Source of the DNA: an uncultured archaeon
GTDB taxonomy: Archaea > Iainarchaeota > Iainarchaeia > Iainarchaeales > VGJJ01
Length of the DNA stretch: 64,000 nt
Assembly (NCBI GenBank): GCA_964480125.1
Contig: CAYZNV010000002.1
Coordinates: forward strand, 4,984 to 68,983
Reading direction: 5' to 3'
Part shown: positions 1 to 64,000 of the stretch, piece after piece
Position numbering within the stretch: position 1 is the stretch's first letter
Layout of the letters: each line of letters opens with the position of its first letter
Notes under the pieces: model-generated
What the model was told of the DNA's origin: nothing
Database searches by the model: none
Seen by the model: only the letters and a program-made list of their open reading frames with translations
Program-made: the position numbers and the translations under genes

Positions 1-2
1 GA

Positions 3-434
3 TTGTCCGAAGTGATTATGATTTTGGGTTTCGCCGCACTGGTGAAATGGAACCTGGATCTTGCCTCAATGGCTGGAATTCTCGCCGCCGTTGGAACGGG
101 AGTAGATTCCGAAGTGATTATGACGGATGAATTGATGCGCGGCGAAGAAGAACAAGAGGAGAAGGGATGGATTTCTCGCGCCAAGCGTGCATTCTTCATC
201 GTCACGGCTTCCGCCGCAACGAATATCGTTTCCGTTCTTCCCCTGCTATTCTTCGGATCGGGATTAGGAAAGCTTTCAGGTTTTGCATTAACGACGATCG
301 CGGGAGTATTGCTTGGAATTTTGATTTCCCGACCTGCATTCCAGGAAATCATCAAGACCATCCTCGTCAATAAGACCGCTCACAAGCACGCGCACGGAGA
401 AGGAGGTCACTCGACTTCCGCTCCTGCGCAGTAG
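3..434 (+). CDS. SecD/SecF-family protein-export membrane protein, C-terminal fragment (5' end outside window)
   Basis: ORF is open at the window start. Polytopic C-terminus with an 'AILAAVGTGVDSEVI' motif resembling the SecD/SecF/RND transmembrane signature. A T-rich tract follows the stop. Confidence 0.4.
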   Translation: MSEVIMILGFAALVKWNLDLASMAGILAAVGTGVDSEVIMTDELMRGEEEQEEKGWISRAKRAFFIVTASAATNIVSVLPLLFFGSGLGKLSGFALTTIAGVLLGILISRPAFQEIIKTILVNKTAHKHAHGEGGHSTSAPAQ

Positions 435-469
435 TTTCTTTTTATTTTTAATAACGCATTTCCCAAACG

Positions 470-1012
470 TTATCGCAACAATTCTTGTGCTAATTCTTTT
501 CCATTTTCAAATCCATAGCGTTGCATGAGGAAGTAACGCCATCCCAAGATGATAATCCCACTCAACACGAACCAGCTAATGGTGTGCGCGAGCTCAACAG
601 CGGCAAGGGGATAGGTCTTTCCCCAATGCACAATGAGCATGACGCGGAAAAAGTTGATGAGTAGAATGGCGATACTTCCCCATACTGCGAGCGCGATCTT
701 TTCTTTCTTCTCTGGGAGCTTAAATCCCCATAACAGTCCTAGCCAAATAGCAATGCTCGTGATGCCCGTGCATAAAGGAGTGATCTCAAATGCGGTGGGT
801 CGCAGCAAGAGCAAACTTCCTTCCACAGGAAGTGAGAACATCCTTCCCAGGACTTGTGCCATGGCGTTCTGTAAAAAATGCAGGGGAGTGAATACTGCTA
901 GTACTTGGAATGCAAAAAATACCAGCAGGAAGCAGATAACGAATGTGCGCACGCGCGGATTGGAATAGAAGGAATGGGATTGCTGTTTCTTTTTAGTGGA
1001 AGGAATGGGCAT
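470..1012 (-). CDS. exosortase/archaeosortase-family-like polytopic membrane protein (putative)
   Basis: 180 aa with about six TM helices. An 'EITPLCTG' motif resembles the exosortase/archaeosortase active-site Cys motif, and there is a conserved Arg in 'NFFRV'. Assigned from memory only. Confidence 0.3.
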   Translation of the reverse strand: MPIPSTKKKQQSHSFYSNPRVRTFVICFLLVFFAFQVLAVFTPLHFLQNAMAQVLGRMFSLPVEGSLLLLRPTAFEITPLCTGITSIAIWLGLLWGFKLPEKKEKIALAVWGSIAILLINFFRVMLIVHWGKTYPLAAVELAHTISWFVLSGIIILGWRYFLMQRYGFENGKELAQELLR

Positions 1013-1018
1013 TCCTCA

Positions 1019-1621
1019 TCACCATGGGACATTCTTGAGCTTGAGCAAGAATGCAATGCGATTGGCCAAGGAATGGATGAGTGGCGTGATGAGAATCAGC
1101 ACGAGCACTTGCACCACGTCGGGTTGGAAGTAGACTAATCCCAATACTAATCCCCCGATGACGAAATCGAGCTGGTCCAATAATGGGGCTTGTTTTCCTC
1201 GTTCGATGTTCATTCGGCGTTTGATGAAGCTTCCCACCATATCCCCTGCAATTGCACCAAGCGCCAGGAGGAAAGCGTAGGAAGGATACTCGCTCGAGAG
1301 CAATGCGGCTTCAGCGGAAAAGAAGTTCCAAATGAGCAGTCCCGCGAATGTTCCTAGCAAGACACCCATCAGCGTGCCCTTCCAGGTCTTTCCCTTTCCA
1401 AGGAGGGGTTTTCCATCCCAGAAGTGCTTGCCTCCATCAATGGGGGTTTTTCCCCCGAATATCATCGCAGAGGCATTCGCCACATACATGGGGGCGGCCG
1501 TTAATGCGATGTAGAGCATGAGGGTAAGCATCATAGGAGAAGCGCTGAATCGGGTTAAAATACATTCCTCGGAGCAATACGTGATATATGCCTCAAAAAG
1601 CCCCTTCTCAAAACCACCCAC
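1019..1621 (-). CDS. carS: CDP-archaeol synthase (CarS/DUF46 family)
   Basis: 200-aa membrane protein. Motif 'DGGKHFWDGKPLLGKGKTWKG' matches the CarS signature DGG(K/R)xFxDGKxxxGxGKTWxG. Confidence 0.55.
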   Translation of the reverse strand: MGGFEKGLFEAYITYCSEECILTRFSASPMMLTLMLYIALTAAPMYVANASAMIFGGKTPIDGGKHFWDGKPLLGKGKTWKGTLMGVLLGTFAGLLIWNFFSAEAALLSSEYPSYAFLLALGAIAGDMVGSFIKRRMNIERGKQAPLLDQLDFVIGGLVLGLVYFQPDVVQVLVLILITPLIHSLANRIAFLLKLKNVPW

Positions 1622-1680
1622 CAGGGGTGGATCCGCATATTACGCCTTGGGAGGACAATTCGGGGTTGCCGCACAAACGC

Positions 1681-2637
1681 ATGCACGCGGGAAACCCCTC
1701 TCCTAAAAATCGCTCATTGCAGGATTGGCTCGTGCTGGCAGCAGGAGTGATGCTGGGGCTGTATGTGCTGAGCTTTTTGCTTTTTGGAGCAGAAGAAGGC
1801 ACTAGTAACTCGAGTGGTTTTTCTTTCAGCGGAGGAGGAGTGGTTTCTATTATTCCCATCCAAGGAGAGATTTCCAATTATGCAAGCGATGAGAGTGTGC
1901 ACTACTTGGATGTGATTGCGTCCCTGGAAGAAGCCAATGCTGATCCCACTACAAAAGCTATTCTTTTGGACATTGATTCCCCGGGCGGTAGTGTGGTTTC
2001 CACCAAACAAATCGTTGATTACATCCAAACCAAAGTCGACAAACCCATTGTTTCATGGATCGGGGAAGTAGGGGCGAGCGGCGCATATTATGTCGCTGCG
2101 TCCACGGATTACATCATGGCCGACAATGATTCCATCACGGGAAGCATTGGCGTGCGCTCGGAAGTGACGAACGTGAGCGGGTTGCTCGAGAAACTCGGCA
2201 TCAAAATTGAAGACATCAACGCGGGAAAATTCAAAACCATTGGGTCTCCATACAAAGAACTCACGGCTGAAGAGCGTGCGATGCTCCAGGCGATTGTGGA
2301 TCAAACCTTTGGGCATTTCAAAGATGATGTGATTGCATTTCGCCAAGACAAGGGAATGGATATCGATTCATTCAACACCTACGCGGATGGACGCATCATC
2401 ACGGGGCAGCAGGCCTTTGATGCCAAGATGATTGATGCCGTGGGAAGTCGAAGAGAAGCTATTTTGAAAGCAGGCGAGTTAGGAGGAATTGAAGGCGAGC
2501 CTGAAACCCAAACCATTGCGCAAGAGCATTTTTCCTTGCGCAGTTTGTTCTTTTCCGCTGGAAAGGATTTAGGGCAAGGGTTTGTGAGTGGAGTGCAATC
2601 CCCACAATCAAAATCAGGAACAATTGAGATAAAATAA
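1681..2637 (+). CDS. sppA: signal peptide peptidase SppA (S49 family)
   Basis: 'LLDIDSPGGSVV', 'GASGAYYVAASTDYIMA' and 'ITGSIGV' are S49/ClpP-fold motifs. There is an N-terminal signal anchor. The ORF track starts at 1588 and overlaps carS; the internal Met at 1681 is the likelier start. Confidence 0.75.
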   Translation: MHAGNPSPKNRSLQDWLVLAAGVMLGLYVLSFLLFGAEEGTSNSSGFSFSGGGVVSIIPIQGEISNYASDESVHYLDVIASLEEANADPTTKAILLDIDSPGGSVVSTKQIVDYIQTKVDKPIVSWIGEVGASGAYYVAASTDYIMADNDSITGSIGVRSEVTNVSGLLEKLGIKIEDINAGKFKTIGSPYKELTAEERAMLQAIVDQTFGHFKDDVIAFRQDKGMDIDSFNTYADGRIITGQQAFDAKMIDAVGSRREAILKAGELGGIEGEPETQTIAQEHFSLRSLFFSAGKDLGQGFVSGVQSPQSKSGTIEIK

Positions 2638-3597
2638 TTAATTCGCACGGGCAGACTTGAGCGTTGTAATCGGCCTGCTCTGCGTAATGTAAAATTTTCC
2701 TTTTTCGAATGCCCATTCCACGTCCACGGGAAAACCATCATGGTCTTCAATGCGCAGAATCAATTTCCCTAATTCCATAATCTGTTTTTCGGAGATCTTT
2801 TGCTTGGTTCCTTCCGAGGCGGGAATGTCCTTCCATTCATTCCCTCCTCCTTTTTGGCGGAAAATCCCTTTTCTTTGCATGGAAACATTTTTCTCAATGA
2901 TGACAAGCGGCTTTTTTTCCAACACATACGAGTCTGGAGTGATTTGCCCTGAAACGATGGCTTCTCCCAATCCAAATCCTGCTTCGATAATCATTTGATT
3001 GTAGTCTTGCGTGACTGGGTGTACGGAAAAGGCGACCCCAGATATTTCCGACTGAACCATTTTCTGCACCACGACGGCAACAGAAATATGGGTTTTATGT
3101 AAGCCCTTCTCGAAGCGATAAAAGATAGCCCGCGGCGTGAAAAGCGAAGCCCAGCATTTTTGCACATTTTGCAAGAGCGTTTTCTCCGTAGTGTTGAGGA
3201 AAGTGTCGAGTTGTCCTGCCCATGCAGCTGCCGATGAGTCTTCTGCCGTCGCCGATGAACGAACCGCCACAAATTCCGCTTTCAATTCCTTGAAATATTT
3301 TTTGATTTCATTCGCAATGTCTTTGGGCATCTTTGCGGAAAGAATGAGTGCCTGAATCTCTTCGGAAGCACGTTCGACGGATTCCATTTCTTCTTTTTTT
3401 ACGCGATGCAAGATAGAATCGATTTCAGCTTTGAGTTTGGTTTCTTCGATGAAACGATCAAACGTGGAGGCCAGCACCACATACCCTGGAGGCACGGGAA
3501 TGCCTGCTTGCGTCATTTCCCCTAAAGAAGCGCCTTTTCCTCCAGCAATAGAGGCATCGTGCTTGGAAATCGAGCCAAAAGATCGAATAAAGCCCAT
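2638..3597 (-). CDS. standalone PEP-synthase/PPDK N-terminal ATP-grasp (nucleotide-binding) domain protein
   Basis: 'IAGGKGASLGEM..GIPVPPGYVV', 'VAVRSSATAEDSSAAAWAGQLDTFLN' and 'GVAFSVHPVT' match the PPDK_N domain. The gene is only 319 aa, with no swivel or TIM-barrel domain. Confidence 0.7.
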   Translation of the reverse strand: MGFIRSFGSISKHDASIAGGKGASLGEMTQAGIPVPPGYVVLASTFDRFIEETKLKAEIDSILHRVKKEEMESVERASEEIQALILSAKMPKDIANEIKKYFKELKAEFVAVRSSATAEDSSAAAWAGQLDTFLNTTEKTLLQNVQKCWASLFTPRAIFYRFEKGLHKTHISVAVVVQKMVQSEISGVAFSVHPVTQDYNQMIIEAGFGLGEAIVSGQITPDSYVLEKKPLVIIEKNVSMQRKGIFRQKGGGNEWKDIPASEGTKQKISEKQIMELGKLILRIEDHDGFPVDVEWAFEKGKFYITQSRPITTLKSARAN

Positions 3598-3634
3598 ATA
3601 TTCACTATTATCGCAGCAAAATAAGAATGAATAA

Positions 3635-3651
3635 GTTGTTTATGAAACAAC
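3635..3651. promoter_or_regulatory. 17-bp inverted repeat GTTGTTTATGAAACAAC in the divergent promoter region, candidate operator
   Basis: Perfect 7-bp arms with a 3-bp spacer. It lies between the divergent start codons (3597 minus, 3690 plus) and just upstream of the TATA-like 'cttttaag'. Confidence 0.3.
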
Positions 3652-3689
3652 TATATTGTCTTTTAAGCTATTTGTGTGAACCAGTTGGT

Positions 3690-5462
3690 ATGGATCTCTC
3701 AAAACTGTTCAATTCATCCCGCAGAGCAGCAGTCTTAGAGTCATTGCTCGCGGAGCCTCAAGGCCTTACCGCTTCCGAGTTGGCACGTGGAAAAAGTATT
3801 GATTTGGCTGGAATCACGCGCGAATTAAAAGAATTACAACGCATGCACATCGTTGAAAGTCACACAGTAGAAGGCAAGACTATCTATCAATTCAACAAGC
3901 ACCCAAGCATAGCCGCATTGCAACAATTCATTGGCCAAGCAAGCGTGCAGGATGTATTTACGGAGTTAGAACGCCTACCCAATGGATATTTTCCGTATCA
4001 ATACGAAGCAGCCGACTATGCGCGCATCACGCCAATTGTGAAAGAGTATGTGGGCGTGAATGATTTTACGGCATTTTTCCAATTCAATGAGCAGCGAACC
4101 TATTTGCACGCAGTGAAGAAAAATGAACGCCGTGCGTATGGGAAACGCGCCTATGATAAGCTTTGGGAAAATCCTTCGCGATTGGACCGCGTATCCGATG
4201 AGGTTGAAAAGTTGATTGCAATAGTAGAAAAAAACGCCTCTTCCATCAAAGCAATGAACATCAATGCGCTTCCGACAAAGCAATTGTTATCACTCTTCAC
4301 CAAATATAACAAAGATGCAACCTATTTGTTCCGTTGGGGCTGGGTCCAGAATGCGGATATAGTGGGAGAAGGATGGACCACTCCACTCGTGGCATTTATC
4401 GAATCAAAAATGAAAGGAAAGTCATTTGATAAGAAACCCATTGAAGTGTTTACAACGCTCGTGACCCCTACACAATTATCAAAGTCCCAATTGGACCAAG
4501 CCGAATTGCTTCAGCTCTTGCATGAAATCACTAAAAATAAAGAATTAAAGAAAAAGTTTGAGTTGGATGATGATCACGTAGAGTTTGCACTGCGAAATGA
4601 CCCCATTCTCTCTAAAATCATGCACCACACCAATACGTTTGGGCACTTGACATATGGAACGGGAGGCCCGGGCAATTCTCATCGCGAATATCTAGCGATT
4701 TTATCAGGCTTGGTCAAAAAAAAAGTGGATGCGAGTAAATTAATCCAACAAGAAGATGCCAAAGTGGCCACGCTCAAGAAAGAAATCGCACGCATTGAAT
4801 CGACATTAGCTTTTGATCCAAAGGAATTGGCTTTCTTCAAAGCATTCCGACGCAATACCTTTCTGCGCGCCCTGCGTAAAGACACACTATTCCTTTGGTT
4901 CTCTGCGGCAGATAAACTATTGACCGAATTAGGCAAGCGCTTTGATCGAAGCCTGGATCAAATGCGTTTTGTCGTGCAAGAGGAGTTCATGCAAGGCATT
5001 CCGGATGTACATACACTCCAAGAACGCATGCAAGCCATGGTGTATTACACCACGGAGACGCAAACCATCATTCTGCAAGGAAAAGAAGCCCAAGCATTCA
5101 TGCGTGAATTGCCATTTGAGAAGGACACCGCCGAAAAAGTACAGGAGTTGTATGGGAATTGTGCCTGTCCTGGAATCGCAAAAGGAACAGTCAAAATCAT
5201 CAATACCACGGATGACATCAAGAAGATGAATCAAGGAGATATTCTCGTTTCCTATGCGACCATGCCGGACTTAATGCCAGCAATCCGCAAAGCCGCGGCA
5301 ATCGTGACGGATCAAGGCGGGATTACATGCCATGCGGCTATTGTTTCACGCGAATTAGGCATTCCGTGTATCATTGGCACGAACAAAGCGACTAAAGTGC
5401 TCAAAGACGGCGATTTAGTTGAGGTGAATGCATCTCATGGACGCGTAAAGTTAATGCAATAA
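3690..5462 (+). CDS. wHTH-domain protein with central domain of unknown function and C-terminal PEP-utilizing phospho-His swivel domain
   Basis: C-terminal 'GGITCHAAIVSRELGIPCIIGT' is the PEP-utilizers mobile-domain signature with the His retained. The N-terminus 'LTASELARGKSIDLAGITRELKELQRMHIV' is wHTH-like. The ORF track starts at 3627; Met22 at 3690 fits the promoter spacing better. Confidence 0.6.
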   Translation: MDLSKLFNSSRRAAVLESLLAEPQGLTASELARGKSIDLAGITRELKELQRMHIVESHTVEGKTIYQFNKHPSIAALQQFIGQASVQDVFTELERLPNGYFPYQYEAADYARITPIVKEYVGVNDFTAFFQFNEQRTYLHAVKKNERRAYGKRAYDKLWENPSRLDRVSDEVEKLIAIVEKNASSIKAMNINALPTKQLLSLFTKYNKDATYLFRWGWVQNADIVGEGWTTPLVAFIESKMKGKSFDKKPIEVFTTLVTPTQLSKSQLDQAELLQLLHEITKNKELKKKFELDDDHVEFALRNDPILSKIMHHTNTFGHLTYGTGGPGNSHREYLAILSGLVKKKVDASKLIQQEDAKVATLKKEIARIESTLAFDPKELAFFKAFRRNTFLRALRKDTLFLWFSAADKLLTELGKRFDRSLDQMRFVVQEEFMQGIPDVHTLQERMQAMVYYTTETQTIILQGKEAQAFMRELPFEKDTAEKVQELYGNCACPGIAKGTVKIINTTDDIKKMNQGDILVSYATMPDLMPAIRKAAAIVTDQGGITCHAAIVSRELGIPCIIGTNKATKVLKDGDLVEVNASHGRVKLMQ

Positions 5463-5516
5463 TCCCACTTGTAAGAACAGGCTTACTTTTTATACTTTTT
5501 GGATTGTAGATAGTAT

Positions 5517-5756
5517 ATGAGTGAAGTCGCCATTGTTACTGTCTCCGAGAAAGGTCAAATCGTTTTGCCCAAGAAAATAAGAGATATGTTGAAAATTGGA
5601 GAAGGAACAAAACTTTTTGTGGAAGAAAAGAGAGGACAAATCACGCTGCACAAGATTGAAAACATTGCAGCAGATGCGCCATATTTGCTCTCGCACGAGG
5701 CCCTGGCTGATGATTGGCTTTCCAAGGAAGATGAAGAGGCATGGAAAGATTTGTGA
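5517..5756 (+). CDS. AbrB/MazE/SpoVT-family antitoxin
   Basis: 'VTVSEKGQIVLPKKIRDML' is a swapped-hairpin AbrB-type motif. 79 aa. A TATA-like 'ttttatac' lies about 25 bp upstream. The 3' end overlaps the next gene. Confidence 0.65.
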   Translation: MSEVAIVTVSEKGQIVLPKKIRDMLKIGEGTKLFVEEKRGQITLHKIENIAADAPYLLSHEALADDWLSKEDEEAWKDL

Positions 5757-6067
5757 AAGGAGACGTGGTTGTTCTCCCTTATCCCTTTACGGATTCGTCT
5801 CAAACAAAACGCCGACCTGCACTCATTATCTCGAATCAAGTCAATGAAGATATTATTGCATGTCAAATCACATCCCGAAGTGGGAACAATGCCATTGCAT
5901 TAGGAAAAGAGCATTTTGAGAAAGGAAATTTATCAGCAGAGAGTTACATCAAGCCATTCCATATATTTACCATCAAGACACGCAGAATCTATTACAAAGT
6001 AGGCCAACTCAAGAAACCAAAATGGATAGAAGTATCGAAGGCACTACAAGAATTATTTTCCCCATAA
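5741..6067 (+). CDS. mazF: MazF/PemK-family toxin (endoribonuclease)
   Basis: 'GDVVVLPYPFTDSSQTKRRPALIIS' is the PemK/MazF N-terminal signature. 108 aa. It overlaps the upstream antitoxin gene by 16 nt. Confidence 0.7.
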   Translation: MERFVKGDVVVLPYPFTDSSQTKRRPALIISNQVNEDIIACQITSRSGNNAIALGKEHFEKGNLSAESYIKPFHIFTIKTRRIYYKVGQLKKPKWIEVSKALQELFSP

Positions 6068-6073
6068 ATCGAA

Positions 6074-6751
6074 TCAAAACAACAGCGCAAAAATAATCCC
6101 AACAATCAATGCAGCCACGAAGTTGGTAGAGTTATTATCTGTAAAGCCGTCTTTTTGGAGCGTGGCACCGATGTAGCTATCCACGGCACTTCCCACGACT
6201 CCCGCGAGCAGCATGATGGGGATCCATATCCAGTTTTGTGAAACGACAAACGAAATCAGTCCGAATAACAATCCCCCAGCAGCGGCTGCGATGAATCCCA
6301 GCAGCGAAACGGCTCCATCTTCTCCGGCCGTAGCGGGTTTCAGATTTGTAATGAGTAAGGGTCTTTCTTTGGACAAAACGCCAATCTCGCTTGAAAGCGT
6401 ATCTCCAAATGCCGCAGCAAGCGATCCAAAGAATGCCACGTTGAATGCAACCGGATTGAATGCGAGCGCAATGAGTGCAGGCCCAATGTTGCCTACAATG
6501 TTCACCGTGGAACGTCGTTCATGTGTTTTGCGATGATGCCACTTGCGCGTGTAGCGAGTGATGGCTTCCCCGACTAAGAAAAAGACAATAATGGCAAAGA
6601 AACTTCCTAACCCACCCTTCTCGGCAACGAAAATGCTCACGATGAATCCGATGAGGATTCCCATCATGTCCAGGAGGTTCTTTCGAATGGAAAGAAGGGC
6701 AATGAGTAGTAGCACAGCTGCTACTACTCCCCATTCCCAGATTTGCAGCAT
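6074..6751 (-). CDS. integral membrane protein (possibly DUF92/TMEM19-like)
   Basis: 225 aa with 6-7 predicted TM helices and Gly/Ala-rich helices. The family assignment is tentative. Confidence 0.3.
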   Translation of the reverse strand: MLQIWEWGVVAAVLLLIALLSIRKNLLDMMGILIGFIVSIFVAEKGGLGSFFAIIVFFLVGEAITRYTRKWHHRKTHERRSTVNIVGNIGPALIALAFNPVAFNVAFFGSLAAAFGDTLSSEIGVLSKERPLLITNLKPATAGEDGAVSLLGFIAAAAGGLLFGLISFVVSQNWIWIPIMLLAGVVGSAVDSYIGATLQKDGFTDNNSTNFVAALIVGIIFALLF

Positions 6752-6773
6752 AGTTCGTTCCTTCCGAAGAAGA

Positions 6774-7403
6774 TTACGATCGCAGCTTGATGGCCTTTAC
6801 CACGTCCACGCGCTTGAGTGGGACGATTTTCTTGGCGACGGCCATGAGTTCATTTCCTCGTTCGCTGATGACGAGGTCGTGAATCAAGTCTTCGTAGGCG
6901 AAGTCTTTGGCGATGCGCGCGACTTCTCCTTTGATGGCAGCACGAATGCCAGCTTCTTGGGCGCGCGTGACTTTGTAGGCGCACATGGCGATGCTTTTGA
7001 TGCGCACGCGCGTGCCGTCTTTACAAACGACATTATCGATGCTTTCCACTTTACTCGAGCGGCGGCGGACCAAGCGCTTGGTTGCAGATGGCTGGATTTG
7101 CAGCGAGTGCAATTTCGTGTTGGCATTCAATCCTTGCACATCATTGACTTGGAAGCGCACCATCAATTGGTTTTTCTTGATGTTTCCGGTCAAGTCGCGT
7201 GCGTTCATGGCGACAACGCGCCCCATCACGGCTTCTTCGTCGATTCCGGGCGTTTGAGCTAATTCGATGTGATTGAAGTGCTTGGATGCGATGACTTTGT
7301 ACCACTTCTTGCTCTTCCATTTGTCGGGACCCTTTCGCTTGCTTTTGACAGCAGTCGTTGCAGCCCCTTTCATGTCTTTTGAATCAATTTCGATGTTTGC
7401 CAT
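6774..7403 (-). CDS. rps3ae: ribosomal protein S3Ae (eS1)
   Basis: 'KGPDKWKSKKWYKVIASKHF' is the archaeal S3Ae N-terminus. 209 aa. Confidence 0.85.
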   Translation of the reverse strand: MANIEIDSKDMKGAATTAVKSKRKGPDKWKSKKWYKVIASKHFNHIELAQTPGIDEEAVMGRVVAMNARDLTGNIKKNQLMVRFQVNDVQGLNANTKLHSLQIQPSATKRLVRRRSSKVESIDNVVCKDGTRVRIKSIAMCAYKVTRAQEAGIRAAIKGEVARIAKDFAYEDLIHDLVISERGNELMAVAKKIVPLKRVDVVKAIKLRS

Positions 7404-7418
7404 AGTGTTTTCCCCCTA

Positions 7419-7826
7419 TCACTTCACCAACAGCGCCGCGGTCTCGGGCGTGTAGCGCCAATCGGCTGGCAGCTGGCCATTTGTCACATAATAGTCCACC
7501 AAGCGGCGGATCTTGGAAACGGTTAATTGGTATCCGCGTTTCGAGGAAAAATCTTTGGAGTTCTGTTGCATGTGTTTCTGCAGCGCAACGCTTCTGCGGA
7601 TTAAATTCAATAGATCGCGTGGAATGTCGGATGCGAGTTTCTTTTCCGTGAGGATTTGGTTCACGCGTTTCTTTGTAATAGCTTTCACATTTGGAACGCC
7701 GTACTGGTCGCGCAAGGCCATTCCGATCTGGGCGGGACCCATTCCTTGATTGGAGAGGTTGACGATTAAGTCTTCTATTTCTTGGGGGTTGTAGTCCACC
7801 CATTGGGTTCTTTTGGCTTCAGCCAT
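7419..7826 (-). CDS. rps15: ribosomal protein S15 (uS15, S13e type)
   Basis: 135 aa. The N-terminal S13e-type domain and C-terminal S15 helix-bundle region 'GYQLTVSKIRRLVDYY' are both present. Confidence 0.85.
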   Translation of the reverse strand: MAEAKRTQWVDYNPQEIEDLIVNLSNQGMGPAQIGMALRDQYGVPNVKAITKKRVNQILTEKKLASDIPRDLLNLIRRSVALQKHMQQNSKDFSSKRGYQLTVSKIRRLVDYYVTNGQLPADWRYTPETAALLVK

Positions 7827-7949
7827 AGTTGTTCAACTCCTATTTTTTAGGATTTCAAAACCGCCTTCTTCGTGGAAAAACGGTACCGGCGCCGTCTGTT
7901 TGGGAGCGGCACTAGCTTGGGATTAGAACCAACCCAAAACCCCTGAAAA

Positions 7950-7965
7950 ACCTTTATAAATAAAG
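7950..7965 (-). promoter_or_regulatory. TATA-like box (TTTATAAATAAA) upstream of rps15; a hairpin terminating bud32 lies adjacent at about 7968-7998
   Basis: AT-rich box in the 185-bp gap. The CCCCCTA...TAGGGGG hairpin directly follows the bud32 stop. Confidence 0.3.
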
Positions 7966-8011
7966 GGCTTGGAGTGAATAAAACCCCCTAAAAAGGCAAT
8001 TCTAGGGGGGG

Positions 8012-8653
8012 TTAAGCATACCGTATTCGCGCTTCGACTTCTTTCAATTGCTTCAAAACGGCTTCTTTTCCGCCATTTCCAAGATATCCTTGCACAATCA
8101 GCTCCCATCCATTTGGAATCGTAGAGTGGGTAGCAGAGAATGTTTTTTTGAGATTGACCAAATCAACGGCCATATCTTCCAGTTTATGCGAAACAGTCGA
8201 CAAACCAAAGTCGATGAAAGTAAGCGTTGGAGAATTTGTTTTTTCTCCTTGCACCAGCACATTGCTCGTCGTTAAGTCTCCATGCACGATGTGATGAGCA
8301 TGCAGTAGCGCAATCTGCTTTCCCAATTGCTCGCAGAGTCTTTCATGTATTCCTTTTTTGTTTTTCTGCAGCAACGCATGTTTCATGCGCGGTGCGTTAA
8401 TGTATTCCATGTAGATAGCCATTTCGTTCTTGTCGAGCGCATACACGAGCGGAGTGTGAATTCCCATCCCTTTCACGGCATGCAACATTTTTGCTTCGTG
8501 CGTCATGCGTTCTTTGCGTAGCTTTTCATCTAACAAAGAATGTCGATACCCTTTTGGAATGCGTGTTTTTTTGATGCAGTCTTTCCCGAATGCCTGAATG
8601 CGTTCGATAGTCGCTTCGGCGCCGCGTGAGATGATGGCTGATTTAGAAGGCAT
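8012..8653 (-). CDS. bud32: Bud32/PRPK kinase (KEOPS subunit)
   Basis: 'HIVHGDLTTSNVLV' is the catalytic loop and the small RIO-like kinase lobes are present. The ORF track extends to 8752 and overlaps the upstream gene stop; the internal Met at 8653 is preferred. Confidence 0.75.
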   Translation of the reverse strand: MPSKSAIISRGAEATIERIQAFGKDCIKKTRIPKGYRHSLLDEKLRKERMTHEAKMLHAVKGMGIHTPLVYALDKNEMAIYMEYINAPRMKHALLQKNKKGIHERLCEQLGKQIALLHAHHIVHGDLTTSNVLVQGEKTNSPTLTFIDFGLSTVSHKLEDMAVDLVNLKKTFSATHSTIPNGWELIVQGYLGNGGKEAVLKQLKEVEARIRYA

Positions 8654-8691
8654 ATCAAAATAATCCATCCAACAGAATAAATGGATTCGTA

Positions 8692-8746
8692 TCAGGTGCC
8701 AATTGCAATTGACACCTGTTCTCGGCCCAACCGCTCGAAAGCGGTT
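8692..8746. repeat. double-hairpin repeat element, copy A (tcaggtg..cacctgttctcgg..ccgctcgaaagcgg)
   Basis: Shares the conserved flanks TCAGGT/ACCTGTTCTCGG and a tcgaaa-loop second hairpin with the copies at 20744, 20802 and 29804. The stems differ but remain palindromic. It overlaps the stop of the minus-strand lipoprotein gene. Confidence 0.5.
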
Positions 8747-9305
8747 AAACACAATTCTGTCGAATCTGTTCTAACGTGTTTGTCACGGAAATGGAAATAT
8801 TTTCTGTAGTCGAAGCGGCATTCGTTACATATTCAGCCCCTAACGCATTCGTGAGCGCGATATCTTTTTGCACCAACAAAAATGAAGCATGAACGGATTC
8901 GCTGCGCGTTTGGGCGGAGCGTAATTGTTGCATGGCTAAATCCGCAGGCGTTCCGGCATTGCAGTTGAGTGTTTCGGCTTTGACGCGTTGCAATAAGGAG
9001 AATGCCCCGTTGATTTCTTCTTGCATGGTAATGGATTCAAGGCTTGCATCGAAATAAGCCAAGAGCGTGGATTTTCCTTCTCCCACTCCGCTTACTTTGG
9101 ATCGGAGTTTGATGAGGTTCACGCGATAGTCTTGTCTTCCTTGCTCGGTGGGAGGAGCGATTAACCCGAGTGGAACGTATTGTTCGCGCAAGGAAGCCAG
9201 TTCATTGGCGACGGCAAAACGGTCATTTCCCACGATACAGCCAGATAGCAGCAAGACGGCGAGCGCGAGCAGGATGGGAAATAGTCGCGGGATCATAGCA
9301 TGCAC
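8745..9305 (-). CDS. secreted lipoprotein-like hypothetical protein
   Basis: The N-terminal signal 'LLALAVLLLSGC' has a lipobox-like Cys. A TATA 'tttaaata' lies about 30 bp upstream. Confidence 0.4.
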   Translation of the reverse strand: MHAMIPRLFPILLALAVLLLSGCIVGNDRFAVANELASLREQYVPLGLIAPPTEQGRQDYRVNLIKLRSKVSGVGEGKSTLLAYFDASLESITMQEEINGAFSLLQRVKAETLNCNAGTPADLAMQQLRSAQTRSESVHASFLLVQKDIALTNALGAEYVTNAASTTENISISVTNTLEQIRQNCV

Positions 9306-9374
9306 CGGGTAAAAATCCTATTTAAATGCGTTCGGGAAGGGTTCCAAACAGGGGTGGAAATGGCAATTCACGCA

Positions 9375-11771
9375 CTATAATTCCACGGCAATCGTGCTAC
9401 CATATGTAATGGTTTCAATGGAGTGTGCCAATTTGATATCGCGTTCCAATACCTTGAGCGCAAGCGGCAACTGCGCGTGACGAATGGGTGCTTTCAATGA
9501 AAGTCCTTTTTCTTTCTTGGCTTTCCATAGCGCAGAGTTGGCTTGCATGAGGTCTTCGGCGGAAAACAAAACAGTGAATGCGTGTTCGCTTTCTGGATAG
9601 GAAGTGAAATGCACATCCATTTCGTGCAGCGCGGAATAAAGATACGAAGTGAAAATAGGGATAATGGGTGCGTAGAGTTGTAGGAGCGTGTCCAGGCAAT
9701 AGTGCAGCGTGTAAAGTGCTCCATTTTGTTCTTCGATAGAAAAGGTGCCTTGTTCGTTGTACGCGCGATTCTTTACTAATTCCAAATAATGCGAGGCGAA
9801 TGTTTCCCACAAAAAATAACGCAGCTGTGTGGAGGGAGTAAACACATCATAGCGCTCGAATCCTTCTCTGCAGGTTTGGATGAGTCTGGATAGCTCCATG
9901 AGCGCCCATTCATCTGCGGGAAGTAATTTGATTTGTCCTTCGGGGTTCTTGAATGAGGAAACGAAGCGCGCGACATTCCAGAATTTCGTCAGCGTCTTTC
10001 CCGCTCCTTCAATGCGTTCGAAGCTGCACATTAAATCGGTGCGTGCCAGGTTTCCTTCCATTCCCACCCATAATCGAAAGGGTTCCGCTCCGAATTTTTG
10101 GAGTATTTCAGCGGGATCGATGACATTTCCAAGGGACTTCGACATCTTGATTCCTTTTCCATCGAGAATGTGATTGTGAATGAATGCATTCTCGAACAAG
10201 GGCTTTCCGTGGAGCAAGTAGTGCTTGAGCAGTGAATAATACAACCACGTGCGCACGATTTCTTTTCCTTGCGGGCGTAGCGTGCAAGGAGTGTGTTTCA
10301 GGAAGAAGTCGTTTTTCCTTCCTTTTCCGAGCACATACGCGGCCGAATTAGAGGAGTCGAACCACGTGTCAAACACGCGTGTTTCTCCTTTCCATTCAGT
10401 CGAGTGACATTGCGGGCACTCTTCAATAGGGCAAGGGTCTTTCCAGGGTTGGTGGTATTTTCCTTTTGGGGGGACGAATGCATAATTGCACTTCCCACAA
10501 TACCAAATGGGGATTTCCGTTCCGTAGTATCGGCGTCGAGAAATAGGCCAATCAATTTTCACGTTCGCGATCCAGTCCGTGAGGATTTGTTTGGACTCAG
10601 GCGCATGGAATGTGAGTTGGTCCGCGATTTTTTTCATTTCTTCTTTCACGTGGAGCTGCTTCACATACAGTTCGGGCATGGAGATGAATTCAATTTGGTC
10701 TTTGCTACGCTCGCAGATGGGAACGGAGTGCATGATCTTCTTTTGCTGGTGCAACAACCCTTCTTCTTTTATTTTTTCGATTATTTTCTCGCGTGCTTCT
10801 TTTGTTTTCAATCCCTGCAAGAAACCCGCTTCTGCCGTCATGCGGCCCATTTCATCAATGCACCCTTGGGCTTCAATTCCTTGTTCAATCAAGAAGCGAA
10901 TGGCTTCCGTGTCCCCTGCGGAACGAGACATGTATGCGAGGCCCGTTCCAAAATTAGGGTCGGCCATCGTGTGAGGGATGATGGGGATTTCGAATCCATA
11001 TATTGGGACAATGGCTTTCTTGTCTTTGAGGTGCTGATAGCGTTCATCGGTTGGATTGTAGATGATAACGGCTGCCGTACACAAAAGCTCCGGTCGCGTC
11101 GTGGCGATAATGAGTTTTTCCTTCGTAGTGGTTTCGACAAAAATAATTTCATTCAGGAATGTTTCTTTTTCTTTTCTCTCAATCTCACTATCACTCAATG
11201 TCGTGCGACACCCCGGGCAATAGTTGTTGAGGCGCTTGGCTTCATACACGAGTCCTTTGTGCCAGAGATCGATGAACGTGTCCTGCGTAAGCGTTCGATA
11301 TTCTTTGGAATCTGTTTCATACATTTGCCCGAGTTCTTCGCCCACTTTCCATTCGTTGAATCCAATCCCTGCGTGGAAGAATGTTTGCAAGCTGTGCGTC
11401 CCAGCTTCTTTCAACATTTGCGCGCAGTATTCCAAGAATTTTTCGCGGGGCGTTTCGTGCAAGCGGATGTTGTATTTTTTTTCCGCGGCCATTTCAATTG
11501 GGAGACCATTGCGATCCATTCCAAGTGGAAAAATGACATTATGTCCAGTCATGCGCTTGTAGCGCGCGAACATGTCCATAATCACATACGTGGAAGCATG
11601 CCCGATATGCACGGGCGCGTTAATGTAAGGAGGTGGCGTGTCAATGGAGAAAATGGGCAATTGGGGGTTGTGTTTGAATTTGTAAGCCGATTCGTCTTTC
11701 CAGCGCTGAACGATGGGCAATTCCAATTCCTTGGACCAGCGCGTCTCAGTCAAACCAGGCATAATACCCAT
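9375..11771 (-). CDS. valS: valyl-tRNA synthetase (class I aaRS)
   Basis: 'PPPYINAPVHIGHA' is a HIGH-motif variant and 'KMSKSLGN' is the KMSKS motif. Size (798 aa) and the editing domain fit compact archaeal ValRS; LeuRS or IleRS is less likely at this size. Confidence 0.7.
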   Translation of the reverse strand: MGIMPGLTETRWSKELELPIVQRWKDESAYKFKHNPQLPIFSIDTPPPYINAPVHIGHASTYVIMDMFARYKRMTGHNVIFPLGMDRNGLPIEMAAEKKYNIRLHETPREKFLEYCAQMLKEAGTHSLQTFFHAGIGFNEWKVGEELGQMYETDSKEYRTLTQDTFIDLWHKGLVYEAKRLNNYCPGCRTTLSDSEIERKEKETFLNEIIFVETTTKEKLIIATTRPELLCTAAVIIYNPTDERYQHLKDKKAIVPIYGFEIPIIPHTMADPNFGTGLAYMSRSAGDTEAIRFLIEQGIEAQGCIDEMGRMTAEAGFLQGLKTKEAREKIIEKIKEEGLLHQQKKIMHSVPICERSKDQIEFISMPELYVKQLHVKEEMKKIADQLTFHAPESKQILTDWIANVKIDWPISRRRYYGTEIPIWYCGKCNYAFVPPKGKYHQPWKDPCPIEECPQCHSTEWKGETRVFDTWFDSSNSAAYVLGKGRKNDFFLKHTPCTLRPQGKEIVRTWLYYSLLKHYLLHGKPLFENAFIHNHILDGKGIKMSKSLGNVIDPAEILQKFGAEPFRLWVGMEGNLARTDLMCSFERIEGAGKTLTKFWNVARFVSSFKNPEGQIKLLPADEWALMELSRLIQTCREGFERYDVFTPSTQLRYFLWETFASHYLELVKNRAYNEQGTFSIEEQNGALYTLHYCLDTLLQLYAPIIPIFTSYLYSALHEMDVHFTSYPESEHAFTVLFSAEDLMQANSALWKAKKEKGLSLKAPIRHAQLPLALKVLERDIKLAHSIETITYGSTIAVEL

Positions 11772-11852
11772 AAAACGGCAAGAAAGAGGTTTTAAGGCTA
11801 GGGCTGCGAGTGGTGAATACTTATTTTTAAGTGAGAGTAAAGTATTGGTTAT

Positions 11853-11999
11853 ATGGCTTCAATAAATTTTCGAGAAGTAGTTGTCCCAATGGCATTGACC
11901 ATCATTATCATGGGGGCAGTTATCGCTTTTTTTTGGAGTATATTAACGGGCATTGGAATTGGACTCATCGGACTTACCGTTGCAATTGTAAATGGATGA
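11853..11999 (+). CDS. 48-aa hydrophobic micro-protein (two TM-like helices)
   Basis: MASINFREVVVPMALTIIIMGAVIAFFWSILTGIGIGLIGLTVAIVNG. Its stop lies 3 nt before the start of the next membrane-protein gene. It is below the ORF-track length cutoff. Confidence 0.25.
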   Translation: MASINFREVVVPMALTIIIMGAVIAFFWSILTGIGIGLIGLTVAIVNG

Positions 12000-12002
12000 T
12001 CT

Positions 12003-12521
12003 ATGACTACTACTTGGGCTAAAGAGTCTGCAAAGCTCAGATATGATAAAGTCATGAAGTTCACTACTATTTTTACTGTGACAATGCTTGGAGTATTGGC
12101 AGGAATTGTAACACAACATGATGAGGATATTTCTATAACTATTCTCAGAAATCAAAACAGAGATATGTTATTTGCAATAGCTGCCTTTACACTAATTATT
12201 GGATTAATCTTTTCATTATGGAAACTTAGAATGATTGAAAAAATAATGTCAGATGATAAATCCAACGAGTTCAACTCAAAATCAAAAAGACCAACCATCG
12301 GATTAAAGGAATTTTCCGGCTCACTGGTTAACGCAGCAGTTAACGGAATTGAGGGGCTGCAACCAGTAATTTTTCTAATAATTGTTGGACTGTTTTCATT
12401 CGTAATAAGTTTTTCTGGGATACCAAAAATATCCGATTCAGGAGTTTATGTAACAGTGACAGTACTAGCTGCACTTCTAGTTGGATTGGTTTCAGCTTAT
12501 CGACAGTTTGCTGATTATTAG
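12003..12521 (+). CDS. hypothetical membrane protein
   Basis: 172 aa with 3-4 TM helices. It sits in an AT-rich stretch with no recognisable motifs. Confidence 0.4.
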
Positions 12522-13699
12522 AACCCAAATATCCCTTTCTTTCCTTTCTTTGATTTCTTTGAAGTGGATTCAGTAGCAGTATCTTTCCCATGCAGCTCGG
12601 ATTGAAGTTCTTCCAATAGCTCTTTCTGGCGCGACGTGAGGTGAGTAGGAACGTCAATGCGCACGCGCACGAATTCATCCCCATATTCTTCGCTGTTGAG
12701 TTGCTTGATTCCTTTTTCGCGTAGTCGAAAAACTTTTCCATTCTGCGTGCCAGGAGGAATAGTCATCGTGACAGTCCCTCCCAAAACGGGAACGTCGACT
12801 TCTCCCCCCATTGCGGCGAGTGGAAATGAGATGCCTTGTTCCACATACACGTCCGCGCCATCGCGTTTGAATGTTTCATGAGGAGCAACGTGGATTACCA
12901 CATACAAGTCCCCTTGAGCCCCTCCTCCGGGAGTGAAATTTCCCTGATGGGGGACGCGCAAATGATTTCCCGTATCGATGCCCGCAGGGATTTTGATTTC
13001 AATGGAAGAGGTTTTACTCTGAGTCCCTTTTCCTTTGCAGCGCGTGCAGGGTTCTTTGATGATTTCTCCTTCTCCGCCGCATTTTGAACACGTCGCAGTC
13101 GTTTGAAATAATCCAAATGGCGTTCGTTGCGTGCGAGTTTCCATTCCTCTTCCCTTACAAGTAGGGCATTTTTCTTTTTTGCTTCCTTTTTCTGCACCCG
13201 TTCCGTCGCAGTGCTCACATGCGCGCAAGTGGGGGATGGAAATCGTCTTCGTAGCGCCAAAAGCCGCTTCTTCAAAGCTCAATTCCAGGTCATAGCGTAA
13301 ATGTTGGGCTTGGGAGGCACGTCGCGTGCGCGTTCCTCCTCCAAATTGCCCCCCAAATGCTTCGCGCAGCAAATCTTCCATTCCGGGGAAGCCGCTGGCG
13401 CCGCCGTTGAACATATCCGAGAAATCGAATCCTCCCATTCCACCGGGAAAACCCCCTGCTCCGCCGCCCATTCCGGATTTGAATGATTCCGAGCCGAATT
13501 GGTCGTATTGCGCGCGCTTGTTGGCATCAGAGAGAACGGAGTATGCCTCGTTGACTTCTTTGAACTTTTCAGTTGCCTCAGGGGCTTTGTTGATGTCCGG
13601 ATGCCATTTCTTGGCCATTTTCTTGTAGGCGGATTTGAGTTCGTCCGCGGAAGCATTCTTGCTCACCCCTAAAATGGAGTAATAGTCTTTTTCGGCCAT
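12518..13699 (-). CDS. dnaJ: chaperone DnaJ (Hsp40)
   Basis: J-domain '[11 protein letters not shown]', G/F-rich region and four CxxCxGxG zinc-finger repeats. The ORF track extends to 13750; Met18 is the likely start. Confidence 0.9.
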
Positions 13700-13825
13700 A
13701 GTGGAATCACGTGATAATGGAATAAAAATGCGGGCATGCGCGAAGCGCAAACACTCCCATTAGATTAGTAGCATCAAGCCGCAGTGAATGGGCGCGTGCG
13801 CTGAAGCACGGCCTTTCCATTGCGT

Positions 13826-15691
13826 CTAATGATCTTTAACTTTGAATTCCGCATCGACGGAATCAGTGGGGTTTGAATCATCATTGCCTCCTTCGTTGCT
13901 TTCTTCATTCGACTGCGCTCCTGCATTAGGAGAAGCACCTTGTTTTTGATAGATTTCTTGTCCGACTTGCTGCACAGTCTTGTTGAATTTCTCCAATGCG
14001 GATTTGATTTCCTTGAAGGGTTTGGGTTCTTTTCCGAGCAAGTCCTTCAATTCTTTCAATCCGTCTTGGATTTTCTGCTTCGTGGAAGCGGAGATTTTGT
14101 CCTTCATGTCTTCCAGCATCTTTTCGGTTTGGTAGACAGTGGAATCCGCTTGATTCACTGTTTCGACTTCTTCGCGTTTCTGCTTATCTGCCTCCGAGAA
14201 TTCTTCTGCCATCTTACGCATGTGCTCGACTTCTTTTTCATCGAGCTTTTGTGCAGCAATGATTTGGATCTTTTGCTCTTTGCCCGTTCCCATGTCCTTC
14301 GCCGTCACGTGCAAAATTCCATTCGCATCGATGTCGAACGTCACTTCGATTTGGGGAACGCCACGCGGAGCAGGTGGAATCCCTTGCAGCGCGAATGTTC
14401 CAAGGAGTTTATTGTCGTGCGCCATGGTTCTTTCTCCTTGGAATACTTTGATGTCCACTGCAGGCTGGTTGTCGGCAGCCGTGGAGAATATTTGGCTCTT
14501 CTTGTGGGGAATAGTGGTGTTGCGCTCGATGAGCTTGGTCATCACTCCTCCGAGGGTTTCGATTCCCAGCGAGAGAGGGGTTACATCTAACAGCAACACA
14601 TCCTTGACTTCTCCCGAGAGCACGCCAGCTTGTACAGCCGCCCCCATCGCGACGCATTCCATGGGATCCACGCCGCGCTCGACTTTCGTCCCTAAAATCT
14701 TTTCCACAAATTGTTGCACGATAGGCATGCGCGTTGGACCGCCAACCATGATGATTTTGTGGATGTCCCCGGGCGTGAGTTTTGCATCCGCAATGGCCTG
14801 CATCACGGGCTTTTCGCAGCGCTTCACAATGGGAGAGATTAATTCTTCCAGCTTGGCGCGGTTGAATTTCATGACGAGGTGTTTAGGCCCAGATGCATCC
14901 GCGGTGATGTAAGGCAGATTGATGTCCGTTTCCAGTGTAGTGGAGAGTTCGATCTTTCCTCGTTCGGCTGCCTCGCGTACGCGCTGCATCGCAGTAGCAT
15001 CTTTAGTCAGATCGACTCCATCCGTGCGCTTGAATTCCGCCACCATCCAGTCGATAATGACCTTGTCCATATCCGTTCCGCCGAGTTGCGTATCCCCGGA
15101 GGTCGATTTGACTTCGAAGATACCATCGCCGAACTCCATAATCGTGACGTCGAGCGTTCCCCCGCCTAAATCGAACACGAGAATTTTCTGTTCGGCATTT
15201 TTCTTGTCCAGTCCATAAGCTAAGGAAGCGGCCGTGGGTTCATTCACGATGCGGATAACATCCAATCCCGCAATCTTTCCTGCATCTTTAGTGGCTTGGC
15301 GTTGGTTATCATCAAAGTAAGCAGGAACTGTAATCACGGCTTTCTCCACTTTTTCTCCCAAGAACGCTTCGGCGTCCTTCTTTATTTTCTGCAAAATAAA
15401 GGCAGAGATTTGCTGGGGAGTGTATTCTTTTCCGTGCACCTTGTACGTGTGATTCGTCCCCATCTTTCGCTTGGCAGCCATAATCGTCCCATTGGGATTG
15501 GAAACGGCTTGTCTTCGCGCGGGTTCTCCCACAAGGAGCTGACCATCTTTCGTGAATGCAACAACCGAGGGAAAGGCCTTTCCATAGAGCGTGTTCCCTT
15601 CCGCGGATGGAATAATGCGTGGCTTTCCTGCTTCTAATACCGCGGCAGCGGAGTTGCTGGTTCCTAAATCGATTCCGATAATCTTACTCAT
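13826..15691 (-). CDS. dnaK: chaperone DnaK (Hsp70)
   Basis: '[15 protein letters not shown]' and 'DLGGGTLDV' are Hsp70 signatures. The internal Met at 15691 sits 1 nt from the grpE stop. Confidence 0.95.
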
Positions 15692-15692
15692 G

Positions 15693-16286
15693 TTAGTTTC
15701 CCCCTTTGGTTGCGTCGTGCGACGCGTGAGCGTTTGTTTCTTTTTCATTTACTGCATTTACTTTTACTTTGGCCGTGCGCAGCACGTGGTCGTTGAATGT
15801 GTATCCTCTCTGGAATTCCTCCAATACGATTTCATCTCCCTGCATGGGATCATTTCCCTGCATGAGGCACTCCTGCGTCTCGGGATTGAATTTCTTTCCC
15901 AGCGCAGGAATGGTTTTGATTCCATTGCGCTCGAGTATCTTCATCAACTGCACGCGCAGGTTTTCCAATCCCTTGCGATGATCATCCTTCACATGCGCAA
16001 TAGCCGCGTCGAATGAGTCGATGAATTCGAGGACTTCCTTGAACGCTAATGATTTTCCATATTGGATGGATTGTTCTTTTTCTTTGGCCGTGCGTTTCTG
16101 GTAATTCTCAAATTCCGCTTGCGTGCGCTTGAGAGTATCAATCAAATCCATTTTCTCATTCTGCAGTGTTTCGACTGCGAGTGGTTTTTGATTTTTCTCG
16201 TTTGCTCCAGAGACATTTCCATTTGGCGCGGGATTTGTTTTCGCTGTTTCTTTTTCTGTCATGGCATTCAGCTCCAATCCATCCAA
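15693..16286 (-). CDS. grpE: nucleotide exchange factor GrpE
   Basis: 197 aa with a coiled-coil N-terminus and a C-terminal GrpE beta domain. It lies directly upstream of dnaK. Confidence 0.85.
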
Positions 16287-16664
16287 CTACCGCACCATGC
16301 GCGCATCGGGAATGTCTACTTCAGGCATCATTTGTCCCATGGGCATCGCGCTCTTCATTTGTTTCTTGCGGAATGCAAGGTAATTTTTTTGTCGCTTCCA
16401 GGCTTCTTCGCCTTGCTTGGTTTCGAGGATTTTGATGATTTGGTTTTCGGGCACTTGAGGAGAGTGGAATCCATACTCCACGAGCACCACTTGGTCTTTG
16501 GCGATTTTATCGGAGATGGCCGCGTGCACATCAAAGGTGAGGATATTTTCATCCCACATCTCGAGATGGGCCTGGACGCTGGTGTCGGCAGCGATGGCCT
16601 TTCCGCTGCGGGAAAACACATCTAATACTTTGGCGAGGTGGTACATGCCATTCATGAGGGTCAT
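16287..16664 (-). CDS. hypothetical protein, first gene of the hsp operon
   Basis: 125-aa ORF whose stop abuts the grpE start. No recognisable motif. Confidence 0.4.
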   Translation of the reverse strand: MTLMNGMYHLAKVLDVFSRSGKAIAADTSVQAHLEMWDENILTFDVHAAISDKIAKDQVVLVEYGFHSPQVPENQIIKILETKQGEEAWKRQKNYLAFRKKQMKSAMPMGQMMPEVDIPDARMVR

Positions 16665-16684
16665 CTCCGGGCAAAAGCCCTATT

Positions 16685-16705
16685 TTGTCTAAAATTTTTA
16701 GACAA
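16685..16705. promoter_or_regulatory. perfect 21-bp palindrome TTGTCTAAAATTTTTAGACAA overlapping the hsp-operon TATA, with an extra half-site TTAGACAATT at 16717-16727
   Basis: 10-bp perfect arms. The central TAAAATTTTTA lies about 30 bp upstream of the 16664 start codon. It sits between the hsp operon and a divergent wHTH gene. Confidence 0.45.
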
Positions 16706-16748
16706 TTACAGTCTTTCTTAGACAATTCCTTTAAAAGCCTAACTTTTC

Positions 16749-17189
16749 TTGGTTTGGAGTATCATGCCTGACATCATTCGGCACACCTCTTTCCGTGTGG
16801 AGATCCGACGCGTCGAGCCGCCATTTGCCCGGGACAAGGACAAGGAAATCGAGTGGATTTGCCAGTCGCTTGGACTAGCTCCCGCAGGAGAGAAGAACCA
16901 CCCCTCTATCTTGATCTTCAAGGAGATAGTGAAGAGCACGGAAGCCAATCAAGGCATTACCTCCACGGAGCTCGCCGAAAAAGTGAGTATGTCGCGCGGC
17001 GCTGTCATCAATCAACTCAATAATCTCCAGCGTTCCGGCCTGATCCTGAAGCAGGGCCGACTGTATGTGGCGCGCTCCCGCAGCATGGTGCGGACCATCC
17101 AGGAAGTGGAAGAGGACATCAAGCGCATCTTTGATCGCATGGAGCGCATCGCCATGGAAATGGACAAGGAGTTTCGCTCCGAACAGTAG
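16749..17189 (+). CDS. winged-helix transcriptional regulator (candidate heat-shock repressor)
   Basis: 'ITSTELAEKVSMSRGAVINQLNNLQRSGLILKQG' is a wHTH. It is divergent from grpE-dnaK-dnaJ. The true start may be Met6 (16764). Confidence 0.5.
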   Translation: MVWSIMPDIIRHTSFRVEIRRVEPPFARDKDKEIEWICQSLGLAPAGEKNHPSILIFKEIVKSTEANQGITSTELAEKVSMSRGAVINQLNNLQRSGLILKQGRLYVARSRSMVRTIQEVEEDIKRIFDRMERIAMEMDKEFRSEQ

Positions 17190-17252
17190 TTTTGTCCCAA
17201 GAAGACATGCATTTATCCTTTCCCTTGCACCTAATGCTATCGAGGCATTGCC

Positions 17253-17789
17253 ATGGCAAGATCAATGAGTGTTTCTTGGATTGATCTCCTTTTTCCAGGA
17301 GTAGTCGTGCATGAAGCCGCGCACGCACTAGCATGTTATGCGTGTGGCGTGAAAGTGCACACCATTTCGGTGCACCGCAGCAGTGGAATGGTCGTCCATG
17401 ACAAGACGAGCGCTCGCGCATCCCTGCTGATTGGATTATTTCCCCTGATCGTAGGAGGGGGAGTCGCTATTGCATTATTCCAGTATGCCTCCCGCACGCA
17501 AGCGGACTCTCCATTGCTTTCGCTGCTGTTGCTCTGGATTGGTTTTTCGGTCGCATTCCACGCAATCCCTTCCACGCAGGACGTGCAGAACATTGTAACT
17601 TCCACGGAGAGGCGTTTCGGGGAGATGTGGAAGGGACCCCGCAACATATTCACAAAACTCCTCAAATCCGGGGGATACGCTATCGCTTGGATTGGGAGTT
17701 GGTTTCTTCTAGTAGTAGCCATGCTCGCGAACGCCACCATCCTTACGCGCATTGCCTTGGGGATAGGCCTCTTATTGGTCAGCGGATGA
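17253..17789 (+). CDS. membrane-embedded zincin-like metallopeptidase (HExxH)
   Basis: 'VVVHEAAHALACYACG' is an HExxH motif at the start of a 4-TM protein, similar to DUF3267-type zincins. Confidence 0.4.
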   Translation: MARSMSVSWIDLLFPGVVVHEAAHALACYACGVKVHTISVHRSSGMVVHDKTSARASLLIGLFPLIVGGGVAIALFQYASRTQADSPLLSLLLLWIGFSVAFHAIPSTQDVQNIVTSTERRFGEMWKGPRNIFTKLLKSGGYAIAWIGSWFLLVVAMLANATILTRIALGIGLLLVSG

Positions 17790-17814
17790 ACCATTAAATA
17801 GCGGCGCAGGCTCT

Positions 17815-19650
17815 TTGCTGCATATGATTTCTCGCGTCGTAATAGTGGCCCTCTTGGCCGCAGTAGGGAGTGCAGGCTGCTTGGACTTCATTTATACGGA
17901 TTCAAATGGGGGAGGGAATCAAGTCAATTGTGCTATTTTGTCCGATGCCCGTGCGCAGTCGCAGTGCTACCTCGACAAGGCCATTGCCGCCAACGACCCA
18001 GGGATTTGCTCAAGCGTTAGCGTGCAAGAGTTCACCGACACCTGTTATGAGCGGTTAGGGCAAAATACCAAGCGACTCGATGTCTGCGTCAAGGTCATTG
18101 CTATCGCAAAAGAGAATGCGTGCGTGGACGCATTAGGCGCCTCAAATCTCACTGAGATCGCATGCGAGTCCATTGCATCCCCTGATGAGCAAGTGGATTG
18201 TTATCGCCAACTCGCCCGTTCACAAAAGCAAACCGCCTATTGTGATCGCACGGGCATGCAGAAAGACACATGCCTCGCGGAAGTTGCAATCGCCGCGAAA
18301 TATCCAGATATCTGCGATCGCATTTCAGATGAAGGGGTGCGCGACACATGTATTGTTGACGCGGCCGTTGCTGCGCGCGACGGGAGTAGTTGCACTCGGA
18401 TTGTAGACCCTGCCAAGCGCGACCAATGCCATTCTCAAATCGCAGTTCTGCAACGAAACTCCAGCCTCTGCGTGAAAGTGGATGCCATTGCGGAACGAAC
18501 GGCATGCTACGCACAGGTAACAGAAGCGATTGGCAATGATTCCTCATGCGTGAATAGTTCGGATTTGTCCGCGCAAGATGCCTGTTATCTCAGCCAGGCC
18601 AAATCGGAGAAGAAAGTGGATCTCTGCACCAAAATTGCTAGCCAGCAGCGTCGAGATGATTGCTATTCCTACTTGGCGGGAAATTTTTCGGACCCCAGCC
18701 TGTGCGATTCCATCCTCATTGAGAGCAATCGCATTCCATGCATTGAGGGGGCTGCAGCCTCGACAGCGGCAGTAGAATCATGCAATGCCTTATCCGGAGT
18801 GTTGCGCGATAGCTGCATTACTAGCAACGCACTCACGCGCAAAGACCCTTCGCTTTGTTCTCCGCTGCGCGTGATTACTTCAGAAAAGAATTACCGTGAT
18901 GCCTGCTATCACGATGTTTCCATCGTGGCGCTGGCGCCAGAGAGTTGTGTGAATATTGCAGGAGAAACACTGCGCGACGACTGTTATTTCAACACGGCCT
19001 CGGACATGAACGCCAGCCCCTGGTGCGAGCGCATTGCAGGAGCGGAAACAAAGGATGATTGCTTCCGCGTGATTGGATCCACTATTGGAGATGTCAGCGT
19101 GTGCGAGCAAATCGTGGAAGAAGAAACCAAGTATGCGTGCATCGCAGCAATTGCACAGAAGGCAAAACAGCCCAGGTTGTGCGCTAGCATCAAAGACGCC
19201 GGAGTTCGCAATGATTGTTATTTCGATGTGGCAGTAGAAGTGGACCAAAAAGGGATTTGTGAAAAAATAAACCTGAGTTCCACCAAGTATGCATGCTATA
19301 AGGAAGTTGCGATTGCGCTGAACGACTGGGTGTACTGCAATAATATTCCCGTTGGGCAGTTGCTCTTGCACAACACTTGCCTTGAACCCATTGCCCATGC
19401 CACACGCAACATGGAAGCTTGCAACGCGATGTTTGGTAGTGCCGCAAAGGGACAATGTTATGGAGTGGTAGCAGCGCGCACGAATAATATTTCTTTTTGC
19501 CAGAACATTCCACTGGCACTAGTGGAAGATGCCAATCAGGCGCACGAGACGCGCGACTATTGTTATTCCGCGCTCGCGGGAGAAACAAATGACGGGAGCT
19601 TCTGCGCATCCATTTATTCGTATCCCATCAAATCCAATTGTGGACCGTGA
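17815..19650 (+). CDS. Cys-rich tandem-repeat lipoprotein (about 22 repeats of C-x13-C-x11)
   Basis: Signal peptide with lipobox 'GSAGC'. The repeats fit the pattern RDxCYxxxAxxxxDxxxCxx(I/V) across the whole 611 aa. Confidence 0.5.
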   Translation: MLHMISRVVIVALLAAVGSAGCLDFIYTDSNGGGNQVNCAILSDARAQSQCYLDKAIAANDPGICSSVSVQEFTDTCYERLGQNTKRLDVCVKVIAIAKENACVDALGASNLTEIACESIASPDEQVDCYRQLARSQKQTAYCDRTGMQKDTCLAEVAIAAKYPDICDRISDEGVRDTCIVDAAVAARDGSSCTRIVDPAKRDQCHSQIAVLQRNSSLCVKVDAIAERTACYAQVTEAIGNDSSCVNSSDLSAQDACYLSQAKSEKKVDLCTKIASQQRRDDCYSYLAGNFSDPSLCDSILIESNRIPCIEGAAASTAAVESCNALSGVLRDSCITSNALTRKDPSLCSPLRVITSEKNYRDACYHDVSIVALAPESCVNIAGETLRDDCYFNTASDMNASPWCERIAGAETKDDCFRVIGSTIGDVSVCEQIVEEETKYACIAAIAQKAKQPRLCASIKDAGVRNDCYFDVAVEVDQKGICEKINLSSTKYACYKEVAIALNDWVYCNNIPVGQLLLHNTCLEPIAHATRNMEACNAMFGSAAKGQCYGVVAARTNNISFCQNIPLALVEDANQAHETRDYCYSALAGETNDGSFCASIYSYPIKSNCGP

Positions 19651-19660
19651 GGATGATAGC

Positions 19661-19966
19661 ATGATGACTACGCGCAGAAAGAAACCCCTGACGGCATGGA
19701 ATGCATTGAATTCAATTTCTTTTTCAGAAGTCATTCATTTCCAAGTGCGCAAGATCAAGCAAGATTGGAGGATTCCCCTGCTATGGATAGTGGAGCTCAT
19801 CTTGGCCATTGTTTTGGCAGGGAGCATTGCGATCTATTTGGATCCTGAAATCAACGTGGTCCCTTTCCCCTGGAATGCGGTGGCATTCGCAATAATAGCA
19901 GGGATTTCGGTCTACTTGTATGGATTTACTCGCCCATTCCGGATAGCCCGGAGAATCCAAAAATAG
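19661..19966 (+). CDS. small membrane protein
   Basis: The ORF track starts at 19529 inside the previous gene; 'MMTTRRKK' at 19661 is preferred. Two TM helices. Confidence 0.3.
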   Translation: MMTTRRKKPLTAWNALNSISFSEVIHFQVRKIKQDWRIPLLWIVELILAIVLAGSIAIYLDPEINVVPFPWNAVAFAIIAGISVYLYGFTRPFRIARRIQK

Positions 19967-20060
19967 GCATTAATGGCCATTAAACCCTCAAAAACGAGAA
20001 AAGAACACAAAAATGAGATTCGCGGCCATTGACCGCGAATAAAAAATATCAGCAGTAGAA

Positions 20061-20177
20061 CTAGCGGCGGCGCGTAGCTTTTCTGCGCGTCGTGCGGGTC
20101 GTCTTGCGAGCCGTAGAGCGGCGAGCGGTTCGGCGCTTTGTTGTTCTTTTTGCTGCTGCTTTTCTTCTTGCTGCCAT
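20061..20177 (-). CDS. 38-aa Arg/Lys-rich basic micro-protein (MAARRKAAAKRTTKRRTARRSTARKTTRTTRRKATRRR)
   Basis: GGAGG lies 9 nt upstream of the ATG and a TATA 'atttaaatag' about 55 nt upstream. The stop is followed by a hairpin tcgcggtcaatggccgcga plus a T-tract. It sits in a GC-rich island in the 298-bp gap. Confidence 0.35.
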   Translation of the reverse strand: MAARRKAAAKRTTKRRTARRSTARKTTRTTRRKATRRR

Positions 20178-20261
20178 AATTTTTTTCCTCCATTGGAAAA
20201 GTTTTTTCTAAGAGCGAGAAATGAACTGTGCTATTTAAATGTTTGCTACATGCGTTATAGC

Positions 20262-20726
20262 ATGAAAATGACGCAATCAACGAAAAAATTACACAAAAAA
20301 GTGCACAAACATGCGCGTGTGATGGCGTTTGGAACGTTTGATATTTTGCATCCAGGACATTTGCATTACTTGAATGGTGCAAAAAAGTTTGGAGATGAAT
20401 TGATTGTTGTCATTGCGCGCGATTCGACCGTAAAAAAGTTGAAAGGAAAACTTCCCACCAACAATGAAAAGACGCGCAAGCAAATTATTTCTGCGATGCG
20501 CTGTGTCGACAATGCAGTGATAGGAAATGAAGGCGTCATCTATGATATTGTTGCAGAAGTCAAGCCGGATATTATTGCGCTGGGATACGATCAGCATGTC
20601 GACACGGAAAAATTGGAACGCGAGTTAAAGAAAAGAGAATTAAAATGCAAAGTTATCCGCTTGAAACCATTCCATGCAAAAAAATTCAAATCCACTATTA
20701 TCAAGGAAAAGATTCGCAAGCGATAA
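20262..20726 (+). CDS. ribL: archaeal FAD synthase RibL (CTP-dependent FMN adenylyltransferase, cytidylyltransferase fold)
   Basis: 'VMAFGTFDILHPGHLHYL' is the (H/T)xGH nucleotidyltransferase motif. 154 aa. The TATA 'ctatttaaat' at 20231-20240 fits a leaderless start at 20262; the ORF track begins at 20193. Confidence 0.7.
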   Translation: MKMTQSTKKLHKKVHKHARVMAFGTFDILHPGHLHYLNGAKKFGDELIVVIARDSTVKKLKGKLPTNNEKTRKQIISAMRCVDNAVIGNEGVIYDIVAEVKPDIIALGYDQHVDTEKLERELKKRELKCKVIRLKPFHAKKFKSTIIKEKIRKR

Positions 20727-20743
20727 AGAAAAAATTCATCAAA

Positions 20744-20795
20744 TCAGGTATTGCTCGCAATACCTGTTCTCGAACCCTTGAGAAGGGTTCAACCA
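20744..20795. repeat. double-hairpin repeat element, copy B1
   Basis: tcaggtattgctcgcaatacctgttctcga + aacccttgagaagggtt. Same architecture as copies A and C. Confidence 0.5.
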
Positions 20796-20801
20796 AGGAA
20801 G

Positions 20802-20875
20802 TCAGGTGCTGCGCTCAGCACCTGTCCTCGGCGCCACCGGTCGAAACACGGTGAGTGACCGCCGCTCGAAAGCGG
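20802..20875. repeat. double-hairpin repeat element, copy B2, plus an extra tcgaaa-loop hairpin abutting the kae1 stop
   Basis: tcaggtgctgcgctcagcacctgtcctcggcgccaccggtcgaaacacggtga, then gccgctcgaaagcggc ending 1 nt before the kae1 stop codon. Confidence 0.5.
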
Positions 20876-21850
20876 CTACCAGAACACATCCACTTGGTCC
20901 GTGCGATAGCGTTGATCCACGTTCGTTTCTGAGAATGATTGTTTTCTTCCCGCGCGGTGCTCAATCATTCCCTGCCACGCAATCATTGCCCCATTATCCA
21001 TGGCATATTCGCGGGGAACGATGAATAAATCCGCTCCTCTTTCGATGCATAGTTTTTCTAGCATAGCTGCGAGAGCTTTGCTCGCCGCCACGCCCCCTGT
21101 AACAAGGATTTCTTTCTTTTCCGTATGTGCCAACGCGCGCTCGGCGACTTCACACACCATGGCAAAAGAGGTGTGCATGAGCGAGTAACACAAATCGATC
21201 TCATCCACTTTCCCTATTTTCTTCTCTGCTTCGGTGAGGAGTCCTGCAAAGACCAGGTCCATTCCCTTGACCGAATATGGAAGTGGAATGAGTTGCTTTC
21301 CTTGGAAATAGCGTTGGTCGATGATAGGCCCTGCGGGAAATCCCAATCCGAGTTTCCTTCCAAACGTATCAAGGACATTCCCCACTCCCATGTCCAGCGT
21401 CTCTCCGAATACGCGGTATTTTCCATTTTCTAATCCAATGATTTGCGTGTTCGCGCCAGAAGTGTAGACGACAACAGGGTCTCGCGCGCGTGTCTTTTTC
21501 TTTCCAATCTCCACGTGTGCCACGCAGTGGTTGACTCCTAGCAAGGGCTTGCGATACTTTGAAGCGAGATAGCGTGCCGTAATGGCTCCCACGCGCAGGC
21601 AAGGACCCAACCCCGGCCCCTGGGCAAAGCTAATGGTGTCAATATCTCGCATAGAAATTTTTGCTTGTGCGAGTGCTTGCTGTAATACTTTTTTCCCGTT
21701 TGCGAGATGGAAGTCAGCTGCCAATCGGGGGTGGATTCCCGCATCCGTATTGGTGTAGGCCATTTTGGCGTTAGCGAGGACGTTGCATTTTTCATCCACA
21801 ATGCCAATTCCGAACGTGTGCGCGGTCGATTCGATTCCAAGTGCGTACAT
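20876..21850 (-). CDS. kae1: Kae1 tRNA N6-threonylcarbamoyladenosine synthase (KEOPS catalytic subunit)
   Basis: 'MYALGIESTAHTFGIGIV' and the HxxH/ASKH-fold motifs are present. 324 aa. Confidence 0.9.
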   Translation of the reverse strand: MYALGIESTAHTFGIGIVDEKCNVLANAKMAYTNTDAGIHPRLAADFHLANGKKVLQQALAQAKISMRDIDTISFAQGPGLGPCLRVGAITARYLASKYRKPLLGVNHCVAHVEIGKKKTRARDPVVVYTSGANTQIIGLENGKYRVFGETLDMGVGNVLDTFGRKLGLGFPAGPIIDQRYFQGKQLIPLPYSVKGMDLVFAGLLTEAEKKIGKVDEIDLCYSLMHTSFAMVCEVAERALAHTEKKEILVTGGVAASKALAAMLEKLCIERGADLFIVPREYAMDNGAMIAWQGMIEHRAGRKQSFSETNVDQRYRTDQVDVFW

Positions 21851-21870
21851 ATTTTTTTCCTCGCGTGAGA

Positions 21871-22416
21871 CTAGGCGATTTGGATGAGGATGAATACGAC
21901 TGCGAGATTATATAGGGCGTGGGCGACAAACCCTGGAAAGATGCTAGCTGCGCGTTCGCGTGCACGAAAGAGAATATATCCTGCAGCGAATGCTCCGATG
22001 ATTTGGATGATGGAAAAATATCCCCCGTGCGCGAATGCGAACAAAAAAATCGAAGGCCATTTCCCAATTTCGTTGAACAACACTCCTCGAAAGAACATTT
22101 CTTCGGCGAGCGCGCTCACCACGAGGAAAACGATTGCTGTAAGCGGAATGCTGGACAGAAGTGTCGCCGTGGCCACGACAGCCGTTGTGTCATTCACTTG
22201 AAAAAAGAATGCAAGCCAGTCAAGTAGGATCCCGGCAAGCAAAAGCAATGCGAGTGTTTGTGCGATTAGAAGCAGTTGCCCCCCGGAGAGTGTGGGAATT
22301 TTCCCGAAGAATTTTTTTTCTTTCTTTTGGGAGTGAGCCCAGATGAGACTAATAGAGAAAAAAAGTAATGGGAATAACCATGCTGCGGCGCTTAAGCCGT
22401 AGATTTGGTTTTCCAT
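21871..22416 (-). CDS. CPBP-family (CAAX/Abi) intramembrane metalloprotease
   Basis: '[10 protein letters not shown]' is the EExxxR motif, followed by 'FAHGG' (FxxxH). 181 aa, polytopic. Confidence 0.6.
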
Positions 22417-22595
22417 TCGGTGTAGCCGCAGTTTCCGCAGGCTTCGCGGGTCGCGTGCTTAGCTAGATAGACCCCTGGACCGCATTTGGGGCAGGATTTG
22501 TTCTTGCGCACCGTTGCACCTTTGGTGTCGAACAAGGTGGATTTAGAGAATTTCTTTTCCGCTTTTGCGGCGGGTTTTCCTTTTGCGTCGGCCAT
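22392..22595 (-). CDS. rps27ae: ribosomal protein S27ae (eS31)
   Basis: 67 aa with a zinc ribbon 'CPKCG...CGNCG'. Confidence 0.8.
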
Positions 22596-22614
22596 ATCAC
22601 ATCACCTGTTTCCC

Positions 22615-22923
22615 TTATTTCTTCTCAGTCTTGGCTTTCTTTTCGCCGGTCTGCTTGCGCACCATGTGTTCGGCTTCCAATTGCTTCAATGCTTCGGGGG
22701 AATCATAGAGTTTGGCGAAGCCCGTGACAACGGTGCTTCCGAATTCGTGTTCGATTTCATCGACGATCAAGAGTTCTTCTTTTGCGCCGAGCTGTGCCGC
22801 CAGTTTTGAGCGGATTTCTTTTCTCGTGGGAGTGGATTTGATGTTGAGGACCTCAAATTGGATCTCTTCGCGCTGTAACAGCGAGTTTTTGTGTCGTCCT
22901 TCGATTTCAATATTCATATCCAT
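22615..22923 (-). CDS. rps24e: ribosomal protein S24e
   Basis: 102 aa. 'NSLLQREEIQFEV' is the S24e N-terminus. Confidence 0.85.
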   Translation of the reverse strand: MDMNIEIEGRHKNSLLQREEIQFEVLNIKSTPTRKEIRSKLAAQLGAKEELLIVDEIEHEFGSTVVTGFAKLYDSPEALKQLEAEHMVRKQTGEKKAKTEKK

Positions 22924-22937
22924 TTTCCCCCTTTGTT

Positions 22938-23129
22938 TTAGCGGCTCAAGCGCACGGCATATTTTCCTGTACCGGTTACGCCCATTTTCTGGGCGATTGC
23001 GCTTTTCTCCGCGTTGACAAAGATAACGAAGCCGGACCAGAACGTGGTCATATCACTACTGTTACAAGCGGGACAGACCTTGACGTCTTCCGATATCTTG
23101 TGACAGACGCGACATGCTTTGTCCTTCAT
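22938..23129 (-). CDS. spt4: Spt4 / RNA polymerase subunit E''
   Basis: 63 aa with a zinc ribbon 'CRVCHKI...CPAC'. It lies immediately downstream of rpo7. Confidence 0.75.
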   Translation of the reverse strand: MKDKACRVCHKISEDVKVCPACNSSDMTTFWSGFVIFVNAEKSAIAQKMGVTGTGKYAVRLSR

Positions 23130-23722
23130 GCTTCGTCTCCTCCTTTAGGGGCTTTGGGTTTCGATGATTTCTGTGTCTTTACGACTGCTTTCATCTTGGC
23201 CCATTCTTTCTTTCCTAATCCTGGCTGTCTCATGGTGAGACCGATTTTGCTGTCTGCGACTGTATTCTTCATACTCACGCTAACGATGCGTGCGACGACT
23301 TGATCGCCGATCTTCAATGTCTTTTTGGTATCGCGGCCTACAAATCCAGGCAGCTGCGCGTCATAGGACACGAAGTCGTCTGCGATTTGAGAAACGTGAA
23401 TCAATCCTTCTACGGGGCCGGTCTTGATGAAGGCACCGAACTCAGTGGCTTCCGTGATAGCACCTTCAACGATTTCGTTGACAATAGGTTTGTATGTGAG
23501 TAAAGAGATTTCGGAGTCGAAGTAAGCGCTGGCATCTCCAGGAATGATTTTTCCTTCTCCGAGTTTGCGGGCATCCGTGACAGCGACAACGATGCCGACT
23601 TCTGCGTCCGTGAGTCCTTCCATGTCCTCGCGGCAAATATCCAAGATGGACTTGTCCAAGTTGCTGGAGAACTTGGTTGGCGGAACGCGGATGGTGTCTC
23701 GGATTTTAGTGATGAAGTACAT
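23126..23722 (-). CDS. rpoE: RNA polymerase subunit E' (Rpo7) with S1 domain
   Basis: 198 aa. The Rpo7 N-domain is followed by the S1 fold 'GDQVVARIVSVS'. Conserved archaeal synteny with spt4. Confidence 0.8.
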   Translation of the reverse strand: MYFITKIRDTIRVPPTKFSSNLDKSILDICREDMEGLTDAEVGIVVAVTDARKLGEGKIIPGDASAYFDSEISLLTYKPIVNEIVEGAITEATEFGAFIKTGPVEGLIHVSQIADDFVSYDAQLPGFVGRDTKKTLKIGDQVVARIVSVSMKNTVADSKIGLTMRQPGLGKKEWAKMKAVVKTQKSSKPKAPKGGDEA

Positions 23723-24170
23723 GGGATTTCACGCTCGAAAAGCCTTGATTCCAATCTACATACTTAGATTGGCGTATAATCAAAACCCCCTGTGGAGCGT
23801 TTTTAAGGCTTTGTTTGAGTTTGGCGTCAGAGGTAGCAATAATCGCCCCTTTACGGCAAAGCAGTTCCAGTGCCGCGTCCCCTCCTCTTGCTTTCCCGGG
23901 GAGCACCTTGACCCCATAGATTTCTAATGCCAATAATGCCACTTTGGCCGCAATGGAGTGTTTGCCTTTTTCGGTTGAGATTCCTTCCAGTTCTTTCTTG
24001 ACCTGAAAAGGGACCACTAACTGAGCATTCGGGACTTTTTCCCTGATTTGAGCAAAAATATCAATCTTGAGGCGCACCATGTCCATCAAGAAATTGGTGT
24101 CCAGTGCCACCATCATTGTTTTTGCAGCGGGCATAACCCAAATAAAGCCTTGGCGTTTAAATCCTTGCAA
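23706..24170 (-). CDS. PIN-domain protein of the conserved archaeal PIN-Rpo7-Spt4 cluster
   Basis: 'MVALDTNFLMDM' begins the PIN N-terminal acidic strand. 154 aa. The synteny supports the call. Confidence 0.6.
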   Translation of the reverse strand: MQGFKRQGFIWVMPAAKTMMVALDTNFLMDMVRLKIDIFAQIREKVPNAQLVVPFQVKKELEGISTEKGKHSIAAKVALLALEIYGVKVLPGKARGGDAALELLCRKGAIIATSDAKLKQSLKNAPQGVLIIRQSKYVDWNQGFSSVKSHVLHH

Positions 24171-24208
24171 GGTCGCTCAGGAAATGAGCGGATGAGGAGA
24201 GGAGAAGT

Positions 24209-24835
24209 ATGGTGGACATCATGGATTATTTTCAGATCATATTGAAACCCGACGCGACGATGCAGCGCCTGGTAAAAAAGCCAGACATGAAGGCAGCAGA
24301 TCAGGCCTATCTCTTATACGGCGGAATCATTGGATTGGTTTTCGGCCTGGTGGTTGCGTTGTTGGCATCGGTTGTTTCCGCTATCGCATCGGTCGCAGGA
24401 GAAGGAGTCGTTGCGCTCATCGCAGGACTCGGTTTCTTGGCCGTCATCATTTTCCCCATTTTGTTTGCAATCGTTGGATTAGTAGGGGCAAAAATCTCCT
24501 ATTGGATTTTTCACCAAGTGATGGCGCTATTGGGAGGAAAAGGAACATATGAGCAGTCATTTTGGATTGGATCCCAGTTGTTATGGCCCATATTGTTCGC
24601 ACAGATTATTGTTTGGATTCTGGGCGTCATCCCAATCATTGGAGCGCTAATTTCGATTGCGTGGTTTTTGTATTCAGTCTATCTCTTCGTAGTGTTGTTT
24701 TCCATCGTGCATAAATTTAGCAAATTGCGCGCATTAGTCGGATACATTGCTGGAATTATTGTGATTCTCATTATCGTGGTGATCATTTTCGCGATAATCG
24801 GAGGAGCAATATTCAGCGGAATTGGATACAACTAA
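24209..24835 (+). CDS. polytopic membrane protein (Yip1-like?)
   Basis: 208 aa with five TM helices. The family is tentative. Confidence 0.3.
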   Translation: MVDIMDYFQIILKPDATMQRLVKKPDMKAADQAYLLYGGIIGLVFGLVVALLASVVSAIASVAGEGVVALIAGLGFLAVIIFPILFAIVGLVGAKISYWIFHQVMALLGGKGTYEQSFWIGSQLLWPILFAQIIVWILGVIPIIGALISIAWFLYSVYLFVVLFSIVHKFSKLRALVGYIAGIIVILIIVVIIFAIIGGAIFSGIGYN

Positions 24836-24843
24836 ATAGTGGC

Positions 24844-24886
24844 ACGGCACCGCGTGGTGCCGTTATTTCTTTTTTTTATTTTTTCT
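24844..24886 (+). terminator. hairpin (8-bp stem ACGGCACC/GGTGCCGT) followed by a T-tract
   Basis: It directly follows the stop at 24835. 'tatttcttttttttattttttct' is an archaeal-type oligo-T terminator. Confidence 0.5.
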
Positions 24887-24890
24887 AAAA

Positions 24891-26318
24891 CTAGAGCGCA
24901 ATCCCATATCCCGCTAAGCGCCAAGCAGCGGTCTCGCGGCGGGAAATGGCAATCTTTTGTCCTTTCTCGATGGTCATTTTGCTTTTCAACGCCAAATCAA
25001 TTCGTCCTTTTTTGACGTTCAATACTTCTCCCACAATGGTGTTGGTTCCAATCGTAAGAACCATGAGCTCATGCACGTGAGGGAATGGGAGTTTGTTTCC
25101 CAGCAAGCGATCTAATTCGAAGAAGTCAATCGCCAATTTGTCAGTGGGCGCAGGCAATGTTCCGGGAGCACAGAGAATTTGTCCTTTGAATTTGTCCATC
25201 GACGTGATGCCAGGATCCAGTTTCGTTCCTGCGGCGATGAGTCCGCGTGGGAATGCTTTTTCGAGTTCTCCATCGGCGTTGCGCACGGATGCGATCTCTA
25301 TGTGAATGGGCTTTCCGTCGATTCCAGGAGTGAGTTCGACTTTTTGTCCTTTCACGAGCGTTCCTTGGGAAATACTTCCTCCCAATACGCCGCCGAGCAT
25401 TTTTTCTAGTTCCGTTCCGGGCTTATTCACATCGAAGCTGCGTGAGATATACATCTTGAATGGTTTTTCCACTTCGCCTTTTGGAGTGGGAATGTGCTCT
25501 TGGATGGTTTGGATGACGGCGTCCACATTCGCGTTGAAGTTAGCAGAAACGGGAATGATGGGAGCACTCGCATAACCATAATCGGCGAGGAATTTTTTGA
25601 TTTCGTTATATGATTTGAGCGCATTTTCTTTTGTGACTAAATCCACTTTGTTCTGCACCACAATGACATTCTTGATCCCGCCGATCTTCAATGCCATTAA
25701 GTGTTCCGCCGTTCGTGGCTGAGGGCATGTTTCGTTCGCAGCGATGACGAGCAATGCCCCATCCATTAATGCGGCGCCGGAAAGCATCGTGGTCATCAGC
25801 GTTTCGTGGCCAGGCGCATCAATGAAAGAGACTTTGCGTAAAATCTTTCCTTGCTTTCCTTCTTTTTCTTTGGAGGAACCAAATCGTGCAACGCCTTCGA
25901 GGCCGGGATATTCATAGAATAGGGCATCCGCGTAACCCAGGCGAATGGAAATTCCTCGCTTCAATTCTTCGGAGTGAGTATCAGTCCACTTTCCAGTAAG
26001 TGCTTTGGTGAGAGACGTCTTGCCATGATCCACATGCCCCGTCATGCCGATGTTGATTTCGGCTTGCAAAACATGCGACTTGGACGATTTTGAATCGTGT
26101 TTGGTTTCGTGTGCGGTTTCGGCAGGCACGGCCTTCTCATGTTTGGCAGCCGCTTCTGTTTTGGTTTCGGTTTTTGCTTTTTTAGCACGCGTCTTTGTTG
26201 GTTTTTCCACAACAGCAAGAGAAGTCGCTTCTGCTGTTTCAGGTGTAACGGCAACAACTTCTTCTTTTGTTTTTTTAGTGCGTGGAGCCATAATAGAAAA
26301 TCCCCTTAGTGGGGGCAA
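24891..26318 (-). CDS. eif2g: translation initiation factor aIF2 gamma with a Lys/Ala/Glu/Thr-rich N-terminal extension
   Basis: 'GHVDHGKTSLTKALTG', 'DAPGHE' and 'NKVD' are G-domain motifs and domains II/III follow. About 85 aa of low-complexity sequence precede the canonical 'EINIGMTGHV' start region. Confidence 0.85.
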   Translation of the reverse strand: MPPLRGFSIMAPRTKKTKEEVVAVTPETAEATSLAVVEKPTKTRAKKAKTETKTEAAAKHEKAVPAETAHETKHDSKSSKSHVLQAEINIGMTGHVDHGKTSLTKALTGKWTDTHSEELKRGISIRLGYADALFYEYPGLEGVARFGSSKEKEGKQGKILRKVSFIDAPGHETLMTTMLSGAALMDGALLVIAANETCPQPRTAEHLMALKIGGIKNVIVVQNKVDLVTKENALKSYNEIKKFLADYGYASAPIIPVSANFNANVDAVIQTIQEHIPTPKGEVEKPFKMYISRSFDVNKPGTELEKMLGGVLGGSISQGTLVKGQKVELTPGIDGKPIHIEIASVRNADGELEKAFPRGLIAAGTKLDPGITSMDKFKGQILCAPGTLPAPTDKLAIDFFELDRLLGNKLPFPHVHELMVLTIGTNTIVGEVLNVKKGRIDLALKSKMTIEKGQKIAISRRETAAWRLAGYGIAL

Positions 26319-26345
26319 TAACTACTCGAGGTAGGGAAAGGCACT

Positions 26346-26753
26346 TTAAGCCTTCGCCTTTTCCTCTTTCTTTTCTTCCTTGGGCTTGCCTAAAGTGGCT
26401 TCCAAGTCCATATTTCCGTAGTGCGTCAACTTGACATTCAATTGGTGGATGTCGTTTGCGATGACGTTTCCGCGCATGGGACGTTTCTTGCGTTCGCCTT
26501 TTTCTCCTTTCTTGAAGCCGATTCCGGGATATACGAGGAGTTTCTTTCTCGCGGTGCCGGGAAAACGAGCCATCATGGGGGTTCCAGTCTTGTCGCTTCC
26601 GCCAGTCAAGACTCCCTTATAGCCGTCCAATCCCAACTCGGAAAGGTCCACTTCATCTCCCAGTTTCTTGCCCTGAAAAGGCATGGTTTCGACCGCTTTT
26701 GCGTACGCGCGTCGTGTCTTGGGATCGGATATTACGATATTCATTGTCATCAT
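26346..26753 (-). CDS. rps6e: ribosomal protein S6e
   Basis: 'MNIVISDPKTRRAYAK' is the S6e N-terminus. 135 aa. Confidence 0.85.
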   Translation of the reverse strand: MMTMNIVISDPKTRRAYAKAVETMPFQGKKLGDEVDLSELGLDGYKGVLTGGSDKTGTPMMARFPGTARKKLLVYPGIGFKKGEKGERKKRPMRGNVIANDIHQLNVKLTHYGNMDLEATLGKPKEEKKEEKAKA

Positions 26754-28567
26754 TCCTCCTGTATATTTGTCAGCGATGACTGTAAGTTGGTGATTTTTTG
26801 TAAGAGCTCTTTTTCTTCTTCCGAGAGCTTGGATTCAATTTTCTTGAGAAGCGTTAGCATTCCGGGTGTTGGATTCGTGTAAAGCGTGTCGTTTTCAAAC
26901 ACATTTCTTCCCACGTTTCCTCCATCAATCGAGACGGCGACTTCGTCATTCTTTTCGGCGAGATCAATATTTTCTTTTTCTTGCTGGATTTGCGCGACTT
27001 TGCCGATGACTTCACCTTGCTTGTTCATCAACTCGGTGCCGACGCGCAGTCTTCCTTCCACGACGCGCACGCCGATAACCGCGGGCTTGGTATTGCGAAA
27101 CGTGTGATTAGGCAAGAAGTGTAATTCGCACGGGAAGATGGCCTTCTCCATGAGTGCTTTGTTCTTGTTTTCTTCCGTTTGCTTGACCCACTGCTGGTAT
27201 TGCTCCGTTAGCGCATACACAATGTTGCCCGAAATGATGTGCACTTGTTGCAGTTCCGCGTCTTTCTTGACTGCATCGATGATGGGCGCATTGAATCCCA
27301 GAATGCATCCAGCATAGATGTCTTTTGCCTTCAGCGCGGCCGCTTCTAATACATCGCGGCGCGTGATTTCTCCTACATCCGCGCGCTTGATTTTGATTTG
27401 ATGAGAATGCAAGAGTTGAATGAGCGCTTCTAAACTTCCAAGTGTGTCGGCTTTCACAATGATTCCAATCGCGTCGGATTCAATCTTGATACGATTCACT
27501 TCATTCTGAATCAGCGTGGCCTCATTGCCTGTTTTTTCTTCGAGAATGGGGCTTCCCGCAATGGCGTCATCCAATCCAGGCGCGGCGATCTTGATTCCCG
27601 TTGCAGCGTGGGCTTCTTTCATGGAGATGAATTTTTCTGCGACGCGAATGTCTGTCATCGTGTTGGGACGAAGCAACGCGCGTACTTTGGTGCGAATGAC
27701 CCCATTCTTTCCTGCAAGCACAATCGTATCTCCTGTCTCTAAACTTCCATCGTACAAAATCACATCAATCGTCTTTCCGAATCCGCGTTCGTCGCGCACT
27801 TCCAAAACAGTTCCCTTTGCCGGCCCTTCGACAGCGAAATTGAGTTTTTGTTCCAGGAATTTTTGAGCCAATCCTGCGAGGAACATCAATAATTCGGGCA
27901 TCCCTTCTCCTGTGTGAGAGGAAATGGGAATCATGGCGATTTCTTTTGTAGGGTCTTTCACGCGATCGAAGCGTTCGCTCTGGAATCCGGTTTCAAATAT
28001 TTGTCCAACAATCGTGTAGAGTCGTTCATCCAATTTTGCTTTTGCTTTTTCTGTTTGTTGGGAGAGATTGCCCAAAAAAGAACCGGCTTTTGATTCATAG
28101 TCATCGATTAAATCTAATTTCGTGAGTGCAATGGCGAATGGGACTTTATAGTTGCGCAAAATGGTAATGGCTTCTTTGGTTTGGGCTTGTAGTCCTTTAT
28201 TGACATCCACTACGAGCACAGCTAAATCCGCAATGCTGCTTCCGCGCTCGCGTAAGTTGGTAAATGCTTCATGTCCGGGCGTGTCGATGAATAGGAGTCC
28301 AGGGATATTGAGATTGAATCCGAATTTGTGAATCAGGGGACCGGCAATCTCTTGCACGAGTTTGATGGGAATTTCGGTTGCGCCGATGTGTTGCGTAATG
28401 CGCCCGGCTTCTTTTTCGACAACATTAGTTGAGCGAATCTTGTCCAAAAGAGAAGTCTTTCCCGCGTCGACATGTCCTACTACTGCGATAATGGGGGTGC
28501 GAATAGCTTTGGTCATACCATCAATTTCCCGTAACGAGTCATGCAGCCAGAAACCTTTTGGAAGCAA
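26750..28567 (-). CDS. infB: translation initiation factor aIF5B (IF2 homolog)
   Basis: G domain 'GHVDAGKTSLLD', 'DTPGHEAF' and 'NKLD'. 605 aa. Conserved infB-rps6e-eif2g order. Confidence 0.85.
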   Translation of the reverse strand: MLPKGFWLHDSLREIDGMTKAIRTPIIAVVGHVDAGKTSLLDKIRSTNVVEKEAGRITQHIGATEIPIKLVQEIAGPLIHKFGFNLNIPGLLFIDTPGHEAFTNLRERGSSIADLAVLVVDVNKGLQAQTKEAITILRNYKVPFAIALTKLDLIDDYESKAGSFLGNLSQQTEKAKAKLDERLYTIVGQIFETGFQSERFDRVKDPTKEIAMIPISSHTGEGMPELLMFLAGLAQKFLEQKLNFAVEGPAKGTVLEVRDERGFGKTIDVILYDGSLETGDTIVLAGKNGVIRTKVRALLRPNTMTDIRVAEKFISMKEAHAATGIKIAAPGLDDAIAGSPILEEKTGNEATLIQNEVNRIKIESDAIGIIVKADTLGSLEALIQLLHSHQIKIKRADVGEITRRDVLEAAALKAKDIYAGCILGFNAPIIDAVKKDAELQQVHIISGNIVYALTEQYQQWVKQTEENKNKALMEKAIFPCELHFLPNHTFRNTKPAVIGVRVVEGRLRVGTELMNKQGEVIGKVAQIQQEKENIDLAEKNDEVAVSIDGGNVGRNVFENDTLYTNPTPGMLTLLKKIESKLSEEEKELLQKITNLQSSLTNIQEE

Positions 28568-28674
28568 AAAGCTTTGCCAAAAAAGGCTTTGGGCCCAGCG
28601 ACATGAGTATAGAAGAAAAAGTCCTTGAAAAGGGTTAAAAATCGCCCTCTTGGAAGGGAGAAACAGCCAAAATG

Positions 28675-29274
28675 CTAGTTTTCGCTGGTTTTGCGCTTTT
28701 CTTGAGCCAGACGAGACGCTACAGGACCAAATTGCCCATGGTATTTGGTGTCGGGCTTCTTGTTATAGGGCGTTTCAGCTGGAGAGGTCATTTTGTAGAA
28801 GCACAGCTGGCAAACGCGTTGGTAGGGGCGTAATAACAAGGGTTGGTTGCCGATGTTCTGCATTTCAAGGGTGATCTGTCCCTCAAAACCGGGGTCGATG
28901 AATCCTGCGGTGGCGTGGATGATGAGTCCTAATCTTCCCAGGGAAGAGCGCCCTTCTAGTCTTGCCACCAAATCGGTTGGAACCTTTACCGCTTCGAGTG
29001 TGCTTCCCAGGATGAATTCCCCAGGGTGTAAAACAAACCCTTCTTTTTCATCAATCATCACACGCCGCATACGTGGAGGAATTTTTTCGCTCAAATCAAT
29101 AATGCGCATGGCGTGATTGTCAAACAAAAGCACTTCCGGAGCCAAGCGCAAATCAATCGATGAAGGGCCTAGCTGTAAATCCAAATCAATGGGGTTTTTG
29201 TCCGTTGGAACATAGACTGCTCCTTGGGCCACCATTTCTTTGAGATCACGATCCGAGAGAAGCATATGAATCAT
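28675..29274 (-). CDS. dcd: dCTP deaminase
   Basis: 199 aa with a dUTPase-like fold. The N-terminus 'MLLSDRDLKEM' is dCTP-deaminase-like. Confidence 0.75.
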   Translation of the reverse strand: MIHMLLSDRDLKEMVAQGAVYVPTDKNPIDLDLQLGPSSIDLRLAPEVLLFDNHAMRIIDLSEKIPPRMRRVMIDEKEGFVLHPGEFILGSTLEAVKVPTDLVARLEGRSSLGRLGLIIHATAGFIDPGFEGQITLEMQNIGNQPLLLRPYQRVCQLCFYKMTSPAETPYNKKPDTKYHGQFGPVASRLAQEKRKTSEN

Positions 29275-29321
29275 TCGTCCAGGGGGGTATTAAAACGCAA
29301 TCCAAAAATTACCAAAAATCC

Positions 29322-29747
29322 TTAGTGTAATCCCGTGCTACCAAAACCGCCTTCTCCTCGAAGGGTGGAATCCAATTCTTGCACTTCTTCGATGGAAGGA
29401 TGCAAGATAGGTTGAATCAGCAATTGGGCGATCTTTTTTCCTTTTTCAATGGTGTAAGGGGAAACGCCAAAATTGCAAATCATAATCATCAATTCCCCAC
29501 GATAGGTTTCATCAATCACGCCAGCAAACGTGTGCAAGTGGAATTTCACGGCCATCCCACTCTTATCCCATACCAATCCCACGTGCCCAGGAGGAATGGC
29601 TAATGCAATACCAGTCTTTACCGCGTGCTTTTGATTGGGTTGCAGGGTAATCGTTTCATTTGCATAGATGTCCATTCCCGCGTCCCCGGGCAGAGCGAAT
29701 TTGGGAGTGATGGCATCTGGAGAAAGTTTTTTGATGAGTAGACGCAT
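29322..29747 (-). CDS. dut: dUTP diphosphatase (dUTPase fold)
   Basis: 141 aa. 'GDAGMDIYA' and 'GVIDETYRGEL' are dUTPase motifs. Confidence 0.7.
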   Translation of the reverse strand: MRLLIKKLSPDAITPKFALPGDAGMDIYANETITLQPNQKHAVKTGIALAIPPGHVGLVWDKSGMAVKFHLHTFAGVIDETYRGELMIMICNFGVSPYTIEKGKKIAQLLIQPILHPSIEEVQELDSTLRGEGGFGSTGLH

Positions 29748-29803
29748 AAAGAAAAATGGACTTTAATCGTACTAAAAGCTTTGCATGAAAAAAAGAATAA
29801 ATA

Positions 29804-29857
29804 TCAGGTATCGCATTGCGATACCTGTTCTCGGCGCCACCGGTCGAAACACGGTGA
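29804..29857. repeat. double-hairpin repeat element, copy C
   Basis: tcaggtatcgcattgcgatacctgttctcggcgccaccggtcgaaacacggtga. It ends 1 nt before the ndk stop codon. A T-tract follows on the minus strand (29781-29803). Confidence 0.55.
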
Positions 29858-29858
29858 A

Positions 29859-30368
29859 TTATTTCCCAAAAGTATGCATTTCGTGGACATTCTTGTAGGA
29901 GTGAATTTCCTTTGGAGTGAACCACAATGCAATTTCTTTCTGCGCGTCTTCAATGGAGGAAGAAGCGTGAATCAAATTACGAACAACCATGTCATTGGAG
30001 TCGCACCATGCATAGCTTTGGTGCGCGAAGTCTCCGCGGATAGTGCCAGGAGCAGCGGCTTTTGGTTCCGTGCTTCCGACCATTTTGCGGATGGATTCAA
30101 TACAATTAATTCCTTCCAACACGAGCGCGACAACGGGGCCTTCGCTCAAGAAGTTGGCATTGTATTCCAATACTTTTGCTCCGCGGCGTTGACCGACATC
30201 AAAATAGTGTTCGGCTGCGAACTTTTTGTCCACGTGGACCATTTTCATTCCAATGGGTTTGATTCCTGCGTCTTCGAATCGTTGCAGAATTCTTCCAATG
30301 AGTGCGCGCTGCACTCCATCGGGTTTGATCAAAACAAGGCTTCGTTCCATCATACTTGAATCCCTCAC
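29859..30368 (-). CDS. ndk: nucleoside diphosphate kinase
   Basis: 'ERSLVLIKPDGVQR' and 'NLIHASSSIEDAQKEI' with the NGSD/H active-site context. 169 aa. Confidence 0.9.
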   Translation of the reverse strand: MRDSSMMERSLVLIKPDGVQRALIGRILQRFEDAGIKPIGMKMVHVDKKFAAEHYFDVGQRRGAKVLEYNANFLSEGPVVALVLEGINCIESIRKMVGSTEPKAAAPGTIRGDFAHQSYAWCDSNDMVVRNLIHASSSIEDAQKEIALWFTPKEIHSYKNVHEMHTFGK

Positions 30369-30410
30369 AAATGATTAGAAAAAATAATGAAAAGAGAGAA
30401 GGCGTGAAAG

Positions 30411-30632
30411 TTAGTTTGCCTTCTTTTCTTTTGCGTGTTTCATCGCCGTGATGCGGGTGGCTTTGACTTTCTTGTATTCGACAGTCCAAGCGGTCTCGCG
30501 GGGTTGGCGGTGCAATTTATTTGTGTTCATTTCGCACTTGCGCGTGCAGAAATGCTGTACTTGTCCCGTTTTGCGAGCAAAGATAATGCCCGTTCCTTGG
30601 GGGATTTTTTTACCACAAAATGTGCAGTCCAT
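30411..30632 (-). CDS. rpl24e: ribosomal protein L24e
   Basis: 73 aa. 'CTFCGKKIPQGTG...FCTRKC' is the zinc-binding L24e fold. Confidence 0.8.
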   Translation of the reverse strand: MDCTFCGKKIPQGTGIIFARKTGQVQHFCTRKCEMNTNKLHRQPRETAWTVEYKKVKATRITAMKHAKEKKAN

Positions 30633-30645
30633 ATCATTCCCTCCG

Positions 30646-30855
30646 TTAGTGGGCCTTTATTTCTTTGGCTTCGCGTTCGGTATTCAGTAACACGAGCAAG
30701 TCTCCTTTGCGCAAAAAACCGCGCACATTGCGTCGCTTGACGCGTCCTTTTTCGGGGCCGTCGAGAATCTTACACAATACTTGGGTAATTTCGCCGTGCA
30801 CGCCTGTGCGTTTCACGACTTCAACGACTTCCGCTGGGGTTCCGGTTTCAGCCAT
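30646..30855 (-). CDS. rps28e: ribosomal protein S28e
   Basis: 69 aa. '[19 protein letters not shown]' is the S28e signature. Confidence 0.85.
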
Positions 30856-30874
30856 AGTGCATCAGCCCGTTCCC

Positions 30875-31231
30875 TTATTTCGCCAGCTCGTGTAAGCGCT
30901 TGGCGATCGTGTCGAATTCTTTCTGGGTTTCGCCCAAGTCCGTGACAGCGACAGCGGCTGCTCCGACGGCGATTCCTACTTTTTCTCCTAGTTCTTTCTT
31001 GGTGTCAACATAGGAGAAGGGCACTTTCTTTTCTTTGCAGATCAAAGGCAAGTGCATGACGACTTCCGCGGGGGAGACGTCTTTGGCGACGAAAACGATT
31101 TTGGCGGTATCGCGTTCAATGGCTTTAGTCACTTCATTGATGCCGATGCGCATCTTTCCGTGCTTTTTCTTCAAATCCGAAAGGAATTCGTTCTGTTTCT
31201 CTTTCAGGTCGTTAGGGACTTCGTGTGTCAT
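30875..31231 (-). CDS. rpl7ae: ribosomal protein L7Ae (K-turn binding)
   Basis: 'INEVTKAIERDTAKIVFVAKDVSPAEVVMHLPLICKEKKVPFSYV' is L7Ae/L30e-family. Synteny with rps28e-rpl24e-ndk supports it. Confidence 0.85.
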   Translation of the reverse strand: MTHEVPNDLKEKQNEFLSDLKKKHGKMRIGINEVTKAIERDTAKIVFVAKDVSPAEVVMHLPLICKEKKVPFSYVDTKKELGEKVGIAVGAAAVAVTDLGETQKEFDTIAKRLHELAK

Positions 31232-31342
31232 ATGGTTTCACCTCAAAACTTCCAAGGGAAGCTTTCATTGGCGGCTTTTAGGGCCACTATACCCCAAGAC
31301 CCCTAAAAAAAGCTTATAAATGCAAGGCTTGAAGCCGATAAA

Positions 31343-32212
31343 TTAGCTCCCTCTAAGTTGGGCTAATTTCCAGAACAATAACGGCACGCTCCGTATTCCT
31401 CGTTGGCTACCAGTCATACTTGGCATTTGTGATAAATAGTGACCCATAATCTGTTGAATTTCATGGTATGCCTTTGGGCAGTTTCGACGGAGCCAGAGGG
31501 GACGGATAACTGGGCGGAGTGAGGCCCGAGCATATTCTGACGGATACTTCTCCAGTACAGTCCCCACAATGTTTGGGACACGGTTATGCCGATCCTCATG
31601 AAAGTCAATTAAATCATCAAATATTTGGCAGCCCATTGAGAGATTTGAAAAAGCATCTTCAAGTTGTTTTCTTGCGGAAATTGGAACATTTTCAGCCACA
31701 TTGAGCATTGCCGTGAGCATGCGCGCATCAGCGCCCGAGGTGTTTTCCTTCATGCGCAGCACATTTTCAAGCGTCGGAGGTTGTTTCTCAAATTCGTGGA
31801 GTGATTTCCATGCACTTCGACGAAAATTACCTGCAATGCGAAATAACTCCCTTTTTTGTTCAGGAGTAAGTGGCGTTCCTTTCACCCCCTTAACAAAGCG
31901 CGAAACATGAGCTCGTGCAGCGGAATCCATTCGATAAGCATGCACATCGAATATATCATGCCGTTGTGCCTGGTCGATTAGCTCATCCAAGCGGCTTACA
32001 TACTGTACGAATGCCTCTGCCGGCAAAACACTCGTGGCTCGTGGCATCGAACGATTCCACTTGCGCCAGGCATGTGTGATGAGCACCACGAACCCCGCTG
32101 TTTTACGAGGAGTTTTGGATAAGCGTTCCGGAAGTTTAAGAGCGGTGCTCGGAGCACTAGCTAGAAACTTGACGCCATGCAGCAAGTCTAATCTTCTTTG
32201 TTTGGTGACCAC
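31343..32212 (-). CDS. hypothetical protein, possibly isoprenoid-synthase fold (phytoene/squalene-synthase-like Asp-rich motif)
   Basis: 'QIFDDLIDFHEDRHNRVPNI' resembles the second Asp-rich motif DxxEDxxxxRxYxP. The rest is weak. Confidence 0.2.
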   Translation of the reverse strand: MVTKQRRLDLLHGVKFLASAPSTALKLPERLSKTPRKTAGFVVLITHAWRKWNRSMPRATSVLPAEAFVQYVSRLDELIDQAQRHDIFDVHAYRMDSAARAHVSRFVKGVKGTPLTPEQKRELFRIAGNFRRSAWKSLHEFEKQPPTLENVLRMKENTSGADARMLTAMLNVAENVPISARKQLEDAFSNLSMGCQIFDDLIDFHEDRHNRVPNIVGTVLEKYPSEYARASLRPVIRPLWLRRNCPKAYHEIQQIMGHYLSQMPSMTGSQRGIRSVPLLFWKLAQLRGS

Positions 32213-32236
32213 AGTAGAGAAAACAATATGATGTAT

Positions 32237-32707
32237 TTATCTTTTAGCAAACCTCAGCAGCCGTTGTGGCAGAACCAAGCGCAAATCGCTTGTTTTCATT
32301 TTGACGCTTTCCGTTAGCAGGCCAATATTGAATTCTGCCCATTCGTGGTCGAAAATAGTCTCATCTAAATAGGTGGGAAGTGGGGGATCGAATCCGAAAG
32401 GCGGAACTGACCCCGGCTCGCAGCCTGTCCGTTCGAGTACTTTTTCTTTACTCGCGAGTTTTACTTTTTTGAATCCCATGAGTTTGGCAAACGCATCCAA
32501 ATCCATTTTCAAGTCCGCCGCAAGCAGCGCGAGTACAATCCCACGCTCGGTTTCTAGCACCATGGCTTTCACTCCATTGTGCAATTCCCCCTTGCGTGCT
32601 TGCATGGCTTGCTCGGAAGTAAAAACAGGCTCATGTTTCATGTGCTCGAATGGAATATTCTTTCCTTTCAGGAGATGTTGAATGCGATGAGCTTCAGCAA
32701 CTGACAT
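32237..32707 (-). CDS. YbaK/ProX-family aminoacyl-tRNA deacylase
   Basis: 156 aa. 'NGVKAMVLETERGIVLALLAADLKMDLDAFAKLMG' is YbaK-like. Confidence 0.6.
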   Translation of the reverse strand: MSVAEAHRIQHLLKGKNIPFEHMKHEPVFTSEQAMQARKGELHNGVKAMVLETERGIVLALLAADLKMDLDAFAKLMGFKKVKLASKEKVLERTGCEPGSVPPFGFDPPLPTYLDETIFDHEWAEFNIGLLTESVKMKTSDLRLVLPQRLLRFAKR

Positions 32708-32747
32708 ACACGAATGAAATGAGGAAAACCAAATAAATAGAACGAAA

Positions 32748-33005
32748 TTAAGCTGAGTTCTTTGCTTTCTTCTTGTGCGAGACTAAGTGTGACCGTGTCG
32801 CGTCGATTTCGCTGCGGATTTTCTTGTCCATGGAGAGGATTTCTTTGGCGAGTTTTCCATTCAAATCCACTAATTCATTGTGCTGTTTTTCAAGTGTAGT
32901 CAGACAACTGGCGACTTGTTGATTGGAATAGCGGATCAGATAGACTGCCACCAATAGTGAGACGACGAACAGTCCAACGGTGACGATGATTTCAGAGCCT
33001 AGCAT
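32748..33005 (-). CDS. small single-TM coiled-coil protein, paralog 1
   Basis: It shares 'LFVV.L.VAVYLIRYSNQQ' with the adjacent gene. 85 aa. Confidence 0.4.
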   Translation of the reverse strand: MLGSEIIVTVGLFVVSLLVAVYLIRYSNQQVASCLTTLEKQHNELVDLNGKLAKEILSMDKKIRSEIDATRSHLVSHKKKAKNSA

Positions 33006-33029
33006 TGGGATTTCTCCGGGTAAGGGTGA

Positions 33030-33329
33030 TTATGCTTTCTTGGTAGTAACGGTTGCGACTTGTTCAGTCGTGGACTTTGTTCCGAGATTTCCACGTAATT
33101 GATCCAATTCCTTTCGGATCGCATTCTCATTGGAAATCATCGTCTTGGTGAGGCGTGCGTTCAATTTCATTAATTCCAAGTTCTTATCGCGCAGGCCAGA
33201 CACGCTCGTCATCAGCTGCTGGTTGGAATAACGGATTAAGTAGACAGCAACGGCAAGTTGCACGACGAATAAACCCAATGAAACGATCATTTCGGAGCTA
33301 ACCATAGTCTCACCACTACTCCAACCCAA
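33030..33329 (-). CDS. small single-TM coiled-coil protein, paralog 2
   Basis: 99 aa. Tandem paralog of 32748..33005. Confidence 0.4.
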   Translation of the reverse strand: MGWSSGETMVSSEMIVSLGLFVVQLAVAVYLIRYSNQQLMTSVSGLRDKNLELMKLNARLTKTMISNENAIRKELDQLRGNLGTKSTTEQVATVTTKKA

Positions 33330-35277
33330 GAAGTCGGGATATTAAAGCCTTTCTTTTTTGCTTCTTGCGCTCACGTAAGGGAATGTAGCACTTCTCTAGG
33401 CGCATGAAGCGCATGAACCAGGGCAAATGAGGATAGGGTTTCAGCAATGGATTGGTCGGCGCCACGTGAGTGTGGAGTTTTTTCCATAGCAAGTAGGCCA
33501 ATCCCACCAATAATAGGATTCCTGCCGCATATCCGATGACGGCCAACCCATCGCGCGATAATAATGGGGCTTGTTGTCCCACTAAATCAATCATCGCAGC
33601 CAGTTTCGTCAAGTCCTCGGATATTTTCAGTAGTTGCGTGTTGAGGTTTTCGAATTTCCCCGCAAGAAATGTTCCTTTTGCGCGTGCCAGATCCGTTTGA
33701 ATGTCCAACAGTGCTTGTGCTTCATCCGAGACATCGAAACCACGCTGTTGCAGATCTTTCAGTTTGTCTTCGAGTTGGTCCGCGCGCAATTCCAAATCGG
33801 CGATGACTTGTGCGTAATAATCATTGGGAGAAGATACCTCGAACATCACCTCGCGTGTTTGTGTCTGACCATACGCAGTGATTTCGACTTGCAGAGCGTG
33901 CAATCCCAACACCGCATTAAGTGGGATAAACGCTGCATACGGAAATGAAGCCGTGTCTCCTTTGTTGAGCGTAGTAGTGAAGGTAGATTGACTATACTCC
34001 ACCCCATTGGGATCCATAATGTGCCATGCCACTTCAATATTCGTTTCGTCAAAATCTCCTCCGTTAGAGAGATTAATCGTGAAGGGGAATGTGAGGCCTT
34101 GCGCGCTCTTAGTGGAAGGCGTGGAGAGGTCCACCGTGATGAGGTGCGTCCCTTGCACAGGGAAGGCGCGTTGCAGAGTGGCAAAAGTGGTTTGTCGGTT
34201 GAGCGATTTGGCGGAGACATCAACAATCATCGTGCCCAATTCAGTAGGAGTGTAGGCAGGATCCAATATCACTTTCGTTGGAAGATAAGGCGCTACCGCC
34301 AGAACCGTTTTTTCTCCAATTACAATAGTCCCGGATGGAAGGGTGATTTTGTATTCGAGCAGATAGTCATTGATAGTAGTGGTGAGATTCAACAAGGTGG
34401 CGCTCAATTCCGATGGCTGGTTGCGCGAGGGAGCGGGATCAAGGGCGATGTCGATGATTTGGGCACGACGCGAGCTTCCCCCACCGCCACCGCCGCCACC
34501 ACCACCGCCACCACCTGTGCCGCCAGTAGTTCCTGTGCTTCCAGTGCTTCCGGTTGAAGAAGAAGTAGTTGTGAATCCCCCTGCCGTGTTCGAATCGTAT
34601 CGGTTTCCGCATTGGATGACTGTAGTTACATCATAGTTTCCCGCGGGAGAGGGACCAAAAAAATTATAGGAAAATTCTCCATTCGCGGCTTGAGACATGG
34701 CGCGATTTGCATCGACAACGCTTCCGTTCAATAAAATAGAGGTGTTGGCATTCACATCATAGACTTTGTTGCCATCCTCATTGTAGACGATGTTTTGGAT
34801 TGTCCCGAGGGCTCCGACGGCAATTGAGAAATCATTATTGAGAAAGACAATGTCAAAATCGAGATCACCCAAGTAAACGTAACCATTGGCATCCCCTGGC
34901 GTGACATTATGCTTGAATGCACGGGCTTGGATAAGATACTCTCCATTAAGGTCAAAATTGTAAGTGTATGAATAAGTCCCAGATAGAGTGTTAGTGAAAT
35001 TCACGTCGACACTAGTCGAGTCGGGGCGAAATATGGTGGCAAAAACATTGGCATCAACCACTGTGTTCCCATTGTTTCCGGTAACGGTTGCACTGATGGA
35101 TGTATTTCCAAGCGCAGTAGGGCACAGAGAATAATTGAGTCGAAGTGAATAAGCCGAATCAAAACCCGGGACCCATGTGATGTTGTTGGACGCGTTATTG
35201 GCGCTTACGCTAAGGAAAAACAAGGAGAAAAAAAACAAAAACCCAATCCAAAGCACATGCGTGGGACGCATGTGCAA
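33316..35277 (-). CDS. secreted surface protein with Ser/Thr/Gly linker, 13-residue poly-Gly tract and C-terminal TM anchor
   Basis: Sec-type signal 'FLFFFSLFFLSVSA'. 'STGSTGSTGTTGGTGGGGGGGGGGGGGSS' sits mid-protein. The C-terminal TM 'AVIGYAAGILLLVGLAYLLW' is followed by a basic tail. Confidence 0.5.
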   Translation of the reverse strand: MHMRPTHVLWIGFLFFFSLFFLSVSANNASNNITWVPGFDSAYSLRLNYSLCPTALGNTSISATVTGNNGNTVVDANVFATIFRPDSTSVDVNFTNTLSGTYSYTYNFDLNGEYLIQARAFKHNVTPGDANGYVYLGDLDFDIVFLNNDFSIAVGALGTIQNIVYNEDGNKVYDVNANTSILLNGSVVDANRAMSQAANGEFSYNFFGPSPAGNYDVTTVIQCGNRYDSNTAGGFTTTSSSTGSTGSTGTTGGTGGGGGGGGGGGGGSSRRAQIIDIALDPAPSRNQPSELSATLLNLTTTINDYLLEYKITLPSGTIVIGEKTVLAVAPYLPTKVILDPAYTPTELGTMIVDVSAKSLNRQTTFATLQRAFPVQGTHLITVDLSTPSTKSAQGLTFPFTINLSNGGDFDETNIEVAWHIMDPNGVEYSQSTFTTTLNKGDTASFPYAAFIPLNAVLGLHALQVEITAYGQTQTREVMFEVSSPNDYYAQVIADLELRADQLEDKLKDLQQRGFDVSDEAQALLDIQTDLARAKGTFLAGKFENLNTQLLKISEDLTKLAAMIDLVGQQAPLLSRDGLAVIGYAAGILLLVGLAYLLWKKLHTHVAPTNPLLKPYPHLPWFMRFMRLEKCYIPLRERKKQKRKALISRLLGLE

Positions 35278-35342
35278 AAGGGGTCAAACGCCTTAATAGT
35301 CTTTTTGAGCGCGAGGAGGACACGCGAGTGAGAGTGCACTAA

Positions 35343-36437
35343 TCAACGAACGCTGATGTGCAGTACGATTTGATCTCCTTCTGCGGAGATACTGCCGCGT
35401 CCGTTGAAATACAATCCCTTATGATCGATGGCCCATTTTTCGCTAATATTGGCAGGAGGATTAGAGGGATTGATTCCGATTGAATATTCCCCGGGTGCAA
35501 CGCCTGGTTTCGCACGGACAGTAATAGTGACTTTCTCCGCCCAATTAGGATAAAATCGAGGGAATGTGGGAGAGAGAAGGAAATATGGCTGGGAAGTGGA
35601 GTCGGCTTGGATTTCAATATCGAACAATTCACGCGATTTGGCATCCGCGACGAGCATGAGCCCTTGATAATTCTGGATGTTCCACCCGGCTGAGTAGAAT
35701 ACAACAGCTCGCGCGAGGTTGTCTTTAGTAGTGTCAACGACTCCCCATTGCTCGCTGGGATAAGTCAAGTGACCATTGTCTCCCCAATACTCGAGTTCGG
35801 GCTGCGACCATGCACGAAAGGCGATGCGGCGATTGGCTCCTGCAGTTTCACCGACATGAAAATAGAATTCGGGCTGGAGATAATAGGCAGGAGTGATGTG
35901 GCCTAGTTGCAAGAGGGAACCTGTTGCAATATCATAGGCAACACTTGCAAAGTCGCTTGGAACCGGAGGCAGTGCAGAGAAAATATCCTGTTCGGATTCC
36001 AAATCACAACATTGGAGAAAAAAAGATTTGATTTCGTCATACGTGCTCCCAGTATATTGGGCTGCGGCATCGAACAAGCGATAACTGCTTCGGTCGACAC
36101 GATATAATTCAATAGTATACTTGGCCTTGGAGAGCGTACGTTTTAGTGTTTCATTTTTCTCCACGCGCTGGGTAAATGACAATCCTTCGACACTCGGTTG
36201 TGCGATGACCGCATCATTTGATTTGAGCTCAGTCGGAACCACTGGGGCAGGCGCCGGAGTGGATGATTGTAGAAAAAAGAAAACACCCACAAGGAGAGCG
36301 GCAACTATCACAATGGGAATGATGGGCAATCGAGACGGAGATGACGCCTTGGCAGAGATATGGTGAGTGGAAGGAGAATCACTCTTAGCATCATGAGGAA
36401 CAGCAGTCGAAGAGTGAGATGGGTTATCAGCAGTCAT
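35343..36437 (-). CDS. membrane-anchored extracellular protein (N-terminal TM, type II topology)
   Basis: 364 aa with a Ser-rich N-terminus and a single TM 'IIPIVIVAALLVGVFFFL'. Confidence 0.4.
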   Translation of the reverse strand: MTADNPSHSSTAVPHDAKSDSPSTHHISAKASSPSRLPIIPIVIVAALLVGVFFFLQSSTPAPAPVVPTELKSNDAVIAQPSVEGLSFTQRVEKNETLKRTLSKAKYTIELYRVDRSSYRLFDAAAQYTGSTYDEIKSFFLQCCDLESEQDIFSALPPVPSDFASVAYDIATGSLLQLGHITPAYYLQPEFYFHVGETAGANRRIAFRAWSQPELEYWGDNGHLTYPSEQWGVVDTTKDNLARAVVFYSAGWNIQNYQGLMLVADAKSRELFDIEIQADSTSQPYFLLSPTFPRFYPNWAEKVTITVRAKPGVAPGEYSIGINPSNPPANISEKWAIDHKGLYFNGRGSISAEGDQIVLHISVR

Positions 36438-36535
36438 TGAATCGCCTCAGTTAATCTGAATCCATGATTATGGATTTGGACATTAATAAATGAATGGGAA
36501 TTGTTCGGGCGAAGCCCGAAACAATCGACACTTAC

Positions 36536-37189
36536 TCAGCTGAATTCGCTTCCGAGCTGGTATGTTGCATTGTGATCGCCCGCACTGACAAAGGTGTTGA
36601 AATCACCCGAATAGCAAAGTTGGGTTGAACCAAATACGGCCAAGCTCGAGATGACACGCGAACCCGCAGTGGCATTGGTAGAATTGAATTGTTTACACGT
36701 AGTAGTGTTAGGCGCAGAGGTAGCCCCAGTCACTGAACAATCTTTCTCCCATCCACCCAAGCCGTGCGTTCCACAACCCGTGCTGCCTTGCCAGACTTTC
36801 AATACCAAATTGACATCTGCCCCAGAAAAAGCGGCTGCGAAGTTAGCATCAACATTCACAGTGGCAGTCCCGGAATTGGAGACGGTCATTGATGCCTGAC
36901 TGGAGGATTGGCAGTTCGTGTCACCCACACCAATACGCGTGGACTGTGGCACTACGCGAGCCGCATTCCCGTCCGAATCAGAATCGAATTGGGCATTTGT
37001 CTCGACGAAGAAGAATGCACTGGAGGTGCAAGGAGACCCGTACGACACACTAATCGTCTTCACCGTGGCAACGAACCATGTCATGGTCGTCTGCACAACA
37101 TTCGCAGAAGCGAAAGTAGCCGTCACCAGCAGAACTAATCCCGTTATCGCAATCACATTTAGCAGTCGCATAGTACAAAACCCCAACAC
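36536..37189 (-). CDS. secreted hypothetical protein
   Basis: Sec signal 'MRLLNVIAITGLVLLVTATFASA' (probable start at Met7, 37171). A hairpin gttcgggcgaagcccgaac follows the stop. Confidence 0.4.
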   Translation of the reverse strand: MLGFCTMRLLNVIAITGLVLLVTATFASANVVQTTMTWFVATVKTISVSYGSPCTSSAFFFVETNAQFDSDSDGNAARVVPQSTRIGVGDTNCQSSSQASMTVSNSGTATVNVDANFAAAFSGADVNLVLKVWQGSTGCGTHGLGGWEKDCSVTGATSAPNTTTCKQFNSTNATAGSRVISSLAVFGSTQLCYSGDFNTFVSAGDHNATYQLGSEFS

Positions 37190-37251
37190 TCAATGCTGGA
37201 AGGAACCTTTTGCAGTTTATAAATCTGTGCGCATTTTAGGTTCATGCAACA

Positions 37252-38445
37252 ATGGAAGCAGCAGGCGATTTGATGGTTTTCCAGCAAAAGGCAGAGGAAA
37301 TCACTGTACGCGAAGCGATGACACGCATTGAGTCGGCGCGCGAGCAGGACAGGGAAAGTGCGTTGAAACTAATGGCGCTACGCATGGCTTCTCAAAAATA
37401 TCTGTGGGGGCTTGCCCAAAAGAAGGGGTGGACACGTTTTGTGGATGAATCGCAACATAAAATTCTTTTCCCGGGGACGAGCTCGCAACATTGGATTGAT
37501 TATGCACGTAATGGAATGGATTTTTTCAGTCAGCATGTTGAACCACAGTGGAACCGTGGCACGACACGCATGAACGAGCAAGAAAAGATTTCTTTCATGG
37601 AATGGACGACTGAGTGGAAACAGAATCTGGAAGAACTCCATCGTGTTTGGGCGCAGCGAATCGAATCGGCATGGAGCGAACGAGCACATGGGGCGCTCGA
37701 AAAATTGCAGCAAGAATATGAATCGGAGAATAAGTTGAAAAGCGCGGCTCAGCACGCACGGAGAGAATTCTATCGCACACAGGAAGCAGCAACAGATGCG
37801 GCAAGCCAACTGGCTGCGTTCGAATCCGACCCGCAATTTATGCAGACACGTCGCTTGATCGAGATGCGGGACGCATGCATGAACGAGAAACAAACGCTTG
37901 AGCAACAATGGAAAGAAGAGTGGGAAGCGGTTGCACCCATTTTGGAGATTCTCTCCAATGAAGCGATGACGGTGCAGGAAATGGAGCGATCCCACGTCCA
38001 GATGTTGACTAATTATGTGAAAAATCCTGTTCAAGCACGAGCGCGGGACCCTCACGCGGCAGTATTGAAACGATTGATTGAGTTGGCGCTGCACGAAGTG
38101 GAGAAGAATGAATGGCCGCTTCCCACTGCCCAAATGCAGGAATATGAACGTCGTCTCCGCCACGCATTACAAGAAAAATTCTTCGAACGAATGTTCTGGA
38201 AAGGCAATGAGTTGGAAGTGGAATCCCAGCAGCTGCAGAAAGAATTGCAAGGAAGAGAAGACTACCGTAAATGGATTTCTTTGCGCAGCATCGCAATGCA
38301 ATCCAAAAAAGAAGAAGAAAATTGGAACCAGGCATGGCATGAAGGAGAAGCGCAAGCCGCATTGCAACACAAACGGGCGCAGCACGCAGTAGAGGAGCTC
38401 AATTCAATCCTCGCGGCGCGAGCACACTGGCAAGTGGTTATTTAA
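37252..38445 (+). CDS. coiled-coil hypothetical protein (Glu/Gln/Trp-rich)
   Basis: 397 aa. A TATA 'tttataaat' lies 29-36 bp upstream. No catalytic motif. Confidence 0.4.
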   Translation: MEAAGDLMVFQQKAEEITVREAMTRIESAREQDRESALKLMALRMASQKYLWGLAQKKGWTRFVDESQHKILFPGTSSQHWIDYARNGMDFFSQHVEPQWNRGTTRMNEQEKISFMEWTTEWKQNLEELHRVWAQRIESAWSERAHGALEKLQQEYESENKLKSAAQHARREFYRTQEAATDAASQLAAFESDPQFMQTRRLIEMRDACMNEKQTLEQQWKEEWEAVAPILEILSNEAMTVQEMERSHVQMLTNYVKNPVQARARDPHAAVLKRLIELALHEVEKNEWPLPTAQMQEYERRLRHALQEKFFERMFWKGNELEVESQQLQKELQGREDYRKWISLRSIAMQSKKEEENWNQAWHEGEAQAALQHKRAQHAVEELNSILAARAHWQVVI

Positions 38446-38455
38446 TTTTTGAATC

Positions 38456-39124
38456 TCAACGCACGACGACGGATTGATCCACGAATTGATGCAGCGAATC
38501 CAACACATTCTTGTGTTCGGCCGTATCCAGCGCGAGTAAGATCACAAGAGTGGAGGCGTTCCGGTTTTTGCTGATGACCGTGTGACAGAATTTCTCGACG
38601 GCCTGTGGGGAATTGTACACCAGCAGCGTGGAGACCGAATCAATGAATAGAAATTTTTTGTTGCTGACGATGTTTTGCATGTTCTCAGAGATGGCCATGT
38701 CCATCTCTACTAAAGCAAGTGGGGAGTCGAGATATTGTACGTTTGGAAGTTCAGTAAGGTCTTTTCCTGTGAGTGCGGTGACGACATCCACAAATTTTAT
38801 TCCAGAGAAAGGAGTATTTCCGCGAACGAGATCCAAGTAGGGCCGGTTCACGCACACATATACTCCGGGCACGTTATTTTGTGAAAAATAATCGATGACC
38901 GCGCGCGGGACGGATGCGTATTGTGAAGCGGGGACGACCATCAAAGCACTCGTTCCGGGAGCAAGTTGGGATAATTGTGCGGCGAGTTTTGACTCTTGTT
39001 CTTTTCCGGGCTTCAAGTAGTCCAATATCTTGTCATCGGACCACAACTGATTTCCCACTCCCTTCGTATCGGATGGCATGCATGAAGCACGAGAGTTGAA
39101 ACTAAAAACCTGCGGTTTTGCCAA
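38456..39124 (-). CDS. degenerate KaiC/RecA-fold paralog (Walker A lost: 'APGTSALMV'; Walker-B-like 'FLFIDSVSTLLVY')
   Basis: 222 aa. The fold-level similarity to the KaiC/FlaH-like gene at 39813 is my own judgement. Confidence 0.35.
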   Translation of the reverse strand: MAKPQVFSFNSRASCMPSDTKGVGNQLWSDDKILDYLKPGKEQESKLAAQLSQLAPGTSALMVVPASQYASVPRAVIDYFSQNNVPGVYVCVNRPYLDLVRGNTPFSGIKFVDVVTALTGKDLTELPNVQYLDSPLALVEMDMAISENMQNIVSNKKFLFIDSVSTLLVYNSPQAVEKFCHTVISKNRNASTLVILLALDTAEHKNVLDSLHQFVDQSVVVR

Positions 39125-39149
39125 GAAAAATAATTACGCAACTAGTGAA

Positions 39150-39201
39150 AGAAAAAAAACTGCAAAAAATAGAAAAAAAAAGAATGATGCCCTTGCGGGC
39201 A
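39150..39201 (-). terminator. hairpin ATGCCCGCAAGGGCAT followed by a long T-tract, downstream of the pilin gene
   Basis: On the minus strand: stop (39216), hairpin 39186-39201, then 'cattctttttttttctattttttgcagttttttttcttt'. Confidence 0.5.
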
Positions 39202-39215
39202 TGCATTCAACTGAT

Positions 39216-39680
39216 TTAGATCGTTCCGCGGCACTGAGCTGAGGCGGTCAAACCAGTTAGGTTTCCTGCGCTGTACGTCAAAGAGTATGTTAAGTTATAC
39301 GTACCCGAATTCAAATCGACTGCGGGGTCGACCGTGAAAGTAGCGGTTTCTCCTGCCGTCATCGAGGTAGGGGTTTCTGTTACTGCACCTGAAGTGTAGG
39401 TGCTAGCTCCACCGTGAGTTCCTGTCACGCTGAAGTCCATGGCGCTGACGCCTTGTCCGGTTTGGTTAACCAAAACCAATTGGGCGCTGCCAGCGGCGAT
39501 GTTGGACTGGGTAATAACGAAAGGACCCAGTTTGGAGTCGCACGTGTCTCCCTGAATGTTGCTTGGATTGATTAGAATGACCAACGCTGCAACTGCAATA
39601 ACAATAACGACCAAGGCCCAGCCATAAGTCATCAAGTATTCCAGCGCCGATTGGCCTCGAACACCAAATTTCATACGCAT
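39216..39680 (-). CDS. type IV pilin-like protein with class III (prepilin) signal peptide, candidate major pilin
   Basis: 'MRMKFGVRG|QSALEYLMTYGWALVVIVIAVAALVIL': basic N-terminus, RG cleavage motif, Q+1/E+5, then a hydrophobic helix. An AGGAGG SD lies 5 nt upstream. 154 aa. Confidence 0.7.
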   Translation of the reverse strand: MRMKFGVRGQSALEYLMTYGWALVVIVIAVAALVILINPSNIQGDTCDSKLGPFVITQSNIAAGSAQLVLVNQTGQGVSAMDFSVTGTHGGASTYTSGAVTETPTSMTAGETATFTVDPAVDLNSGTYNLTYSLTYSAGNLTGLTASAQCRGTI

Positions 39681-39812
39681 TCGCTCCTCCTTTCTTAGAA
39701 AGGTTAATGCTTAGCACGGAAAGGATTTGGACGTTTTAAAGGTTAAGTATACCGGAAACCAAAATGCCCCGATAAAACGGTTATAAACCGGCAAAGGTTC
39801 TATGGGAACCGA

Positions 39813-40511
39813 ATGCCAGCGATTACGACCATCGAACGCACCCCCACCGGAGTAAAGGGATTAGATGAATTGATTGAAGGGGGCGTGCCAAAAGGAGCGT
39901 TAGTCGCGTTGACCGGAGATCCGGGCGCGGGAAAGACTATTTTTTGCTTGCAATACCTTTACTCGGGAGCGATGCAGCACAATGATGTGGGAGTGTATCT
40001 TTCGCTGGAAGAAAAACCGGAAGAGCTCATTCAGACTGCCGCAGTATTTGGGTGGGATTACAATCCCCTCATCAAGTCAGGGAAAATTATCATGCAGACG
40101 ATTGAATTGTATGACTTTGATAAGTTACGCGACAGTATTGAAGACCTCGTGACGAAAAGCAAGGCCAAGCGCATGGTCATTGACCCCGGTGTCATTTTTC
40201 ATTTGTATTTTGAAAAAGAATTAGACGCCAGAAAGCGCATTCTTTCTTTGGGAAAGATGCTCAAGAAATTAGGCGTTACCACAGTCATCACCAATGAGAA
40301 TTCAACGCAACAAACGGGTTTGTTCGGCTTGGAAGAATATGTCGCAGATGGAGTCATCCTGTTGTATCACACCCGCATCGAGAACCGCTTCCAGCGCAGC
40401 GTGGGAATATTGAAGATGCGCGAGACAAAGATTTCCGACAAGCTACGACCGGTGCGCATCACGCAAGATGGGATGGAAATTTTGCCCAAAGAAGAATTAT
40501 TCAATGAATGA
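39813..40511 (+). CDS. KaiC/FlaH-like RecA-superfamily ATPase
   Basis: 'GVKGLDELIEGGVPKGALVALTGDPGAGKTIFCLQY' carries Walker A. 'MVIDPGV' is Walker B. 232 aa. Confidence 0.7.
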   Translation: MPAITTIERTPTGVKGLDELIEGGVPKGALVALTGDPGAGKTIFCLQYLYSGAMQHNDVGVYLSLEEKPEELIQTAAVFGWDYNPLIKSGKIIMQTIELYDFDKLRDSIEDLVTKSKAKRMVIDPGVIFHLYFEKELDARKRILSLGKMLKKLGVTTVITNENSTQQTGLFGLEEYVADGVILLYHTRIENRFQRSVGILKMRETKISDKLRPVRITQDGMEILPKEELFNE

Positions 40512-40570
40512 ATAAGCGCATTCTTTTTCGGTTTGGTCTCACAACTAACGCAGGCATGCGCGTGAAAGAT

Positions 40571-41593
40571 TTACTGATTCAATAGCAGGGGACCGAATGC
40601 CGCGTGCATGACGGCGCGTATCAGGAAAAATAATCCAAATGAAACGAGTAGCATGACGGGAAGATATTTCATTCCATCCTTTTCTTTTCCCGTAGCGATT
40701 GCGCCCAAAATAAGAGAAGCAAATACCCCTCCAACGAATAGCATGACTTGCGAAAAGAACACGATGAAATCAGGAGAGATGATACTGGCCTTTCCTCCCA
40801 CGAAACCACTTAATCCCGCAAATCGGCTCCCAGCAGAAGCGATAGCCCCAGGATCGACTGCGGGAGTGGCCCCTGTCTGCGCGGTCATCACTTCAACAAT
40901 GAAAGAGGACACCGCATAGAGTGCTGGCCCCCCGAACGCCGCAGAGAAGAAAATCAGAATGACATAAATGGAAATGGATGCGCTTGCCTCTGATTGTAAT
41001 GCCAGTTGCTTGCGCAGGTTATGCGAGAGCTGCATCAACAGATCCGCAATTTCTCCTCCAGAAGAAATTCCGCGTGCCAATAACCAAGTAGTACGCTCCA
41101 CAAGGGTTGACTTGAGATGTTTGGGAATCTCTAAAATCGCATGCTCCACGGGCGTGCCCGAATAGATTTTGGCCGAAACGCGTCGGAGTTCCGTTTCCAG
41201 TGGACCGAATTCGGGGCGTGCACTCATTAGCAGCGCGCGTTCCGTGGTGAGACCCGACTTGATGTTGCTCGCGATGAGTTGTAGCGCATCCGGAAGAATC
41301 GCTTCCACTTTCTTTCCGCGACCATCGGCAGAGAGATCCAATAACATGTACATGATCCCGATCATGCCGACGACCGTTCCGACTCCTGCGAGAATACTGA
41401 AGAGAATACCGAGATTGAAAGTGGTAATTCCCAAAAATATTGCAATGAGCCCAAGGACGAGGCTGAATATCAGGGTGTTCATCACATACTTGCGCGCTGA
41501 AATCTTCAATCCTAAATACATGAATTGTTTTTCGAATGCCGCGTAGATGCCGCGCAGGAATGGGAGTTCGATTCGGAATCCGGTCATGCGCAT
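40571..41593 (-). CDS. FlaJ/TadC-like polytopic membrane protein (T2SS-F domain)
   Basis: 340 aa with a TM pair, a cytoplasmic helical domain, then TMs again. It is operonic with the secretion ATPase. Confidence 0.6.
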   Translation of the reverse strand: MRMTGFRIELPFLRGIYAAFEKQFMYLGLKISARKYVMNTLIFSLVLGLIAIFLGITTFNLGILFSILAGVGTVVGMIGIMYMLLDLSADGRGKKVEAILPDALQLIASNIKSGLTTERALLMSARPEFGPLETELRRVSAKIYSGTPVEHAILEIPKHLKSTLVERTTWLLARGISSGGEIADLLMQLSHNLRKQLALQSEASASISIYVILIFFSAAFGGPALYAVSSFIVEVMTAQTGATPAVDPGAIASAGSRFAGLSGFVGGKASIISPDFIVFFSQVMLFVGGVFASLILGAIATGKEKDGMKYLPVMLLVSFGLFFLIRAVMHAAFGPLLLNQ

Positions 41594-42486
41594 CAGTCTC
41601 CCAGCAGAGAAGGGCGCTTGCTCTTCACGATTCCCATGTACATGAATTGGCCTATTCCCACAAAAGTGAGCAGAACCCAGAAATAGATATCCGTAATGGA
41701 AATCTGGGGGAATGAAGACAATACGATCAGGAACGTAATCCCGAGCGCTGGAACGATAACTCCTAACATCATGTACACGAGAGAAAGTATTTTCATCTGG
41801 CTCTCATAGTTTCGGATTTGGATGGATTGGGCATCCGTGAGCGAGTCCACGCTTTCAGAGAGGACTTGTGTGATATCTGCGCCGGCGCGCATTCCATTGA
41901 CGACTTGCCAGATGGTTCGGCGGAAATAGATGCTGGGATTGTTTTCCGCGATGCGTTCCAACGCTGCCTCTTGAATAGTTCCCGTATTGATTTGCTCTAC
42001 CGCCTTATGAAACTCTATCGAAACAGCCCCATAATTCCCCTCTGCTACCACTTTCATGGAATCGAAAAGACTGACACCTGAACGCAGTTGCACGAGCAGC
42101 GTGCGCAACGCAAACACGAGATTGCGATCCAAGTCGCGTACTTTCTTTTTGATTTGGATGATGGGGAATGCCACCAGTTGCACCATCACCAAAATACCAA
42201 AGACCCCACTGACCACTAGTGGAAGAATGGGATTGAGCGTCCCGAACACGCGGAAGCTGATCGTGTAGAACACCAAGAAGAAAAATACAAAATAGAATGC
42301 GATAATAACGAGGGACATCGTCGCATACTCTTTCGATGAAACTGGGATGTTGGCACGACGCATATCCGCATCCGAAACGGGAAAAACCTTCCCGAATTGC
42401 GCCCCCACTCCGATGAGTCGCTTGCTGGCCCAGCGCAGCATGGGCATGGGCAGCACATTGAGCGGCATGGAGAAGCGATAAATCAT
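41593..42486 (-). CDS. FlaJ/TadB-like polytopic membrane protein (T2SS-F domain)
   Basis: 297 aa with the same architecture. Its start overlaps the downstream gene by 1 nt. Confidence 0.55.
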   Translation of the reverse strand: MIYRFSMPLNVLPMPMLRWASKRLIGVGAQFGKVFPVSDADMRRANIPVSSKEYATMSLVIIAFYFVFFFLVFYTISFRVFGTLNPILPLVVSGVFGILVMVQLVAFPIIQIKKKVRDLDRNLVFALRTLLVQLRSGVSLFDSMKVVAEGNYGAVSIEFHKAVEQINTGTIQEAALERIAENNPSIYFRRTIWQVVNGMRAGADITQVLSESVDSLTDAQSIQIRNYESQMKILSLVYMMLGVIVPALGITFLIVLSSFPQISITDIYFWVLLTFVGIGQFMYMGIVKSKRPSLLGD

Positions 42487-42498
42487 CTTTTCACCGCC

Positions 42499-43989
42499 TC
42501 AACGAATCCCTGCTTTTTTGAAAATGGTCTCGGGATCCGAATAATATTGCGCGATGGCCTTCCCCACTTCGTTGATGTCACGGATTTTTTCGCGCATCAT
42601 GTATTCGAGCACGCGTTGTTTTTCCGCCAGATTCTGATTGATTTCTTGTGCCGTGTACCCGGTGTGCAGCGCCAATTCATCGAACAAACGAATACTTTCC
42701 GCGTATTTTTCGATTGTATCAGTTTGCGCACGCCAGCGGAATAAAATATTGGGTTTGAGCGTGGTCCCGCCTTGCGCGCCCGATTTCATGGGAACGAATT
42801 CTGCTAGCTGGAGAATTCTTCTCACCCCAAGTCGGCGATTGCGAAACATGACCGCATTCAAGTGCACCGCTTCCAATAGCGAGGGAGCGATTTCAATTGG
42901 AGGAGATGTCAAGCGCTGAATGGTTTCTTCCGCCGTGTTAGCGTGAACGGTAGCATAAACCGCGTGTCCGGTATGCATGGCTTCGAACATCACTTCGGCT
43001 TCTTTCTGCCTTCTTACTTCACCCACAATGATGCGGTCCGGGCGCATACGCAACGCATTCACGAGGAGATCCAGCATGGATATCTGTCCTTTGCCTTCTG
43101 CGTTTGGTTCGCGCGTGGTCATGGGAACCCAGTGCAAGAACTCTGGCAATTGCAGTTCGCGCGTGTCTTCGATTGTCAGCACGCGCTGGTTGGGTTGGAT
43201 GAAGGGCATCATCACATTCAGCAGCGTCGTCTTTCCGCTTCCTGTTCCCCCTGAGACCATGATGTTCAATTCGTATTCCATCGCCAACCAAATCAGCGAC
43301 ATTAGCTCTGCGCTCCCTGTCCCACCATTAATGAAATCCGTTACGGTCCATGGGTCGCGGCGAAAACGACGAATAGTAATCGTATTTCCGCGCGAAGAAA
43401 TGGGATGCAACGAAGCATTGGCACGATCCCCCGTAACGAGGTGGGCATCCAGCAGGGGATTCAGGATTGTGACTTGTTTTCCAACGCGACGCGCGATGAT
43501 GCTCGCATAGTTTTGGATCTCTGCTTCAGGGGAAATGAAGATGTTGCTTTTGAGCCAGCCATATTTCTTGTGGTACACCCACACAGGTTCTTCGGCGCTA
43601 TTGACTACAATTTCTTCGAGATTTCCATCATCCAGCATGAATTCGATGTAGCCTAATCCCACCATTTCGTGGATGATGACAGCAATCAGCTTGTCGCGTT
43701 GCTCTTTGGGAATCTCAGGGAGTTGTGTTTCCATGAGGCTTCGCGCCTTTGTGCGGAAATGACCTTTCATTTCTTCCACAAACTTTACATCCAGGAGTTT
43801 GTCCCCTGCCACATTCACGTCGGAGATGACTTTGCTCTTGAGGTTGTTGAGCATCGCCCGCGTTCCGGGACCGAACTCGGGAACGCGCAACATGTACCGC
43901 TTCACGAAGCCGGCTTCGTCATAGGTGATGTCCACTGCCACATCAATGTCGGACTTGATGGAATAGGACTCGATATTGCCTTGAAACAT
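42499..43989 (-). CDS. FlaI/TadA/VirB11-type secretion ATPase (type II/IV secretion system E family)
   Basis: 'MVSGGTGSGKTTLLNVMMPF' is Walker A. The Asp/His boxes and Walker B 'RIIVGEVR' are present. 496 aa. Confidence 0.85.
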   Translation of the reverse strand: MFQGNIESYSIKSDIDVAVDITYDEAGFVKRYMLRVPEFGPGTRAMLNNLKSKVISDVNVAGDKLLDVKFVEEMKGHFRTKARSLMETQLPEIPKEQRDKLIAVIIHEMVGLGYIEFMLDDGNLEEIVVNSAEEPVWVYHKKYGWLKSNIFISPEAEIQNYASIIARRVGKQVTILNPLLDAHLVTGDRANASLHPISSRGNTITIRRFRRDPWTVTDFINGGTGSAELMSLIWLAMEYELNIMVSGGTGSGKTTLLNVMMPFIQPNQRVLTIEDTRELQLPEFLHWVPMTTREPNAEGKGQISMLDLLVNALRMRPDRIIVGEVRRQKEAEVMFEAMHTGHAVYATVHANTAEETIQRLTSPPIEIAPSLLEAVHLNAVMFRNRRLGVRRILQLAEFVPMKSGAQGGTTLKPNILFRWRAQTDTIEKYAESIRLFDELALHTGYTAQEINQNLAEKQRVLEYMMREKIRDINEVGKAIAQYYSDPETIFKKAGIR

Positions 43990-44066
43990 GACCGAAAAAA
44001 GGAATTGGAGGTTATAAGTGCTATGGGAAAGGAAATTGAATCAGCCAAGGGATGCACTGCAACGCT

Positions 44067-44939
44067 TCACGAGGCGTTCTTGAAATAAATAATGGGTTCG
44101 CCGAACGCGGGATAGCGCACCTCGATCAGGCCATTATCTTCGAGCGTCTGCAGTTCTTCTGCGATTTTTTCTTCGTTCATCGCAAGGCGTTTCGTCAATT
44201 CATCCAGCTTAATGCTCTTCTGCAAGCGCACGATGTCTAGAATGCGATCAAAATTAGTGACAATGGCATTTGGAGAAGAAGGAATGGGAATCTCAACCCG
44301 TGCAGGGGTGGAAGTAGTAGCCACAACAGGAGAAGGTGTCGCAGTAGGAGGCCGCGCAGAAGGAGTTGGAAATTTTACTGGGGTTACGGGTGGTTTTGCA
44401 GGAGAAGCAGGTGCCGTATTGAGTGGCTTTATTACTGGCGCAGAGGGCTTTGACGCAGGCAGTGGAGCAGAAGGAAGGGGAGTAGAAGCATGTGGTGGAG
44501 CAGGCGATACAGCAGCCGAAGGTGATGGGTTCGATTTAATCCATGGAGCAGGAAAGGGCCACACTGCATTTGGAGAAGAGGAAGAAGTGGCACTTTTAGG
44601 CAGGGGCGAGCGCGCGGGAGTAATCGCAGGTGTTGTACGCGGGGAAGGTGGAGTGGAGATAATCGGCTCTGCGCGTGAGGGAGTAGGGGTAACAGCGGTT
44701 CGAGATAGTGGAATAGTTGAAGCCGGCATAACCGCTCGGCGCGCCTCGGGGATGACATAAGGCTTTCCGGCATAGGCGGGAGGAAGTGTGGGAGCGGGCT
44801 CTCCGTCGGAAAGTGACACGGGGCGTGGCGCGGGAGTAACAGGGGTCAACGTTGAAGGAGGAGTGTCAGGAAGCTGATGCAAGTGCAGAATGCGCGAGAG
44901 CGCACTGATGACGCCTGATTTGGGCTTTTCGGGGGACAT
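44067..44939 (-). CDS. Pro/Thr/Ala/Ser-rich low-complexity protein with C-terminal winged-helix domain
   Basis: About 200 aa of PT-rich linker, then 'ILDIVRLQKSIKLDELTKRLAMNEEKIAEELQTLEDNGLIEV'. Confidence 0.4.
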   Translation of the reverse strand: MSPEKPKSGVISALSRILHLHQLPDTPPSTLTPVTPAPRPVSLSDGEPAPTLPPAYAGKPYVIPEARRAVMPASTIPLSRTAVTPTPSRAEPIISTPPSPRTTPAITPARSPLPKSATSSSSPNAVWPFPAPWIKSNPSPSAAVSPAPPHASTPLPSAPLPASKPSAPVIKPLNTAPASPAKPPVTPVKFPTPSARPPTATPSPVVATTSTPARVEIPIPSSPNAIVTNFDRILDIVRLQKSIKLDELTKRLAMNEEKIAEELQTLEDNGLIEVRYPAFGEPIIYFKNAS

Positions 44940-44966
44940 ACCAACGTGAGCAACGCGTTTGAGTAT

Positions 44967-46097
44967 TTAAGTCGCATTCCCTGCAACCTCGACTCCACGC
45001 GTGGGGTCGCTCAAATTGCCCGAAAAATCTTTTGCGCGCACAGTATAGAGGAGCGATTCTGCCGCAGAAGGTAAAACATACTGCGTGGCAGTCACTTCTG
45101 CAAGTATGGAGTAGGTAATGAATTGTTGTGAGCCAAAATTTTGGCGATAAATCACATACCCACTTACATCACCGGAAGAGCTCGCATCCCAGCGCAGGAC
45201 TGCAGAGTCATCCTCTTGTGTTACTCGCACATTAGTCGGAGGAGTTGGGGAAATATCATCGAACGCGATGGCCAACGGAAATGTTTGAGTGGTGGAACCA
45301 AGTAAGGTGTTTGGATTTCCTTCTGGAGTAATGGAATATAGTTTGGCACCAATGCGTGCAGAACGAATGGGGAGTACAACCGTTGCTTGTGTGGTGTAAC
45401 TCGCAGAAGGAGCAACAGAATCCAAGCGCACTTGTTGGGGCACTGAAGCTAGTAGATTTTCGGCATTGTCATATACATCCACGTACACCAAAAATAAACC
45501 ATCTGCCGCAACTGAGGAATTATTTTGTAATGGAATGCTGACTTGTGCCGTGCTCCCTTGGATTACAGAAGCGAGTATTCCGATGTTGAATTGCAATGCA
45601 GAAGAAACACACTGCGTGGATGCACATATTTTTCCGGATGGACACCCACAAGCAGTGCAATTATCCACCAACTTCCCATTCACGCACTGTTGTGGTGGAA
45701 GCGAACACGCGCCATCTTTCGTTCCGTCGAGGCATCGAATCAGCGTATCCGTGACGGCAATCCCACGAGTGAATGCATAGTCATTCACGCGCAAAGATAG
45801 GGGGTGGACCCCTGGACGAGAAAAGACGTGCGTAAAAATCAATTGACATGGATTGGTTGAACAAGGCTGTGTAAGAGTGGCGTCATCGATTGCCAGCGCA
45901 ACGGTTGTTCCTTGGCCATTTGATATGGTAATGGAAACGGAAATCTCATCCCCTACACGTGCAGCAGAAGGCGTTTGCCACTCCACTTGCGGGATTGAAA
46001 TGCTTTGTTGTGTGGGCTGTTGCGTATAGAGGTAATACCCACCCACAAAAAGAGCAACAAGCCCGATTGCCAAGAAAAGTGTTTCGCTTGCATTCAT
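44967..46097 (-). CDS. membrane-anchored secreted protein with Cys-rich module and C-terminal FN3-like domain
   Basis: N-terminal TM. 'CLDGTKDGACSLPPQQCVNGKLVDNCTACGCPSGKICASTQC'. 'PTPPTNVRVTQEDDSAVLRWDASSSGDVSGYVIYRQ' is FN3-like. Confidence 0.45.
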   Translation of the reverse strand: MNASETLFLAIGLVALFVGGYYLYTQQPTQQSISIPQVEWQTPSAARVGDEISVSITISNGQGTTVALAIDDATLTQPCSTNPCQLIFTHVFSRPGVHPLSLRVNDYAFTRGIAVTDTLIRCLDGTKDGACSLPPQQCVNGKLVDNCTACGCPSGKICASTQCVSSALQFNIGILASVIQGSTAQVSIPLQNNSSVAADGLFLVYVDVYDNAENLLASVPQQVRLDSVAPSASYTTQATVVLPIRSARIGAKLYSITPEGNPNTLLGSTTQTFPLAIAFDDISPTPPTNVRVTQEDDSAVLRWDASSSGDVSGYVIYRQNFGSQQFITYSILAEVTATQYVLPSAAESLLYTVRAKDFSGNLSDPTRGVEVAGNAT

Positions 46098-47083
46098 TGG
46101 GGAAACACCACCACATTGCTTTTGTACGTGTCGAATCCGGGCTTAATGATGGAATAATTGGCGTCCTGATAATAGAAAGAAGTGATTGCCCGGCGGAAAA
46201 CGACCTCGAGAGTGACATGGATTGGATTTCCACCATGTTCGAAATAAATTCCATTGTTCAGCGTGATTGTGAATGGAGAAGAGTTGCACGGCGGACTGCT
46301 ACAAGAATAAGTCAATGTATTCGTGTCACTCGGAAGAAAGTAAACGCCAGGATTTTTTTCGTTCGTGGTTAAAGAACAATTCACGCAATTGGCGTCATCG
46401 AAGTGCAATGAGAAAAAGGGATAATTGGAATCGGGAGCATACGTGTCAAAGGGGCACATGTTGCCATTGAAGTCGCAGGTCAAAACATTATAATCATCCG
46501 TCGTCCCGAGCAAGGACACATTGACATCGATGCGTTCAATGCTTGAGATGAGATCGAAAGACGATGAGCAGCCTAGCGTGGAAGAGTTGGAGAGCGAGAA
46601 AGTATTGTCATCGAGCAATTGGTATTGCACGCACGAAGGGAGTAGGTTGAATTTGGCAGTGGAATGAGTTCCACCCCACGCACTGGATTGAGGGACGTTC
46701 AGGTCGATGAGTACTCCATCATAAGTATGTTGGGTATTGTTGTCGGTGGCGAAAATGCGATAAGCATTGAGGATATCGAAATACAGTCCAAGTTTTCCGG
46801 ATGCAAGAGGAAGCCGTTGCGTTGTGCGCAACACATTTCGATCCACCGCATATTGGAATGGCAAGATTCGCTGAGCGATAGAGGGAATTCCTATCCCTGT
46901 GTCCAAGGAAATGATGTCATCCGTCACGTCATCATACTTGGAATTGATGCTGTTCAGCACGCTGACTTCAATCGTAGTCTCGGATTGTTTTTCTTGTGTC
47001 TGGAGGTGGAACGCAATCGCGGTGATGACTACTCCCACGAACAAGAAGGTAAGGAAAGTAAATAATATCCCTTTCTCACGCAT
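46094..47083 (-). CDS. prepilin-leader protein (class III signal 'MREKG|ILFTFLTFLFVGVVITAIAF')
   Basis: Start taken at Met24 so that it does not overlap the upstream stop at 47089. About 329 aa of extracellular domain. Confidence 0.45.
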   Translation of the reverse strand: MREKGILFTFLTFLFVGVVITAIAFHLQTQEKQSETTIEVSVLNSINSKYDDVTDDIISLDTGIGIPSIAQRILPFQYAVDRNVLRTTQRLPLASGKLGLYFDILNAYRIFATDNNTQHTYDGVLIDLNVPQSSAWGGTHSTAKFNLLPSCVQYQLLDDNTFSLSNSSTLGCSSSFDLISSIERIDVNVSLLGTTDDYNVLTCDFNGNMCPFDTYAPDSNYPFFSLHFDDANCVNCSLTTNEKNPGVYFLPSDTNTLTYSCSSPPCNSSPFTITLNNGIYFEHGGNPIHVTLEVVFRRAITSFYYQDANYSIIKPGFDTYKSNVVVFPQ

Positions 47084-47088
47084 GCCCA

Positions 47089-50000
47089 TCATCCTCGGAT
47101 CCATGCCCAGTAATCGAGCGTGAAAAACTGGGTCTGTGGGCGCGAATAGCAATAGATGAAATCCTGATTGTTGTTGCTACATTCGGGGATGGTTCCGCTT
47201 GGATTCACCACGGCAAACAAATCCCCTTCAGCTGGGACATTCTGCACAAACGTATAGCTAGAGGCTAAGCACCCTGGAGATTGTGAACCACACAAGAAAG
47301 GAATGGATTGCGACCCCACCAGCGTCGAGGGAGAAGGATTGCCGCGATAGAATTCCACGTTGGTATTGTTCGTGTCCAGCGTGCCGTGGCTGACGACCTT
47401 AACGGTGAGATCCACATTGTTAGTGCTTATTAGATTGCCAGACTGGATGTCCACATTCAAGTCGCGGTAATTGAATGCAGTGGTGATGAATTCATTCCAG
47501 TCCTTGGTTTGAGGATTACCATTCGAGTCCAGGTATTGGAATTGAGTAGTGCTCCCAGGAACGGATAACAACGTTGAGCTGCATGCTAGTGCCGTCGTGC
47601 AGGGGATGTTGAACGTATAGCTTGATACCCATGGCTGCGGTGCCAGCGTGTTGATGTCGAAGATAATCCCATTCCCCACTAATACCCCGTTTCCATCATC
47701 CACGATGACCGTTCCGCTGTTGAAACTGGTATAGATGTTTGCATCTTGCGCAATCACTTGAATAGTTTGCGCAATCAGCTGGTAAACCGCGCTTAAAGCG
47801 TTCTGATCAGCCGCATAATAATATTGTCCCCCCGTGAGATTTGCGATGTTCGTCAGCTCTGTCGCATCCGCGTCTTCACCGAAACCAATGGTGTAGATGA
47901 TAATCCCATTATTGCTGGCAGTGATGGCAGCAGTAGAGGAGTTTGCTCCCATGTTGGTGAGGCCATCTCCCATTAGAATCTGGAACTTGAGCGCGGAAGG
48001 ATTTGAATATCCCCCGTATGTGATGAAGCGCGCATCCCATCCTGATTGCGCAGTCGTGTTCTGGTATGCCTGTCCATTAGAATAGGGATTGCTCGAGCTT
48101 GCACCCCATTGATAGTAGTTCGAAGCATTGTCCGTTGCCGTGGTCGCAGCAAGATAGTATGTCACTCCTGGACTGACAGCCGTCGTACCAAAATTGGCCG
48201 TGACCAGCGCGTACGTAGTTCCAACCGAAGAAGAAGGAATAGATACGCTGGAGATTGGACTCCCAGAAATGCTCGAGCGCAATTCGAGGACAAGCGGGGA
48301 GGCAGGATTTCCCACTCTCCGGATATAGACATCCGCGCGCGTGAAATAGGGAAGGACCGGTTGATAGGATTGCACGGCGGATTGATTGCTTGAGTTCTGT
48401 CCGATGTAGAGGCTCTGGTTTTGGCTTCCAGAATTGCTAACATCCGTTTGGGACATACTGAAATGCGTCGTGGCTGTATTGATTCCTTCCCCGACAGCCG
48501 TCCCCCCGCTAGCAACAAGATTGCTTACGGATGTCTTCACGGAAGAATAGGTTCGGGTAAGGGATTGATTCAGTGTAGCGCTACTCGAAAAACTAACTAA
48601 CCCTAATTGGTCGTTCGAACTATTCCACCCATTGAAATCGATGAAAGTATTTGCGGATAACTTGGCTTGGTTCAGTTTGGGGCCCACTCGCAGATCGATT
48701 GTGATGAGGCCCGGAATTCCTGAGTCGACGGCGATGTAGGCCCAGTCCCCTTGCACCTCGAGATCGCGATAACTGTAGGGAGTAGCAAAACTATCCACTA
48801 GCACAGGAGATGCTGGAGATGAAATGTTTACGACTTGTAATGAGCTGTCATCTGCAATGATCGCATTGGTGTCCTTGAGACGCACCGTGTAAGCTGTGCC
48901 GGGAGTATTGTATGTTCCCACTAGCGTAGGAGAGGCAGGATTTGAAATATCCACCACTCTCATTCCTTGCGAACCATTTCCGACATACGCGTAACTCCCT
49001 GAAGGCCAGACATCATAGGTGGTGCCACTCGCGATATTACATCCTCCAGTATTGTAGCAATTTGCAACGACGCTGGGTTGCTGGGGATTGGCAATATTGA
49101 ATATGCGAAATCCATTTGTGCCATTTGCCGCATAAGCATAATCTCCTTGCAGGGTGACGTGATAGGGATCTTCTAGCGGAGACGCCCCAATCACACGCGG
49201 AGATGATTTGGTGCTCGTATCCACCACGACTAATCCCGCAACATACTGCGTGCGCAGATACGCATCCCATGTTTGGGATGTAGTATTTTGGTAGGCTTGC
49301 CCTCCAGAATAGGGGTTGCTGCCGCGGGCCTTCCACTCATAATAGTTGGAGTTGCTGTTTGAAGGAGTGGTGAGCACGATGAAATAAGTAGTGCCGCTCG
49401 TGAGCGGAATGACTCCTGAAAAATTCACGTCTACGTAGGCTCCGCTGGAAGATGTTCCAACGGAAGAAGCGGGAATTGTGATTGTATTCAAGTCGCTTCC
49501 AGAAATACTCGTGCGCAAGTGCGCCGTGATGTCTGGAGGACTCCCAATTTTACGCAGGCGCACTCCAAAGCCCGTAATGAAATCCACTCCAGGAGTGAAT
49601 GACTGCCCTCCACTCGCTTGGGAAGAGGTTCGACCGATGTAGATGTTTTGATTTGGACTCCCATTCGTGGTCGTTTCGACATCTTGGGAAGAAGAAGAAA
49701 ACGTCGTGACATACGTGATCGTGTCCCGGCTCGTCACACCATAAGCAGTCCCTCCCACATCGAGTTGCGCAGCAGAAGAGGGTGATGATTTTGTGGTCAC
49801 ATTCACGATGCGCAATCCTGAACTTCCGTCCGCGAGATAGGCATAATTGCCATTTACGTCCACATCGTTTGCCGTCCCGGGAGAATTATAAGTTCCAACT
49901 AGCAGTGGCAGTCCCGGACTATCGATGTTGACATCGCGCAGTCCTGAAGTTGAATCGGCCAAAAATGCATAGTTCTGATCCACTTCCACTCCTAAAGCCG

Positions 50001-50724
50001 ACGTCGAATTCAGTTGCCCGCCCCAACTCATGCTTCCGGAGCGATCGAAAACCAACATCATGTCGACTGGTCGTCGTGTTCCCGAGTTCGTTGTGACGGT
50101 GAGAGAGACGGTGATGTTCTGATCGCACGTCAAAGGACCAGCTGGAAAAATATTCACATCAAAATTGATGTTGGCATCCTCTGCGAAGGCAAGACTTGGG
50201 GTGTAAGGTGAATAGATTCCACTCTTGCGCGGGGAAAGCCCTCCCGTGCATTGCGAGGAAGGTTGTTGCTTGAGGAAAATCCTCCTCCCATGAACGAATG
50301 GAGCAGAGGACGGAAGCGTCGTTCCATAGGTCAATGCCGTGCGATTGGCATCGGGAAAACAAGTGGTAAAGTCTTGCGCGGATTGGCAGGAGTTCACATC
50401 AACAGGATAGCTGGTAAGTTCCACATACAAATCATATTGAGGCGGGAGAAGCGTGCGAATATAGGAATAGATGTTTTGCAATGTTGCGGAAGAAAAACCA
50501 TTGATGTCGATTTCACTCGAAACAAATCCGGAGTGATCCATAGCAAGAAAAATATCATCGACATATTGATCGGCAACGCGTCTTTCTTCCAAGAAAGAAG
50601 TGGGTTGGTTCGGCAAAGAAATGAGTAGCGCAACAGATGAAACAAGGATTAGAGCCAATACCACATCGGCACTGAAGGCAAAACCCCTCGGAGGAGTAGG
50701 AGATAATGAGTAGTCATGCAACAT
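47089..50724 (-). CDS. giant prepilin-leader adhesin with two vWA-like modules and LVIVD beta-propeller repeats
   Basis: N-terminus '...TPPRG|FAFSADVVLALILVSSVALLI'. 'MMLVFDRSGSMSWGG' is a vWA MIDAS DxSxS motif. The repeats 'GNYAYLADGSSGLRIVNV' and 'YAYVGNGSQGMRVVDISNP' are LVIVD-like. A second vWA-like region carries 'GGTAVGEGINTA'. 1211 aa. Confidence 0.6.
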   Translation of the reverse strand: MLHDYSLSPTPPRGFAFSADVVLALILVSSVALLISLPNQPTSFLEERRVADQYVDDIFLAMDHSGFVSSEIDINGFSSATLQNIYSYIRTLLPPQYDLYVELTSYPVDVNSCQSAQDFTTCFPDANRTALTYGTTLPSSAPFVHGRRIFLKQQPSSQCTGGLSPRKSGIYSPYTPSLAFAEDANINFDVNIFPAGPLTCDQNITVSLTVTTNSGTRRPVDMMLVFDRSGSMSWGGQLNSTSALGVEVDQNYAFLADSTSGLRDVNIDSPGLPLLVGTYNSPGTANDVDVNGNYAYLADGSSGLRIVNVTTKSSPSSAAQLDVGGTAYGVTSRDTITYVTTFSSSSQDVETTTNGSPNQNIYIGRTSSQASGGQSFTPGVDFITGFGVRLRKIGSPPDITAHLRTSISGSDLNTITIPASSVGTSSSGAYVDVNFSGVIPLTSGTTYFIVLTTPSNSNSNYYEWKARGSNPYSGGQAYQNTTSQTWDAYLRTQYVAGLVVVDTSTKSSPRVIGASPLEDPYHVTLQGDYAYAANGTNGFRIFNIANPQQPSVVANCYNTGGCNIASGTTYDVWPSGSYAYVGNGSQGMRVVDISNPASPTLVGTYNTPGTAYTVRLKDTNAIIADDSSLQVVNISSPASPVLVDSFATPYSYRDLEVQGDWAYIAVDSGIPGLITIDLRVGPKLNQAKLSANTFIDFNGWNSSNDQLGLVSFSSSATLNQSLTRTYSSVKTSVSNLVASGGTAVGEGINTATTHFSMSQTDVSNSGSQNQSLYIGQNSSNQSAVQSYQPVLPYFTRADVYIRRVGNPASPLVLELRSSISGSPISSVSIPSSSVGTTYALVTANFGTTAVSPGVTYYLAATTATDNASNYYQWGASSSNPYSNGQAYQNTTAQSGWDARFITYGGYSNPSALKFQILMGDGLTNMGANSSTAAITASNNGIIIYTIGFGEDADATELTNIANLTGGQYYYAADQNALSAVYQLIAQTIQVIAQDANIYTSFNSGTVIVDDGNGVLVGNGIIFDINTLAPQPWVSSYTFNIPCTTALACSSTLLSVPGSTTQFQYLDSNGNPQTKDWNEFITTAFNYRDLNVDIQSGNLISTNNVDLTVKVVSHGTLDTNNTNVEFYRGNPSPSTLVGSQSIPFLCGSQSPGCLASSYTFVQNVPAEGDLFAVVNPSGTIPECSNNNQDFIYCYSRPQTQFFTLDYWAWIRG

Positions 50725-51244
50725 ACAAGGTCACGGTCACGGTTGTCTCAATTCCATTCACGGTCACAAAACGTCGTACGACGCTCGATTGCACGGATCC
50801 GATAGGCATCAACCCCATCGAGAGATTCGCTCCACCAGTGAATTCGATGTAATAGTTAAAATGACTGAGCCGTAATTTCTCGCGCACGAGGTAATAGTCG
50901 GTATTTCCCAGGTTGACGAATGCCACGACTTTGTCAGGGTCCAGTACACGATCCCGAATCGCCAAGCCAAAGAATTGCACAGCGTTGTAGTCGGAGAGAG
51001 ATTCCCAGTCAACAGGGGAACCGGGATTTTTCACGAGATATTCAGCCACATTGGCGGCAGTAGTGTCAAGTGTTTTGCGTTCGAATTGTCGTTCGGTCGC
51101 ACCCTCAATCGAGCCTTGGAAATAAAATATGCCGGCAATGATGATCATGAATAATGTAACCGCAAACATCACATCTGGAATCGCCGCTTGAGCACGCGAA
51201 GAGCGGAGCGCATAGCAAGGTGAGAAGTCGGAACGCATGTGCAT
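50714..51244 (-). CDS. prepilin-leader-like small protein ('SRA|QAAIPDVMFAVTLFMIIIAGIF')
   Basis: 176 aa with an RAQ motif followed by a hydrophobic helix. It is operonic (11-nt overlap). Confidence 0.4.
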   Translation of the reverse strand: MHMRSDFSPCYALRSSRAQAAIPDVMFAVTLFMIIIAGIFYFQGSIEGATERQFERKTLDTTAANVAEYLVKNPGSPVDWESLSDYNAVQFFGLAIRDRVLDPDKVVAFVNLGNTDYYLVREKLRLSHFNYYIEFTGGANLSMGLMPIGSVQSSVVRRFVTVNGIETTVTVTLYVA

Positions 51245-52414
51245 TCACCCAAACACCCGCTGCGCCACCACATTTCCAATGGGGTTCACAAGGGTTGCGG
51301 TGACCGTTCCGCCTGACCAGAGCGTGCTCGGAGAATTCAAGTAGATACGCGTGGTCGTATTGGTTCCCGTCCCCGTATGCACGCGCGCAGATCCATCCAA
51401 GATAAACGGATCAGGAAAAGTGATGAGTGGAATCCCATCCCTCAAGAGCGAAAAACCAGATAACTCCAACGACTGCAACGCAGTGAATTCGAGGAACTCA
51501 TTTTGGATATTGCGTTCATCGAATTCAGTCTCGGTAATCACAATCAGGGGTTGCCCAAACGCATCGAATCCTGGATTCACATACCCACAGTCAGCGCTGA
51601 AATAAAGGGGAAGAATTTCATACGCACATCCCTCGTCCGTGCAAAAGTAATTTTGCCATATTTTTGTCGTGGAAGAGCAAGTGTAACTGTCGGCAGGACA
51701 TTGTGCGATTACGCAGGCATTCCCACTGCCAGAACCCCCGACGGAGAGTTCGTTGTCAGAAAGTATTTCTTCTTGAGTGGACTGTGAAGAAAAAGCACTT
51801 GACTCGTTCTGCCAGAGGCGAGAGAAGAGGGATTTGAATAATTCTCGTTCAGTCTCGGTGCGGAGCACGCGGAGACTGGCAGTTCCCTGGGCATTTGTGT
51901 CGGTATTATTTCCAACGAGCTCCGACGTTGCGTCTACGTGCACAAAATTCGTGGCCACAAAATTATTCACGGATTTCACTCGAACGGTCGCGCCTTCAAG
52001 GAAAAACTTAGGATTAAGCGAAGCATCGAGGATGAGCTCCACCTTCACCCCTCGCTTGATGGCCGCGCGCAAGTGGTCGCGAAATATTTTGGGGGCAGGA
52101 GTCCGGAGCACGGCCTGGATTCGTTGCGTAGCAGAATCGATGTGAGTGAGCACCTTTTCGAGACAGTCGGCTTGGGCACAATCGTACGTGACCGCACACT
52201 GCGTCAACGCAATGGATCGCGCCTGATCAGGAGGAATAGTATTTACTTCATTCACTGGCTCTGGGGACGCGACATTCGGCACGATTACCGGAGCGGGTGG
52301 AGGAGAGGGAAATACGATGATAAGTGCAATGGCTAATAGAATCAAGACGAACGGTCCCAGCAACCATTGGAACTGAAATCGTATGGGTGGATTGAGGGAA
52401 TCAGATGAAGGCAT
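51245..52414 (-). CDS. membrane-anchored secreted protein (N-terminal TM), Cys-containing
   Basis: 389 aa with a hydrophobic N-terminus 'WLLGPFVLILLAIALIIVF'. The leader is less canonical. It is operonic (1-nt overlap). Confidence 0.35.
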   Translation of the reverse strand: MPSSDSLNPPIRFQFQWLLGPFVLILLAIALIIVFPSPPPAPVIVPNVASPEPVNEVNTIPPDQARSIALTQCAVTYDCAQADCLEKVLTHIDSATQRIQAVLRTPAPKIFRDHLRAAIKRGVKVELILDASLNPKFFLEGATVRVKSVNNFVATNFVHVDATSELVGNNTDTNAQGTASLRVLRTETERELFKSLFSRLWQNESSAFSSQSTQEEILSDNELSVGGSGSGNACVIAQCPADSYTCSSTTKIWQNYFCTDEGCAYEILPLYFSADCGYVNPGFDAFGQPLIVITETEFDERNIQNEFLEFTALQSLELSGFSLLRDGIPLITFPDPFILDGSARVHTGTGTNTTTRIYLNSPSTLWSGGTVTATLVNPIGNVVAQRVFG

Positions 52415-54000
52415 CAGGTCACCACCAAATTGATGTTGTCGATATAAATCCCCACTCCCTCATTGGAAAGATCCCAGTCCGATAGCGCCCCACCAAATTC
52501 CAGGTAATAACTTCCGCTGCCGCTGACGAGGGAAGCGATATCTTGAATAAAGAATTGAGTTGTATCCGTTGGAGTGTCGGAGAACCATATTTCGGGAGAT
52601 GCATCCCCATCATCATCACTCGCGTCTTGGGCAGATCCAAGGAAGGTCATCCCGCCATTATTGCCGAAGCGCGCTTTTACCCAAACCTCTTCTCCAGCAT
52701 CTGCCGCATTACCCCATCCTGCATCCGCATCGATAGAGTACGCGAAGCTCAATAGCAATTGTTCTCCCCCCTGTATGCGCGACCACATCGTGGAATTGAT
52801 GTCCACTTGGATCCCATACGCACCAGATGCGGCCGCGCCGACAAATGCATTGTCATCCGGCAGCGCCCCAGCAGAAGGCGCTCCTCCACCCATGCGAAGT
52901 TGCAGTTGCTGGTTGAGTGGAACATTCGAATCGGAAATGCTCCCATTGCCATTGGGATCCACGTTGAATTGGACGGCTTCCGAAAATGTCCCACCATACG
53001 TCCCCGCGGACCAATCCCATCCATCGTTTCCGGCATCAGCTCCGAAGGTATTAGCAATGCTATTGACATCCGATCGGAAATCGAGTGGTTGGGGCAAGTC
53101 TGCTCGCATTTCCCACAAGTCCACCGTCTGGCCAATAGAAAGGAAGTTCACATCCAATCGACCATAGTCAATCGAGATAAATGAACCTGAACCATTGGGC
53201 TCATACGTCATGCGAATGCGCGCATTGTTGGCGAGATTGTAATCCGTGATGCAACTTGAGAGGTTGGGACTTTGATAAAGTGCTTCCGTGTAGCTGGGAA
53301 CATAAGCCTCGATGTCCAACCAGGTTGTTCCATTCCAACACTGAATGCGGCGCAAGTTTTCGGATAACCCGATGAGGTTGCCTTGCAGGTGTTTGATGAA
53401 GACACTCACATTCGTAATGGTATTAGCCGGAGTCAGACCCAGATTTGAGAACCGAAACTCCACCCAGTCCGGGTCCACCAGTTGATCGTCCGCGGAGTTT
53501 GCGTAAGAGACATCATCCGCCTGCACCTCGGTAGACCATATTTGGCCCTGATCGTCCGTTAGCAGAACAATGCCAGCAGTAACATTCGAATTGGATGCAG
53601 GAACTTGAATGGGGGGATTGAGAGGAGAATAATTCAAATCATTCGTGAAAATGATGAGCCCATTCACGTCAAAGGCTTTTATGATTCCCCGCGACAAGGA
53701 AACATTCGCCACATTCCCCAAGAAAGGACAAATGCGATCGCCCACAAAAATAACCCCAGAAACGATGTTAGTATCATATTCCAATTCCAAGCGCGTTTCC
53801 GTGTAGGGAGGATTTGAGCTCATGTAGGTGATGATTGAAGAGAGCTTGGTACAAATCCCTTCTTCTTGGAGGTTTCCCTGCAGCGCACGATTGGATACGC
53901 TGCGCGTATGGATAAGGAGGAGCACCACGACAAAGACTAATAACAAAATAAGGATGCTCAGAAGGATTTCAGTCGCCACTTGGGCACGCGTTGCATTCAT
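52414..54000 (-). CDS. large prepilin-leader protein ('MNATRA|QVATEILLSILILLLVFVVVLL', E+5)
   Basis: 528 aa. Class III-like leader with Q+1/E+5, followed by a large beta-rich extracellular domain. Confidence 0.45.
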   Translation of the reverse strand: MNATRAQVATEILLSILILLLVFVVVLLLIHTRSVSNRALQGNLQEEGICTKLSSIITYMSSNPPYTETRLELEYDTNIVSGVIFVGDRICPFLGNVANVSLSRGIIKAFDVNGLIIFTNDLNYSPLNPPIQVPASNSNVTAGIVLLTDDQGQIWSTEVQADDVSYANSADDQLVDPDWVEFRFSNLGLTPANTITNVSVFIKHLQGNLIGLSENLRRIQCWNGTTWLDIEAYVPSYTEALYQSPNLSSCITDYNLANNARIRMTYEPNGSGSFISIDYGRLDVNFLSIGQTVDLWEMRADLPQPLDFRSDVNSIANTFGADAGNDGWDWSAGTYGGTFSEAVQFNVDPNGNGSISDSNVPLNQQLQLRMGGGAPSAGALPDDNAFVGAAASGAYGIQVDINSTMWSRIQGGEQLLLSFAYSIDADAGWGNAADAGEEVWVKARFGNNGGMTFLGSAQDASDDDGDASPEIWFSDTPTDTTQFFIQDIASLVSGSGSYYLEFGGALSDWDLSNEGVGIYIDNINLVVT

Positions 54001-54404
54001 GTGTTGGTCACGCTTGCATTGGTATCTGTCATGCTCACCTGCAAACGATAAAATCCCTCTTCGAAGTACAATTGCTGCGGCGTCACTCGCGCGCGAGTAA
54101 ATGCAAATACCGAGGTGCTCCCCCCAACAGGTGGGAGAAAAGTCATCAGCACATAATTCTGATCCACCAAGAAAGTGGTCACGGAAGAAGGCAGTTTGAC
54201 ATCAATGAGCACGGTATTTCCTGGACCTTTAGCATACACGAAATCCACTGCATTTGCTACTTGATCGACAACGGATTGTCCTTGGGTGACTTGAATCGTC
54301 GTCGAATAGGAGATGAAAGAGTACGCAAAAAGAATCACTGCCACTCCCATCAGAAAAGCCGTGAAGACAATATACTCGAATGCCACTTGGCCGCGCGGAT
54401 GCAT
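53997..54404 (-). CDS. pilin-like protein with class III signal ('MHPRG|QVAFEYIVFTAFLMGVAVIL')
   Basis: Start at Met25 of the track ORF. A TATA 'ctttttatt' (revcomp of 54428-54436) lies about 27 bp upstream. First gene of the operon. Confidence 0.5.
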   Translation of the reverse strand: MHPRGQVAFEYIVFTAFLMGVAVILFAYSFISYSTTIQVTQGQSVVDQVANAVDFVYAKGPGNTVLIDVKLPSSVTTFLVDQNYVLMTFLPPVGGSTSVFAFTRARVTPQQLYFEEGFYRLQVSMTDTNASVTNT

Positions 54405-54518
54405 GTGATGCAAGCAGCAAAACCGCCAATAAAAAGCAAGCACGCAAAAGAAGTGAAATCGCCCCCAATCCCCCATCCAGCCGCATTAAATAGCCCCTTG
54501 CTTATGTATATTCATTAG

Positions 54519-55100
54519 ATGGTGGCAGAAGGAAAGCTCAAGCTATATCGCGTTCTCTTAGAGAAATACGGCGAAATAATTAATGAGAAAGAACAACGCA
54601 CCGTGGGACAGATCAAAGCCCTCATTGATGTCGAGGATCTCAACATCCAGAATCTCATTACACTCTACAAGCCCGAACCCTACCTCTATGAAAAAGATTA
54701 TCTGGACACCGTGCAGAAAATTTACGAATTCATCACGAAAGAAATCCAGTATGTGCCTAACGACCTTAACCTCAATTTTTGGCTTTCACCAAAAGAAATA
54801 CTCAAGAACAAAATCTCAGACGATGAAGATCTTTCCGTACTGCTATGCTCCGCCATGGCCGCGCTCGGAGACAATAACGCATTTGTTTATTTGATGGAAC
54901 TCGAAGACGGAAGCACACACGCAGTGGTGTTGAGCACGATCAACAACGTAACGCTACTACTAGACCCTTGCCTACAGCATGGTTTCTTCAAATACTATGG
55001 AGAAAAAGCATACGTGTTCAAGAAATACCAATTCAACGGGAAGAAAATCAAACGCGCCATCTACCGATTCAATGCCCAAGTGTATGAGCAGTTCGTATAG
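54519..55100 (+). CDS. transglutaminase-like cysteine-peptidase-fold protein (tentative)
   Basis: 'LLCSAMAALGDNNAFVYLMELEDGSTHAVVLSTINNVTLLLDP' shows a Cys...His...Asp order like transglutaminase-like cores. Confidence 0.3.
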   Translation: MVAEGKLKLYRVLLEKYGEIINEKEQRTVGQIKALIDVEDLNIQNLITLYKPEPYLYEKDYLDTVQKIYEFITKEIQYVPNDLNLNFWLSPKEILKNKISDDEDLSVLLCSAMAALGDNNAFVYLMELEDGSTHAVVLSTINNVTLLLDPCLQHGFFKYYGEKAYVFKKYQFNGKKIKRAIYRFNAQVYEQFV

Positions 55101-55156
55101 GCAACAAAAAACAATCCAGGCAAAAGTCAATAAAGTCATTCCAGCAAAAGGATACT

Positions 55157-56026
55157 ATGCCCTCACTCCAATTAACTAGCCAACAACTCCATGCATTCGC
55201 TGAAAAATGGAATGAGGAATGGAAGAATGCCTACTTCAATCAGTTCCGCGCAGTAGGGGAAAATACATTCCAATTCAAGATCAACACCAAGCAAGAAAAG
55301 ATTTCGTTGCTAATCAAACTCCCCAATCTCGTGTGGGTTTCCCAGCGGAAGTGGGATGTATTAGAAACACAACCCCCCATCGTCAACAAAACAAAAACCC
55401 TATTCGAGAACCAAAAAATAATTTCCGTCGCACAACACGGAAACGATCGGATTCTCGTGATTAACTGCGCGAACATCCTACTCATACTCGAGCTATTCGG
55501 CGAGGGCAACATCATTGTTACGGAAAACAACGACTCCAAAAAAATAATCGCCGTGCATGCCGCGCGCGAGTGGAAAGGAAGGACATTGAAAGGCGGCCAA
55601 CCCTATCAATTCCCACTGAATCAAGCCACGATTGAAAAAAAACACGATGAAACGGAAATAAACAAAGAAGAAATAAAGAAATTATTTATTCGGATCGAGT
55701 CAGCTGCCATGGGACAGCAGGACGAAGAACAAGAAAGAGTGGTGCGCGAAACCAAATCACAAATCCAAAAGAAAGCGCTCGAAATCAATCTCGAGCGACA
55801 ACAAAAGCAAATGCACGAATGGGAAAATGAAATGAAAGAGCTGCAACGCAAAGGAGAATGGATTTATTCTCACTTCGCCGAAGTCGAAGCAATCATTCAA
55901 GCGCTACAACGCGCCAAAAAACAAAAAATAAACGAAAAAGAAGCACTTAAAGAATTACAAAATAAAATCAACGGAATCAAAAATATTAATTTTGAAAAAA
56001 CAAGTGTTGAGTGGGAAGCAGAATAA
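55157..56026 (+). CDS. Lys/Glu-rich coiled-coil hypothetical protein
   Basis: 289 aa with a globular N-terminal domain and a charged coiled-coil C-terminal half. Confidence 0.35.
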   Translation: MPSLQLTSQQLHAFAEKWNEEWKNAYFNQFRAVGENTFQFKINTKQEKISLLIKLPNLVWVSQRKWDVLETQPPIVNKTKTLFENQKIISVAQHGNDRILVINCANILLILELFGEGNIIVTENNDSKKIIAVHAAREWKGRTLKGGQPYQFPLNQATIEKKHDETEINKEEIKKLFIRIESAAMGQQDEEQERVVRETKSQIQKKALEINLERQQKQMHEWENEMKELQRKGEWIYSHFAEVEAIIQALQRAKKQKINEKEALKELQNKINGIKNINFEKTSVEWEAE

Positions 56027-56030
56027 CCAT

Positions 56031-56342
56031 TCATTTCTTTTTTGAATAAATAAAACCCCATTTTTCAAGATTCTCAACCGCGGCAGATTTGTTTTCATTA
56101 GAACTGCGAGTAGGAAAACGTTTCTTGAGGCGTTTTATCTCATAATAAAGGGCTTCTCTCGAGCTCAATCCCAAGCGATGATATAAGTCTCCGACATGCG
56201 CGACGCGCGTGTAACCATGACTTTGAGCCCAACGCAATAATCCTCGAAACGAGTGAGGAGTATCCTTCTGATTCAAAAAGCTCAGGGTTACTTCCCCCGT
56301 AGTTCCGCGTTGAATGGAACGATACCGTTTGCGCATTCGCAT
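56031..56342 (-). CDS. hypothetical basic protein
   Basis: 103 aa. It overlaps the 3' end of the PRC-barrel ORF by 55 nt. No motif. Confidence 0.2.
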   Translation of the reverse strand: MRMRKRYRSIQRGTTGEVTLSFLNQKDTPHSFRGLLRWAQSHGYTRVAHVGDLYHRLGLSSREALYYEIKRLKKRFPTRSSNENKSAAVENLEKWGFIYSKKK

Positions 56343-56701
56343 GATAGAAGAGAGAATGAGGAACTAGAAAAAAGAATCCCTGGAAGGGGGTTTGCAAGCA
56401 GTTTCCTACTTGCAATGAATGTAATCCCGTATTGCTGAGAACCTAAGCTGGTAATCTCGCGCTCGTCCACGATGAAAACATCGGAAACGGCCGTAACGGC
56501 TGCGTAAGGGACTTGGATGACCCTTTCCTGCAGGTTGGCTTTCTTGATAACGCGCGACTCGGCGTCGACTTCGACAATCAAGGCCTCAATATTGCCCGTA
56601 TTCTCGTCCACTAACAAGTCGGATAAGCGACCGACCTCGTCGCCGCGATTCGTGATCACGCGTTTCGTAGCCAATTGGCGTGCGATTGCAAATTTGTACA
56701 T
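56288..56701 (-). CDS. PRC-barrel domain protein (with an odd C-terminal extension)
   Basis: 'KRVITNRGDEVGRLSDLLVDENTGNIEALIVEVD' is PRC-barrel-like. The last 45 aa or so are low-complexity and overlap the next ORF. Confidence 0.45.
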   Translation of the reverse strand: MYKFAIARQLATKRVITNRGDEVGRLSDLLVDENTGNIEALIVEVDAESRVIKKANLQERVIQVPYAAVTAVSDVFIVDEREITSLGSQQYGITFIASRKLLANPLPGILFSSSSFSLLSCECANGIVPFNAELRGK

Positions 56702-57077
56702 ATAGGAAACCCCCTTATTGCTGGAGGAACGAATTTCAGATATAAAAACGTTTACCTAAGACAAGGCCAAATACGCAAAGGCGGAGAGCGAATCGCCGAT
56801 TAGTCCTTGGAACGCATCCTTTTCAGAGGTTTTCTTCCAGGGTGCCGGGGAAAAATATCCTTCAATGCCTGTTCCTCGAGAAAGCGGCGTGCCAGGGATG
56901 GAGGCGCGTCCACTTCATCCATGAAACGCTTCTTTTTCTTCAATGGATGGGGATCCTTAGTCAGAGGCATGTCTAAAGAAAGAAATCCGAGTTTATATGG
57001 GTGTTTTGAGCCCAAAATAAGGCCAAAATCCCCTTTTATGTCGTTTATTTTTAACGATTCGGGAGAAAGAAGAGATT

Positions 57078-58253
57078 ATGGCACTCCCCATTCTCCAGAA
57101 TCAACCTACTCAAATAGCCGAAGAGCAGACCGGTGCATTCGATGGAGAACTCATTCAGGTGGGGGGAGAATCAAAACTCCAAGTGGAAGGGACCTATCAG
57201 CAAGAGCTGGAACGCCAGCAATACCGAATGGTGGGAAGCCACTCCGCAGTAAAAGTATGTGGATGGACAAAAAATATGCTCCGCGGCGAAGGCGGTTGTT
57301 ACAAATTGAAATTTTATGGAATTCAATCCCACCAATGCATGCAGATGACTGTGAATTTCAGTTGTGCCAATCGCTGCACCTTCTGCTGGAGAGGGACAAA
57401 AGCGCCGGTAGAGAAAGAATGGAATTGGAAAATGGACTCTCCCTCCTTCATCATCGACGAAGCGCTCAAAGCCCACCACTTGTTGTTGAAAGGATTTGGA
57501 GGAAATCAAAAAGTTCCCCAAGTCATGTTTGAAGCATCCCAGCACGTAGGGCACGTCGCGCTTTCATTGACGGGAGAACCCATTGCATATCCCAAAATCA
57601 ATGAGCTCTGTGAAAACTTTCATCGCAAACACATTTCCACATTCATTGTGACAAATGCTCAATACCCTGAAGCCATCAAGAATCTCAATACCATCACGCA
57701 ACTCTATCTTAGCGTGGATGCGCCCAACAAAGAAGTGCTGAAGCAGCTTGACATCCCTCTTTTTTCGGATTACTGGGAGCGCTACAATCAATCATTGGAT
57801 GAATGCGCCAAAAAAAAATATCGCACTACGGCAAGACTTACAGTAGTAAAAGGAATCAATGACATTGAACCAGAAAATTATGCCAAGCTTATCCGACAAG
57901 GAGACTTTGACTTTATCGAAATCAAAGGATATATGCACGTGGGAGAATCACAGAAGCGCTTGCCCCGGAGCGCCATGCCCGACTTCGCGTACGTCAAAGA
58001 ATTTGGAATGAAAGTCCTTGCATTCCTACAGGGAAATGGGGAAGATGATTATGAGTTTGCCTCGGAGCACTTGCCGAGCGACGTCATTCTGCTTGCCAAG
58101 AAAAAATACCACAAAAAAACATGGATTGACTTCAACCGTTTCTTTGAACTCATGAACATTGAACATCCCCCCAAGAACTTGGAAGCGATGGAATATTCCA
58201 AGGCCCGAGAAGAAGTAAAAGAGAGCGAAAAAGATTTTGGCGTGGTACAATAG
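57078..58253 (+). CDS. taw1: tRNA 4-demethylwyosine synthase Taw1 (radical SAM, TYW1 homolog)
   Basis: 'CANRCTFCWRG' is the CxxxCxxC radical SAM cluster. 'VKVCGWTK', 'KLKFYGIQSHQCMQMT', 'LSLTGEPIAYP' and 'EIKGYMHVGESQKRL' match Taw1/TYW1 blocks. Confidence 0.75.
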   Translation: MALPILQNQPTQIAEEQTGAFDGELIQVGGESKLQVEGTYQQELERQQYRMVGSHSAVKVCGWTKNMLRGEGGCYKLKFYGIQSHQCMQMTVNFSCANRCTFCWRGTKAPVEKEWNWKMDSPSFIIDEALKAHHLLLKGFGGNQKVPQVMFEASQHVGHVALSLTGEPIAYPKINELCENFHRKHISTFIVTNAQYPEAIKNLNTITQLYLSVDAPNKEVLKQLDIPLFSDYWERYNQSLDECAKKKYRTTARLTVVKGINDIEPENYAKLIRQGDFDFIEIKGYMHVGESQKRLPRSAMPDFAYVKEFGMKVLAFLQGNGEDDYEFASEHLPSDVILLAKKKYHKKTWIDFNRFFELMNIEHPPKNLEAMEYSKAREEVKESEKDFGVVQ

Positions 58254-58258
58254 CAGTT

Positions 58259-58648
58259 TTACTTCTTCTTTTTCTTAACACGCGGATCGGAAAAAAATCT
58301 TTCAGTGATGCGCGCGTGCAAGTCACCAGTAAAGTGAAATTCTCTCGTGCGAGATGTCGCGCGCAAGCGAGTGCGTTTTACTTTGTAATCTTTCACGATC
58401 AATCCGATTGGCCTCTTCCCCATGCGTAATTCTCGTATGATTGCGGGCTTGGTCCCTTCCACTTGTACTTCCGAGCGCGCACGCACAATAGGTTTTCCAT
58501 TTACCTCGAATCGCACCACGCGGCGGATTATTTTTGGAGTCACGACTTGTTTTTCGAGAAAAAATTTGGCATCAGGAAAAGTAGAATACACGTGCAGCGA
58601 CGTGCCATTTGAATGTTGCAATAACGGCGCATACCAACGAGGACGCAT
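58259..58648 (-). CDS. hypothetical protein (possibly chorismate-lyase/UTRA-like fold)
   Basis: 129 aa, basic. A weak 'NGKPIVRARSEV...GKRPIGLIV' pattern is present. Confidence 0.2.
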   Translation of the reverse strand: MRPRWYAPLLQHSNGTSLHVYSTFPDAKFFLEKQVVTPKIIRRVVRFEVNGKPIVRARSEVQVEGTKPAIIRELRMGKRPIGLIVKDYKVKRTRLRATSRTREFHFTGDLHARITERFFSDPRVKKKKK

Positions 58649-58755
58649 ACAGAAGGAGGAAAAATGAAGTTCTTAAATAGAACCTAGACCAGGAATTTTT
58701 TCCACCAAGCGCCAAAAAACGAAAGGATATAAACCAAATTTGCTTATCACTTGGA

Positions 58756-59019
58756 ATGGAAGACGAAGCACGCCCTCACAAGAAAGGAAAACCATCCATC
58801 GAGATGATTGTATTCGCACTTATCCTCGTGATTGGCATTATCATCGGAGTTTATTCCGCGCAATACCTCCAAGAATTCGTTTCTCCAGAGCAATACAAGT
58901 TGACGCAAGAAGCCAAATTATTGCGCACACAAAATCAACTGCTAAAAGAAAAAGTGGACTGTCTCACGAATGGAATCAACCAGAATCGCGGGAAAGCCAG
59001 TTTGACGGAATGCGGTTAG
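58756..59019 (+). CDS. small single-TM protein with coiled-coil tail
   Basis: 87 aa with TM 'MIVFALILVIGIIIGVYS'. It lies directly upstream of the giant lipoprotein. Confidence 0.3.
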   Translation: MEDEARPHKKGKPSIEMIVFALILVIGIIIGVYSAQYLQEFVSPEQYKLTQEAKLLRTQNQLLKEKVDCLTNGINQNRGKASLTECG

Positions 59020-59069
59020 TCAAATTATTTTCCCTAGATTTTTAAGTTGAACCCAGGCATGCGGCTTGC

Positions 59070-62000
59070 ATGCAAAAGTTTATCCCGATATTATTGCTCC
59101 TCCTCATCGTCGCGGGATGTTTGGATGCCAAACTCTCCCAAGGCGAAGCAGCAACCTGCATGCGCGCCAGCAGCGCGGAACTGACCCACATTCCTTCATG
59201 CACGACGAGTACGGCATGCCAGAGTGCATTTCGGAAGACACAAGAAAGTGGAATTGGAACGCTAACCGGCAGCAGCACTTTCGTCGAACGCGCAGAGCGA
59301 GAGGCCATCAGCGGGTGGTTACGCGCAACGGATGCGGTTCAACGATTGCAGAAAGTCAGGAACGCATGCGCAAATGGAACCATTGGAGAATTATGGGGAC
59401 AAGCCCAGCAAGCAGGAAGTATATTGGGTGAAACCCTTCTTCACAGCGAAAGAAGTCAAATCTATTCCTGGCAAGCGCTACAGCAGACAATGAAAGAAGC
59501 CGAACGAATGGAACTGGATGAGGCACGGGATTCAAAGGCATTTGCCGCTTTCACGAGCGCGGTAGAACTCATACAAGAAGTGAAAACACACAATCCACGA
59601 AGCGTGTTGGCGCAAAAAGTACAGGCCAATAATCAATATTTTGTTGAACTAGCGAAACGGATAAACGGAAAAGACCCCGCAACGTATGATGTTGACATCG
59701 CTAGCGGGTTCGACTTACTCAAGACTCCAGTGAAGATCCTCGAGCCAGGCAATGCAGGAAAAATAATCATCGCATTCTTCCCAACATGGAATAGTTTCCT
59801 TAATTCCGTGCGAACGCGAAAGAACGCAGTAAAAGGAGTCCAAGTACTAGAGGAATTGGTGGCCAGCGAAATGGTTTACCATGCGGAAGCAGGCATTGCC
59901 CCAAACCAAGGAATACATGCAGCAATAATTCAAAAAATAAAATCCATCGAAGAAGGAATTAGAGAATTACAGCAAGAAGAAAAACAACATGAAGAAGAAG
60001 CCGATCAAAAACTGGCCGCACTTGCAAACTATATTCATGAGACACGCGCGCAATGGAATGAAAATAAGGAAAAATATGAGTGGCTCGAAAGCTGGGGAGA
60101 GAACACCCCACTAATTCCAGAAGAACGAATCAGCGTGCTTGAAGATGCAATAAATTCCCTCTCTTTACAGGCGGAAAAACTTCACGCTGCCCGGGCGGAA
60201 AACACCCATCCAATTGGAATTCGTATTGCCGCATGGAGAGAGTGGAAATTAGAACTGGCGCGAATAAGCGAAGAAGCCGACGCGATTAGTCAGCATCATA
60301 CAACTGCAGAAAAAGAGTGCCGTAACCTTGGAAAGGAACTCATGAGCGAGGACACTGCTTCTCCGGCACGAATCGCGGCAAAAGAAGTCGTTGAAGCGAA
60401 CGATATCAGAGTATGGGAATACTGCACGCAACTAATGACAGTAATGCAGAAAGATGCAGGATTAATTATCTCCCCAGCTATTGCAGTGAAAGAAAAAAAT
60501 TCTCTTGCGGCCTGCGTCGAAAAAACAAATGCATACATCAAAAGCATGCGCATTGGAAATACGATTAGTAGAGAAGAGTGGCTTTCCACCCACTATCAAG
60601 ACACCACACTCGCGCGCGCGGCGTGTGAGAGCACGCTACAGCAAATGGAGGCGGCATATGAGCAAAGCAGCAGCGTGATTGAATGGAATAGAAGCAAAGA
60701 AGAGGCACGCGAATTGATTTCCATCAGCATGCAACTCGAAACGAGAGGAAAAAACCAGTCGACGTTTTCTAGTATCACGAAAAAGATAAAGCAATTATTG
60801 AATGAAGAAAAAAAACCCCTTTCATTTGATGAATTACAAAAAAATAGTTCAGAACTTGAAAAAGCAATGGAGGAAATGAGAGAACACATTAGAGAAACGC
60901 TCCAAGAAATTGCAGAAAAACAACGGTGGAAAGTTGTTTCTCCAGCCATCACTCCAATGAATGCGGAAGTAGAGATGGTGCTGCGTTGGGAGATGAAGAA
61001 CCCAGTTGGAAGAACCATTAGCTTTCCCATAGCATTGTCCATTAATTCTATTCCAGGAATTGAAATTATTGAATCATCAATGGCATGGAATAAAAGTGAG
61101 CAGAGAATTATTGTGACATCAACACAATGGGATGAACCCATTCGAATCATGGCAAAAGCAAAAGGAATCGCTGCGCATGCGATTGAAGAAAAGAGCTTGG
61201 GAGAACTAATCGGAAATCAAGTCCGAACACGCATCACGCTCGATGTACAAGCAAAAGCAGACACGACGTTACGACTGGAAATGCACCCATATGGGATTGC
61301 CCCACAAGATGTCATTGAGATCCGGCGCGACGATGGACAACCTTTTCCATTGACAAGTGGAGAGGCAGTCATTCCACTCTCTGAGGAAAACACAAAAATA
61401 GTGATTGATGCCATGCAGCGAGACGTCATTCGCTCAACCACCAACCTAAAGGAAATCCAGACACGTGAGGGGGTACAAATTACTTCCTATGAAGTGGAGT
61501 GGGAAAATACCTCTGAAAAAGCGTTTCGGCTGAGTGCTAGCACAGGAATACGTACCGACCCAATCGAAACGCTTTCCATTCATGTCGCGGACGAGCTCGG
61601 CGCAGACAGTTCATGGGAATATTCAGAAGGGCAAGGAATTGTTATTCAGTCACAAGAAATTGGAGCCAAGAGCAAGAGAATATTTTCAATAGTCACTACA
61701 CAACCCGCTGGAACGGAAAGCTGGCAAGTGCTCAAGGAGAATCTCCTACAAGAGATTATCCACTACACCTCAAGCCCTTTCTCCAGCATCGCTGCGAAAG
61801 CAATTACGTTGCGTCACCGCGTTGAACAATGGGAAGAGGCAGATGATTCGAAGAAGTGGGCAGAAGGATTACAGAGGTGGCAGTTGGAACTAGAATCCCT
61901 CGCGGCCGAAGAAAATATGCATTGGCAAAAGAAAGCCGCGCTGACGAAAAGAAAAAGTGCCCTCAAAGAAATTGATACCCCAGAATGGAAAAGACAACGC

Positions 62001-62909
62001 GAAGCAGCGGATACATTCATGACAGAAAATAATTTTACTGGAGCCCAAAACGCATTGGAATGGTTAGAACAGCAATCCGAGCACGAACTGTCGCCAGAAC
62101 CAGGAGCGCAAAACGTGGATAATGAGAAAAAGAATGAATTGTTGAGAGAGATCACACAACTCAATCAAAAAGTTTCCATGGCACGCGAATCGAGCACAGC
62201 ATATACGCAAGAGCAAGGGATTACATGCAACAAGTTATTGGAGGTCGATTTTGTTTGTCCGCTTAGTGAGAATCAACTCAAGGATTTGAGAGGAGAATTA
62301 GATGCCATCCAAAAAGAATTACGCGAGAATGAAAAGCGAATATCCAAGGACACTCCAACGAGCACAATGGTTGATTCGAGTTTTGATGTGATGACTCGAC
62401 TCCAAAATCAAATCAACACAATCGACTCACGCATCGCTGGAGCGCGAAAGGCGCTGCAAGAAAATGCAGAGCAAACGACTCGTGCGCTTGGGGAGTATGA
62501 AATTATGGAGGAAGAATGGAAGAACAATGTTCAGAAGGCATCCAATACAATCCAGGAAAGACAATATGGAAAAGCCATTTATGTGGGGAGAAATCTATTG
62601 AATTATGCACAGTCCAAAAAAATAGGGAGCACTGGCCTGTCAATTCTACCGGAAAAAACACTACCAGTGGTTGGAGTAATATTGGTAGTTGGGGGAATAG
62701 GGATAGCGCACTGGTGGAAAAAGAAAAAACAAAAACCTGTTGCACTGAAATCAATTCCGCGAGCAAGCGAAAACGTTATGGATCTTCCAAAACAGGAAAT
62801 AAAAAATGACGAGCCCATGATGCCAAATATGAAAATGGAACCCCCACCAACGCCACCAAACCAAACAGAACCAATACCCCAATCCCGGCCGATGACCAAA
62901 AAGAATTGA
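59070..62909 (+). CDS. giant (1279 aa) coiled-coil surface lipoprotein with C-terminal TM anchor
   Basis: Lipobox signal 'LLLLLIVAGC'. More than 1100 aa of Glu/Lys/Ala-rich predicted coiled coil. C-terminal TM 'VVGVILVVGGIGIA' followed by 'HWWKKKKQK' and a Pro-rich tail. Confidence 0.5.
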   Translation: MQKFIPILLLLLIVAGCLDAKLSQGEAATCMRASSAELTHIPSCTTSTACQSAFRKTQESGIGTLTGSSTFVERAEREAISGWLRATDAVQRLQKVRNACANGTIGELWGQAQQAGSILGETLLHSERSQIYSWQALQQTMKEAERMELDEARDSKAFAAFTSAVELIQEVKTHNPRSVLAQKVQANNQYFVELAKRINGKDPATYDVDIASGFDLLKTPVKILEPGNAGKIIIAFFPTWNSFLNSVRTRKNAVKGVQVLEELVASEMVYHAEAGIAPNQGIHAAIIQKIKSIEEGIRELQQEEKQHEEEADQKLAALANYIHETRAQWNENKEKYEWLESWGENTPLIPEERISVLEDAINSLSLQAEKLHAARAENTHPIGIRIAAWREWKLELARISEEADAISQHHTTAEKECRNLGKELMSEDTASPARIAAKEVVEANDIRVWEYCTQLMTVMQKDAGLIISPAIAVKEKNSLAACVEKTNAYIKSMRIGNTISREEWLSTHYQDTTLARAACESTLQQMEAAYEQSSSVIEWNRSKEEARELISISMQLETRGKNQSTFSSITKKIKQLLNEEKKPLSFDELQKNSSELEKAMEEMREHIRETLQEIAEKQRWKVVSPAITPMNAEVEMVLRWEMKNPVGRTISFPIALSINSIPGIEIIESSMAWNKSEQRIIVTSTQWDEPIRIMAKAKGIAAHAIEEKSLGELIGNQVRTRITLDVQAKADTTLRLEMHPYGIAPQDVIEIRRDDGQPFPLTSGEAVIPLSEENTKIVIDAMQRDVIRSTTNLKEIQTREGVQITSYEVEWENTSEKAFRLSASTGIRTDPIETLSIHVADELGADSSWEYSEGQGIVIQSQEIGAKSKRIFSIVTTQPAGTESWQVLKENLLQEIIHYTSSPFSSIAAKAITLRHRVEQWEEADDSKKWAEGLQRWQLELESLAAEENMHWQKKAALTKRKSALKEIDTPEWKRQREAADTFMTENNFTGAQNALEWLEQQSEHELSPEPGAQNVDNEKKNELLREITQLNQKVSMARESSTAYTQEQGITCNKLLEVDFVCPLSENQLKDLRGELDAIQKELRENEKRISKDTPTSTMVDSSFDVMTRLQNQINTIDSRIAGARKALQENAEQTTRALGEYEIMEEEWKNNVQKASNTIQERQYGKAIYVGRNLLNYAQSKKIGSTGLSILPEKTLPVVGVILVVGGIGIAHWWKKKKQKPVALKSIPRASENVMDLPKQEIKNDEPMMPNMKMEPPPTPPNQTEPIPQSRPMTKKN

Positions 62910-63156
62910 AAGTAGTAGTGGTGTTCCAGACTTGAAAGAAAATAGAAGTGAGAAAGAGAAGCACCACACTCAAGAAAAGAGGGATTAGGGTTAGAACGAC
63001 AACTTCAATGGAATGCAATTCACTCCAAGAAAGCCAGAAGCCGAAGCCGAATGCGAATAACACCAAGGCGTAGAGGCGATAATCTGGGAAAAAATAGAGT
63101 GCAAGAAAAGAAACGAGTGTGAACCACGAAACGAGTTCAAGATAGTTCAATTCCAT
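62776..63156 (-). CDS. hypothetical polytopic membrane protein
   Basis: 126 aa with four TM helices. It converges on and overlaps the 3' end of the giant gene by 134 nt, so its extent is doubtful. Confidence 0.25.
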   Translation of the reverse strand: MELNYLELVSWFTLVSFLALYFFPDYRLYALVLFAFGFGFWLSWSELHSIEVVVLTLIPLFLSVVLLFLTSIFFQVWNTTTTFNSFWSSAGIGVLVLFGLVALVGVPFSYLASWARHFLFPVLEDP

Positions 63157-63162
63157 TTCAAA

Positions 63163-63618
63163 TCACTTTACATTCACGGGCATCAAATAAATACCATTCG
63201 GGTATTGCGCGCGGATGTAGGGGTTTTCCTGGGATAACTGCTCGGCTGGAACATAGGTGAATTCATTGGAAACAAACTCAGGATAAAGATGATATCCAGA
63301 GAGCTTGGCAGTGGAAGCATTCAGTATGATGACAACATCCTGTTCGGTGATAGTTGGATCCACAGAAAATTGAACAGAAGCTCCGCCAGGAAACAATAAC
63401 CCTTGACGACCTGCTTGTTCGACGTAGGCCTGAGGTTCATCACGGAATAATTTTTCTATCGTTTGAGTTAATTTTCCAGTAAAAGGGTTTGAGGGCTCTA
63501 ATACCCCTGTTACAAGACCAGTGGGAGCGGAAAGAGTAGAGGGAGAAAGATAATATACCGCTCCAATCGCCAGCGCAATCAGGACAACAAAACCAATTGT
63601 AAAACGATTCATTTCCAT
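63163..63618 (-). CDS. secreted/membrane-anchored hypothetical protein
   Basis: 151 aa with the signal anchor 'FTIGFVVLIALAIGAVYY'. Confidence 0.35.
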   Translation of the reverse strand: MEMNRFTIGFVVLIALAIGAVYYLSPSTLSAPTGLVTGVLEPSNPFTGKLTQTIEKLFRDEPQAYVEQAGRQGLLFPGGASVQFSVDPTITEQDVVIILNASTAKLSGYHLYPEFVSNEFTYVPAEQLSQENPYIRAQYPNGIYLMPVNVK

Positions 63619-63728
63619 AGTACCCAGGAGAACAGAATCAACTTATTTAAAGGTAGGCAAGAGACAAACAAAAAAAGATGAAAAAATAAGATAGTGTTTT
63701 GCGAAAACGCAAAACAGATACAATGCTG

Positions 63729-63962
63729 CTATTGCGTGGCAACAGCAACTTGCCCTTCAATCGAGGACTTTGGTCGGCGAAAGTTGGCGTAAGGGCGGAA
63801 TTTGGTTTTGGTCCAGGCAGTAGGCTGCTTGGAGCGCAACTTGAATTCCTCTTCAAGCAACTTAAGACGGAGTTCCTCATTTGCGACGAGTTTCATTTCG
63901 ACCCCTTCCCAGTGTGTTTTTGGCTCTTGATTGAAAAAATGTCCCCTTTCGACGCGAATCAA
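63729..63962 (-). CDS. small basic hypothetical protein
   Basis: 77 aa with a charged helical pattern. It is near the window edge. A hairpin gttttgcgaaaacgcaaaac at 63697-63716 follows it. Confidence 0.2.
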   Translation of the reverse strand: MIRVERGHFFNQEPKTHWEGVEMKLVANEELRLKLLEEEFKLRSKQPTAWTKTKFRPYANFRRPKSSIEGQVAVATQ

Positions 63963-64000
63963 AAGAAGAGTAGGAACTAATACATGGGGCTTAAGTAGTA

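Follow-up and report, generated by a model that had tools for sequence, protein, structure and literature searches.

In the window, which is the whole 64-kb stretch of DNA analysed here and comes from a tiny DPANN archaeon, two genes are transcribed away from each other. The minus-strand gene encodes a stand-alone ATP-grasp protein, while the plus-strand gene encodes a protein with a predicted winged helix, a middle domain and a phospho-histidine swivel domain. The features of this locus, with the evidence on which each was placed, are the following.

2638..3597, minus strand: gene of the stand-alone ATP-grasp (PPDK_N) subunit, 319 aa (PF01326, E 1.8e-98)
3598..3689, no strand: divergent intergenic region, 92 bp, holding both putative promoters and the candidate operator (alignment with L001)
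3617..3627, minus strand: conserved block CAAAATAAGAA, which reads TTCTTATTTTG in minus-strand orientation and, 20-30 bp before the ATG of the ATP-grasp gene, is its putative TATA box (position and composition)
3634..3652, no strand: candidate palindromic operator AGTTGTTT-ATG-AAACAACT (perfect arms, conservation)
3656..3668, plus strand: putative plus-gene promoter, a conserved ATTGTYTT block followed by a TATA-like TTTTAAG, about 22-29 bp upstream of ATG 3690 (conserved with L001)
3690..5462, plus strand: gene of the winged-helix / RPH-like substrate-domain / His-swivel subunit, 590 aa, the putative 'H/A' component (AlphaFold2 model, RPH fold matches)
3690..3953, plus strand: N-terminal winged helix-turn-helix (wHTH) domain, residues ~1-88 (secondary structure H-H-H-H-E-E-H, fold matches, HTH Pfam matches in the family)
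3954..5144, plus strand: middle domain, residues ~89-485, predominantly helical, similar in fold to the rifampin-binding domain of RPH and presumed to be the acceptor-substrate site (Foldseek, family profile)
5145..5459, plus strand: C-terminal phospho-histidine swivel domain (PF00391, E 4e-25; codon of the catalytic His548 at 5331-5333)

The first-pass annotation of this DNA had described the minus-strand gene as encoding only an ATP-binding domain, and the plus-strand gene as a winged helix, a domain of about 400 aa and a swivel with its histidine intact. Profile HMM searches recovered PF01326 and PF00391 as expected from that description. PF01326 was the sole Pfam domain of the minus-strand protein, with profile positions 3-316 of 328 covered. 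In sequence searches of the PDB, its residues 3-315 matched the ATP-grasp domain of the rifampin phosphotransferase RPH-Lm (E 6e-64) and, as a full-length match, 9GOJ (E 6e-54), which is HpeI (PMC12167813). Judged by sequence, this protein corresponds to the 'I/B' component of two-component dikinases. It is 71% identical to its orthologue in the related archaeal locus L007. The dN/dS of the ATP-grasp gene was 0.04; between the same two genomes, ribosomal protein S3Ae gave 0.044 and DUF92 gave 0.02. A value as low as that of a ribosomal protein points to strong purifying selection and argues that the genes have not decayed.

The plus-strand reading frame spans 3627-5462, and residues are numbered here from the 590-aa form that begins at ATG 3690. 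Orthologous proteins start with MNLSKLFNS, MNLELLFNS and MDFTKLFNS, the reading frame in L001 (whose product is 72% identical) has no upstream extension, and the conserved ATG 3690 is taken as the true start of the gene. This start sets the divergent start codons 93 bp apart, the distance given on first pass. Since ATG 3627 and ATG 3642 both lie upstream of the putative plus promoter block, they are unlikely start codons. The 606-aa database call P0001, which starts at ATG 3642 inside the palindrome, is probably wrong.

As a single sequence, the winged helix of the window gave a weak Pfam match (HTH_20, E 0.003), and members of its family matched HTH_IclR, HTH_20, HTH_5 and MarR_2 (best E 1.6e-5), with all single-sequence HTH matches under the Pfam gathering scores. 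The N-terminal 88 residues of the AlphaFold model matched ArsR, SmtB, CzrA, MarR and AF1382 structures (TMt 0.6-0.75), the PADLOC wHTH model PDC-M05A matched the plus protein with E 5e-8, and residues S9, R12, D38, E45, L46 and L49 were invariant or nearly so across 21 homologues. The modelled domain has an ArsR/MarR-type winged helix fold, through which the protein would bind DNA. Winged helices on archaeal enzymes may alternatively act as dimerisation or protein-interaction modules.

At the other end of the protein, the PF00391 (PEP-utilizers) match included GGITCHAAIVSRELGIPCIIG, with GGITCH intact. The swivel of the PEP synthase 8A8E aligned over GGxTCHAAIVSRELGIP (E 1e-27), and PEP synthases were the closest sequence matches of both the swivel and the ATP-grasp domain. 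The full catalytic swivel signature is kept in 17 of the 21 wHTH members; the other four have lost the catalytic histidine and retain the wHTH and middle domains. Profile searches of the two proteins found no match to the PF02896 TIM barrel in either, in agreement with the first reading of the locus.

The middle domain, about 390 aa long, was without any family match in the Pfam search, and the NCBIfam models of RPH, PRK08296 and PEP synthase matched the plus protein over its swivel only. When the AlphaFold2 model of the plus protein (pLDDT 93, pTM 0.86) was compared with the PDB by Foldseek, the top six matches were all RPH-Lm (E 5e-14 to 1e-11, TMq 0.36-0.51), aligned over 475-665 columns at 14-16% identity, whereas structures with the swivel alone in common reached a TMq of 0.16. 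RPH-Lm was the sole solved structure to match the middle domain and the sole multi-domain match of the protein. The wHTH family profile, for its part, aligned to RPH residues 625-866, about 140 residues past the swivel, so that fold and profile (the latter over the C-terminal part of the domain) bear out the relationship to RPH suggested on first pass. Since its best fold match is RPH, the middle domain appears to be RPH-substrate-domain-like; it gave no match to the central region of PpsA/PPDK. Its conserved motifs, LTTP, GPG(W/N) and RKD, are common to wHTH members and to enzyme-like paralogues without a wHTH.

The intergenic region and its palindrome

Between window and L001, 52 of the 92 intergenic positions are identical, and the identity clusters in three blocks: a minus-side TATA-like block (3617..3627, identical at 11 of 11 positions), the palindrome and a plus-side block. 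The outer blocks would act as the TATA and promoter elements of the two genes, as suggested by their conservation and placement.

The 17-bp palindrome that had been noted in the shared promoter, GTTGTTTATGAAACAAC, lies at 3635-3651 and recurs in relatives. Its perfect 8-nt arms (3634-3641 and 3645-3652) flank a 3-nt spacer, the 17 bp read GTTGTTT-ATG-AAACAAC, and the centre, 3643, is the exact midpoint between the start codons at 3597 and 3690. The degenerate pattern GTTGTYTNNNARACAAC had a single match across the 64 kb, and 100 shuffles that preserved dinucleotide composition gave no match at all; the short 13-mer core by itself is statistically unremarkable in the window, with at least one match in 28 of 100 shuffles. 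Palindromes are frequent in AT-rich intergenic DNA. The counterpart in L001, GTTGTCT-TTT-AGACAAC, occupies the same midpoint and differs from that of the window by a symmetric T>C / A>G double substitution. The candidate operator is, by this alignment, conserved in the closest relative, symmetric co-variation included. Similar sites precede wHTH genes whose products are only ~29-37% identical to that of the window. L007 has four TGTTT-type palindromic sites at about -107, -87, -47.5 and -28 (the spacer is 3 nt in three of them and 1 nt in the remaining one), and the homologue L005 has GAGTTT-TTT-AAACTC at -46 with a second copy at -27; sites of the TGTTT-N3-AAACA type are common to both at about -46 to -48 and -27/-28.

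Relatives in DPANN and CPR genomes

Co-inheritance of the orthologous pair, a question raised on first pass, was observed in the closest clade and was not seen beyond it. The wHTH gene adjoins a PPDK_N-domain gene in all three archaea of that clade (window, L001 and L007), and the wHTH proteins of L001 and L007 are likewise without an ATP-grasp domain of their own. No ATP-grasp gene was found adjoining the more distant wHTH homologues (L005, L006, L008/L009, L010 and L022), several of which lie on short contigs.

In the closest relatives, the ATP-grasp is fused to one or four extra modules, each a substrate domain plus a swivel. The L001 orthologue is a 672-aa protein (PPDK_N, middle domain and swivel), 88% identical to the ATP-grasp protein of the window over residues 1-313. 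The window is without the ~1.1 kb equivalent to L001 5285-6405, the last codons of the two genes look related (K-S-A-R-A-N* and K-R-A-H-A*), and a MazEF pair stands in place of the third module gene of L001. The fused extra modules were apparently lost in the lineage of the window. A tblastn search of the 64-kb window found no other PPDK_N or swivel coding sequence; other parts of this genome may still encode further paralogues of the swivel module.

Stand-alone ATP-grasp genes are abundant in Patescibacteria (CPR) and DPANN: of 8000 candidates that were scored, 7687 reached E<=1e-40. The best 120 matches all carry PF01326 only, are mostly 313-345 aa long, and are 66-75% identical to the protein of the window. 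Such genes cluster with homologous genes of ~350-510 aa (middle domain plus swivel), usually one to five of them, and in CPR/DPANN the module family is expanded to up to five or more paralogues per cluster, with co-occurring phosphatases. Genes of the histidine-phosphatase superfamily with an RHG motif are recurrent in the related clusters. The winged-helix fusion was found in about 20 sequence clusters, from both DPANN and CPR. The pair in the window represents the smallest version of a modular system widespread in CPR and DPANN, in which one ATP-grasp accompanies one to five paralogous modules. The new element is the winged-helix fusion; the gene split itself was already known. The first-pass annotation had missed the known two-component RPHs, the abundant stand-alone ATP-grasps and the fused modules of the relatives.

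Proposed function and alternatives

The first-pass annotation had proposed that the three-part logic of RPH is here split over two genes and joined to a DNA-binding domain, and had named phosphorylation of a small molecule with autoregulation as a candidate role; profile matches, fold and conservation of the palindrome agree with this. We consider it reasonably likely that the pair is a self-regulating two-component ATP-dependent small-molecule dikinase of the RPH/PpsAB/CreHI/HpeHI type, a 'trigger enzyme' or one-component design. The 319-aa ATP-grasp protein would bind ATP and phosphorylate His548 of the 590-aa protein in trans, as the analogy with HpeHI and PpsAB suggests. Within the 590-aa protein, the swivel would then deliver this phosphoryl group to the RPH-like helical domain, where it would be passed to a presumed small-molecule acceptor (ATP + X + H2O -> AMP + Pi + X-P). 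Through its winged helix, the 590-aa subunit may bind as a dimer to the palindrome AGTTGTTT-N3-AAACAACT, centred between the two putative promoters and beside both presumed BRE/TATA elements, and the enzyme would so control transcription of both subunits. It would most likely act as a repressor, with relief when substrate or phosphorylation shifts its conformation; both the sign of the regulation and its coupling to catalysis are conjectural. Given the predicted DNA-binding domain of one subunit and the conserved palindrome at the exact midpoint between the genes, the enzyme probably controls its own production. The four wHTH members that keep the wHTH and middle domain and lack the catalytic histidine are consistent with a regulatory role of the part made up of wHTH and ligand domain.

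Those same four members also suggest that this part can work without catalysis, as would be the case if the 590-aa protein were mainly a phosphorylation-controlled transcription factor and the ATP-grasp its dedicated 'kinase'. This alternative we regard as unlikely, though deserving of attention. Phosphorylation of the swivel histidine, perhaps reflecting ATP/AMP or competition among modules for a shared ATP-grasp, would set DNA binding; the middle domain would be a ligand sensor or scaffold, and there would be no phosphorylated metabolic product, much as in PTS control of PRD regulators. The wHTH and the conserved candidate operator fit such a role, and in the relatives the neighbour of the wHTH paralogue is an ATP-grasp gene already equipped with one to four modules of its own, an arrangement that would suit a cluster regulator. 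The RHG-motif proteins of related clusters could reset the phospho-histidine. In the window, however, the wHTH paralogue is the sole swivel module beside the ATP-grasp, leaving only the pair itself to regulate. That the middle domain has an RPH-like fold and motifs in common with enzyme-like paralogues, and that most wHTH members keep the full catalytic signature, also speaks for catalysis.

Self-induction by a bound drug is a common design of resistance genes, and a split RPH could inactivate a rifamycin-like or other toxin of host or competitor, with the drug-binding subunit inducing its own expression. That RPH-Lm alone among solved structures matches the middle domain would suit an antibiotic or xenobiotic resistance kinase, as would the membership of RPH in a large group of small-molecule dikinases that includes enzymes acting on antibiotics (PMC12167813). 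We nevertheless think this very improbable. Against the RPH equivalogs NF041857 and NF000283 (cut-off 999), the scores were 288 bits for the ATP-grasp protein and 60 bits for the plus protein, the identity to RPH is low, and the many paralogues and phosphatases in genome-reduced CPR/DPANN look more like metabolism or salvage than like a single drug target. The RNA polymerase of archaea is not known as a classical target of rifampin.

It had also been considered at the outset that fused forms might exist elsewhere and the two genes be their decayed fragments. Fused forms do exist, and the missing ~1.1 kb, the related last codons and the MazEF replacement relative to L001 would fit an ATP-grasp gene left over after loss of its C-terminal half, in a locus becoming a pseudogene. 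Decay itself is scarcely credible and largely refuted: the ATP-grasp domain is complete and under the constraint described above, the 319-aa form has the same architecture as the abundant stand-alone homologues and the characterised HpeI, and the plus gene has kept its full length and every motif, its putative promoter and operator being conserved. Finally, it is extremely unlikely that the two proteins are a split PEP synthase/PPDK of central metabolism that jointly makes PEP from pyruvate, for although PEP synthases are their best sequence matches and the GGxTCH motif of the swivel, with its regulatory Thr, is of the PEP-synthase type (motif: PMC12167813), the missing TIM barrel refutes this for these two proteins, the window holds no further PPDK_N or swivel homologue, the PEP-synthase equivalog NF005057 (cut-off 598) gave 331 bits for the ATP-grasp and 135 bits for the plus protein, and the middle domain has the RPH fold.

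Returning to the self-regulating dikinase, genes of this kind in CPR/DPANN now go under the names 'pyruvate, water dikinase' or 'PEP/pyruvate-binding domain protein', and such labels, taken at face value, could be counted as a gluconeogenic PEP synthase in metabolic reconstructions. Their domain composition identifies the labelled genes as putative ATP-grasp subunits of modular RPH-like dikinases. As drastically reduced CPR/DPANN genomes keep the ATP-grasp (~70% identity across the divide between bacteria and archaea) together with up to five or more paralogous modules and with phosphatases, an important physiological role is suggested, for which salvage, detoxification and signalling are candidates. 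More speculatively, and in our opinion doubtful, the whole could be a PTS-like regulatory phosphotransfer system assembled from dikinase parts, in which one very strongly conserved ATP-grasp is the common phosphoryl donor for variable swivel-His modules and the wHTH paralogue the transcriptional read-out. If so, the modules (one to five or more per locus) would occur as separate genes or as fused giants of up to ~2300 aa, and through the phospho-His occupancy or ligand state of the wHTH paralogue the promoter would sense phosphoryl flux or how much substrate is available; this would be a previously unrecognised system in the two largest radiations of ultra-small microbes. As the simplest version, in which a single ATP-grasp and a single module come with a built-in predicted DNA-binding domain and a candidate operator, the window offers a tractable entry point both to the substrate and to the question of a dikinase acting as a transcription factor.

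Comparison with known systems

PpsAB (phenylphosphate synthase), CreHI and HpeHI are characterised two-component RPH-like dikinases (PMC12167813). HpeI is a stand-alone ATP-grasp protein and HpeH combines an RPH-like substrate domain with a swivel; activity needs both components and is abolished by substitution of the conserved histidine, HpeH by itself catalyses phosphoryl exchange, and HpeH, PpsA and CreH are ~45% identical to one another (PMC12167813). The pair in the window resembles these systems in its adjacent genes for a stand-alone ATP-grasp of ~320-340 aa and a ~600-aa protein with an RPH-like substrate domain and C-terminal His swivel, and by analogy a ping-pong mechanism via phospho-His would be expected. 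The likeness of its substrate subunit to HpeH, PpsA and CreH is drawn from their description (PMC12167813). By sequence profile, NCBIfam PRK08296, a ~600-aa model of an unknown domain plus swivel, gave the plus protein 100 bits (cut-off 578), and when the family profile was compared by hhalign with the PRK08296 member P0007, the swivel alone aligned. The pair differs from the known systems by its added N-terminal winged helix, its divergent genes around a shared candidate operator, its swivel of PEP-synthase type (GGxTCH), and its hosts, which are DPANN archaea and CPR bacteria and not degraders of aromatic compounds.

With RPH itself (Listeria RPH-Lm; PDB 5FBS/5FBT/5FBU/5HV1), the window enzyme has in common the ATP-grasp, a helical substrate-binding domain and the His swivel. 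RPH, however, is one 865-aa chain without a DNA-binding domain, whereas the enzyme in the window is split over two genes. PEP synthase and PPDK have homologous ATP-grasp and swivel domains; here an RPH-type helical domain replaces their PEP/pyruvate TIM barrel, the protein is split, and a wHTH is added.

Trigger enzymes are fusions of enzyme and repressor, such as BirA, PutA and NadR. The analogy lies in a catalytic protein that would bring its own HTH to an operator at the promoter of its gene, by which substrate or catalytic state could feed back on expression. The window protein differs in having no known sequence or fold relationship to BirA, PutA or NadR.

Domain composition of the divergent gene pair

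The pair consists of the following genes (positions in the window):

2638–3597, minus strand: stand-alone ATP-grasp (PPDK_N) protein, 319 aa
3690–5462, plus strand: winged helix (wHTH), middle domain and His swivel, 590 aa

The minus-strand open reading frame (ORF) displayed a match to Pfam PPDK_N spanning nearly the whole profile (E 1.8e-98) and no other Pfam match, in agreement with the first-pass annotation, which had described this gene as the ATP-binding domain alone. [quoted passage not shown] The PEP/pyruvate TIM barrel was absent from both proteins according to Pfam, as had been claimed, which refutes a split PEP synthase, and both scored far under the cut-offs of the PEP-synthase and RPH equivalog models. 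No further ATP-grasp or swivel coding sequence was found by tblastn across the 64-kb window. The stop codon of an S49 peptidase gene (plus strand, ending at 2637) directly abuts that of the convergent ATP-grasp gene (minus strand, ending at 2638), leaving no spacer (2635–2640). The corresponding junction in L001, the closest related locus, likewise has no spacer (5324/5325, within 5322–5327), despite an L001 minus gene that is 1.06 kb longer.

The plus-strand ORF extends from 3627 to 5462. The N-termini of its orthologues fall at ATG 3690, namely MNLSKLFNS in L001, MNLELLFNS in P0009 and MDFTKLFNS in P0010 (the wHTH proteins of the more distant loci L007 and L005, respectively), and the L001 ORF has no extension upstream of this motif. 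Thus, the plus protein is 590 aa long, and 93 bp separate the two divergent start codons, the larger of the two distances first proposed. The database entry for the window protein (P0001, 606 aa) begins instead at ATG 3642, within the putative operator. Meanwhile, the L001 orthologue (7437–9212) is annotated as a protein of 403 aa (P0002), but its actual ORF encodes 591 aa, winged helix included.

The C-terminus of the plus protein was recognised by the PEP-utilizers model (E 4e-25) and bears GGITCHAAIVSRELGIPCIIG, in which the catalytic His (His548) is intact, as the first reading of the sequence had it. Residues ~89–485 were covered by no Pfam model, either in this protein or in 80 relatives. 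An AlphaFold2 model built on an 80-sequence alignment was confident (pLDDT 93, pTM 0.86), and its top six matches in the PDB were all Listeria RPH (E 5e-14 to 1e-11, TMq up to 0.51, 475–665 aligned columns), whereas proteins sharing only the swivel (PPDK, pyruvate kinase and enzyme I) reached a TMq of just ~0.16. The N-terminal 88 residues separately matched winged helices of the ArsR/SmtB/CzrA/MarR type. The family sequence profile extended to RPH residues 625–866, ~140 residues past the swivel, while its alignment to PEP synthases was confined to the swivel. Taken together, the fold matches and the reach of the profile into RPH indicate that the plus protein comprises a winged helix, an RPH-type substrate-binding domain and a His swivel. 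Along with the ATP-grasp match, they support the original proposal that the parts of an RPH-like enzyme are divided here between two genes, one of them fused to a predicted DNA-binding domain. PADLOC matched the plus protein to PDC-M05A at the level of the wHTH (E 5e-8) and assigned no defence system, and a defence-system reading was dropped.

The presumed shared promoter and its palindrome

The 92-bp intergenic region is identical to that of L001 at 52 of 92 positions, concentrated in three blocks:

3617–3627: CAAAATAAGAA, 20–30 bp upstream of the minus-gene ATG, TATA-like on the minus strand
3634–3652: palindrome with the 17-mer GTTGTTT-ATG-AAACAAC inside it, the second of the three blocks
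22–34 bp ahead of ATG 3690: ATTGTYTT and then a TATA-like run rich in T/A

The 17-bp palindrome of the first-pass annotation is present as described, its perfect arms being in fact 8 nt long (3634–3641 and 3645–3652). The 17-mer pattern occurs a single time in the 64-kb window and in none of 100 shuffles. Its centre (3643) falls halfway between the start codons of the two genes, and the L001 palindrome is likewise central (7389, between 7343 and 7437). The L001 arms read GTTGTCT-TTT-AGACAAC, and the two arm differences from the window fall at mirror positions, so that the dyad symmetry is kept.

Related palindromic sites precede two more distant wHTH genes. L007 displayed four TGTTT-type sites in 92 bp, centred at about -107, -87, -47.5 and -28, with spacers of 3 nt in three of them and 1 nt in the other. 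L005 carried GAGTTT-TTT-AAACTC centred at -46 and AGTTTATTAAGCT at -27. The still more distant L006, L008 and L010 had upstream palindromes of different sequence, as expected if regulator and operator co-evolve, which on its own is weak evidence.

Since the palindrome lies between the TATA-like blocks, it is probably outside the transcript. A putative operator for a dimeric winged helix would account for it better than an RNA hairpin, a reading provisionally set aside as the site is upstream of both presumed transcription starts. The palindrome abuts both presumed BRE/TATA regions, which suggests simultaneous repression of the two genes; activation through the same site is a conceivable alternative.

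When metagenomes were scanned for an exact match to the TATA block together with the palindrome, none was found. In the dikinase cluster of the Patescibacteria (CPR) loci L018/L019, WGTTTNNNAAACW was matched at 4414–4426, between the gene for MreB and that for the first middle + swivel protein, ~10–20 bp upstream of the longer gene call; this could be a related operator or a chance match.

Related loci and architecture of the family

The window is collinear with CP064981.1, the complete 1.05-Mb genome of 'Candidatus Iainarchaeum archaeon' (DPANN) that contains L001, at 74–84% nucleotide identity. Both share the order SecD/F, CDP-archaeol synthase, S49 peptidase, the minus and plus genes, DUF92, ribosomal S3Ae, S15, a Bud32-like kinase and a class I tRNA synthetase. 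The L001 orthologue of the minus gene is longer, at 672 aa, with a short middle domain and a swivel after its PPDK_N domain; over residues 1–313 it shares 88% identity with the window protein. A third L001 gene encodes 357 aa (short middle domain + swivel) at the place where the window has a MazE/MazF pair. In the archaeal locus L007 (MAG GCA_040960315.1), the wHTH gene, whose product P0009 is 37% identical over its full length to the window plus protein (MAFFT codon alignment), is followed by an uninterrupted ORF of 2012 aa (9817–15855). This ORF encodes a PPDK_N domain, 71% identical to that of the window, and then four tandem short middle + swivel modules. We know of no description of such a protein, with one ATP-grasp and many swivels.

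These comparisons bear on the possibility that a fused form exists elsewhere and the window genes are its decayed fragments. Fused forms do exist. The window lacks 1.1 kb matching L001 5285–6405, and the final codons look related in both genomes, a short signal that would be compatible with in-frame loss of an internal segment on the window's branch, fusion being the alternative to deletion. Decay, on the other hand, is refuted by selection, as the dN/dS of the minus gene relative to L001 is 0.04, equal to that of ribosomal protein S3Ae. In addition, the ATP-grasp domain is complete, and the build of the 319-aa protein is the usual one in the family. The wHTH protein has no ATP-grasp of its own in any of the three archaea (window, L001 and L007), suggesting that charging in trans is its normal condition. 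The window retains only the minimal pair of one ATP-grasp and one wHTH module.

Word-indexed protein searches recovered eight proteins with the plus protein and six with the family profile. An exhaustive representative search with residues 1–475 (swivel left out, E≤0.001) yielded 359 clusters, the majority of them proteins of ~500–520 aa without winged helix. Among the matches listed, 19 of 150 had ~600 aa and aligned from residue 1, hence the winged helix is common to them. There were also giant proteins in which the middle + swivel unit is repeated two to four times, some with PPDK_N and some without it (P0011, with three modules; P0055, 2309 aa, with four swivels and PPDK_N; and P0142), and a module fused to a HAD hydrolase (P0101).

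Of 8000 candidates scored against the ATP-grasp protein, 7687 reached E≤1e-40. PF01326 was the sole domain in all of the best 120, which were 66–75% identical to the window protein and mostly of 313–345 aa; those with a named source came from Patescibacteria and Woesearchaeota. Such identity between a DPANN protein and many from Patescibacteria is unusually high across domains, and points to transfer between them, to extreme constraint or to a combination of the two. Probing with the four closest sequences returned only the Iainarchaeum genome from the genome collection and no locus from the metagenome collection. Given this and the missing pattern matches, the closest clade is rare in these collections.

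Four stand-alone ATP-grasp genes were examined in context, each lying in a cluster together with one to at least five middle + swivel genes. Modules from L012, L016 and L001 were compared with the window plus protein and proved homologous to it, some over middle domain and swivel (30–33% identity, 350–446 aa) and others across the C-terminal part and swivel only. Phosphatase-type genes recur within or beside these clusters:

L012 8582–9178 and L007 15852–16802: metallophosphoesterases
L016 9991–10590 and 12120–12998: HAD hydrolase and RHG-motif histidine-phosphatase-superfamily protein
L018 7037–7615 and L020 11761–12678: RHG-motif histidine-phosphatase-superfamily proteins

Their target could be the phosphorylated product or phospho-His; there is no phosphatase gene nearby in the window or L001. 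Unannotated neighbours of ~280–300 aa beside distant homologues, considered as divergent ATP-grasp proteins, proved unrelated to ATP-grasp and, save one set of RHG-motif phosphatases, to each other.

Directly downstream of the plus gene, overlapping ORFs (5517–6067) encode an antitoxin of the MazE type (PF04014, E 2e-10; 79 aa) and a PemK/MazF toxin (PF02452, E 5e-15; 108 aa). In the unrelated L018/L019, too, the dikinase cluster is succeeded by a MazE/PemK pair (10377–10975). P0003 (520 aa; L002/L003), a middle + swivel protein without winged helix, is encoded between an adenosine/ribokinase-like PfkB-family kinase gene and an S-adenosylhomocysteine hydrolase gene, which hints that one paralogue is perhaps tied to nucleoside or SAH metabolism.

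Proposed mechanism and known two-component dikinases

Following the scheme of RPH and HpeHI, we propose that the ATP-grasp protein would bind ATP and phosphorylate the 590-aa protein in trans at His548 of its swivel. The swivel would then swing back to the helical domain of the same protein and hand the phosphoryl group to a small molecule bound there. The winged helix would bind the central palindrome and control both promoters, its DNA binding being modulated by ligand binding or by the phospho-His state. The analysis shows the domain anatomy, the fold, the intact motifs, the selection and the conservation of the operator site, whereas transfer in trans, DNA binding, the sign of regulation and a link of catalysis to DNA binding are predictions.

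In four wHTH members of alignment A1 (P0050, P0076, P0078 and P0103), neither the catalytic His nor the GG loop remains, while the wHTH and middle domain are kept, indicating that this part can be retained alone and supporting a regulatory function. The main alternative, that the protein acts purely as a phospho-switch transcription factor, seems unlikely to us. An antibiotic-resistance role would be a special case of the proposed small-molecule kinase, with little that speaks for it specifically. P0103 (L006 5299–7083) lies on a bacterial-looking contig (penicillin-binding protein, SufB), and its start codon is 15 bp downstream of the centre of a perfect palindrome with 9-nt arms, TTGTTAATA-N3-TATTAACAA.

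The split between an ATP-grasp protein and a substrate domain + swivel protein is already known. HpeHI has been characterised and placed, together with CreHI and PpsAB (phenylphosphate synthase), among the 'two-component' RPH homologues (Dexter et al. 2025; PMC12167813). HpeI (PDB 9GOJ) is a stand-alone ATP-grasp and HpeH an RPH-like substrate domain with a swivel; activity requires both components, kinase activity is lost when the conserved His is substituted, and HpeH alone catalyses phosphoryl exchange between substrates (PMC12167813). The window ATP-grasp protein is homologous to HpeI end to end (E 6e-54). Meanwhile, the curated family PRK08296 (~600 aa, unknown domain + swivel) aligns with the plus protein at the swivel only, so the substrate subunit is not a member by sequence and probably forms a separate branch. 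In the searchable literature, we found no description of a CPR/DPANN branch with one-to-many modular clusters, nor, within it, of a winged-helix-fused subunit with a conserved central putative operator. In functional terms, the window pair is most plausibly a further two-component dikinase. It is of value chiefly as a minimal and tractable example of a system that is very widespread and has probably been mis-annotated.

Follow-up and report, generated by a model that had tools for sequence, protein, structure and literature searches.

Modular hairpin repeats behind genes in Candidatus Iainarchaeum-like DPANN archaea

Four copies of a short, structured repeat stand next to stop codons in a 64-kb stretch of DNA from an uncultured archaeon (the whole stretch is called the window below), which raises the question of what kind of element this is and whether it does anything for the genes that it follows. 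The first-pass annotation left three options: a structured terminator, a REP- or MITE-like mobile repeat, or a recognition module for a protein or RNase. The four copies that it listed do exist, with TCAGGT starting exactly at positions 8692, 20744, 20802 and 29804 (copies 1–4); ACCTGTYCTCG occurs four times in the window, always on the plus strand and with 0 mismatches, and CAGGT-N6-26-ACCTG is found four times against 0.40 expected (≥4 in 1 of 100 shuffles). The copies make up three sites in the 64 kb, spaced by 12 kb and 9 kb, with two copies directly in tandem. When they are compared, the conserved flanks and the stem interiors that vary yet remain self-complementary are seen as described, and folding predicts two hairpins for every copy, with z-scores of −3.0 to −5.4. 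The double-hairpin architecture thus holds overall; the exception is copy 2 (20744), which we reject as a full unit because its “second hairpin” is a different type of module, one also found 3′ of stem 1 in related genomes.

The elements had been read on the plus strand, which is the wrong one. All three sites abut minus-strand genes at their stop codons (8745–8747, 20876–20878 and 29859–29861, belonging to genes for a predicted secreted protein, Kae1 and Ndk, respectively), and, read on that strand, each site starts at the stop codon or ≤3 nt from it, so that all copies are sense-oriented to the gene in question (Table 1). A second hairpin ending within 1 nt of the stop had been claimed for three genes. 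At the secreted-protein ORF (8745–9305, previously labeled a lipoprotein gene; its product has no Pfam match), the stem of hairpin A takes in the TAA stop codon; at ndk the gap is 2 nt, and at kae1 it is an extra third hairpin that touches the stop, its first base being the G of the TAG, and not the second hairpin of the copy at 20802. The T-tracts noted beyond the elements are present, on the minus strand: T7 and T6 behind the ndk and kae1 sites and TTTATT after copy 1, the last of these in the loop of a third hairpin and ending 22 nt short of the bud32 ATG.

Table 1. Features of the three window sites, with sense-strand RNA sequences
Feature	Position	Strand	Sequence and remarks
Copy 1 hairpin A	8727..8748	-	UUAACCGCU-UUCG-AGCGGUUGG
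Copy 1 conserved linker	8719..8726	-	..GCCGAGAA; first base of stem 1 is the C of CGAGAAC
Copy 1 stem 1	8693..8718	-	CAGGUGUCAAUUGCAAUUGGCACCUG
Third hairpin, downstream of copy 1	8662..8687	-	AAUCCAU...AUGGAUU
Solo hairpin-A module at kae1	20861..20876	-	GCCGCU-UUCG-AGCGGC; 13.9-bit partial covariance-model match
Copy 3 hairpin A	20835..20853	-	CACCG-U-GU-UUCG-AC-CGGUG; identical to copy 4 hairpin A
Copy 3 linker	20825..20834	-	GCGC-CGAGGA
Copy 3 stem 1	20803..20824	-	CAGGUGCUG-AGCG-CAGCACCUG
“C”-type hairpin	20772..20790	-	GAACCCUU-CUC-AAGGGUUC; 3′ of copy 3, also serves as 5′ hairpin of copy 2
Copy 2, linker GAGAA and stem 1	20745..20771	-	CAGGUAUUGCGAGCAAUACCUG; incomplete unit, tandem partner of copy 3
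U6 tract	20729..20734	-	Follows the block of copies 3 and 2 on the kae1 strand
Copy 4 hairpin A	29838..29856	-	Starts 2 nt past the ndk TAA stop (29859–29861)
Copy 4 linker	29828..29837	-	GCGC-CGAGAA
Copy 4 stem 1	29805..29827	-	CAGGUAUCGC-AAU-GCGAUACCUG; terminator-like in terminator scan
U-rich tail of copy 4	29783..29804	-	AUAUUUAUUCUUUUUUU; U7 at 29788–29794

On the minus strand, the unit (∼55–90 nt) is a multi-hairpin one and runs from hairpin A through a CGAGAAC linker to stem 1, GAU and U-rich sequence. Hairpin A combines a GC-rich stem with a UUUCGR loop (i.e., UUUCG followed by A or G) that is able to close as a UUCG tetraloop, and a spacer of 2–4 nt separates it from the linker; stem 1 has a conserved base (A-U / A.A / CAGGU:ACCUG) and an interior that is free but self-complementary; and the GAU is often followed by a third hairpin of the AACCUUU...AAAGGUU type along with the U-rich sequence. 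Among 18 family members, 92.7% of the pairing cells can pair, compared with 73.3% in shuffles (0 of 500 as high) and ≤36.5% in slid controls, and in 12 of 17 pairs both sides have changed, compensatory changes that back the earlier suggestion of selection on structure for both hairpins. The copy 3 linker carries an A-to-G substitution, which has a matching U-to-C substitution 3′ of stem 1. One pair in stem 1 of copy 1 is a U.G wobble on the minus strand and a C/A mismatch on the plus strand; the tally of wobble pairs versus A.C mismatches (∼4 sense, ∼5 antisense) gives no strand signal. The modules recombine and form tandem arrays: hairpin A can be identical between copies whose stem 1 differs, the “C”-type hairpin recurs at other family sites in related genomes, and in CP064981.1 the unit as a whole is repeated in a tandem array of 85 bp.

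The window organism is a small DPANN archaeon, a genus-level relative of Candidatus Iainarchaeum (CP064981.1). Scanning relatives with a covariance model, as had been proposed, finds further copies: 12 matches at nine sites in the ∼57 kb covered of the 1.05-Mb CP064981.1 genome (24 kb of which was picked for holding matches), plus a single match in a third lineage and another in a near relative. Members that are independent of model building score 52.9 bits (L015:6955), 43.9 bits (L014:2963), 47.7 and 45.8 bits (two copies in L031), 46.6 bits (L037) and 28.1 bits (L044), and no match to the model is seen in ∼50 kb of sequence taken from three relatives or at the outgroup loci L032, L034 and L035. 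Breaks in public short-read contigs fall inside elements, suggesting that there are more copies than we have counted. Rfam, whose families include ribozymes, C/D and H/ACA sRNAs, riboswitches and SECIS elements, returns 0 matches over the whole window at gathering thresholds; over 20700–20900, its only matches are at chance level (E ≥ 0.06) and far below gathering.

None of the three window sites is occupied in CP064981.1, where the kae1-ribL gap is 0 nt, the secreted-protein ortholog lies 14 nt from bud32 and the ndk-dut content differs from that of the window. The near relative (L037) also has copy 1, and in L033 a decayed homolog is found 3′ of kae1. The window and L037 copies of what is one insertion differ at six positions, of which three or four break pairs and one improves a pair, next to 28 nt that are identical; this suggests that constraint on individual copies is weak. 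Presence and absence vary between close relatives, among which copies are gained and lost. The extra copies and the empty orthologous sites together support the dispersed-repeat part of the original proposal.

Elsewhere, sites follow ftsZ, the thermosome gene, tRNA-Ser, tRNA-Leu and SRP RNA. Elements stand exactly at the mature 3′ ends at the tRNA and SRP RNA sites, and hairpin A begins on the nucleotide after TAA or TAG at five of the eight protein-gene sites. In all, 11 of 14 sites are sense-oriented and adjacent to a gene end, the exceptions being the L031 array (which is antisense, with a gene end on one side and the L7Ae promoter on the other), L014:4861 (5′ of tRNA-Leu) and L044:20222 (inside a divergent promoter region). 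Orientation therefore follows the upstream gene at these 11 sites and is not, as had been stated, the same on the plus strand whatever the flanking genes; in L014, where neighboring copies alternate strands within 4 kb, it still correlates with the direction of transcription. A position behind stops, tRNAs and SRP RNA with U-rich sequence downstream also fits the suggestion of a 3′-end role.

Hairpin-plus-T sites number 45 in 20 kb, compared with 25.1 ± 4.9 expected, and other window genes end in simple hairpins with T-tracts. Like bacterial intrinsic (Rho-independent) terminators, the elements place a GC-containing hairpin and a U-rich tract right behind a gene, and stem 1 of copy 4, which passes the terminator consensus scan, and several CP064981.1 copies conform to the simple consensus. 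Where the bacterial type has a U-rich run 0–2 nt past a stable stem, the ftsZ copy has a U7 run 5 nt past it, and the thermosome copy a U4 run 2 nt past it. Unlike this family, however, bacterial terminators do not share a conserved linker and stem foot, and in several family copies the U-tract lies 5–12 nt from the stem or is absent (neither copy 1 nor several of those in CP064981.1 have an adjacent U-run). The terminators of four model archaea are U-tracts, the one feature that archaeal RNA polymerase is known to need, and work without a hairpin (PMC8716108), and a termination role for the hairpins is thus not expected a priori.

We lean, on slightly better than even grounds, towards a family of small, modular structured intergenic repeats that is specific to Ca. 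Iainarchaeum-like DPANN archaea, resembles REP/BIME or BOX elements and is transcribed into 3′ UTRs, where its hairpins would act as terminators or stabilizers, a function that we infer. The unit would form the last part of the upstream transcript, and its stable hairpins and the U-tract that follows would define and protect the RNA 3′ end, whether as an aid to termination, as a block to 3′-to-5′ decay or as insulation from the next promoter. New copies may come from insertion or duplication events that leave no target-site duplication, and would persist mainly at the ends of transcription units, presumably because a compact genome tolerates them there.

It is possible, though on balance unlikely, that the family is purely selfish, non-autonomous mobile DNA (a MITE, or an IS200/IS605-derived PATE- or REP-like element) which an enzyme from another part of the genome mobilizes in trans, recognizing hairpins and linker as single-stranded DNA, with the gene-end and sense bias reflecting target preference plus purifying selection instead of a host function. 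This would account for filled versus empty orthologous sites, the breaking of assemblies at elements, the lack of a strand signal from wobble pairs, the non-compensated decay between orthologous copies and the three copies in antisense or non-3′ contexts. The check for target-site duplications that had been called for finds no direct repeat at the boundaries when filled and empty ndk-dut and secreted-protein ORF/bud32 junctions are compared, as with IS200/IS605-type transposition. No mobilizing enzyme was found: Pfam detects no transposase, integrase or Y1_Tnp domain in 41 ORFs (the right half of the window, one ORF beside copy 1 and the ORFs adjoining the CP064981.1 copies), and the precomputed Pfam labels of syntenic loci L001, L031 and L036 include none either. 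There are also no terminal inverted repeats such as a MITE shares with its parent IS, since hairpin A and stem 1, which form the ends, are unrelated in sequence and the inverted repeats are internal to each hairpin; this and the lack of a target-site duplication at the two junctions compared speak against a MITE. On their 5′ sides, hairpin A and stem 1 have no target tetranucleotide in common, whether GTAG, the type that adjoins the imperfect palindromes of REP/RAYT systems, or another (the conserved flank is CGAGAAC). Moreover, stem interiors that are wholly different next to shared modules are unlike recent copy-paste from one master element, and the 11:3 sense bias and exact abutment of stop codons require an extra assumption.

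Distinctly doubtful is a variant in which the unit, a modular RNA/DNA hairpin, is a self-propagating “3′-end cassette”: it would place a hairpin-plus-U terminator of bacterial style, at times along with a new TATA box, right behind archaeal genes and thereby divide operons into separate transcription units. Copy 1 would be an example: in relatives, the operon spacer that separates the secreted-protein ORF from bud32 is 14 nt long, and here ∼91 nt of hairpins take its place, the third hairpin with its TTTATT included. The invariant UUUCG loop and CGAGAAC linker, possibly as a pseudoknot, would be the site recognized by a lineage-specific protein that both spreads the element and processes its RNA. 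We regard as improbable that the family is at bottom a module for an RNA-binding protein or endoribonuclease, in which loop, linker and CAGGU/ACCUG stem base form a binding site or a loop-linker pseudoknot directing 3′-end cleavage or maturation of mRNAs, tRNAs and SRP RNA. Conservation is indeed concentrated in these three parts while other stem positions are free, elements lie exactly at mature tRNA and SRP RNA 3′ ends, and between the UUUCG loop and CGAGA 97.5% of cells are complementary, a complementarity kept in the diverged L033 variant (AUUUCG/CGAAGU). The loop-linker pairing is without covariation, however, because its columns hardly vary, and a pseudoknot would leave ∼4 nt to cross a 7-bp stem and 0 nt between the helices, which we estimate to be sterically tight. 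Close relatives lack the element at orthologous genes, so that it is not required for maturing those transcripts. Finally, a DNA-level site whose intergenic position is incidental, be it an uptake-type signal or a cruciform or hairpin to which a protein of chromatin, recombination or the topoisomerase kind binds, is very improbable: the stems are perfect DNA palindromes with mismatches that show no RNA-strand bias, and bacterial REP/BIME elements bind gyrase and IHF, but a duplex-binding site needs no self-complementary interior of variable length, orientation tracks transcription even where L014 copies alternate strands, and three sites in 64 kb is a low density.

REP/BIME elements (repetitive extragenic palindromes) are among the closest known systems: they are short, extragenic, dispersed imperfect palindromes with a conserved foot and compensating stem changes, lie behind genes and are transcribed into 3′ UTRs, occur as mosaics and in tandem clusters, vary from one related strain to another and lack target-site duplications. 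REP elements are mobilized by RAYT (Y1 HUH) transposases, the genes for which are typically flanked by REPs, whereas no RAYT gene was found in the 41 ORFs scanned; the present family is archaeal and of low copy density, lacks the GTAG-type tetranucleotide, has two or three different hairpins and a conserved single-stranded linker instead of one palindrome, and is strongly biased to the sense strand of the upstream gene; in a BIME, the paired REPs are inverted relative to each other. Pneumococcal BOX (boxA-boxB-boxC), ERIC and Correia/NEMIS repeats are similarly intergenic, transcribed and built from a few hairpin-forming boxes in varied combinations and numbers, and effects on mRNA stability have been reported for some such families; they belong to another domain of life, have no sequence relationship to the units described here, and the latter are smaller and without terminal inverted repeats. 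Haloarchaeal IS200/IS605-derived PATEs, which insert strand-specifically without target duplication, are likewise archaeal, small and hairpin-bearing, but here the element is much shorter, with two dissimilar hairpins, no conserved target tetranucleotide and no TnpA/TnpB gene or remnant found. Integron attC sites also conserve structure more than sequence and lie directly 3′ of an ORF in fixed orientation; they have one long bulged stem, imperfect and with extrahelical bases, that bears the R″ (RYYYAAC) and R′ (GTTRRRY) cores, instead of two separate hairpins, the neighbors here are syntenic housekeeping genes, tRNAs and SRP RNA and not cassettes, no integrase was found, and the only conserved GTT block (GTTCTCG, plus strand) lacks the RRR of the GTTRRRY core, on which grounds attC is rejected. 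A CRISPR array is rejected as well, since the window copies are kilobases apart or directly in tandem and the CP064981.1 array has no unique spacers.

The family is previously undescribed and appears to be an archaeal equivalent of the REP/BIME elements known from bacteria. Structured REP-like repeat families are little characterized in archaea and, to our knowledge, none has been described in DPANN lineages, whose genomes of ∼1 Mb make every intergenic base costly. The repeat motif accounts for the fragmentation of short-read assemblies of these organisms at these points, and the covariance model provides both a handle for annotation and a marker for the Ca. Iainarchaeum-like clade. The repeat shows that rapid rewiring of operon boundaries between close relatives is possible and, standing exactly at transcript ends, could be used to test whether some archaea employ RNA hairpins in 3′-end formation.

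The four copies of the repeat reported by the first-pass annotation (copies 1–4) are found where it placed them, with TCAGGT starting at positions 8692, 20744, 20802, and 29804, and the motif ACCTGTYCTCG occurs four times in the window, on the plus strand each time and with no mismatches. The pattern CAGGT-N(6–26)-ACCTG is likewise present four times, compared with 0.40 expected (four or more in 1 of 100 shuffles). ORF maps show that every site in the window adjoins the stop codon of a minus-strand gene, that is, all copies are sense to the gene that each follows, so the earlier statement that they keep one orientation whatever the flanking genes misreads the data. Read on the sense strand, a unit consists of the stop codon, hairpin A, a 2–4 nt spacer, a CGAGAAC linker, stem 1 (CAGGU[variable]ACCUG), GAU, and a U-rich sequence; the loop of hairpin A is UUUCG(A/G) and can close as a UUCG tetraloop. 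The proposal that the second hairpin ends within 1 nt of three stop codons needs amending: the kae1 stop is touched by an extra, solo hairpin A, the ndk stop is 2 nt away, and the stop of the third gene lies inside the hairpin. The protein encoded by this third gene, called a lipoprotein earlier, is predicted to be secreted and has no Pfam match.

Coordinates of genes next to the repeat copies and of simple gene-end hairpins in the window
Feature	Position	Strand	Remark
Predicted secreted protein, 186 aa	8745-9305	-	No Pfam match; stop within hairpin A of copy 1
kae1	20876-21850	-	Stop touches the solo hairpin; next come copies 3 and 2, arranged in tandem
Solo hairpin A	20861-20876		
ndk	29859-30368	-	Stop 2 nt ahead of hairpin A of copy 4
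Simple GC hairpin + T-run	24836-24890		Gene end, unrelated to the repeat
Simple GC hairpin + T-run	39125-39215		Gene end, unrelated to the repeat
Simple GC hairpin + T-run	36438-36535		Gene end, unrelated to the repeat
Simple GC hairpin + T-run	7827-8011		Gene end, unrelated to the repeat
Simple GC hairpin + T-run	31325-31337		Gene end, unrelated to the repeat

RNA folding returned two hairpins per copy on either strand (z scores of -3.0 to -5.4). Copy 1 is more stable on the minus strand (-30.2 kcal/mol versus -21.4 on the plus strand), and a C/A mismatch on its plus strand is a U·G wobble on the minus strand; counts of G·U versus A·C mismatches gave no signal of strand preference (∼4 versus 5). 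Selection on structure, as suggested from the four copies, is borne out by an 18-row alignment in which 92.7% of cells make standard pairs, compared with 73.3% in column shuffles (none of 500 as high) and at most 36.5% in slid controls; fitting of the alignment to the model favors structure, and the slid controls carry the same bias. Both sides have changed in 12 of the 17 pairs of this alignment, among them pairs of the stem foot, with CGGGU/ACCCG or UGGGU/ACCCA in place of CAGGU/ACCUG. RNAalifold pointed to complementarity between the UUUCG loop and the CGAGA linker, and 97.5% of cells can pair; there is no loop-linker covariation, as these columns hardly vary. A loop-linker pseudoknot would, by our own estimate, be sterically tight.

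The host is an archaeon by its gene content (S15, Bud32, Kae1, Spt4, Rpb7, S24e, S27e, S6e, aIF2, L7Ae, S28e, and L24e), with 92% (Kae1) and 72% (Bud32) identity to Ca. Iainarchaeum archaeon CP064981.1, a complete DPANN MAG of 1.05 Mb. The window also encodes a cysteine-rich, internally repetitive secreted protein of 611 aa (17815-19650, plus strand) that is without a Pfam label in any relative; 3′ of its gene are 542 nt with no assigned ORF in our rough map (19651-20192), where a gene of ∼100 aa is called in syntenic relatives. A cluster at 39813-46097, with a KaiC-like ATPase, two T2SSF-like proteins, a T2SSE-like ATPase, and unlabelled ORFs, is likely to be a locus for an archaeal type IV pilus or an archaellum-like structure.

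Outside the window, a strict pattern scan of one genome per species (185,579 species) gave 12 matches, 3 of them with the palindrome; all 3 are in CP064981.1, behind tRNA-Ser, ftsZ, and thermosome genes. The other nine lack the palindromic interior, are about as many as estimated beforehand, and were set aside as chance, as were all 12 matches in metagenomes, which also lack that interior, and 6 in viral contigs, none of which was confirmed by the covariance model. This model, built from seven copies, detected none in the window beyond those already described. Among the relatives, further copies did turn up: six more diverged ones in the three CP064981.1 loci, including one directly 3′ of the SRP RNA gene (Rfam match at L015:6687-6962) and one directly 3′ of tRNA-Leu, with three tandem copies in another locus; one in L037, from an organism closely related to that of the window (46.6 bits); and one in L044, from a third lineage (28.1 bits). 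A decayed homologue 3′ of kae1 in a fourth genome (L033; linker CCGAAGUUAGGGUAUC, loop AUUUCGUA) was missed by the model and retains the loop-linker complementarity (AUUUCG/CGAAGU). At L033:4832-4928, in this 88% relative, a 14-nt direct repeat, GAAGTTAGGGTATC, flanks a hairpin-A-like module on both sides, which suggests an internal partial duplication.

Comparison of syntenic loci reveals gain and loss. CP064981.1 has 0 nt between kae1 and the convergent ribL and 14 nt between the secreted-protein ortholog and bud32, and the content of its ndk-dut spacer differs from that of the window; the window's three sites are therefore all empty there. Three further relatives (Kae1 80–82% identical) have overlapping genes or short spacers at these places, with no model match in ∼50 kb. 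Copy 1 is common to the window and L037 (Bud32 89% identical), with six differences, of which three or four disrupt base pairs and one strengthens a base pair, and the 28 nt downstream of it are identical. At the copy 1 site, ∼91 nt stand in place of the 14-nt spacer, whose GTGA may be a ribosome-binding site; in the ∼91-nt block, TTTATT ends 22 nt ahead of the bud32 ATG, a spacing that would fit the TATA box of a leaderless mRNA. In CP064981.1, the spacer between ndk and dut has features of its own. The final ∼22 nt of ndk (GAAATGCACACGTTCGGAAAGTAG) recur ∼85 nt downstream (L031:1667-1750), enclosing a segment that contains two other hairpins, GGATTACGGTAAGTAATCC and AACCTTTTTGCAAAAGGTT, and looks like a different type of element, inserted with a long duplication; the spacer also contains a basic ORF of 87 aa with no Pfam match (L031:1781-2044, minus strand) that is missing in the window and in an outgroup locus.

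The units are built from modules. Hairpin A and the spacer are the same in copies 3 and 4, the interiors of stem 1 differ, and the ftsZ and thermosome copies relate to each other in this way too; in the tRNA-Ser and SRP RNA copies, hairpins A differ at one base and the stem 1 interiors differ. In many copies from CP064981.1 and L044, a hairpin of the type AACCUUU...AAAGGUU stands 3′ of stem 1; this type also stands 3′ of copy 3, where it is at the same time the 5′ hairpin of copy 2, and a CP064981.1 array comprises at least three units of 85 bp. Eleven sites are sense at a gene end, versus three exceptions: the array, flanked by a gene end and the L7Ae promoter and antisense to each of them (the corresponding position of the window bears just a simple hairpin); a copy 5′ of tRNA-Leu in CP064981.1; and the L044 copy, in a divergent promoter region. 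The tRNA-Leu(CAA) gene lies between two inverted copies (L014:4720-4929), hairpin A adjoining the tRNA in each, and the closest TATA-like sequence precedes the mature 5′ end by ∼75–100 nt. Upstream of L7Ae, ∼85 nt from a TATA-like box (TTATAAAT) to the start codon are conserved in the window (31232-31320, minus strand) and in CP064981.1 (L031:219-303); AUGA/UGA-type motifs are present, and this region may be an autoregulatory K-turn leader.

Several readings of the repeat could be dismissed. A hammerhead would need the CUGANGA...GAAA core, which is missing, CUGAU being present; by eye, there is no GA·AG tandem opposite a 3-nt bulge for a K-turn or K-loop (with AUN in place of GA in the 3′ flank), natural pairing closes a tetraloop rather than the 7-nt T-loop of a T-arm mimic, and the 3-nt bulges of a BHB splice motif are missing. 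A SECIS element or other recoding signal is ruled out by the copies located behind tRNAs and SRP RNA, attC by a core mismatch, and paired DNA uptake sequences because a palindromic spacer would be unnecessary. Rfam returned no matches at gathering thresholds (chance-level ones only, around copies 2 and 3), and for REP/RAYT, MITE, attC, CRISPR, and every Rfam family, membership either conflicts with tested features or could not be assigned. As to mobility, the comparison of filled and empty sites at ndk-dut and at the junction of the secreted-protein gene with bud32 shows no direct repeat at the insertion edges that would mark a target-site duplication; no conserved insertion target is seen upstream of hairpin A except the frequent TAA/TAG stop codons; and no transposase was found by Pfam in 41 ORFs (neighboring ORFs and half of the window) or among the precomputed Pfam labels of the syntenic loci. 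Publicly available short-read contigs of this organism terminate within the elements, the expected effect of a dispersed repeat on assembly. The best fit is a lineage-specific, REP/BIME-like mosaic repeat family residing in 3′ UTRs, the function and mobility of which we infer.

The gene ends of the window provide a context for such a family. Many other genes end with a simple hairpin that has a T-run behind it (e.g., ACGGCACCGCGTGGTGCCGT+TATTTCTTTTTTTT), and a hairpin-plus-T consensus scan over 20 kb gave 45 sites, including stem 1 of copy 4, compared with 25.1 ± 4.9 in shuffles. The terminators of four model archaea consist of U-tracts and do not require a hairpin (PMC8716108). Bacterial-style terminator architecture is unusual in archaea, for which U-tracts alone are regarded as sufficient. 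The repeat probably serves as a 3′-end hairpin module, or is tolerated for acting as one.

Follow-up and report, generated by a model that had tools for sequence, protein, structure and literature searches.

A type IV pilus gene cluster conserved across the Iainarchaeota encodes candidate tip adhesins

Analysis of a 64-kb window (the whole stretch of DNA studied, 64,000 nucleotides) from the DPANN archaeon Candidatus Iainarchaeum revealed a genuine, complete type IV pilus (T4P) gene cluster encoding one major pilin and five pilin-like proteins. The cluster is tightly packed on the minus strand between positions 38456 and 54476, and supplies an ATPase of the T2SSE family, a platform in the form of two half-size T2SSF proteins, a 154-aa pilin transcribed separately, and five further proteins of 135-1211 aa with class III (prepilin) leaders that are kept in Iainarchaeota orthologues. 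It is best read, with a probability of roughly 85%, as a type IV pilus (type IV filament) system that is chromosomally encoded and conserved across the phylum. As such it is a previously uncharacterised example of a known system type and not a hybrid with the archaeal flagellum. The original prediction of a type IV pilus or Tad-like locus, with a major pilin, split platform, VirB11/T2SSE-family ATPase and class III-leader operon, is borne out in each of these parts, and all the genes it named are present where it placed them. The host is indeed a reduced-genome DPANN archaeon, the closest complete genome being 1.05 Mb, and it may live as an episymbiont.

The features are listed below, with a slash marking the predicted end of each leader.

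38456-39079, minus: g01, DUF7504 protein
39140-39202, minus: probable transcription terminator, hairpin and oligo-T tracts directly after g02
39216-39680, minus: g02, major pilin candidate, 154 aa, leader MRMKFGVRG/QSALEYLMTYGWAL, own transcription unit
39813-40511, plus: g03, single-domain KaiC-family ATPase, divergent from the pilin gene
40571-41593, minus: g04, platform protein, C-terminal half of FlaJ/PilC/UpsF type (TadC-like)
41593-42486, minus: g05, platform protein, N-terminal half (TadB-like)
42499-43989, minus: g06, pilus assembly ATPase (T2SSE/VirB11 superfamily)
44067-44939, minus: g07, cytoplasmic protein, proline-rich low-complexity N-terminal region and conserved C-terminal winged-helix-like domain
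44967-46097, minus: g08, N-terminally membrane-anchored surface protein, Ig/PKD-like and Fn3-like domains
46094-47104, minus: g09, pilin-like protein of an orphan Cys-rich family, leader ...REKG/ILFTFL
47089-50724, minus: g10, 1211-aa modular pilin-like adhesin, leader PPRG/FAFSAD, LVIVD and VWA domains
50714-51244, minus: g11, small pilin-like protein, leader ...SSRA/QAAIPD
51245-52414, minus: g12, bitopic membrane protein, PLD-like/TrmB-C-like domain
52414-54000, minus: g13, 528-aa modular pilin, leader MNATRA/QVATE, pilin module and two carbohydrate-binding-module (CBM)-like beta-sandwich modules
53997-54404, minus: g14, 135-aa pilin-like protein, first gene of the operon, leader MHPRG/QVAFEY
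54519-55100, plus: g15, transglutaminase-like (DUF553) protein

Class III leaders were sought with a FlaFind-like test ([KR][GA]/x followed by a hydrophobic 16-mer). Six of the 14 locus genes passed, whereas of the 130 other ORFs with 100 aa or more only one did (Fisher p = 2e-6). These six are the pilin g02 and exactly the five operon proteins for which leaders had been listed (g09, g10, g11, g13 and g14). The sole other passing ORF in the window (35343-36437) carries a motif that is not kept in its orthologues; the locus leaders have signatures specific to each family, kept across 17-53 orthologues. The broader claim of a leader on every gene of the run holds for these five and fails for g12, which lies inside the run; both g12 and the next downstream gene, g08, have N-terminal TM helices and no class III motif. 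Also as predicted, a prepilin peptidase is missing from the window: no ORF tested matched Peptidase_A24, and no GxGD multi-TM ORF occurs in the 64 kb. A crude motif test found none in the flanks of ~80 related loci.

The g02 N-terminus is almost invariant in 53 related loci across DPANN, and two orthologues are labelled class III signal proteins in UniRef. Its gene is mostly single-copy and, in the majority of the longer related loci, lies beside the platform genes. The expression signals ascribed to it are all present: GGAGG 7 nt ahead of the ATG and, past the stop, a hairpin stem (ATGCCCGCAAGGGCAT, 39202-39187) followed by T10, T6 and T8 runs. The C-terminal half gave a weak Ig-like match (Big_13, E = 7e-4) and g02 contains three N-glycosylation sequons; no match was found to Pfam pilin families or PDB pilins. 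The proteins g02, g08, g09, g10 and g13 carry 1.6-1.9 sequons per 100 aa and cytosolic proteins 0-0.8, suggesting a surface location for the former group.

Evidence for a filament assembly machine is provided by g06, g05 and g04. The Pfam T2SSE profile proposed as a check on g06 matched (E = 8e-39), and the protein has the four catalytic motifs (Walker A, Asp box, Walker B, His box). Its best PDB match is the GspE of A. fulgidus (2OAP, 2e-69), followed by FlaI (1e-51) and CpaF (1.5e-50), and it falls below the cut-offs of the FlaI, TadA and BasE models. The two membrane genes, which overlap by 1 nt, proved T2SS-F-like as anticipated, with one T2SSF domain each: g05 (8e-15) matches positions 34-237 and g04 (1e-13) positions 257-423 of the 484-position UpsF model, and they are kept in 79 and 75 related loci, respectively. 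According to Makarova et al. (2016, PMC4858521), a pair of tadC genes is typical of euryarchaeal clades 1 and 2. Directly upstream of the ATPase, the C-terminal ~65 aa of g07 (TDFDRIL...LEDNGLIEVxYPAFGEP) are kept in 41 loci of Iainarchaeota, Aenigmatarchaeota and Woesearchaeota, with weak wHTH matches to MarR, TrmB, TFIIE_alpha and ArsR (E 1e-3 to 1e-2). An antisense ORF chosen here by public gene callers is not conserved, and we rejected it.

Synteny comparison shows that gene order is kept across the Iainarchaeota phylum, AR10 included, and that the ATPase, both platform genes and the pilin N-terminus also occur in Aenigmatarchaeota and Woesearchaeota. Junctions from g14 to g07 range from -16 to +27 nt. 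The operon genes had been said to overlap by 1-11 nt; the overlaps from g14 to g09 are 4, 1, 0, 11 and ~0-16 nt, so that the genes are indeed closely joined but not strictly within that range. The last value (g10/g09) depends on the g09 start codon, which is likely the ATG at 47083, as favoured by orthologues. Next to g14 and divergent from it in ~20 Iainarchaeota loci is g15 (DUF553, E = 5e-5, 23.2 bits against a cut-off of 20.5), which is syntenic with the locus but whose membership of the pilus system is uncertain.

The large pilin-like proteins carry the adhesion-type modules foreseen for them, namely a VWA domain with MIDAS, a beta-propeller and CBM-like jelly-rolls. Two of the profiles suggested as checks matched g10 (LVIVD, 9e-37; VWA, 1.6e-11, split in two pieces). 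Its conserved leader is followed by an N-terminal helical/alpha-beta module, the VWA domain, which is interrupted by the LVIVD beta-propeller and two duplicated jelly-roll domains, and C-terminal beta-sandwich domains. The MIDAS (DxSxS at 227-231 plus T and D) is invariant in 44 homologues, and the internal duplication (~350-489 and 761-899) scored 319 against 42 +/- 8 in shuffles. The AF2 model has a pLDDT of 84.5, with the N-terminal module at low confidence (31-60 in parts of residues 1-170), and its Foldseek matches are generic beta-propellers. In g13, one of the proteins to be checked for an N-terminal pilin helix, the model shows a 59-residue helix packed against a small sheet, followed by the CBM-like modules. 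A tip position has been proposed for a bacterial modular vWA pilin (PMC8179133); by analogy, g10 and g13 may sit at the putative filament tip, with their modules presumed adhesive.

Among the smaller proteins, g14 has the signature [KR][GA]/Q..(L/V)EY in 32 orthologues, and Pfam Class_IIIsignal (PF04021) is matched in seven of the 27 members of its family (best E 6.1e-6). The g11 signature, [KR]G/Q....D, is kept in 33 orthologues, and DUF7287 matches near full length in 8 of 29 family members (best E 6.9e-6). The g09 leader, with no acidic residue at +5, has the signature [KR]G/(I/V)(L/F)F(T/S) in 39 orthologues; the family found no match in Pfam or PDB and only 138 clusters among 1.84 billion representatives, most of which begin at query residue 8. 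Matches to g12 occur in just 10 loci, all from its closest relatives; it resembles Regulator_TrmB (E = 3.6e-5), PLDc_2 (0.005) and LTD (0.1), its C-terminus being possibly lamin-tail-like, and next to its membrane segment it has the conserved motif RF(E/Q)xKWLxGP, with neither G nor A at -1. The g08 protein, whose N-terminal TM lacks [KR][GA], has a weak PKD match, a match to the Fn3-like region of a CbhB model, ten Cys and six sequons, and is weakly conserved in 23 loci.

The set of pilins had been called unusually large, a description we do not retain: published archaeal T4P models hold several minor pilins and large predicted tip adhesins, and archaeal loci that combine a tadC pair with KaiC and large tip adhesins are documented (PMC4858521). 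DPANN T4P loci have been published (PMC6393860, PMC5498576, PMC11291902), and DPANN pilus loci whose pilins cannot be recognised are already in the literature.

The gene divergent from the pilin, g03, encodes a KaiC-family protein (Pfam KaiC, 1e-58) with a Walker A motif (GDPGAGKT). Because a RecA/KaiC-superfamily ATPase adjoins the pilin and platform genes, and FlaH belongs to the KaiC-like proteins, g03 had been taken for FlaH and the system for an archaellum-related hybrid, in which the recruited ATPase would yield a rotary or otherwise non-canonical machine. This reading, which we regard as scarcely credible, is already contradicted by membership tests. Against the ArlH/FlaH equivalog g03 scores 44.9 bits (cut-off 215), far below its scores on the bacterial KaiC (169 bits) and KaiC_arch_3 (147 bits) models; in the PDB it matches KaiC (3e-56) and PH0186 (2e-37), and FlaH only at 6e-6. 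Moreover, g06 reaches 290 of the 550 bits set for FlaI, and no archaellin, FlaF/G or FlaX-type family matched among the window ORFs scanned. Makarova et al. (2016, PMC4858521) describe a strong association of KaiC-family ATPases with ordinary, non-archaellar T4P loci; tadC pairs are likewise known from non-archaellar euryarchaeal loci. We therefore reject g03 as FlaH/ArlH, and predict a generic, divergent KaiC ATPase with a regulatory role. Its predicted partner is g01 (DUF7504, 27.2 bits against a cut-off of 27), a degenerate KaiC/RecA-like domain with no GxxGxGK[ST] (Walker A) motif, most likely starting at 39079 rather than at the TTG at 39124. The g01 and g03 families align by hhalign (probability 89%, E = 2e-6, 123 columns), and g01 adjoins the KaiC gene in related loci even where the pair stands apart from the ATPase.

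The ATPase and platform might alternatively build no long pilus but a short pseudopilus or membrane-proximal scaffold anchoring g10 and g13, much as the Sulfolobus Bas system handles sugar-binding proteins. Two class III proteins are indeed very large (528 and 1211 aa) and consist mostly of binding-type modules, and in archaea some surface proteins that are not pilins also carry class III signals, such as those of the bindosome (PMC4858521). Such surface display is nevertheless unlikely given a small pilin that is dedicated, highly conserved and equipped with strong expression signals, the score of g06 on the BasE model (146 bits; cut-off 1000), and the lack of any solute-binding-protein domain or ABC transporter gene among the locus genes scanned. 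Bacterial type IV filaments also perform DNA uptake and secretion, and pilus DNA uptake has been proposed for ultra-small prokaryotes (PMC9938205); an auxotrophic DPANN cell might gain nucleotides from DNA, or secrete proteins, rather than adhere. The PLD-like domain of g12, which weakly resembles the nuclease NucT (E 0.05-0.17), and its possible lamin-tail domain would suit this role, but its HKD catalytic motif is degenerate (HVD, read from the translation) and the gene is confined to the closest relatives. With no ComEC, DprA or PilT-type retraction-ATPase family match among the window ORFs scanned, and with conserved large modules of adhesion type (VWA/MIDAS, propeller, CBM-like), we consider DNA uptake or secretion very improbable.

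Beyond the domain identities, conserved leaders, synteny and predicted folds established above, we infer, for the type IV pilus reading, a model that covers leader cleavage, polymerisation, tip location, module ligands and all regulatory roles. Six precursors (g02, g09, g10, g11, g13 and g14) would be inserted into the membrane, where a class III signal peptidase, whose gene would lie elsewhere in the genome, would remove their short, positively charged leaders after [KR][G/A]. The g06 ATPase, presumably a hexamer working through a heterodimeric g05/g04 platform, would pull the pilins out of the membrane and polymerise them. The shaft would consist of abundant g02, expressed from its own promoter region, SD and terminator, while g14, g13, g11, g10 and g09 may make up a low-abundance complex that primes the filament or sits at its tip. 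In the cytoplasm, g03 with its degenerate partner g01, and the winged-helix protein g07, may serve as regulators or adaptors. A tip complex in which g10 displays its VWA/MIDAS and beta-propeller modules and g13 its carbohydrate-binding-like ones would make the filament an adhesion organelle, and it is in this candidate adhesive tip complex that the main value of the locus lies.

The pilus locus is dominated by a co-directional minus-strand train that runs from g14 to g04 (54404 down to 40571), as derived from the ORF listing and translation. Past the train lie a divergent gene for a KaiC-family ATPase (g03), followed on the minus strand by the genes for the major pilin candidate (g02) and a DUF7504 protein (g01).

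Genes of the pilus locus, with the leader signature retained across orthologues (arrow, class III site) and the junction to the next gene of the train
g14, from 54404 (-): class III leader protein, [KR][GA]↓Q..(L/V)EY; overlaps g13 by 4 nt
g13, 52414-54000 (-): 528-aa class III leader protein, [KR][GA]↓Q(V/I)S.E; overlaps g12 by 1 nt
g12 (-): PLD-like/TrmB-C-like domain protein; 0 nt to g11
g11 (-): class III leader protein, [KR]G↓Q....D; overlaps g10 by 11 nt
g10, 47089-50724 (-): 1211-aa class III leader protein, [KR][GA]↓FAFS.(D/E); 16-nt overlap to 5-nt gap with g09, set by the choice of g09 start
g09 (-): class III leader protein, [KR]G↓(I/V)(L/F)F(T/S), without an acidic residue; overlaps g08 by 4 nt
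g08 (-): protein with an N-terminal helix; gap of 27 nt to g07
g07, 44067-44939 (-): proline-rich/winged-helix protein; gap of 77 nt to g06
g06 (-): T2SSE/VirB11 ATPase; gap of 12 nt to g05
g05 (-): half-size T2SSF platform protein; overlaps g04 by 1 nt
g04, to 40571 (-): half-size T2SSF platform protein
g03, 39813-40511 (+): KaiC-family ATPase
g02, 39216-39680 (-): 154-aa major pilin candidate, [KR]G↓Q(S/A)ALEYLMTYGWAL, almost invariable throughout DPANN
g01, 38456-39079 (-): DUF7504 protein

The motor and platform of a type IV filament are both encoded here. The g06 product matches Pfam T2SSE (PF00437, E 8e-39) and carries the Walker A (GGTGSGKT), Asp box (IEDTREL), Walker B (IIVGEVR) and His box (TGHAVYATVH) motifs. 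Its best relative in the PDB is Archaeoglobus fulgidus GspE (2OAP, 2e-69), ahead of FlaI (1e-51) and CpaF (1.5e-50), and it falls under the NCBIfam cut-offs for FlaI (290 vs 550 bits), the TadA family (TIGR03819, 201 vs 373) and BasE (146 vs 1000). The g05 and g04 products each contain a single Pfam T2SSF domain (PF00482; 8e-15 and 1e-13), so that the T2SSE and T2SSF matches expected from the original prediction are in place. On the single-chain UpsF model, g05 covers positions 34-237 and g04 covers 257-423. They are the two halves, N-terminal and C-terminal respectively, of a PilC/FlaJ-type platform, an arrangement also seen in TadB/TadC.

Pilin candidates were sought with a FlaFind-like rule that requires [KR][GA] no further than ~40-60 residues from the N-terminus, with a 16-residue stretch of strong hydrophobicity after it. 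Applied to the 144 window ORFs of at least 100 aa, the rule selects g09, g10, g11, g13 and g14, along with one outsider (35343-36437); g02 is selected too once the hydrophobic window is made slightly longer. It is passed by 6 of the 14 locus genes and by 1 of the 130 other ORFs (Fisher p = 2e-6). We regard conservation of the N-terminus among orthologues, here taken from ~80 related loci, as a stronger test of the leaders than the motif rule. Each leader family retains its own signature in this comparison, which upholds the class III leaders originally proposed for the operon proteins. The outsider was excluded as a seventh class III protein because its motif (KA↓SS), although passing the rule, is unconserved in its orthologues. 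N-terminal transmembrane helices are present in g08 and g12, and the class III site is absent from both. Six proteins of the locus combine the basic leader, G or A at -1 and hydrophobic helix of class III pilins in the type IV filament superfamily, and the predicted structure of g13 shows a 59-residue N-terminal helix plus sheet.

Pilin models in public databases capture these proteins poorly: g02, g09, g13 and g14 have no direct match to a Pfam or NCBIfam pilin model, even at permissive thresholds. The weak family links that we obtained came from family-wide scans alone, with Pfam Class_IIIsignal (PF04021) matched by 7 of 27 g14 orthologues (best E 6.1e-6) and DUF7287 matched near full length by 8 of 29 g11 orthologues (best E 6.9e-6). 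The features flanking the major pilin gene agree with those described in the original prediction. The g02 ATG at 39680 is preceded by GGAGG, 7 nt upstream, with a TTTAAAA element ~50 nt upstream of the ATG; 3' of the stop is the hairpin ATGCCCGCAAGGGCAT, followed by T10, T6 and T8 tracts.

The largest pilin-like protein, g10, combines LVIVD repeats (Pfam, 9e-37) with a VWA domain that Pfam detects in two separated pieces. Its predicted model (mean pLDDT 84.5) places propeller blades and jelly-rolls within the VWA fold.

Modules in the predicted model of g10 (precursor numbering)
N-terminus: leader and hydrophobic helix
To ~200: helical/alpha-beta module, low confidence in part
227-231: first VWA strand, with the MIDAS motif DRSGS
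~236-358: propeller blades
~359-493: jelly-roll
~497-677: further propeller blades
~683-756: VWA domain, middle
~759-905: second jelly-roll
~912-992: VWA domain, end
C-terminus: beta-sandwiches

The two jelly-rolls represent an internal duplication (score 319, against 42 +/- 8 for shuffled sequences), and all 44 family members compared share the MIDAS residues D-x-S-x-S, T and D without variation. Homologues range from 905 to 1350 aa and differ in length and in Pfam annotation, with DUF4082 on some; we infer that the length differences are due to the jelly-roll inserts. PilY1, the large adhesin encoded with minor pilins in Pseudomonas and Neisseria type IVa systems, similarly joins a vWA domain to a beta-propeller, but it lacks a pilin leader and rides on minor pilins. 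The vWA domain of PilY1 is the subject of PMC9210963. The g10 protein resembles it as one large pilus-associated protein with both folds and differs in having its own class III leader and an LVIVD-type propeller nested inside the VWA domain. Because Foldseek against the PDB returns generic propellers only (DDB1, Tako8), with PilY1 absent among the 50 matches listed, we rule out g10 as a PilY1 homologue and read the resemblance, as judged from the model, as analogy rather than homology. There is likewise no PilY1 Pfam match to g10.

The pilin module of g13 is followed by lectin/CBM-like jelly-rolls, and its outer modules vary between lineages. The g09 family is a small orphan group (138 clusters among 1.84 billion representatives) with conserved cysteines and no Pfam or PDB match; since its orthologues begin at the position of ATG 47083, the leader of g09 is probably MREKG. 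The g12 protein contains a PLD-like/TrmB-C-like domain, and we considered whether it might be an extracellular PLD nuclease involved in DNA uptake. Its degenerate HKD motif, and the confinement of the gene to close relatives, argue against this. N-glycosylation sequons occur at 1.6-1.9 per 100 aa in g02, g08, g09, g10 and g13, compared with 0-0.8 in cytosolic proteins, a difference in keeping with a surface location.

Most proteins of the locus are labeled 'hypothetical' in databases, and some g10 homologues are labeled 'VWA domain-containing protein'. At g07, whose conserved part is a C-terminal winged-helix-like domain encoded directly upstream of the ATPase gene, public gene callers missed the gene on three metagenome contigs and called an antisense ORF (44212-44760, +) instead. 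The antisense ORF is unconserved. Conservation in DPANN is confined to the minus strand, where g07 (44067-44939) encodes the C-terminal winged-helix domain, and the publicly annotated gene is therefore probably wrong and on the wrong strand.

The one component of the type IV filament superfamily that we did not find at the locus is an A24-family prepilin peptidase. Pfam detected none among the window ORFs scanned, including all multi-TM ORFs, and a motif scan for multi-TM ORFs with GxGD was negative both for the window and for the flanks of ~80 related loci, in agreement with the original observation that no such peptidase is visible. The multi-TM ORFs of the window instead encode CarS, DUF92, Rce1-like and Yip1 proteins, both platform halves (g05 and g04) and a 172-aa protein without an assignment. 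From the lack of an A24 or GxGD multi-TM ORF in the window and locus flanks we infer that the class III peptidase acts in trans. This is a normal arrangement: the DPANN archaeon Mia14 encodes a single FlaK-like peptidase apart from its pilus loci (PMC5498576).

A FlaH-like ATPase beside the pilus genes had originally been taken to indicate a non-canonical archaellum hybrid, an interpretation that our analysis does not sustain. The g03 ATPase is a KaiC protein according to Pfam (1e-58) and NCBIfam (KaiC, 169 bits; KaiC_arch_3, 147 bits), scoring 44.9 bits on ArlH (NF052589; cut-off 215) and 35-41 bits on FlaH models (cut-offs 194-215). Its matches in the PDB are to KaiC (3e-56) and PH0186 (2e-37), with FlaH (4WIA) at 6e-6. 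The single-chain ArlJ model yields 16.5 bits against 400, the platform here being split over two genes, and no window ORF scanned matches an archaellin or ArlF/ArlG stator family. KaiC-family ATPases (arCOG01171, 01174 and 01175) have strong ties to the archaellum as well as to clade 2 and subclade 4B pili, and two tadC genes are common in clades 1 and 2 (PMC4858521). The argument from FlaH to a hybrid therefore fails, because g03 is not FlaH and KaiC genes at pilus loci are ordinary. The neighboring g01 matches DUF7504 at the Pfam cut-off (27.2 vs 27 bits); its family aligns to the g03 family (hhalign probability 89%, E 2e-6), and g01 is a diverged KaiC/RecA-like domain from which the P-loop is absent.

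Iainarchaeota, the former Diapherotrites, belong to the DPANN archaea, and the synteny comparison suggested in the original prediction bears out a conserved locus. The exact g06 sequence occurs on three metagenome contigs with identical gene order, and the closest genome in a GTDB genome scan (Candidatus Iainarchaeum, CP064981.1, a complete 1.05-Mb chromosome) encodes an ATPase that is 98% identical. Using tblastn of every locus protein against related loci, we found a common order in Iainarchaeota, including the AR10 genome: g14-g13-(g12)-g11-g10-g09-(g08)-g07 C-terminus-ATPase-platform N-half-platform C-half. The pilin gene adjoins those of the platform and frequently lies on the other strand, and g03 and g01 form an adjacent pair in most loci having both, at times a few kilobases from the ATPase. 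Aenigmatarchaeota and Woesearchaeota retain the ATPase (52-55% identity), both platform genes and the pilin N-terminus, and several of their loci keep the g07 C-terminal domain. A mobile-element origin is disfavored by this phylum-wide synteny and by base composition that is uniform across the pilus locus, without a break in the profile; tRNA and Rfam scans of the whole window were both empty. Because the order is kept across Iainarchaeota and the core is shared with Aenigmatarchaeota and Woesearchaeota, the locus is ancestral chromosomal equipment rather than an island.

Several genes around the locus also merit description. Adjacent and divergent to g14, here and in ~20 Iainarchaeota loci, is g15 (54519-55100, +), a transglutaminase-like/DUF553 gene whose product has no obvious signal peptide. 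Just downstream of the locus, 35343-37189 (-) and 37252-38445 (+) encode three proteins whose conservation at this position is limited to the closest relatives and which have no Pfam match: a secreted Cys-rich protein of 217 aa, an N-terminally anchored protein of 364 aa, and a helical, charged protein of 397 aa. The gene at 33316-35277 (-), ~3 kb downstream of the locus on the same strand, encodes a secreted protein of 653 aa that contains a YtkA-like domain (E 1.5e-6) and is rich in N-glycosylation sequons (1.5 per 100 aa). A large uncharacterized surface protein (59070-62909, +; 1279 aa) has a lipobox-like N-terminus, LLLLIVAGC, and no Pfam domain. The 180-aa membrane protein at 470-1012 (-) belongs to the exosortase/archaeosortase family (TIGR04178, 45 bits vs cut-off 23), with ArtD and ArtE as closest subtypes, both under their cut-offs; its presence suggests that some of this organism's surface proteins undergo C-terminal processing of the sortase type. 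Elsewhere, a 289-aa protein (55157-56026, +) matches the N-terminal ~165 of 645 positions of the model for archaeal RqcH, a ribosome rescue factor, at 95 bits (cut-off 400), and may be a short or truncated RqcH-like protein. Separate divergent genes encode a PPDK/PEP-synthase N-terminal ATP-binding domain (2638-3597, -) and a PEP-utilizing mobile domain (3627-5462, +), the latter in a 611-aa product with a long N-terminal region lacking a Pfam match.

Bacterial Tad/Flp systems share with this locus their separate TadB- and TadC-like half-platforms and an ATPase of the same superfamily branch, as seen in the g06 match to CpaF. Their major pilin is of the short Flp type, whereas g02 has 154 residues and a C-terminal domain, and g06 remains under the TadA-family equivalog cut-off. 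No window ORF scanned matches the secretin (RcpA), TadZ or TadV-type families. Tad systems also include a large VWA-containing pseudopilin, TadG (PMC4858521). The Sulfolobus bindosome (Bas) is a poor match by the g06 score on BasE, and Pfam found no solute-binding-protein domains in the locus.

The architecture matches published models of euryarchaeal type IV pili (T4P), in which KaiC and paired tadC genes already accompany several minor pilins and large putative adhesins of the PilY kind (PMC4858521). Judged by gene content, the closest likeness is to Clade 2 T4P, typified by Haloferax volcanii PilB/PilC (PMC4858521). In these, a VirB11/T2SSE ATPase gene likewise precedes two tadC-like genes, the gene for a PilA-like major pilin can stand alone, beta-rich domains occur in a set of FlaFind-positive minor pilins 250-550 aa long, and a KaiC-family ATPase is frequently associated; here the order is g06-g05-g04 with g03 adjacent. 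The nearest PDB relative of g06 is A. fulgidus GspE, and the g11 family matches DUF7287 weakly. The Clade 2 ATPase clade already holds a few Nanoarchaea, and its pilins belong to arCOG02416, arCOG02911 or arCOG03926 (PMC4858521). Absent from the published Clade 2 model are a 1211-aa VWA/LVIVD pilin-like protein (g10) and a winged-helix gene (g07) directly upstream of the ATPase gene. Clade 1, including the Epd pili of Methanococcus maripaludis, similarly has two platform genes, several minor pilins with Q+1 Class_IIIsignal (DUF361) leaders, and large products with a predicted role as PilY-like tip adhesins (PMC4858521). However, a dedicated peptidase, EppA, and a FleN/MinD ATPase are frequent at Clade 1 loci (PMC4858521), neither of which was detected here, and the predicted Clade 1 adhesins carry DUF2341, unlike the VWA plus LVIVD of g10.

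The protein architecture, in turn, is reminiscent of the modular pilins of Streptococcus sanguinis, in which vWA (PilB) and lectin (PilC) modules are established and a tip location is proposed (PMC8179133). In both cases a class III leader and pilin module precede grafted non-pilin binding modules, and the vWA domain of g10 has an intact MIDAS. The proteins described here are archaeal and without sequence relationship to those of S. sanguinis; g10, at 1211 aa, exceeds the largest modular pilin in the survey (860 aa; PMC8179133), and its propeller and jelly-roll modules are nested within the VWA domain, which they interrupt, instead of being just added on. Among DPANN archaea, cluster 2 T4P-like loci (PMC11291902) and pilus islands (PMC6393860; Mia14, PMC5498576) likewise have a CpaF/TadC/PilA core in reduced genomes, with accessory 'dark matter' proteins that bear signal peptides and are proposed to act in host interaction. 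DPANN pilus loci with unrecognizable pilins have already been described (PMC6393860, PMC5498576, PMC11291902). The cluster 2 loci encode coiled-coil sigma-1-like proteins (PMC11291902), in contrast to the g14-g13-g11-g10-g09 set with VWA/LVIVD and CBM-like modules, and the lineages that Hamm et al. 2024 enumerate do not include Iainarchaeota (PMC11291902). In the literature we found no description of the Iainarchaeota pilin set, with its nested VWA/LVIVD/jelly-roll pilin-like protein, its modular pilin bearing CBM-like domains, its g09 family and its conserved winged-helix protein.

We propose that a peptidase encoded in trans would remove the leaders, and that a g06 hexamer on the g05/g04 platform would build the shaft by polymerizing g02. 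Assembly would be primed by the five operon pilins, which would then stay at the tip and display their VWA/propeller and CBM-like modules there, while g03/g01 and g07 may modulate assembly or expression. In T2SS pseudopili, the tip subunit GspK lacks an acidic residue at +5; the lack of this residue in g09 recalls GspK and is offered as a suggestion by analogy. We speculate that the g14-g13-g11-g10-g09 operon encodes a conserved archaeal equivalent of the minor-pilin/PilY1 priming complex of bacteria, in which adhesin functions would be fused directly to pilins. In this complex, g10 would be a VWA(MIDAS)/propeller pilin larger than any in the bacterial survey of Raynaud et al. 2021, g13 a lectin-like pilin with C-terminal modules swapped between lineages, and g09 the cap. 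This joint reading is tentative, and we assign it a probability of roughly 0.3.

The known picture of archaeal type IV pili is unchanged by this locus, which extends to archaea the modular-pilin idea established in Gram-positive bacteria and corrects public annotation in which nearly all of its proteins are 'hypothetical' and the proline-rich winged-helix gene g07 is on the wrong strand. The picture of how ultra-small DPANN cells recognize hosts or surfaces and attach to them rests, in the literature we surveyed, largely on genomic inference and microscopy. The locus provides a conserved, well-delimited candidate attachment apparatus for one DPANN phylum, Iainarchaeota, with experimental handles that include one major pilin whose N-terminus hardly varies, a protein with both VWA/MIDAS and propeller, and a lectin-like pilin with outer modules that differ between lineages. 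If the priming-complex reading is true, the variable modules would determine the host or surface to which an Iainarchaeota cell attaches, and the locus would serve a cluster 1 DPANN lineage as its device for host recognition.
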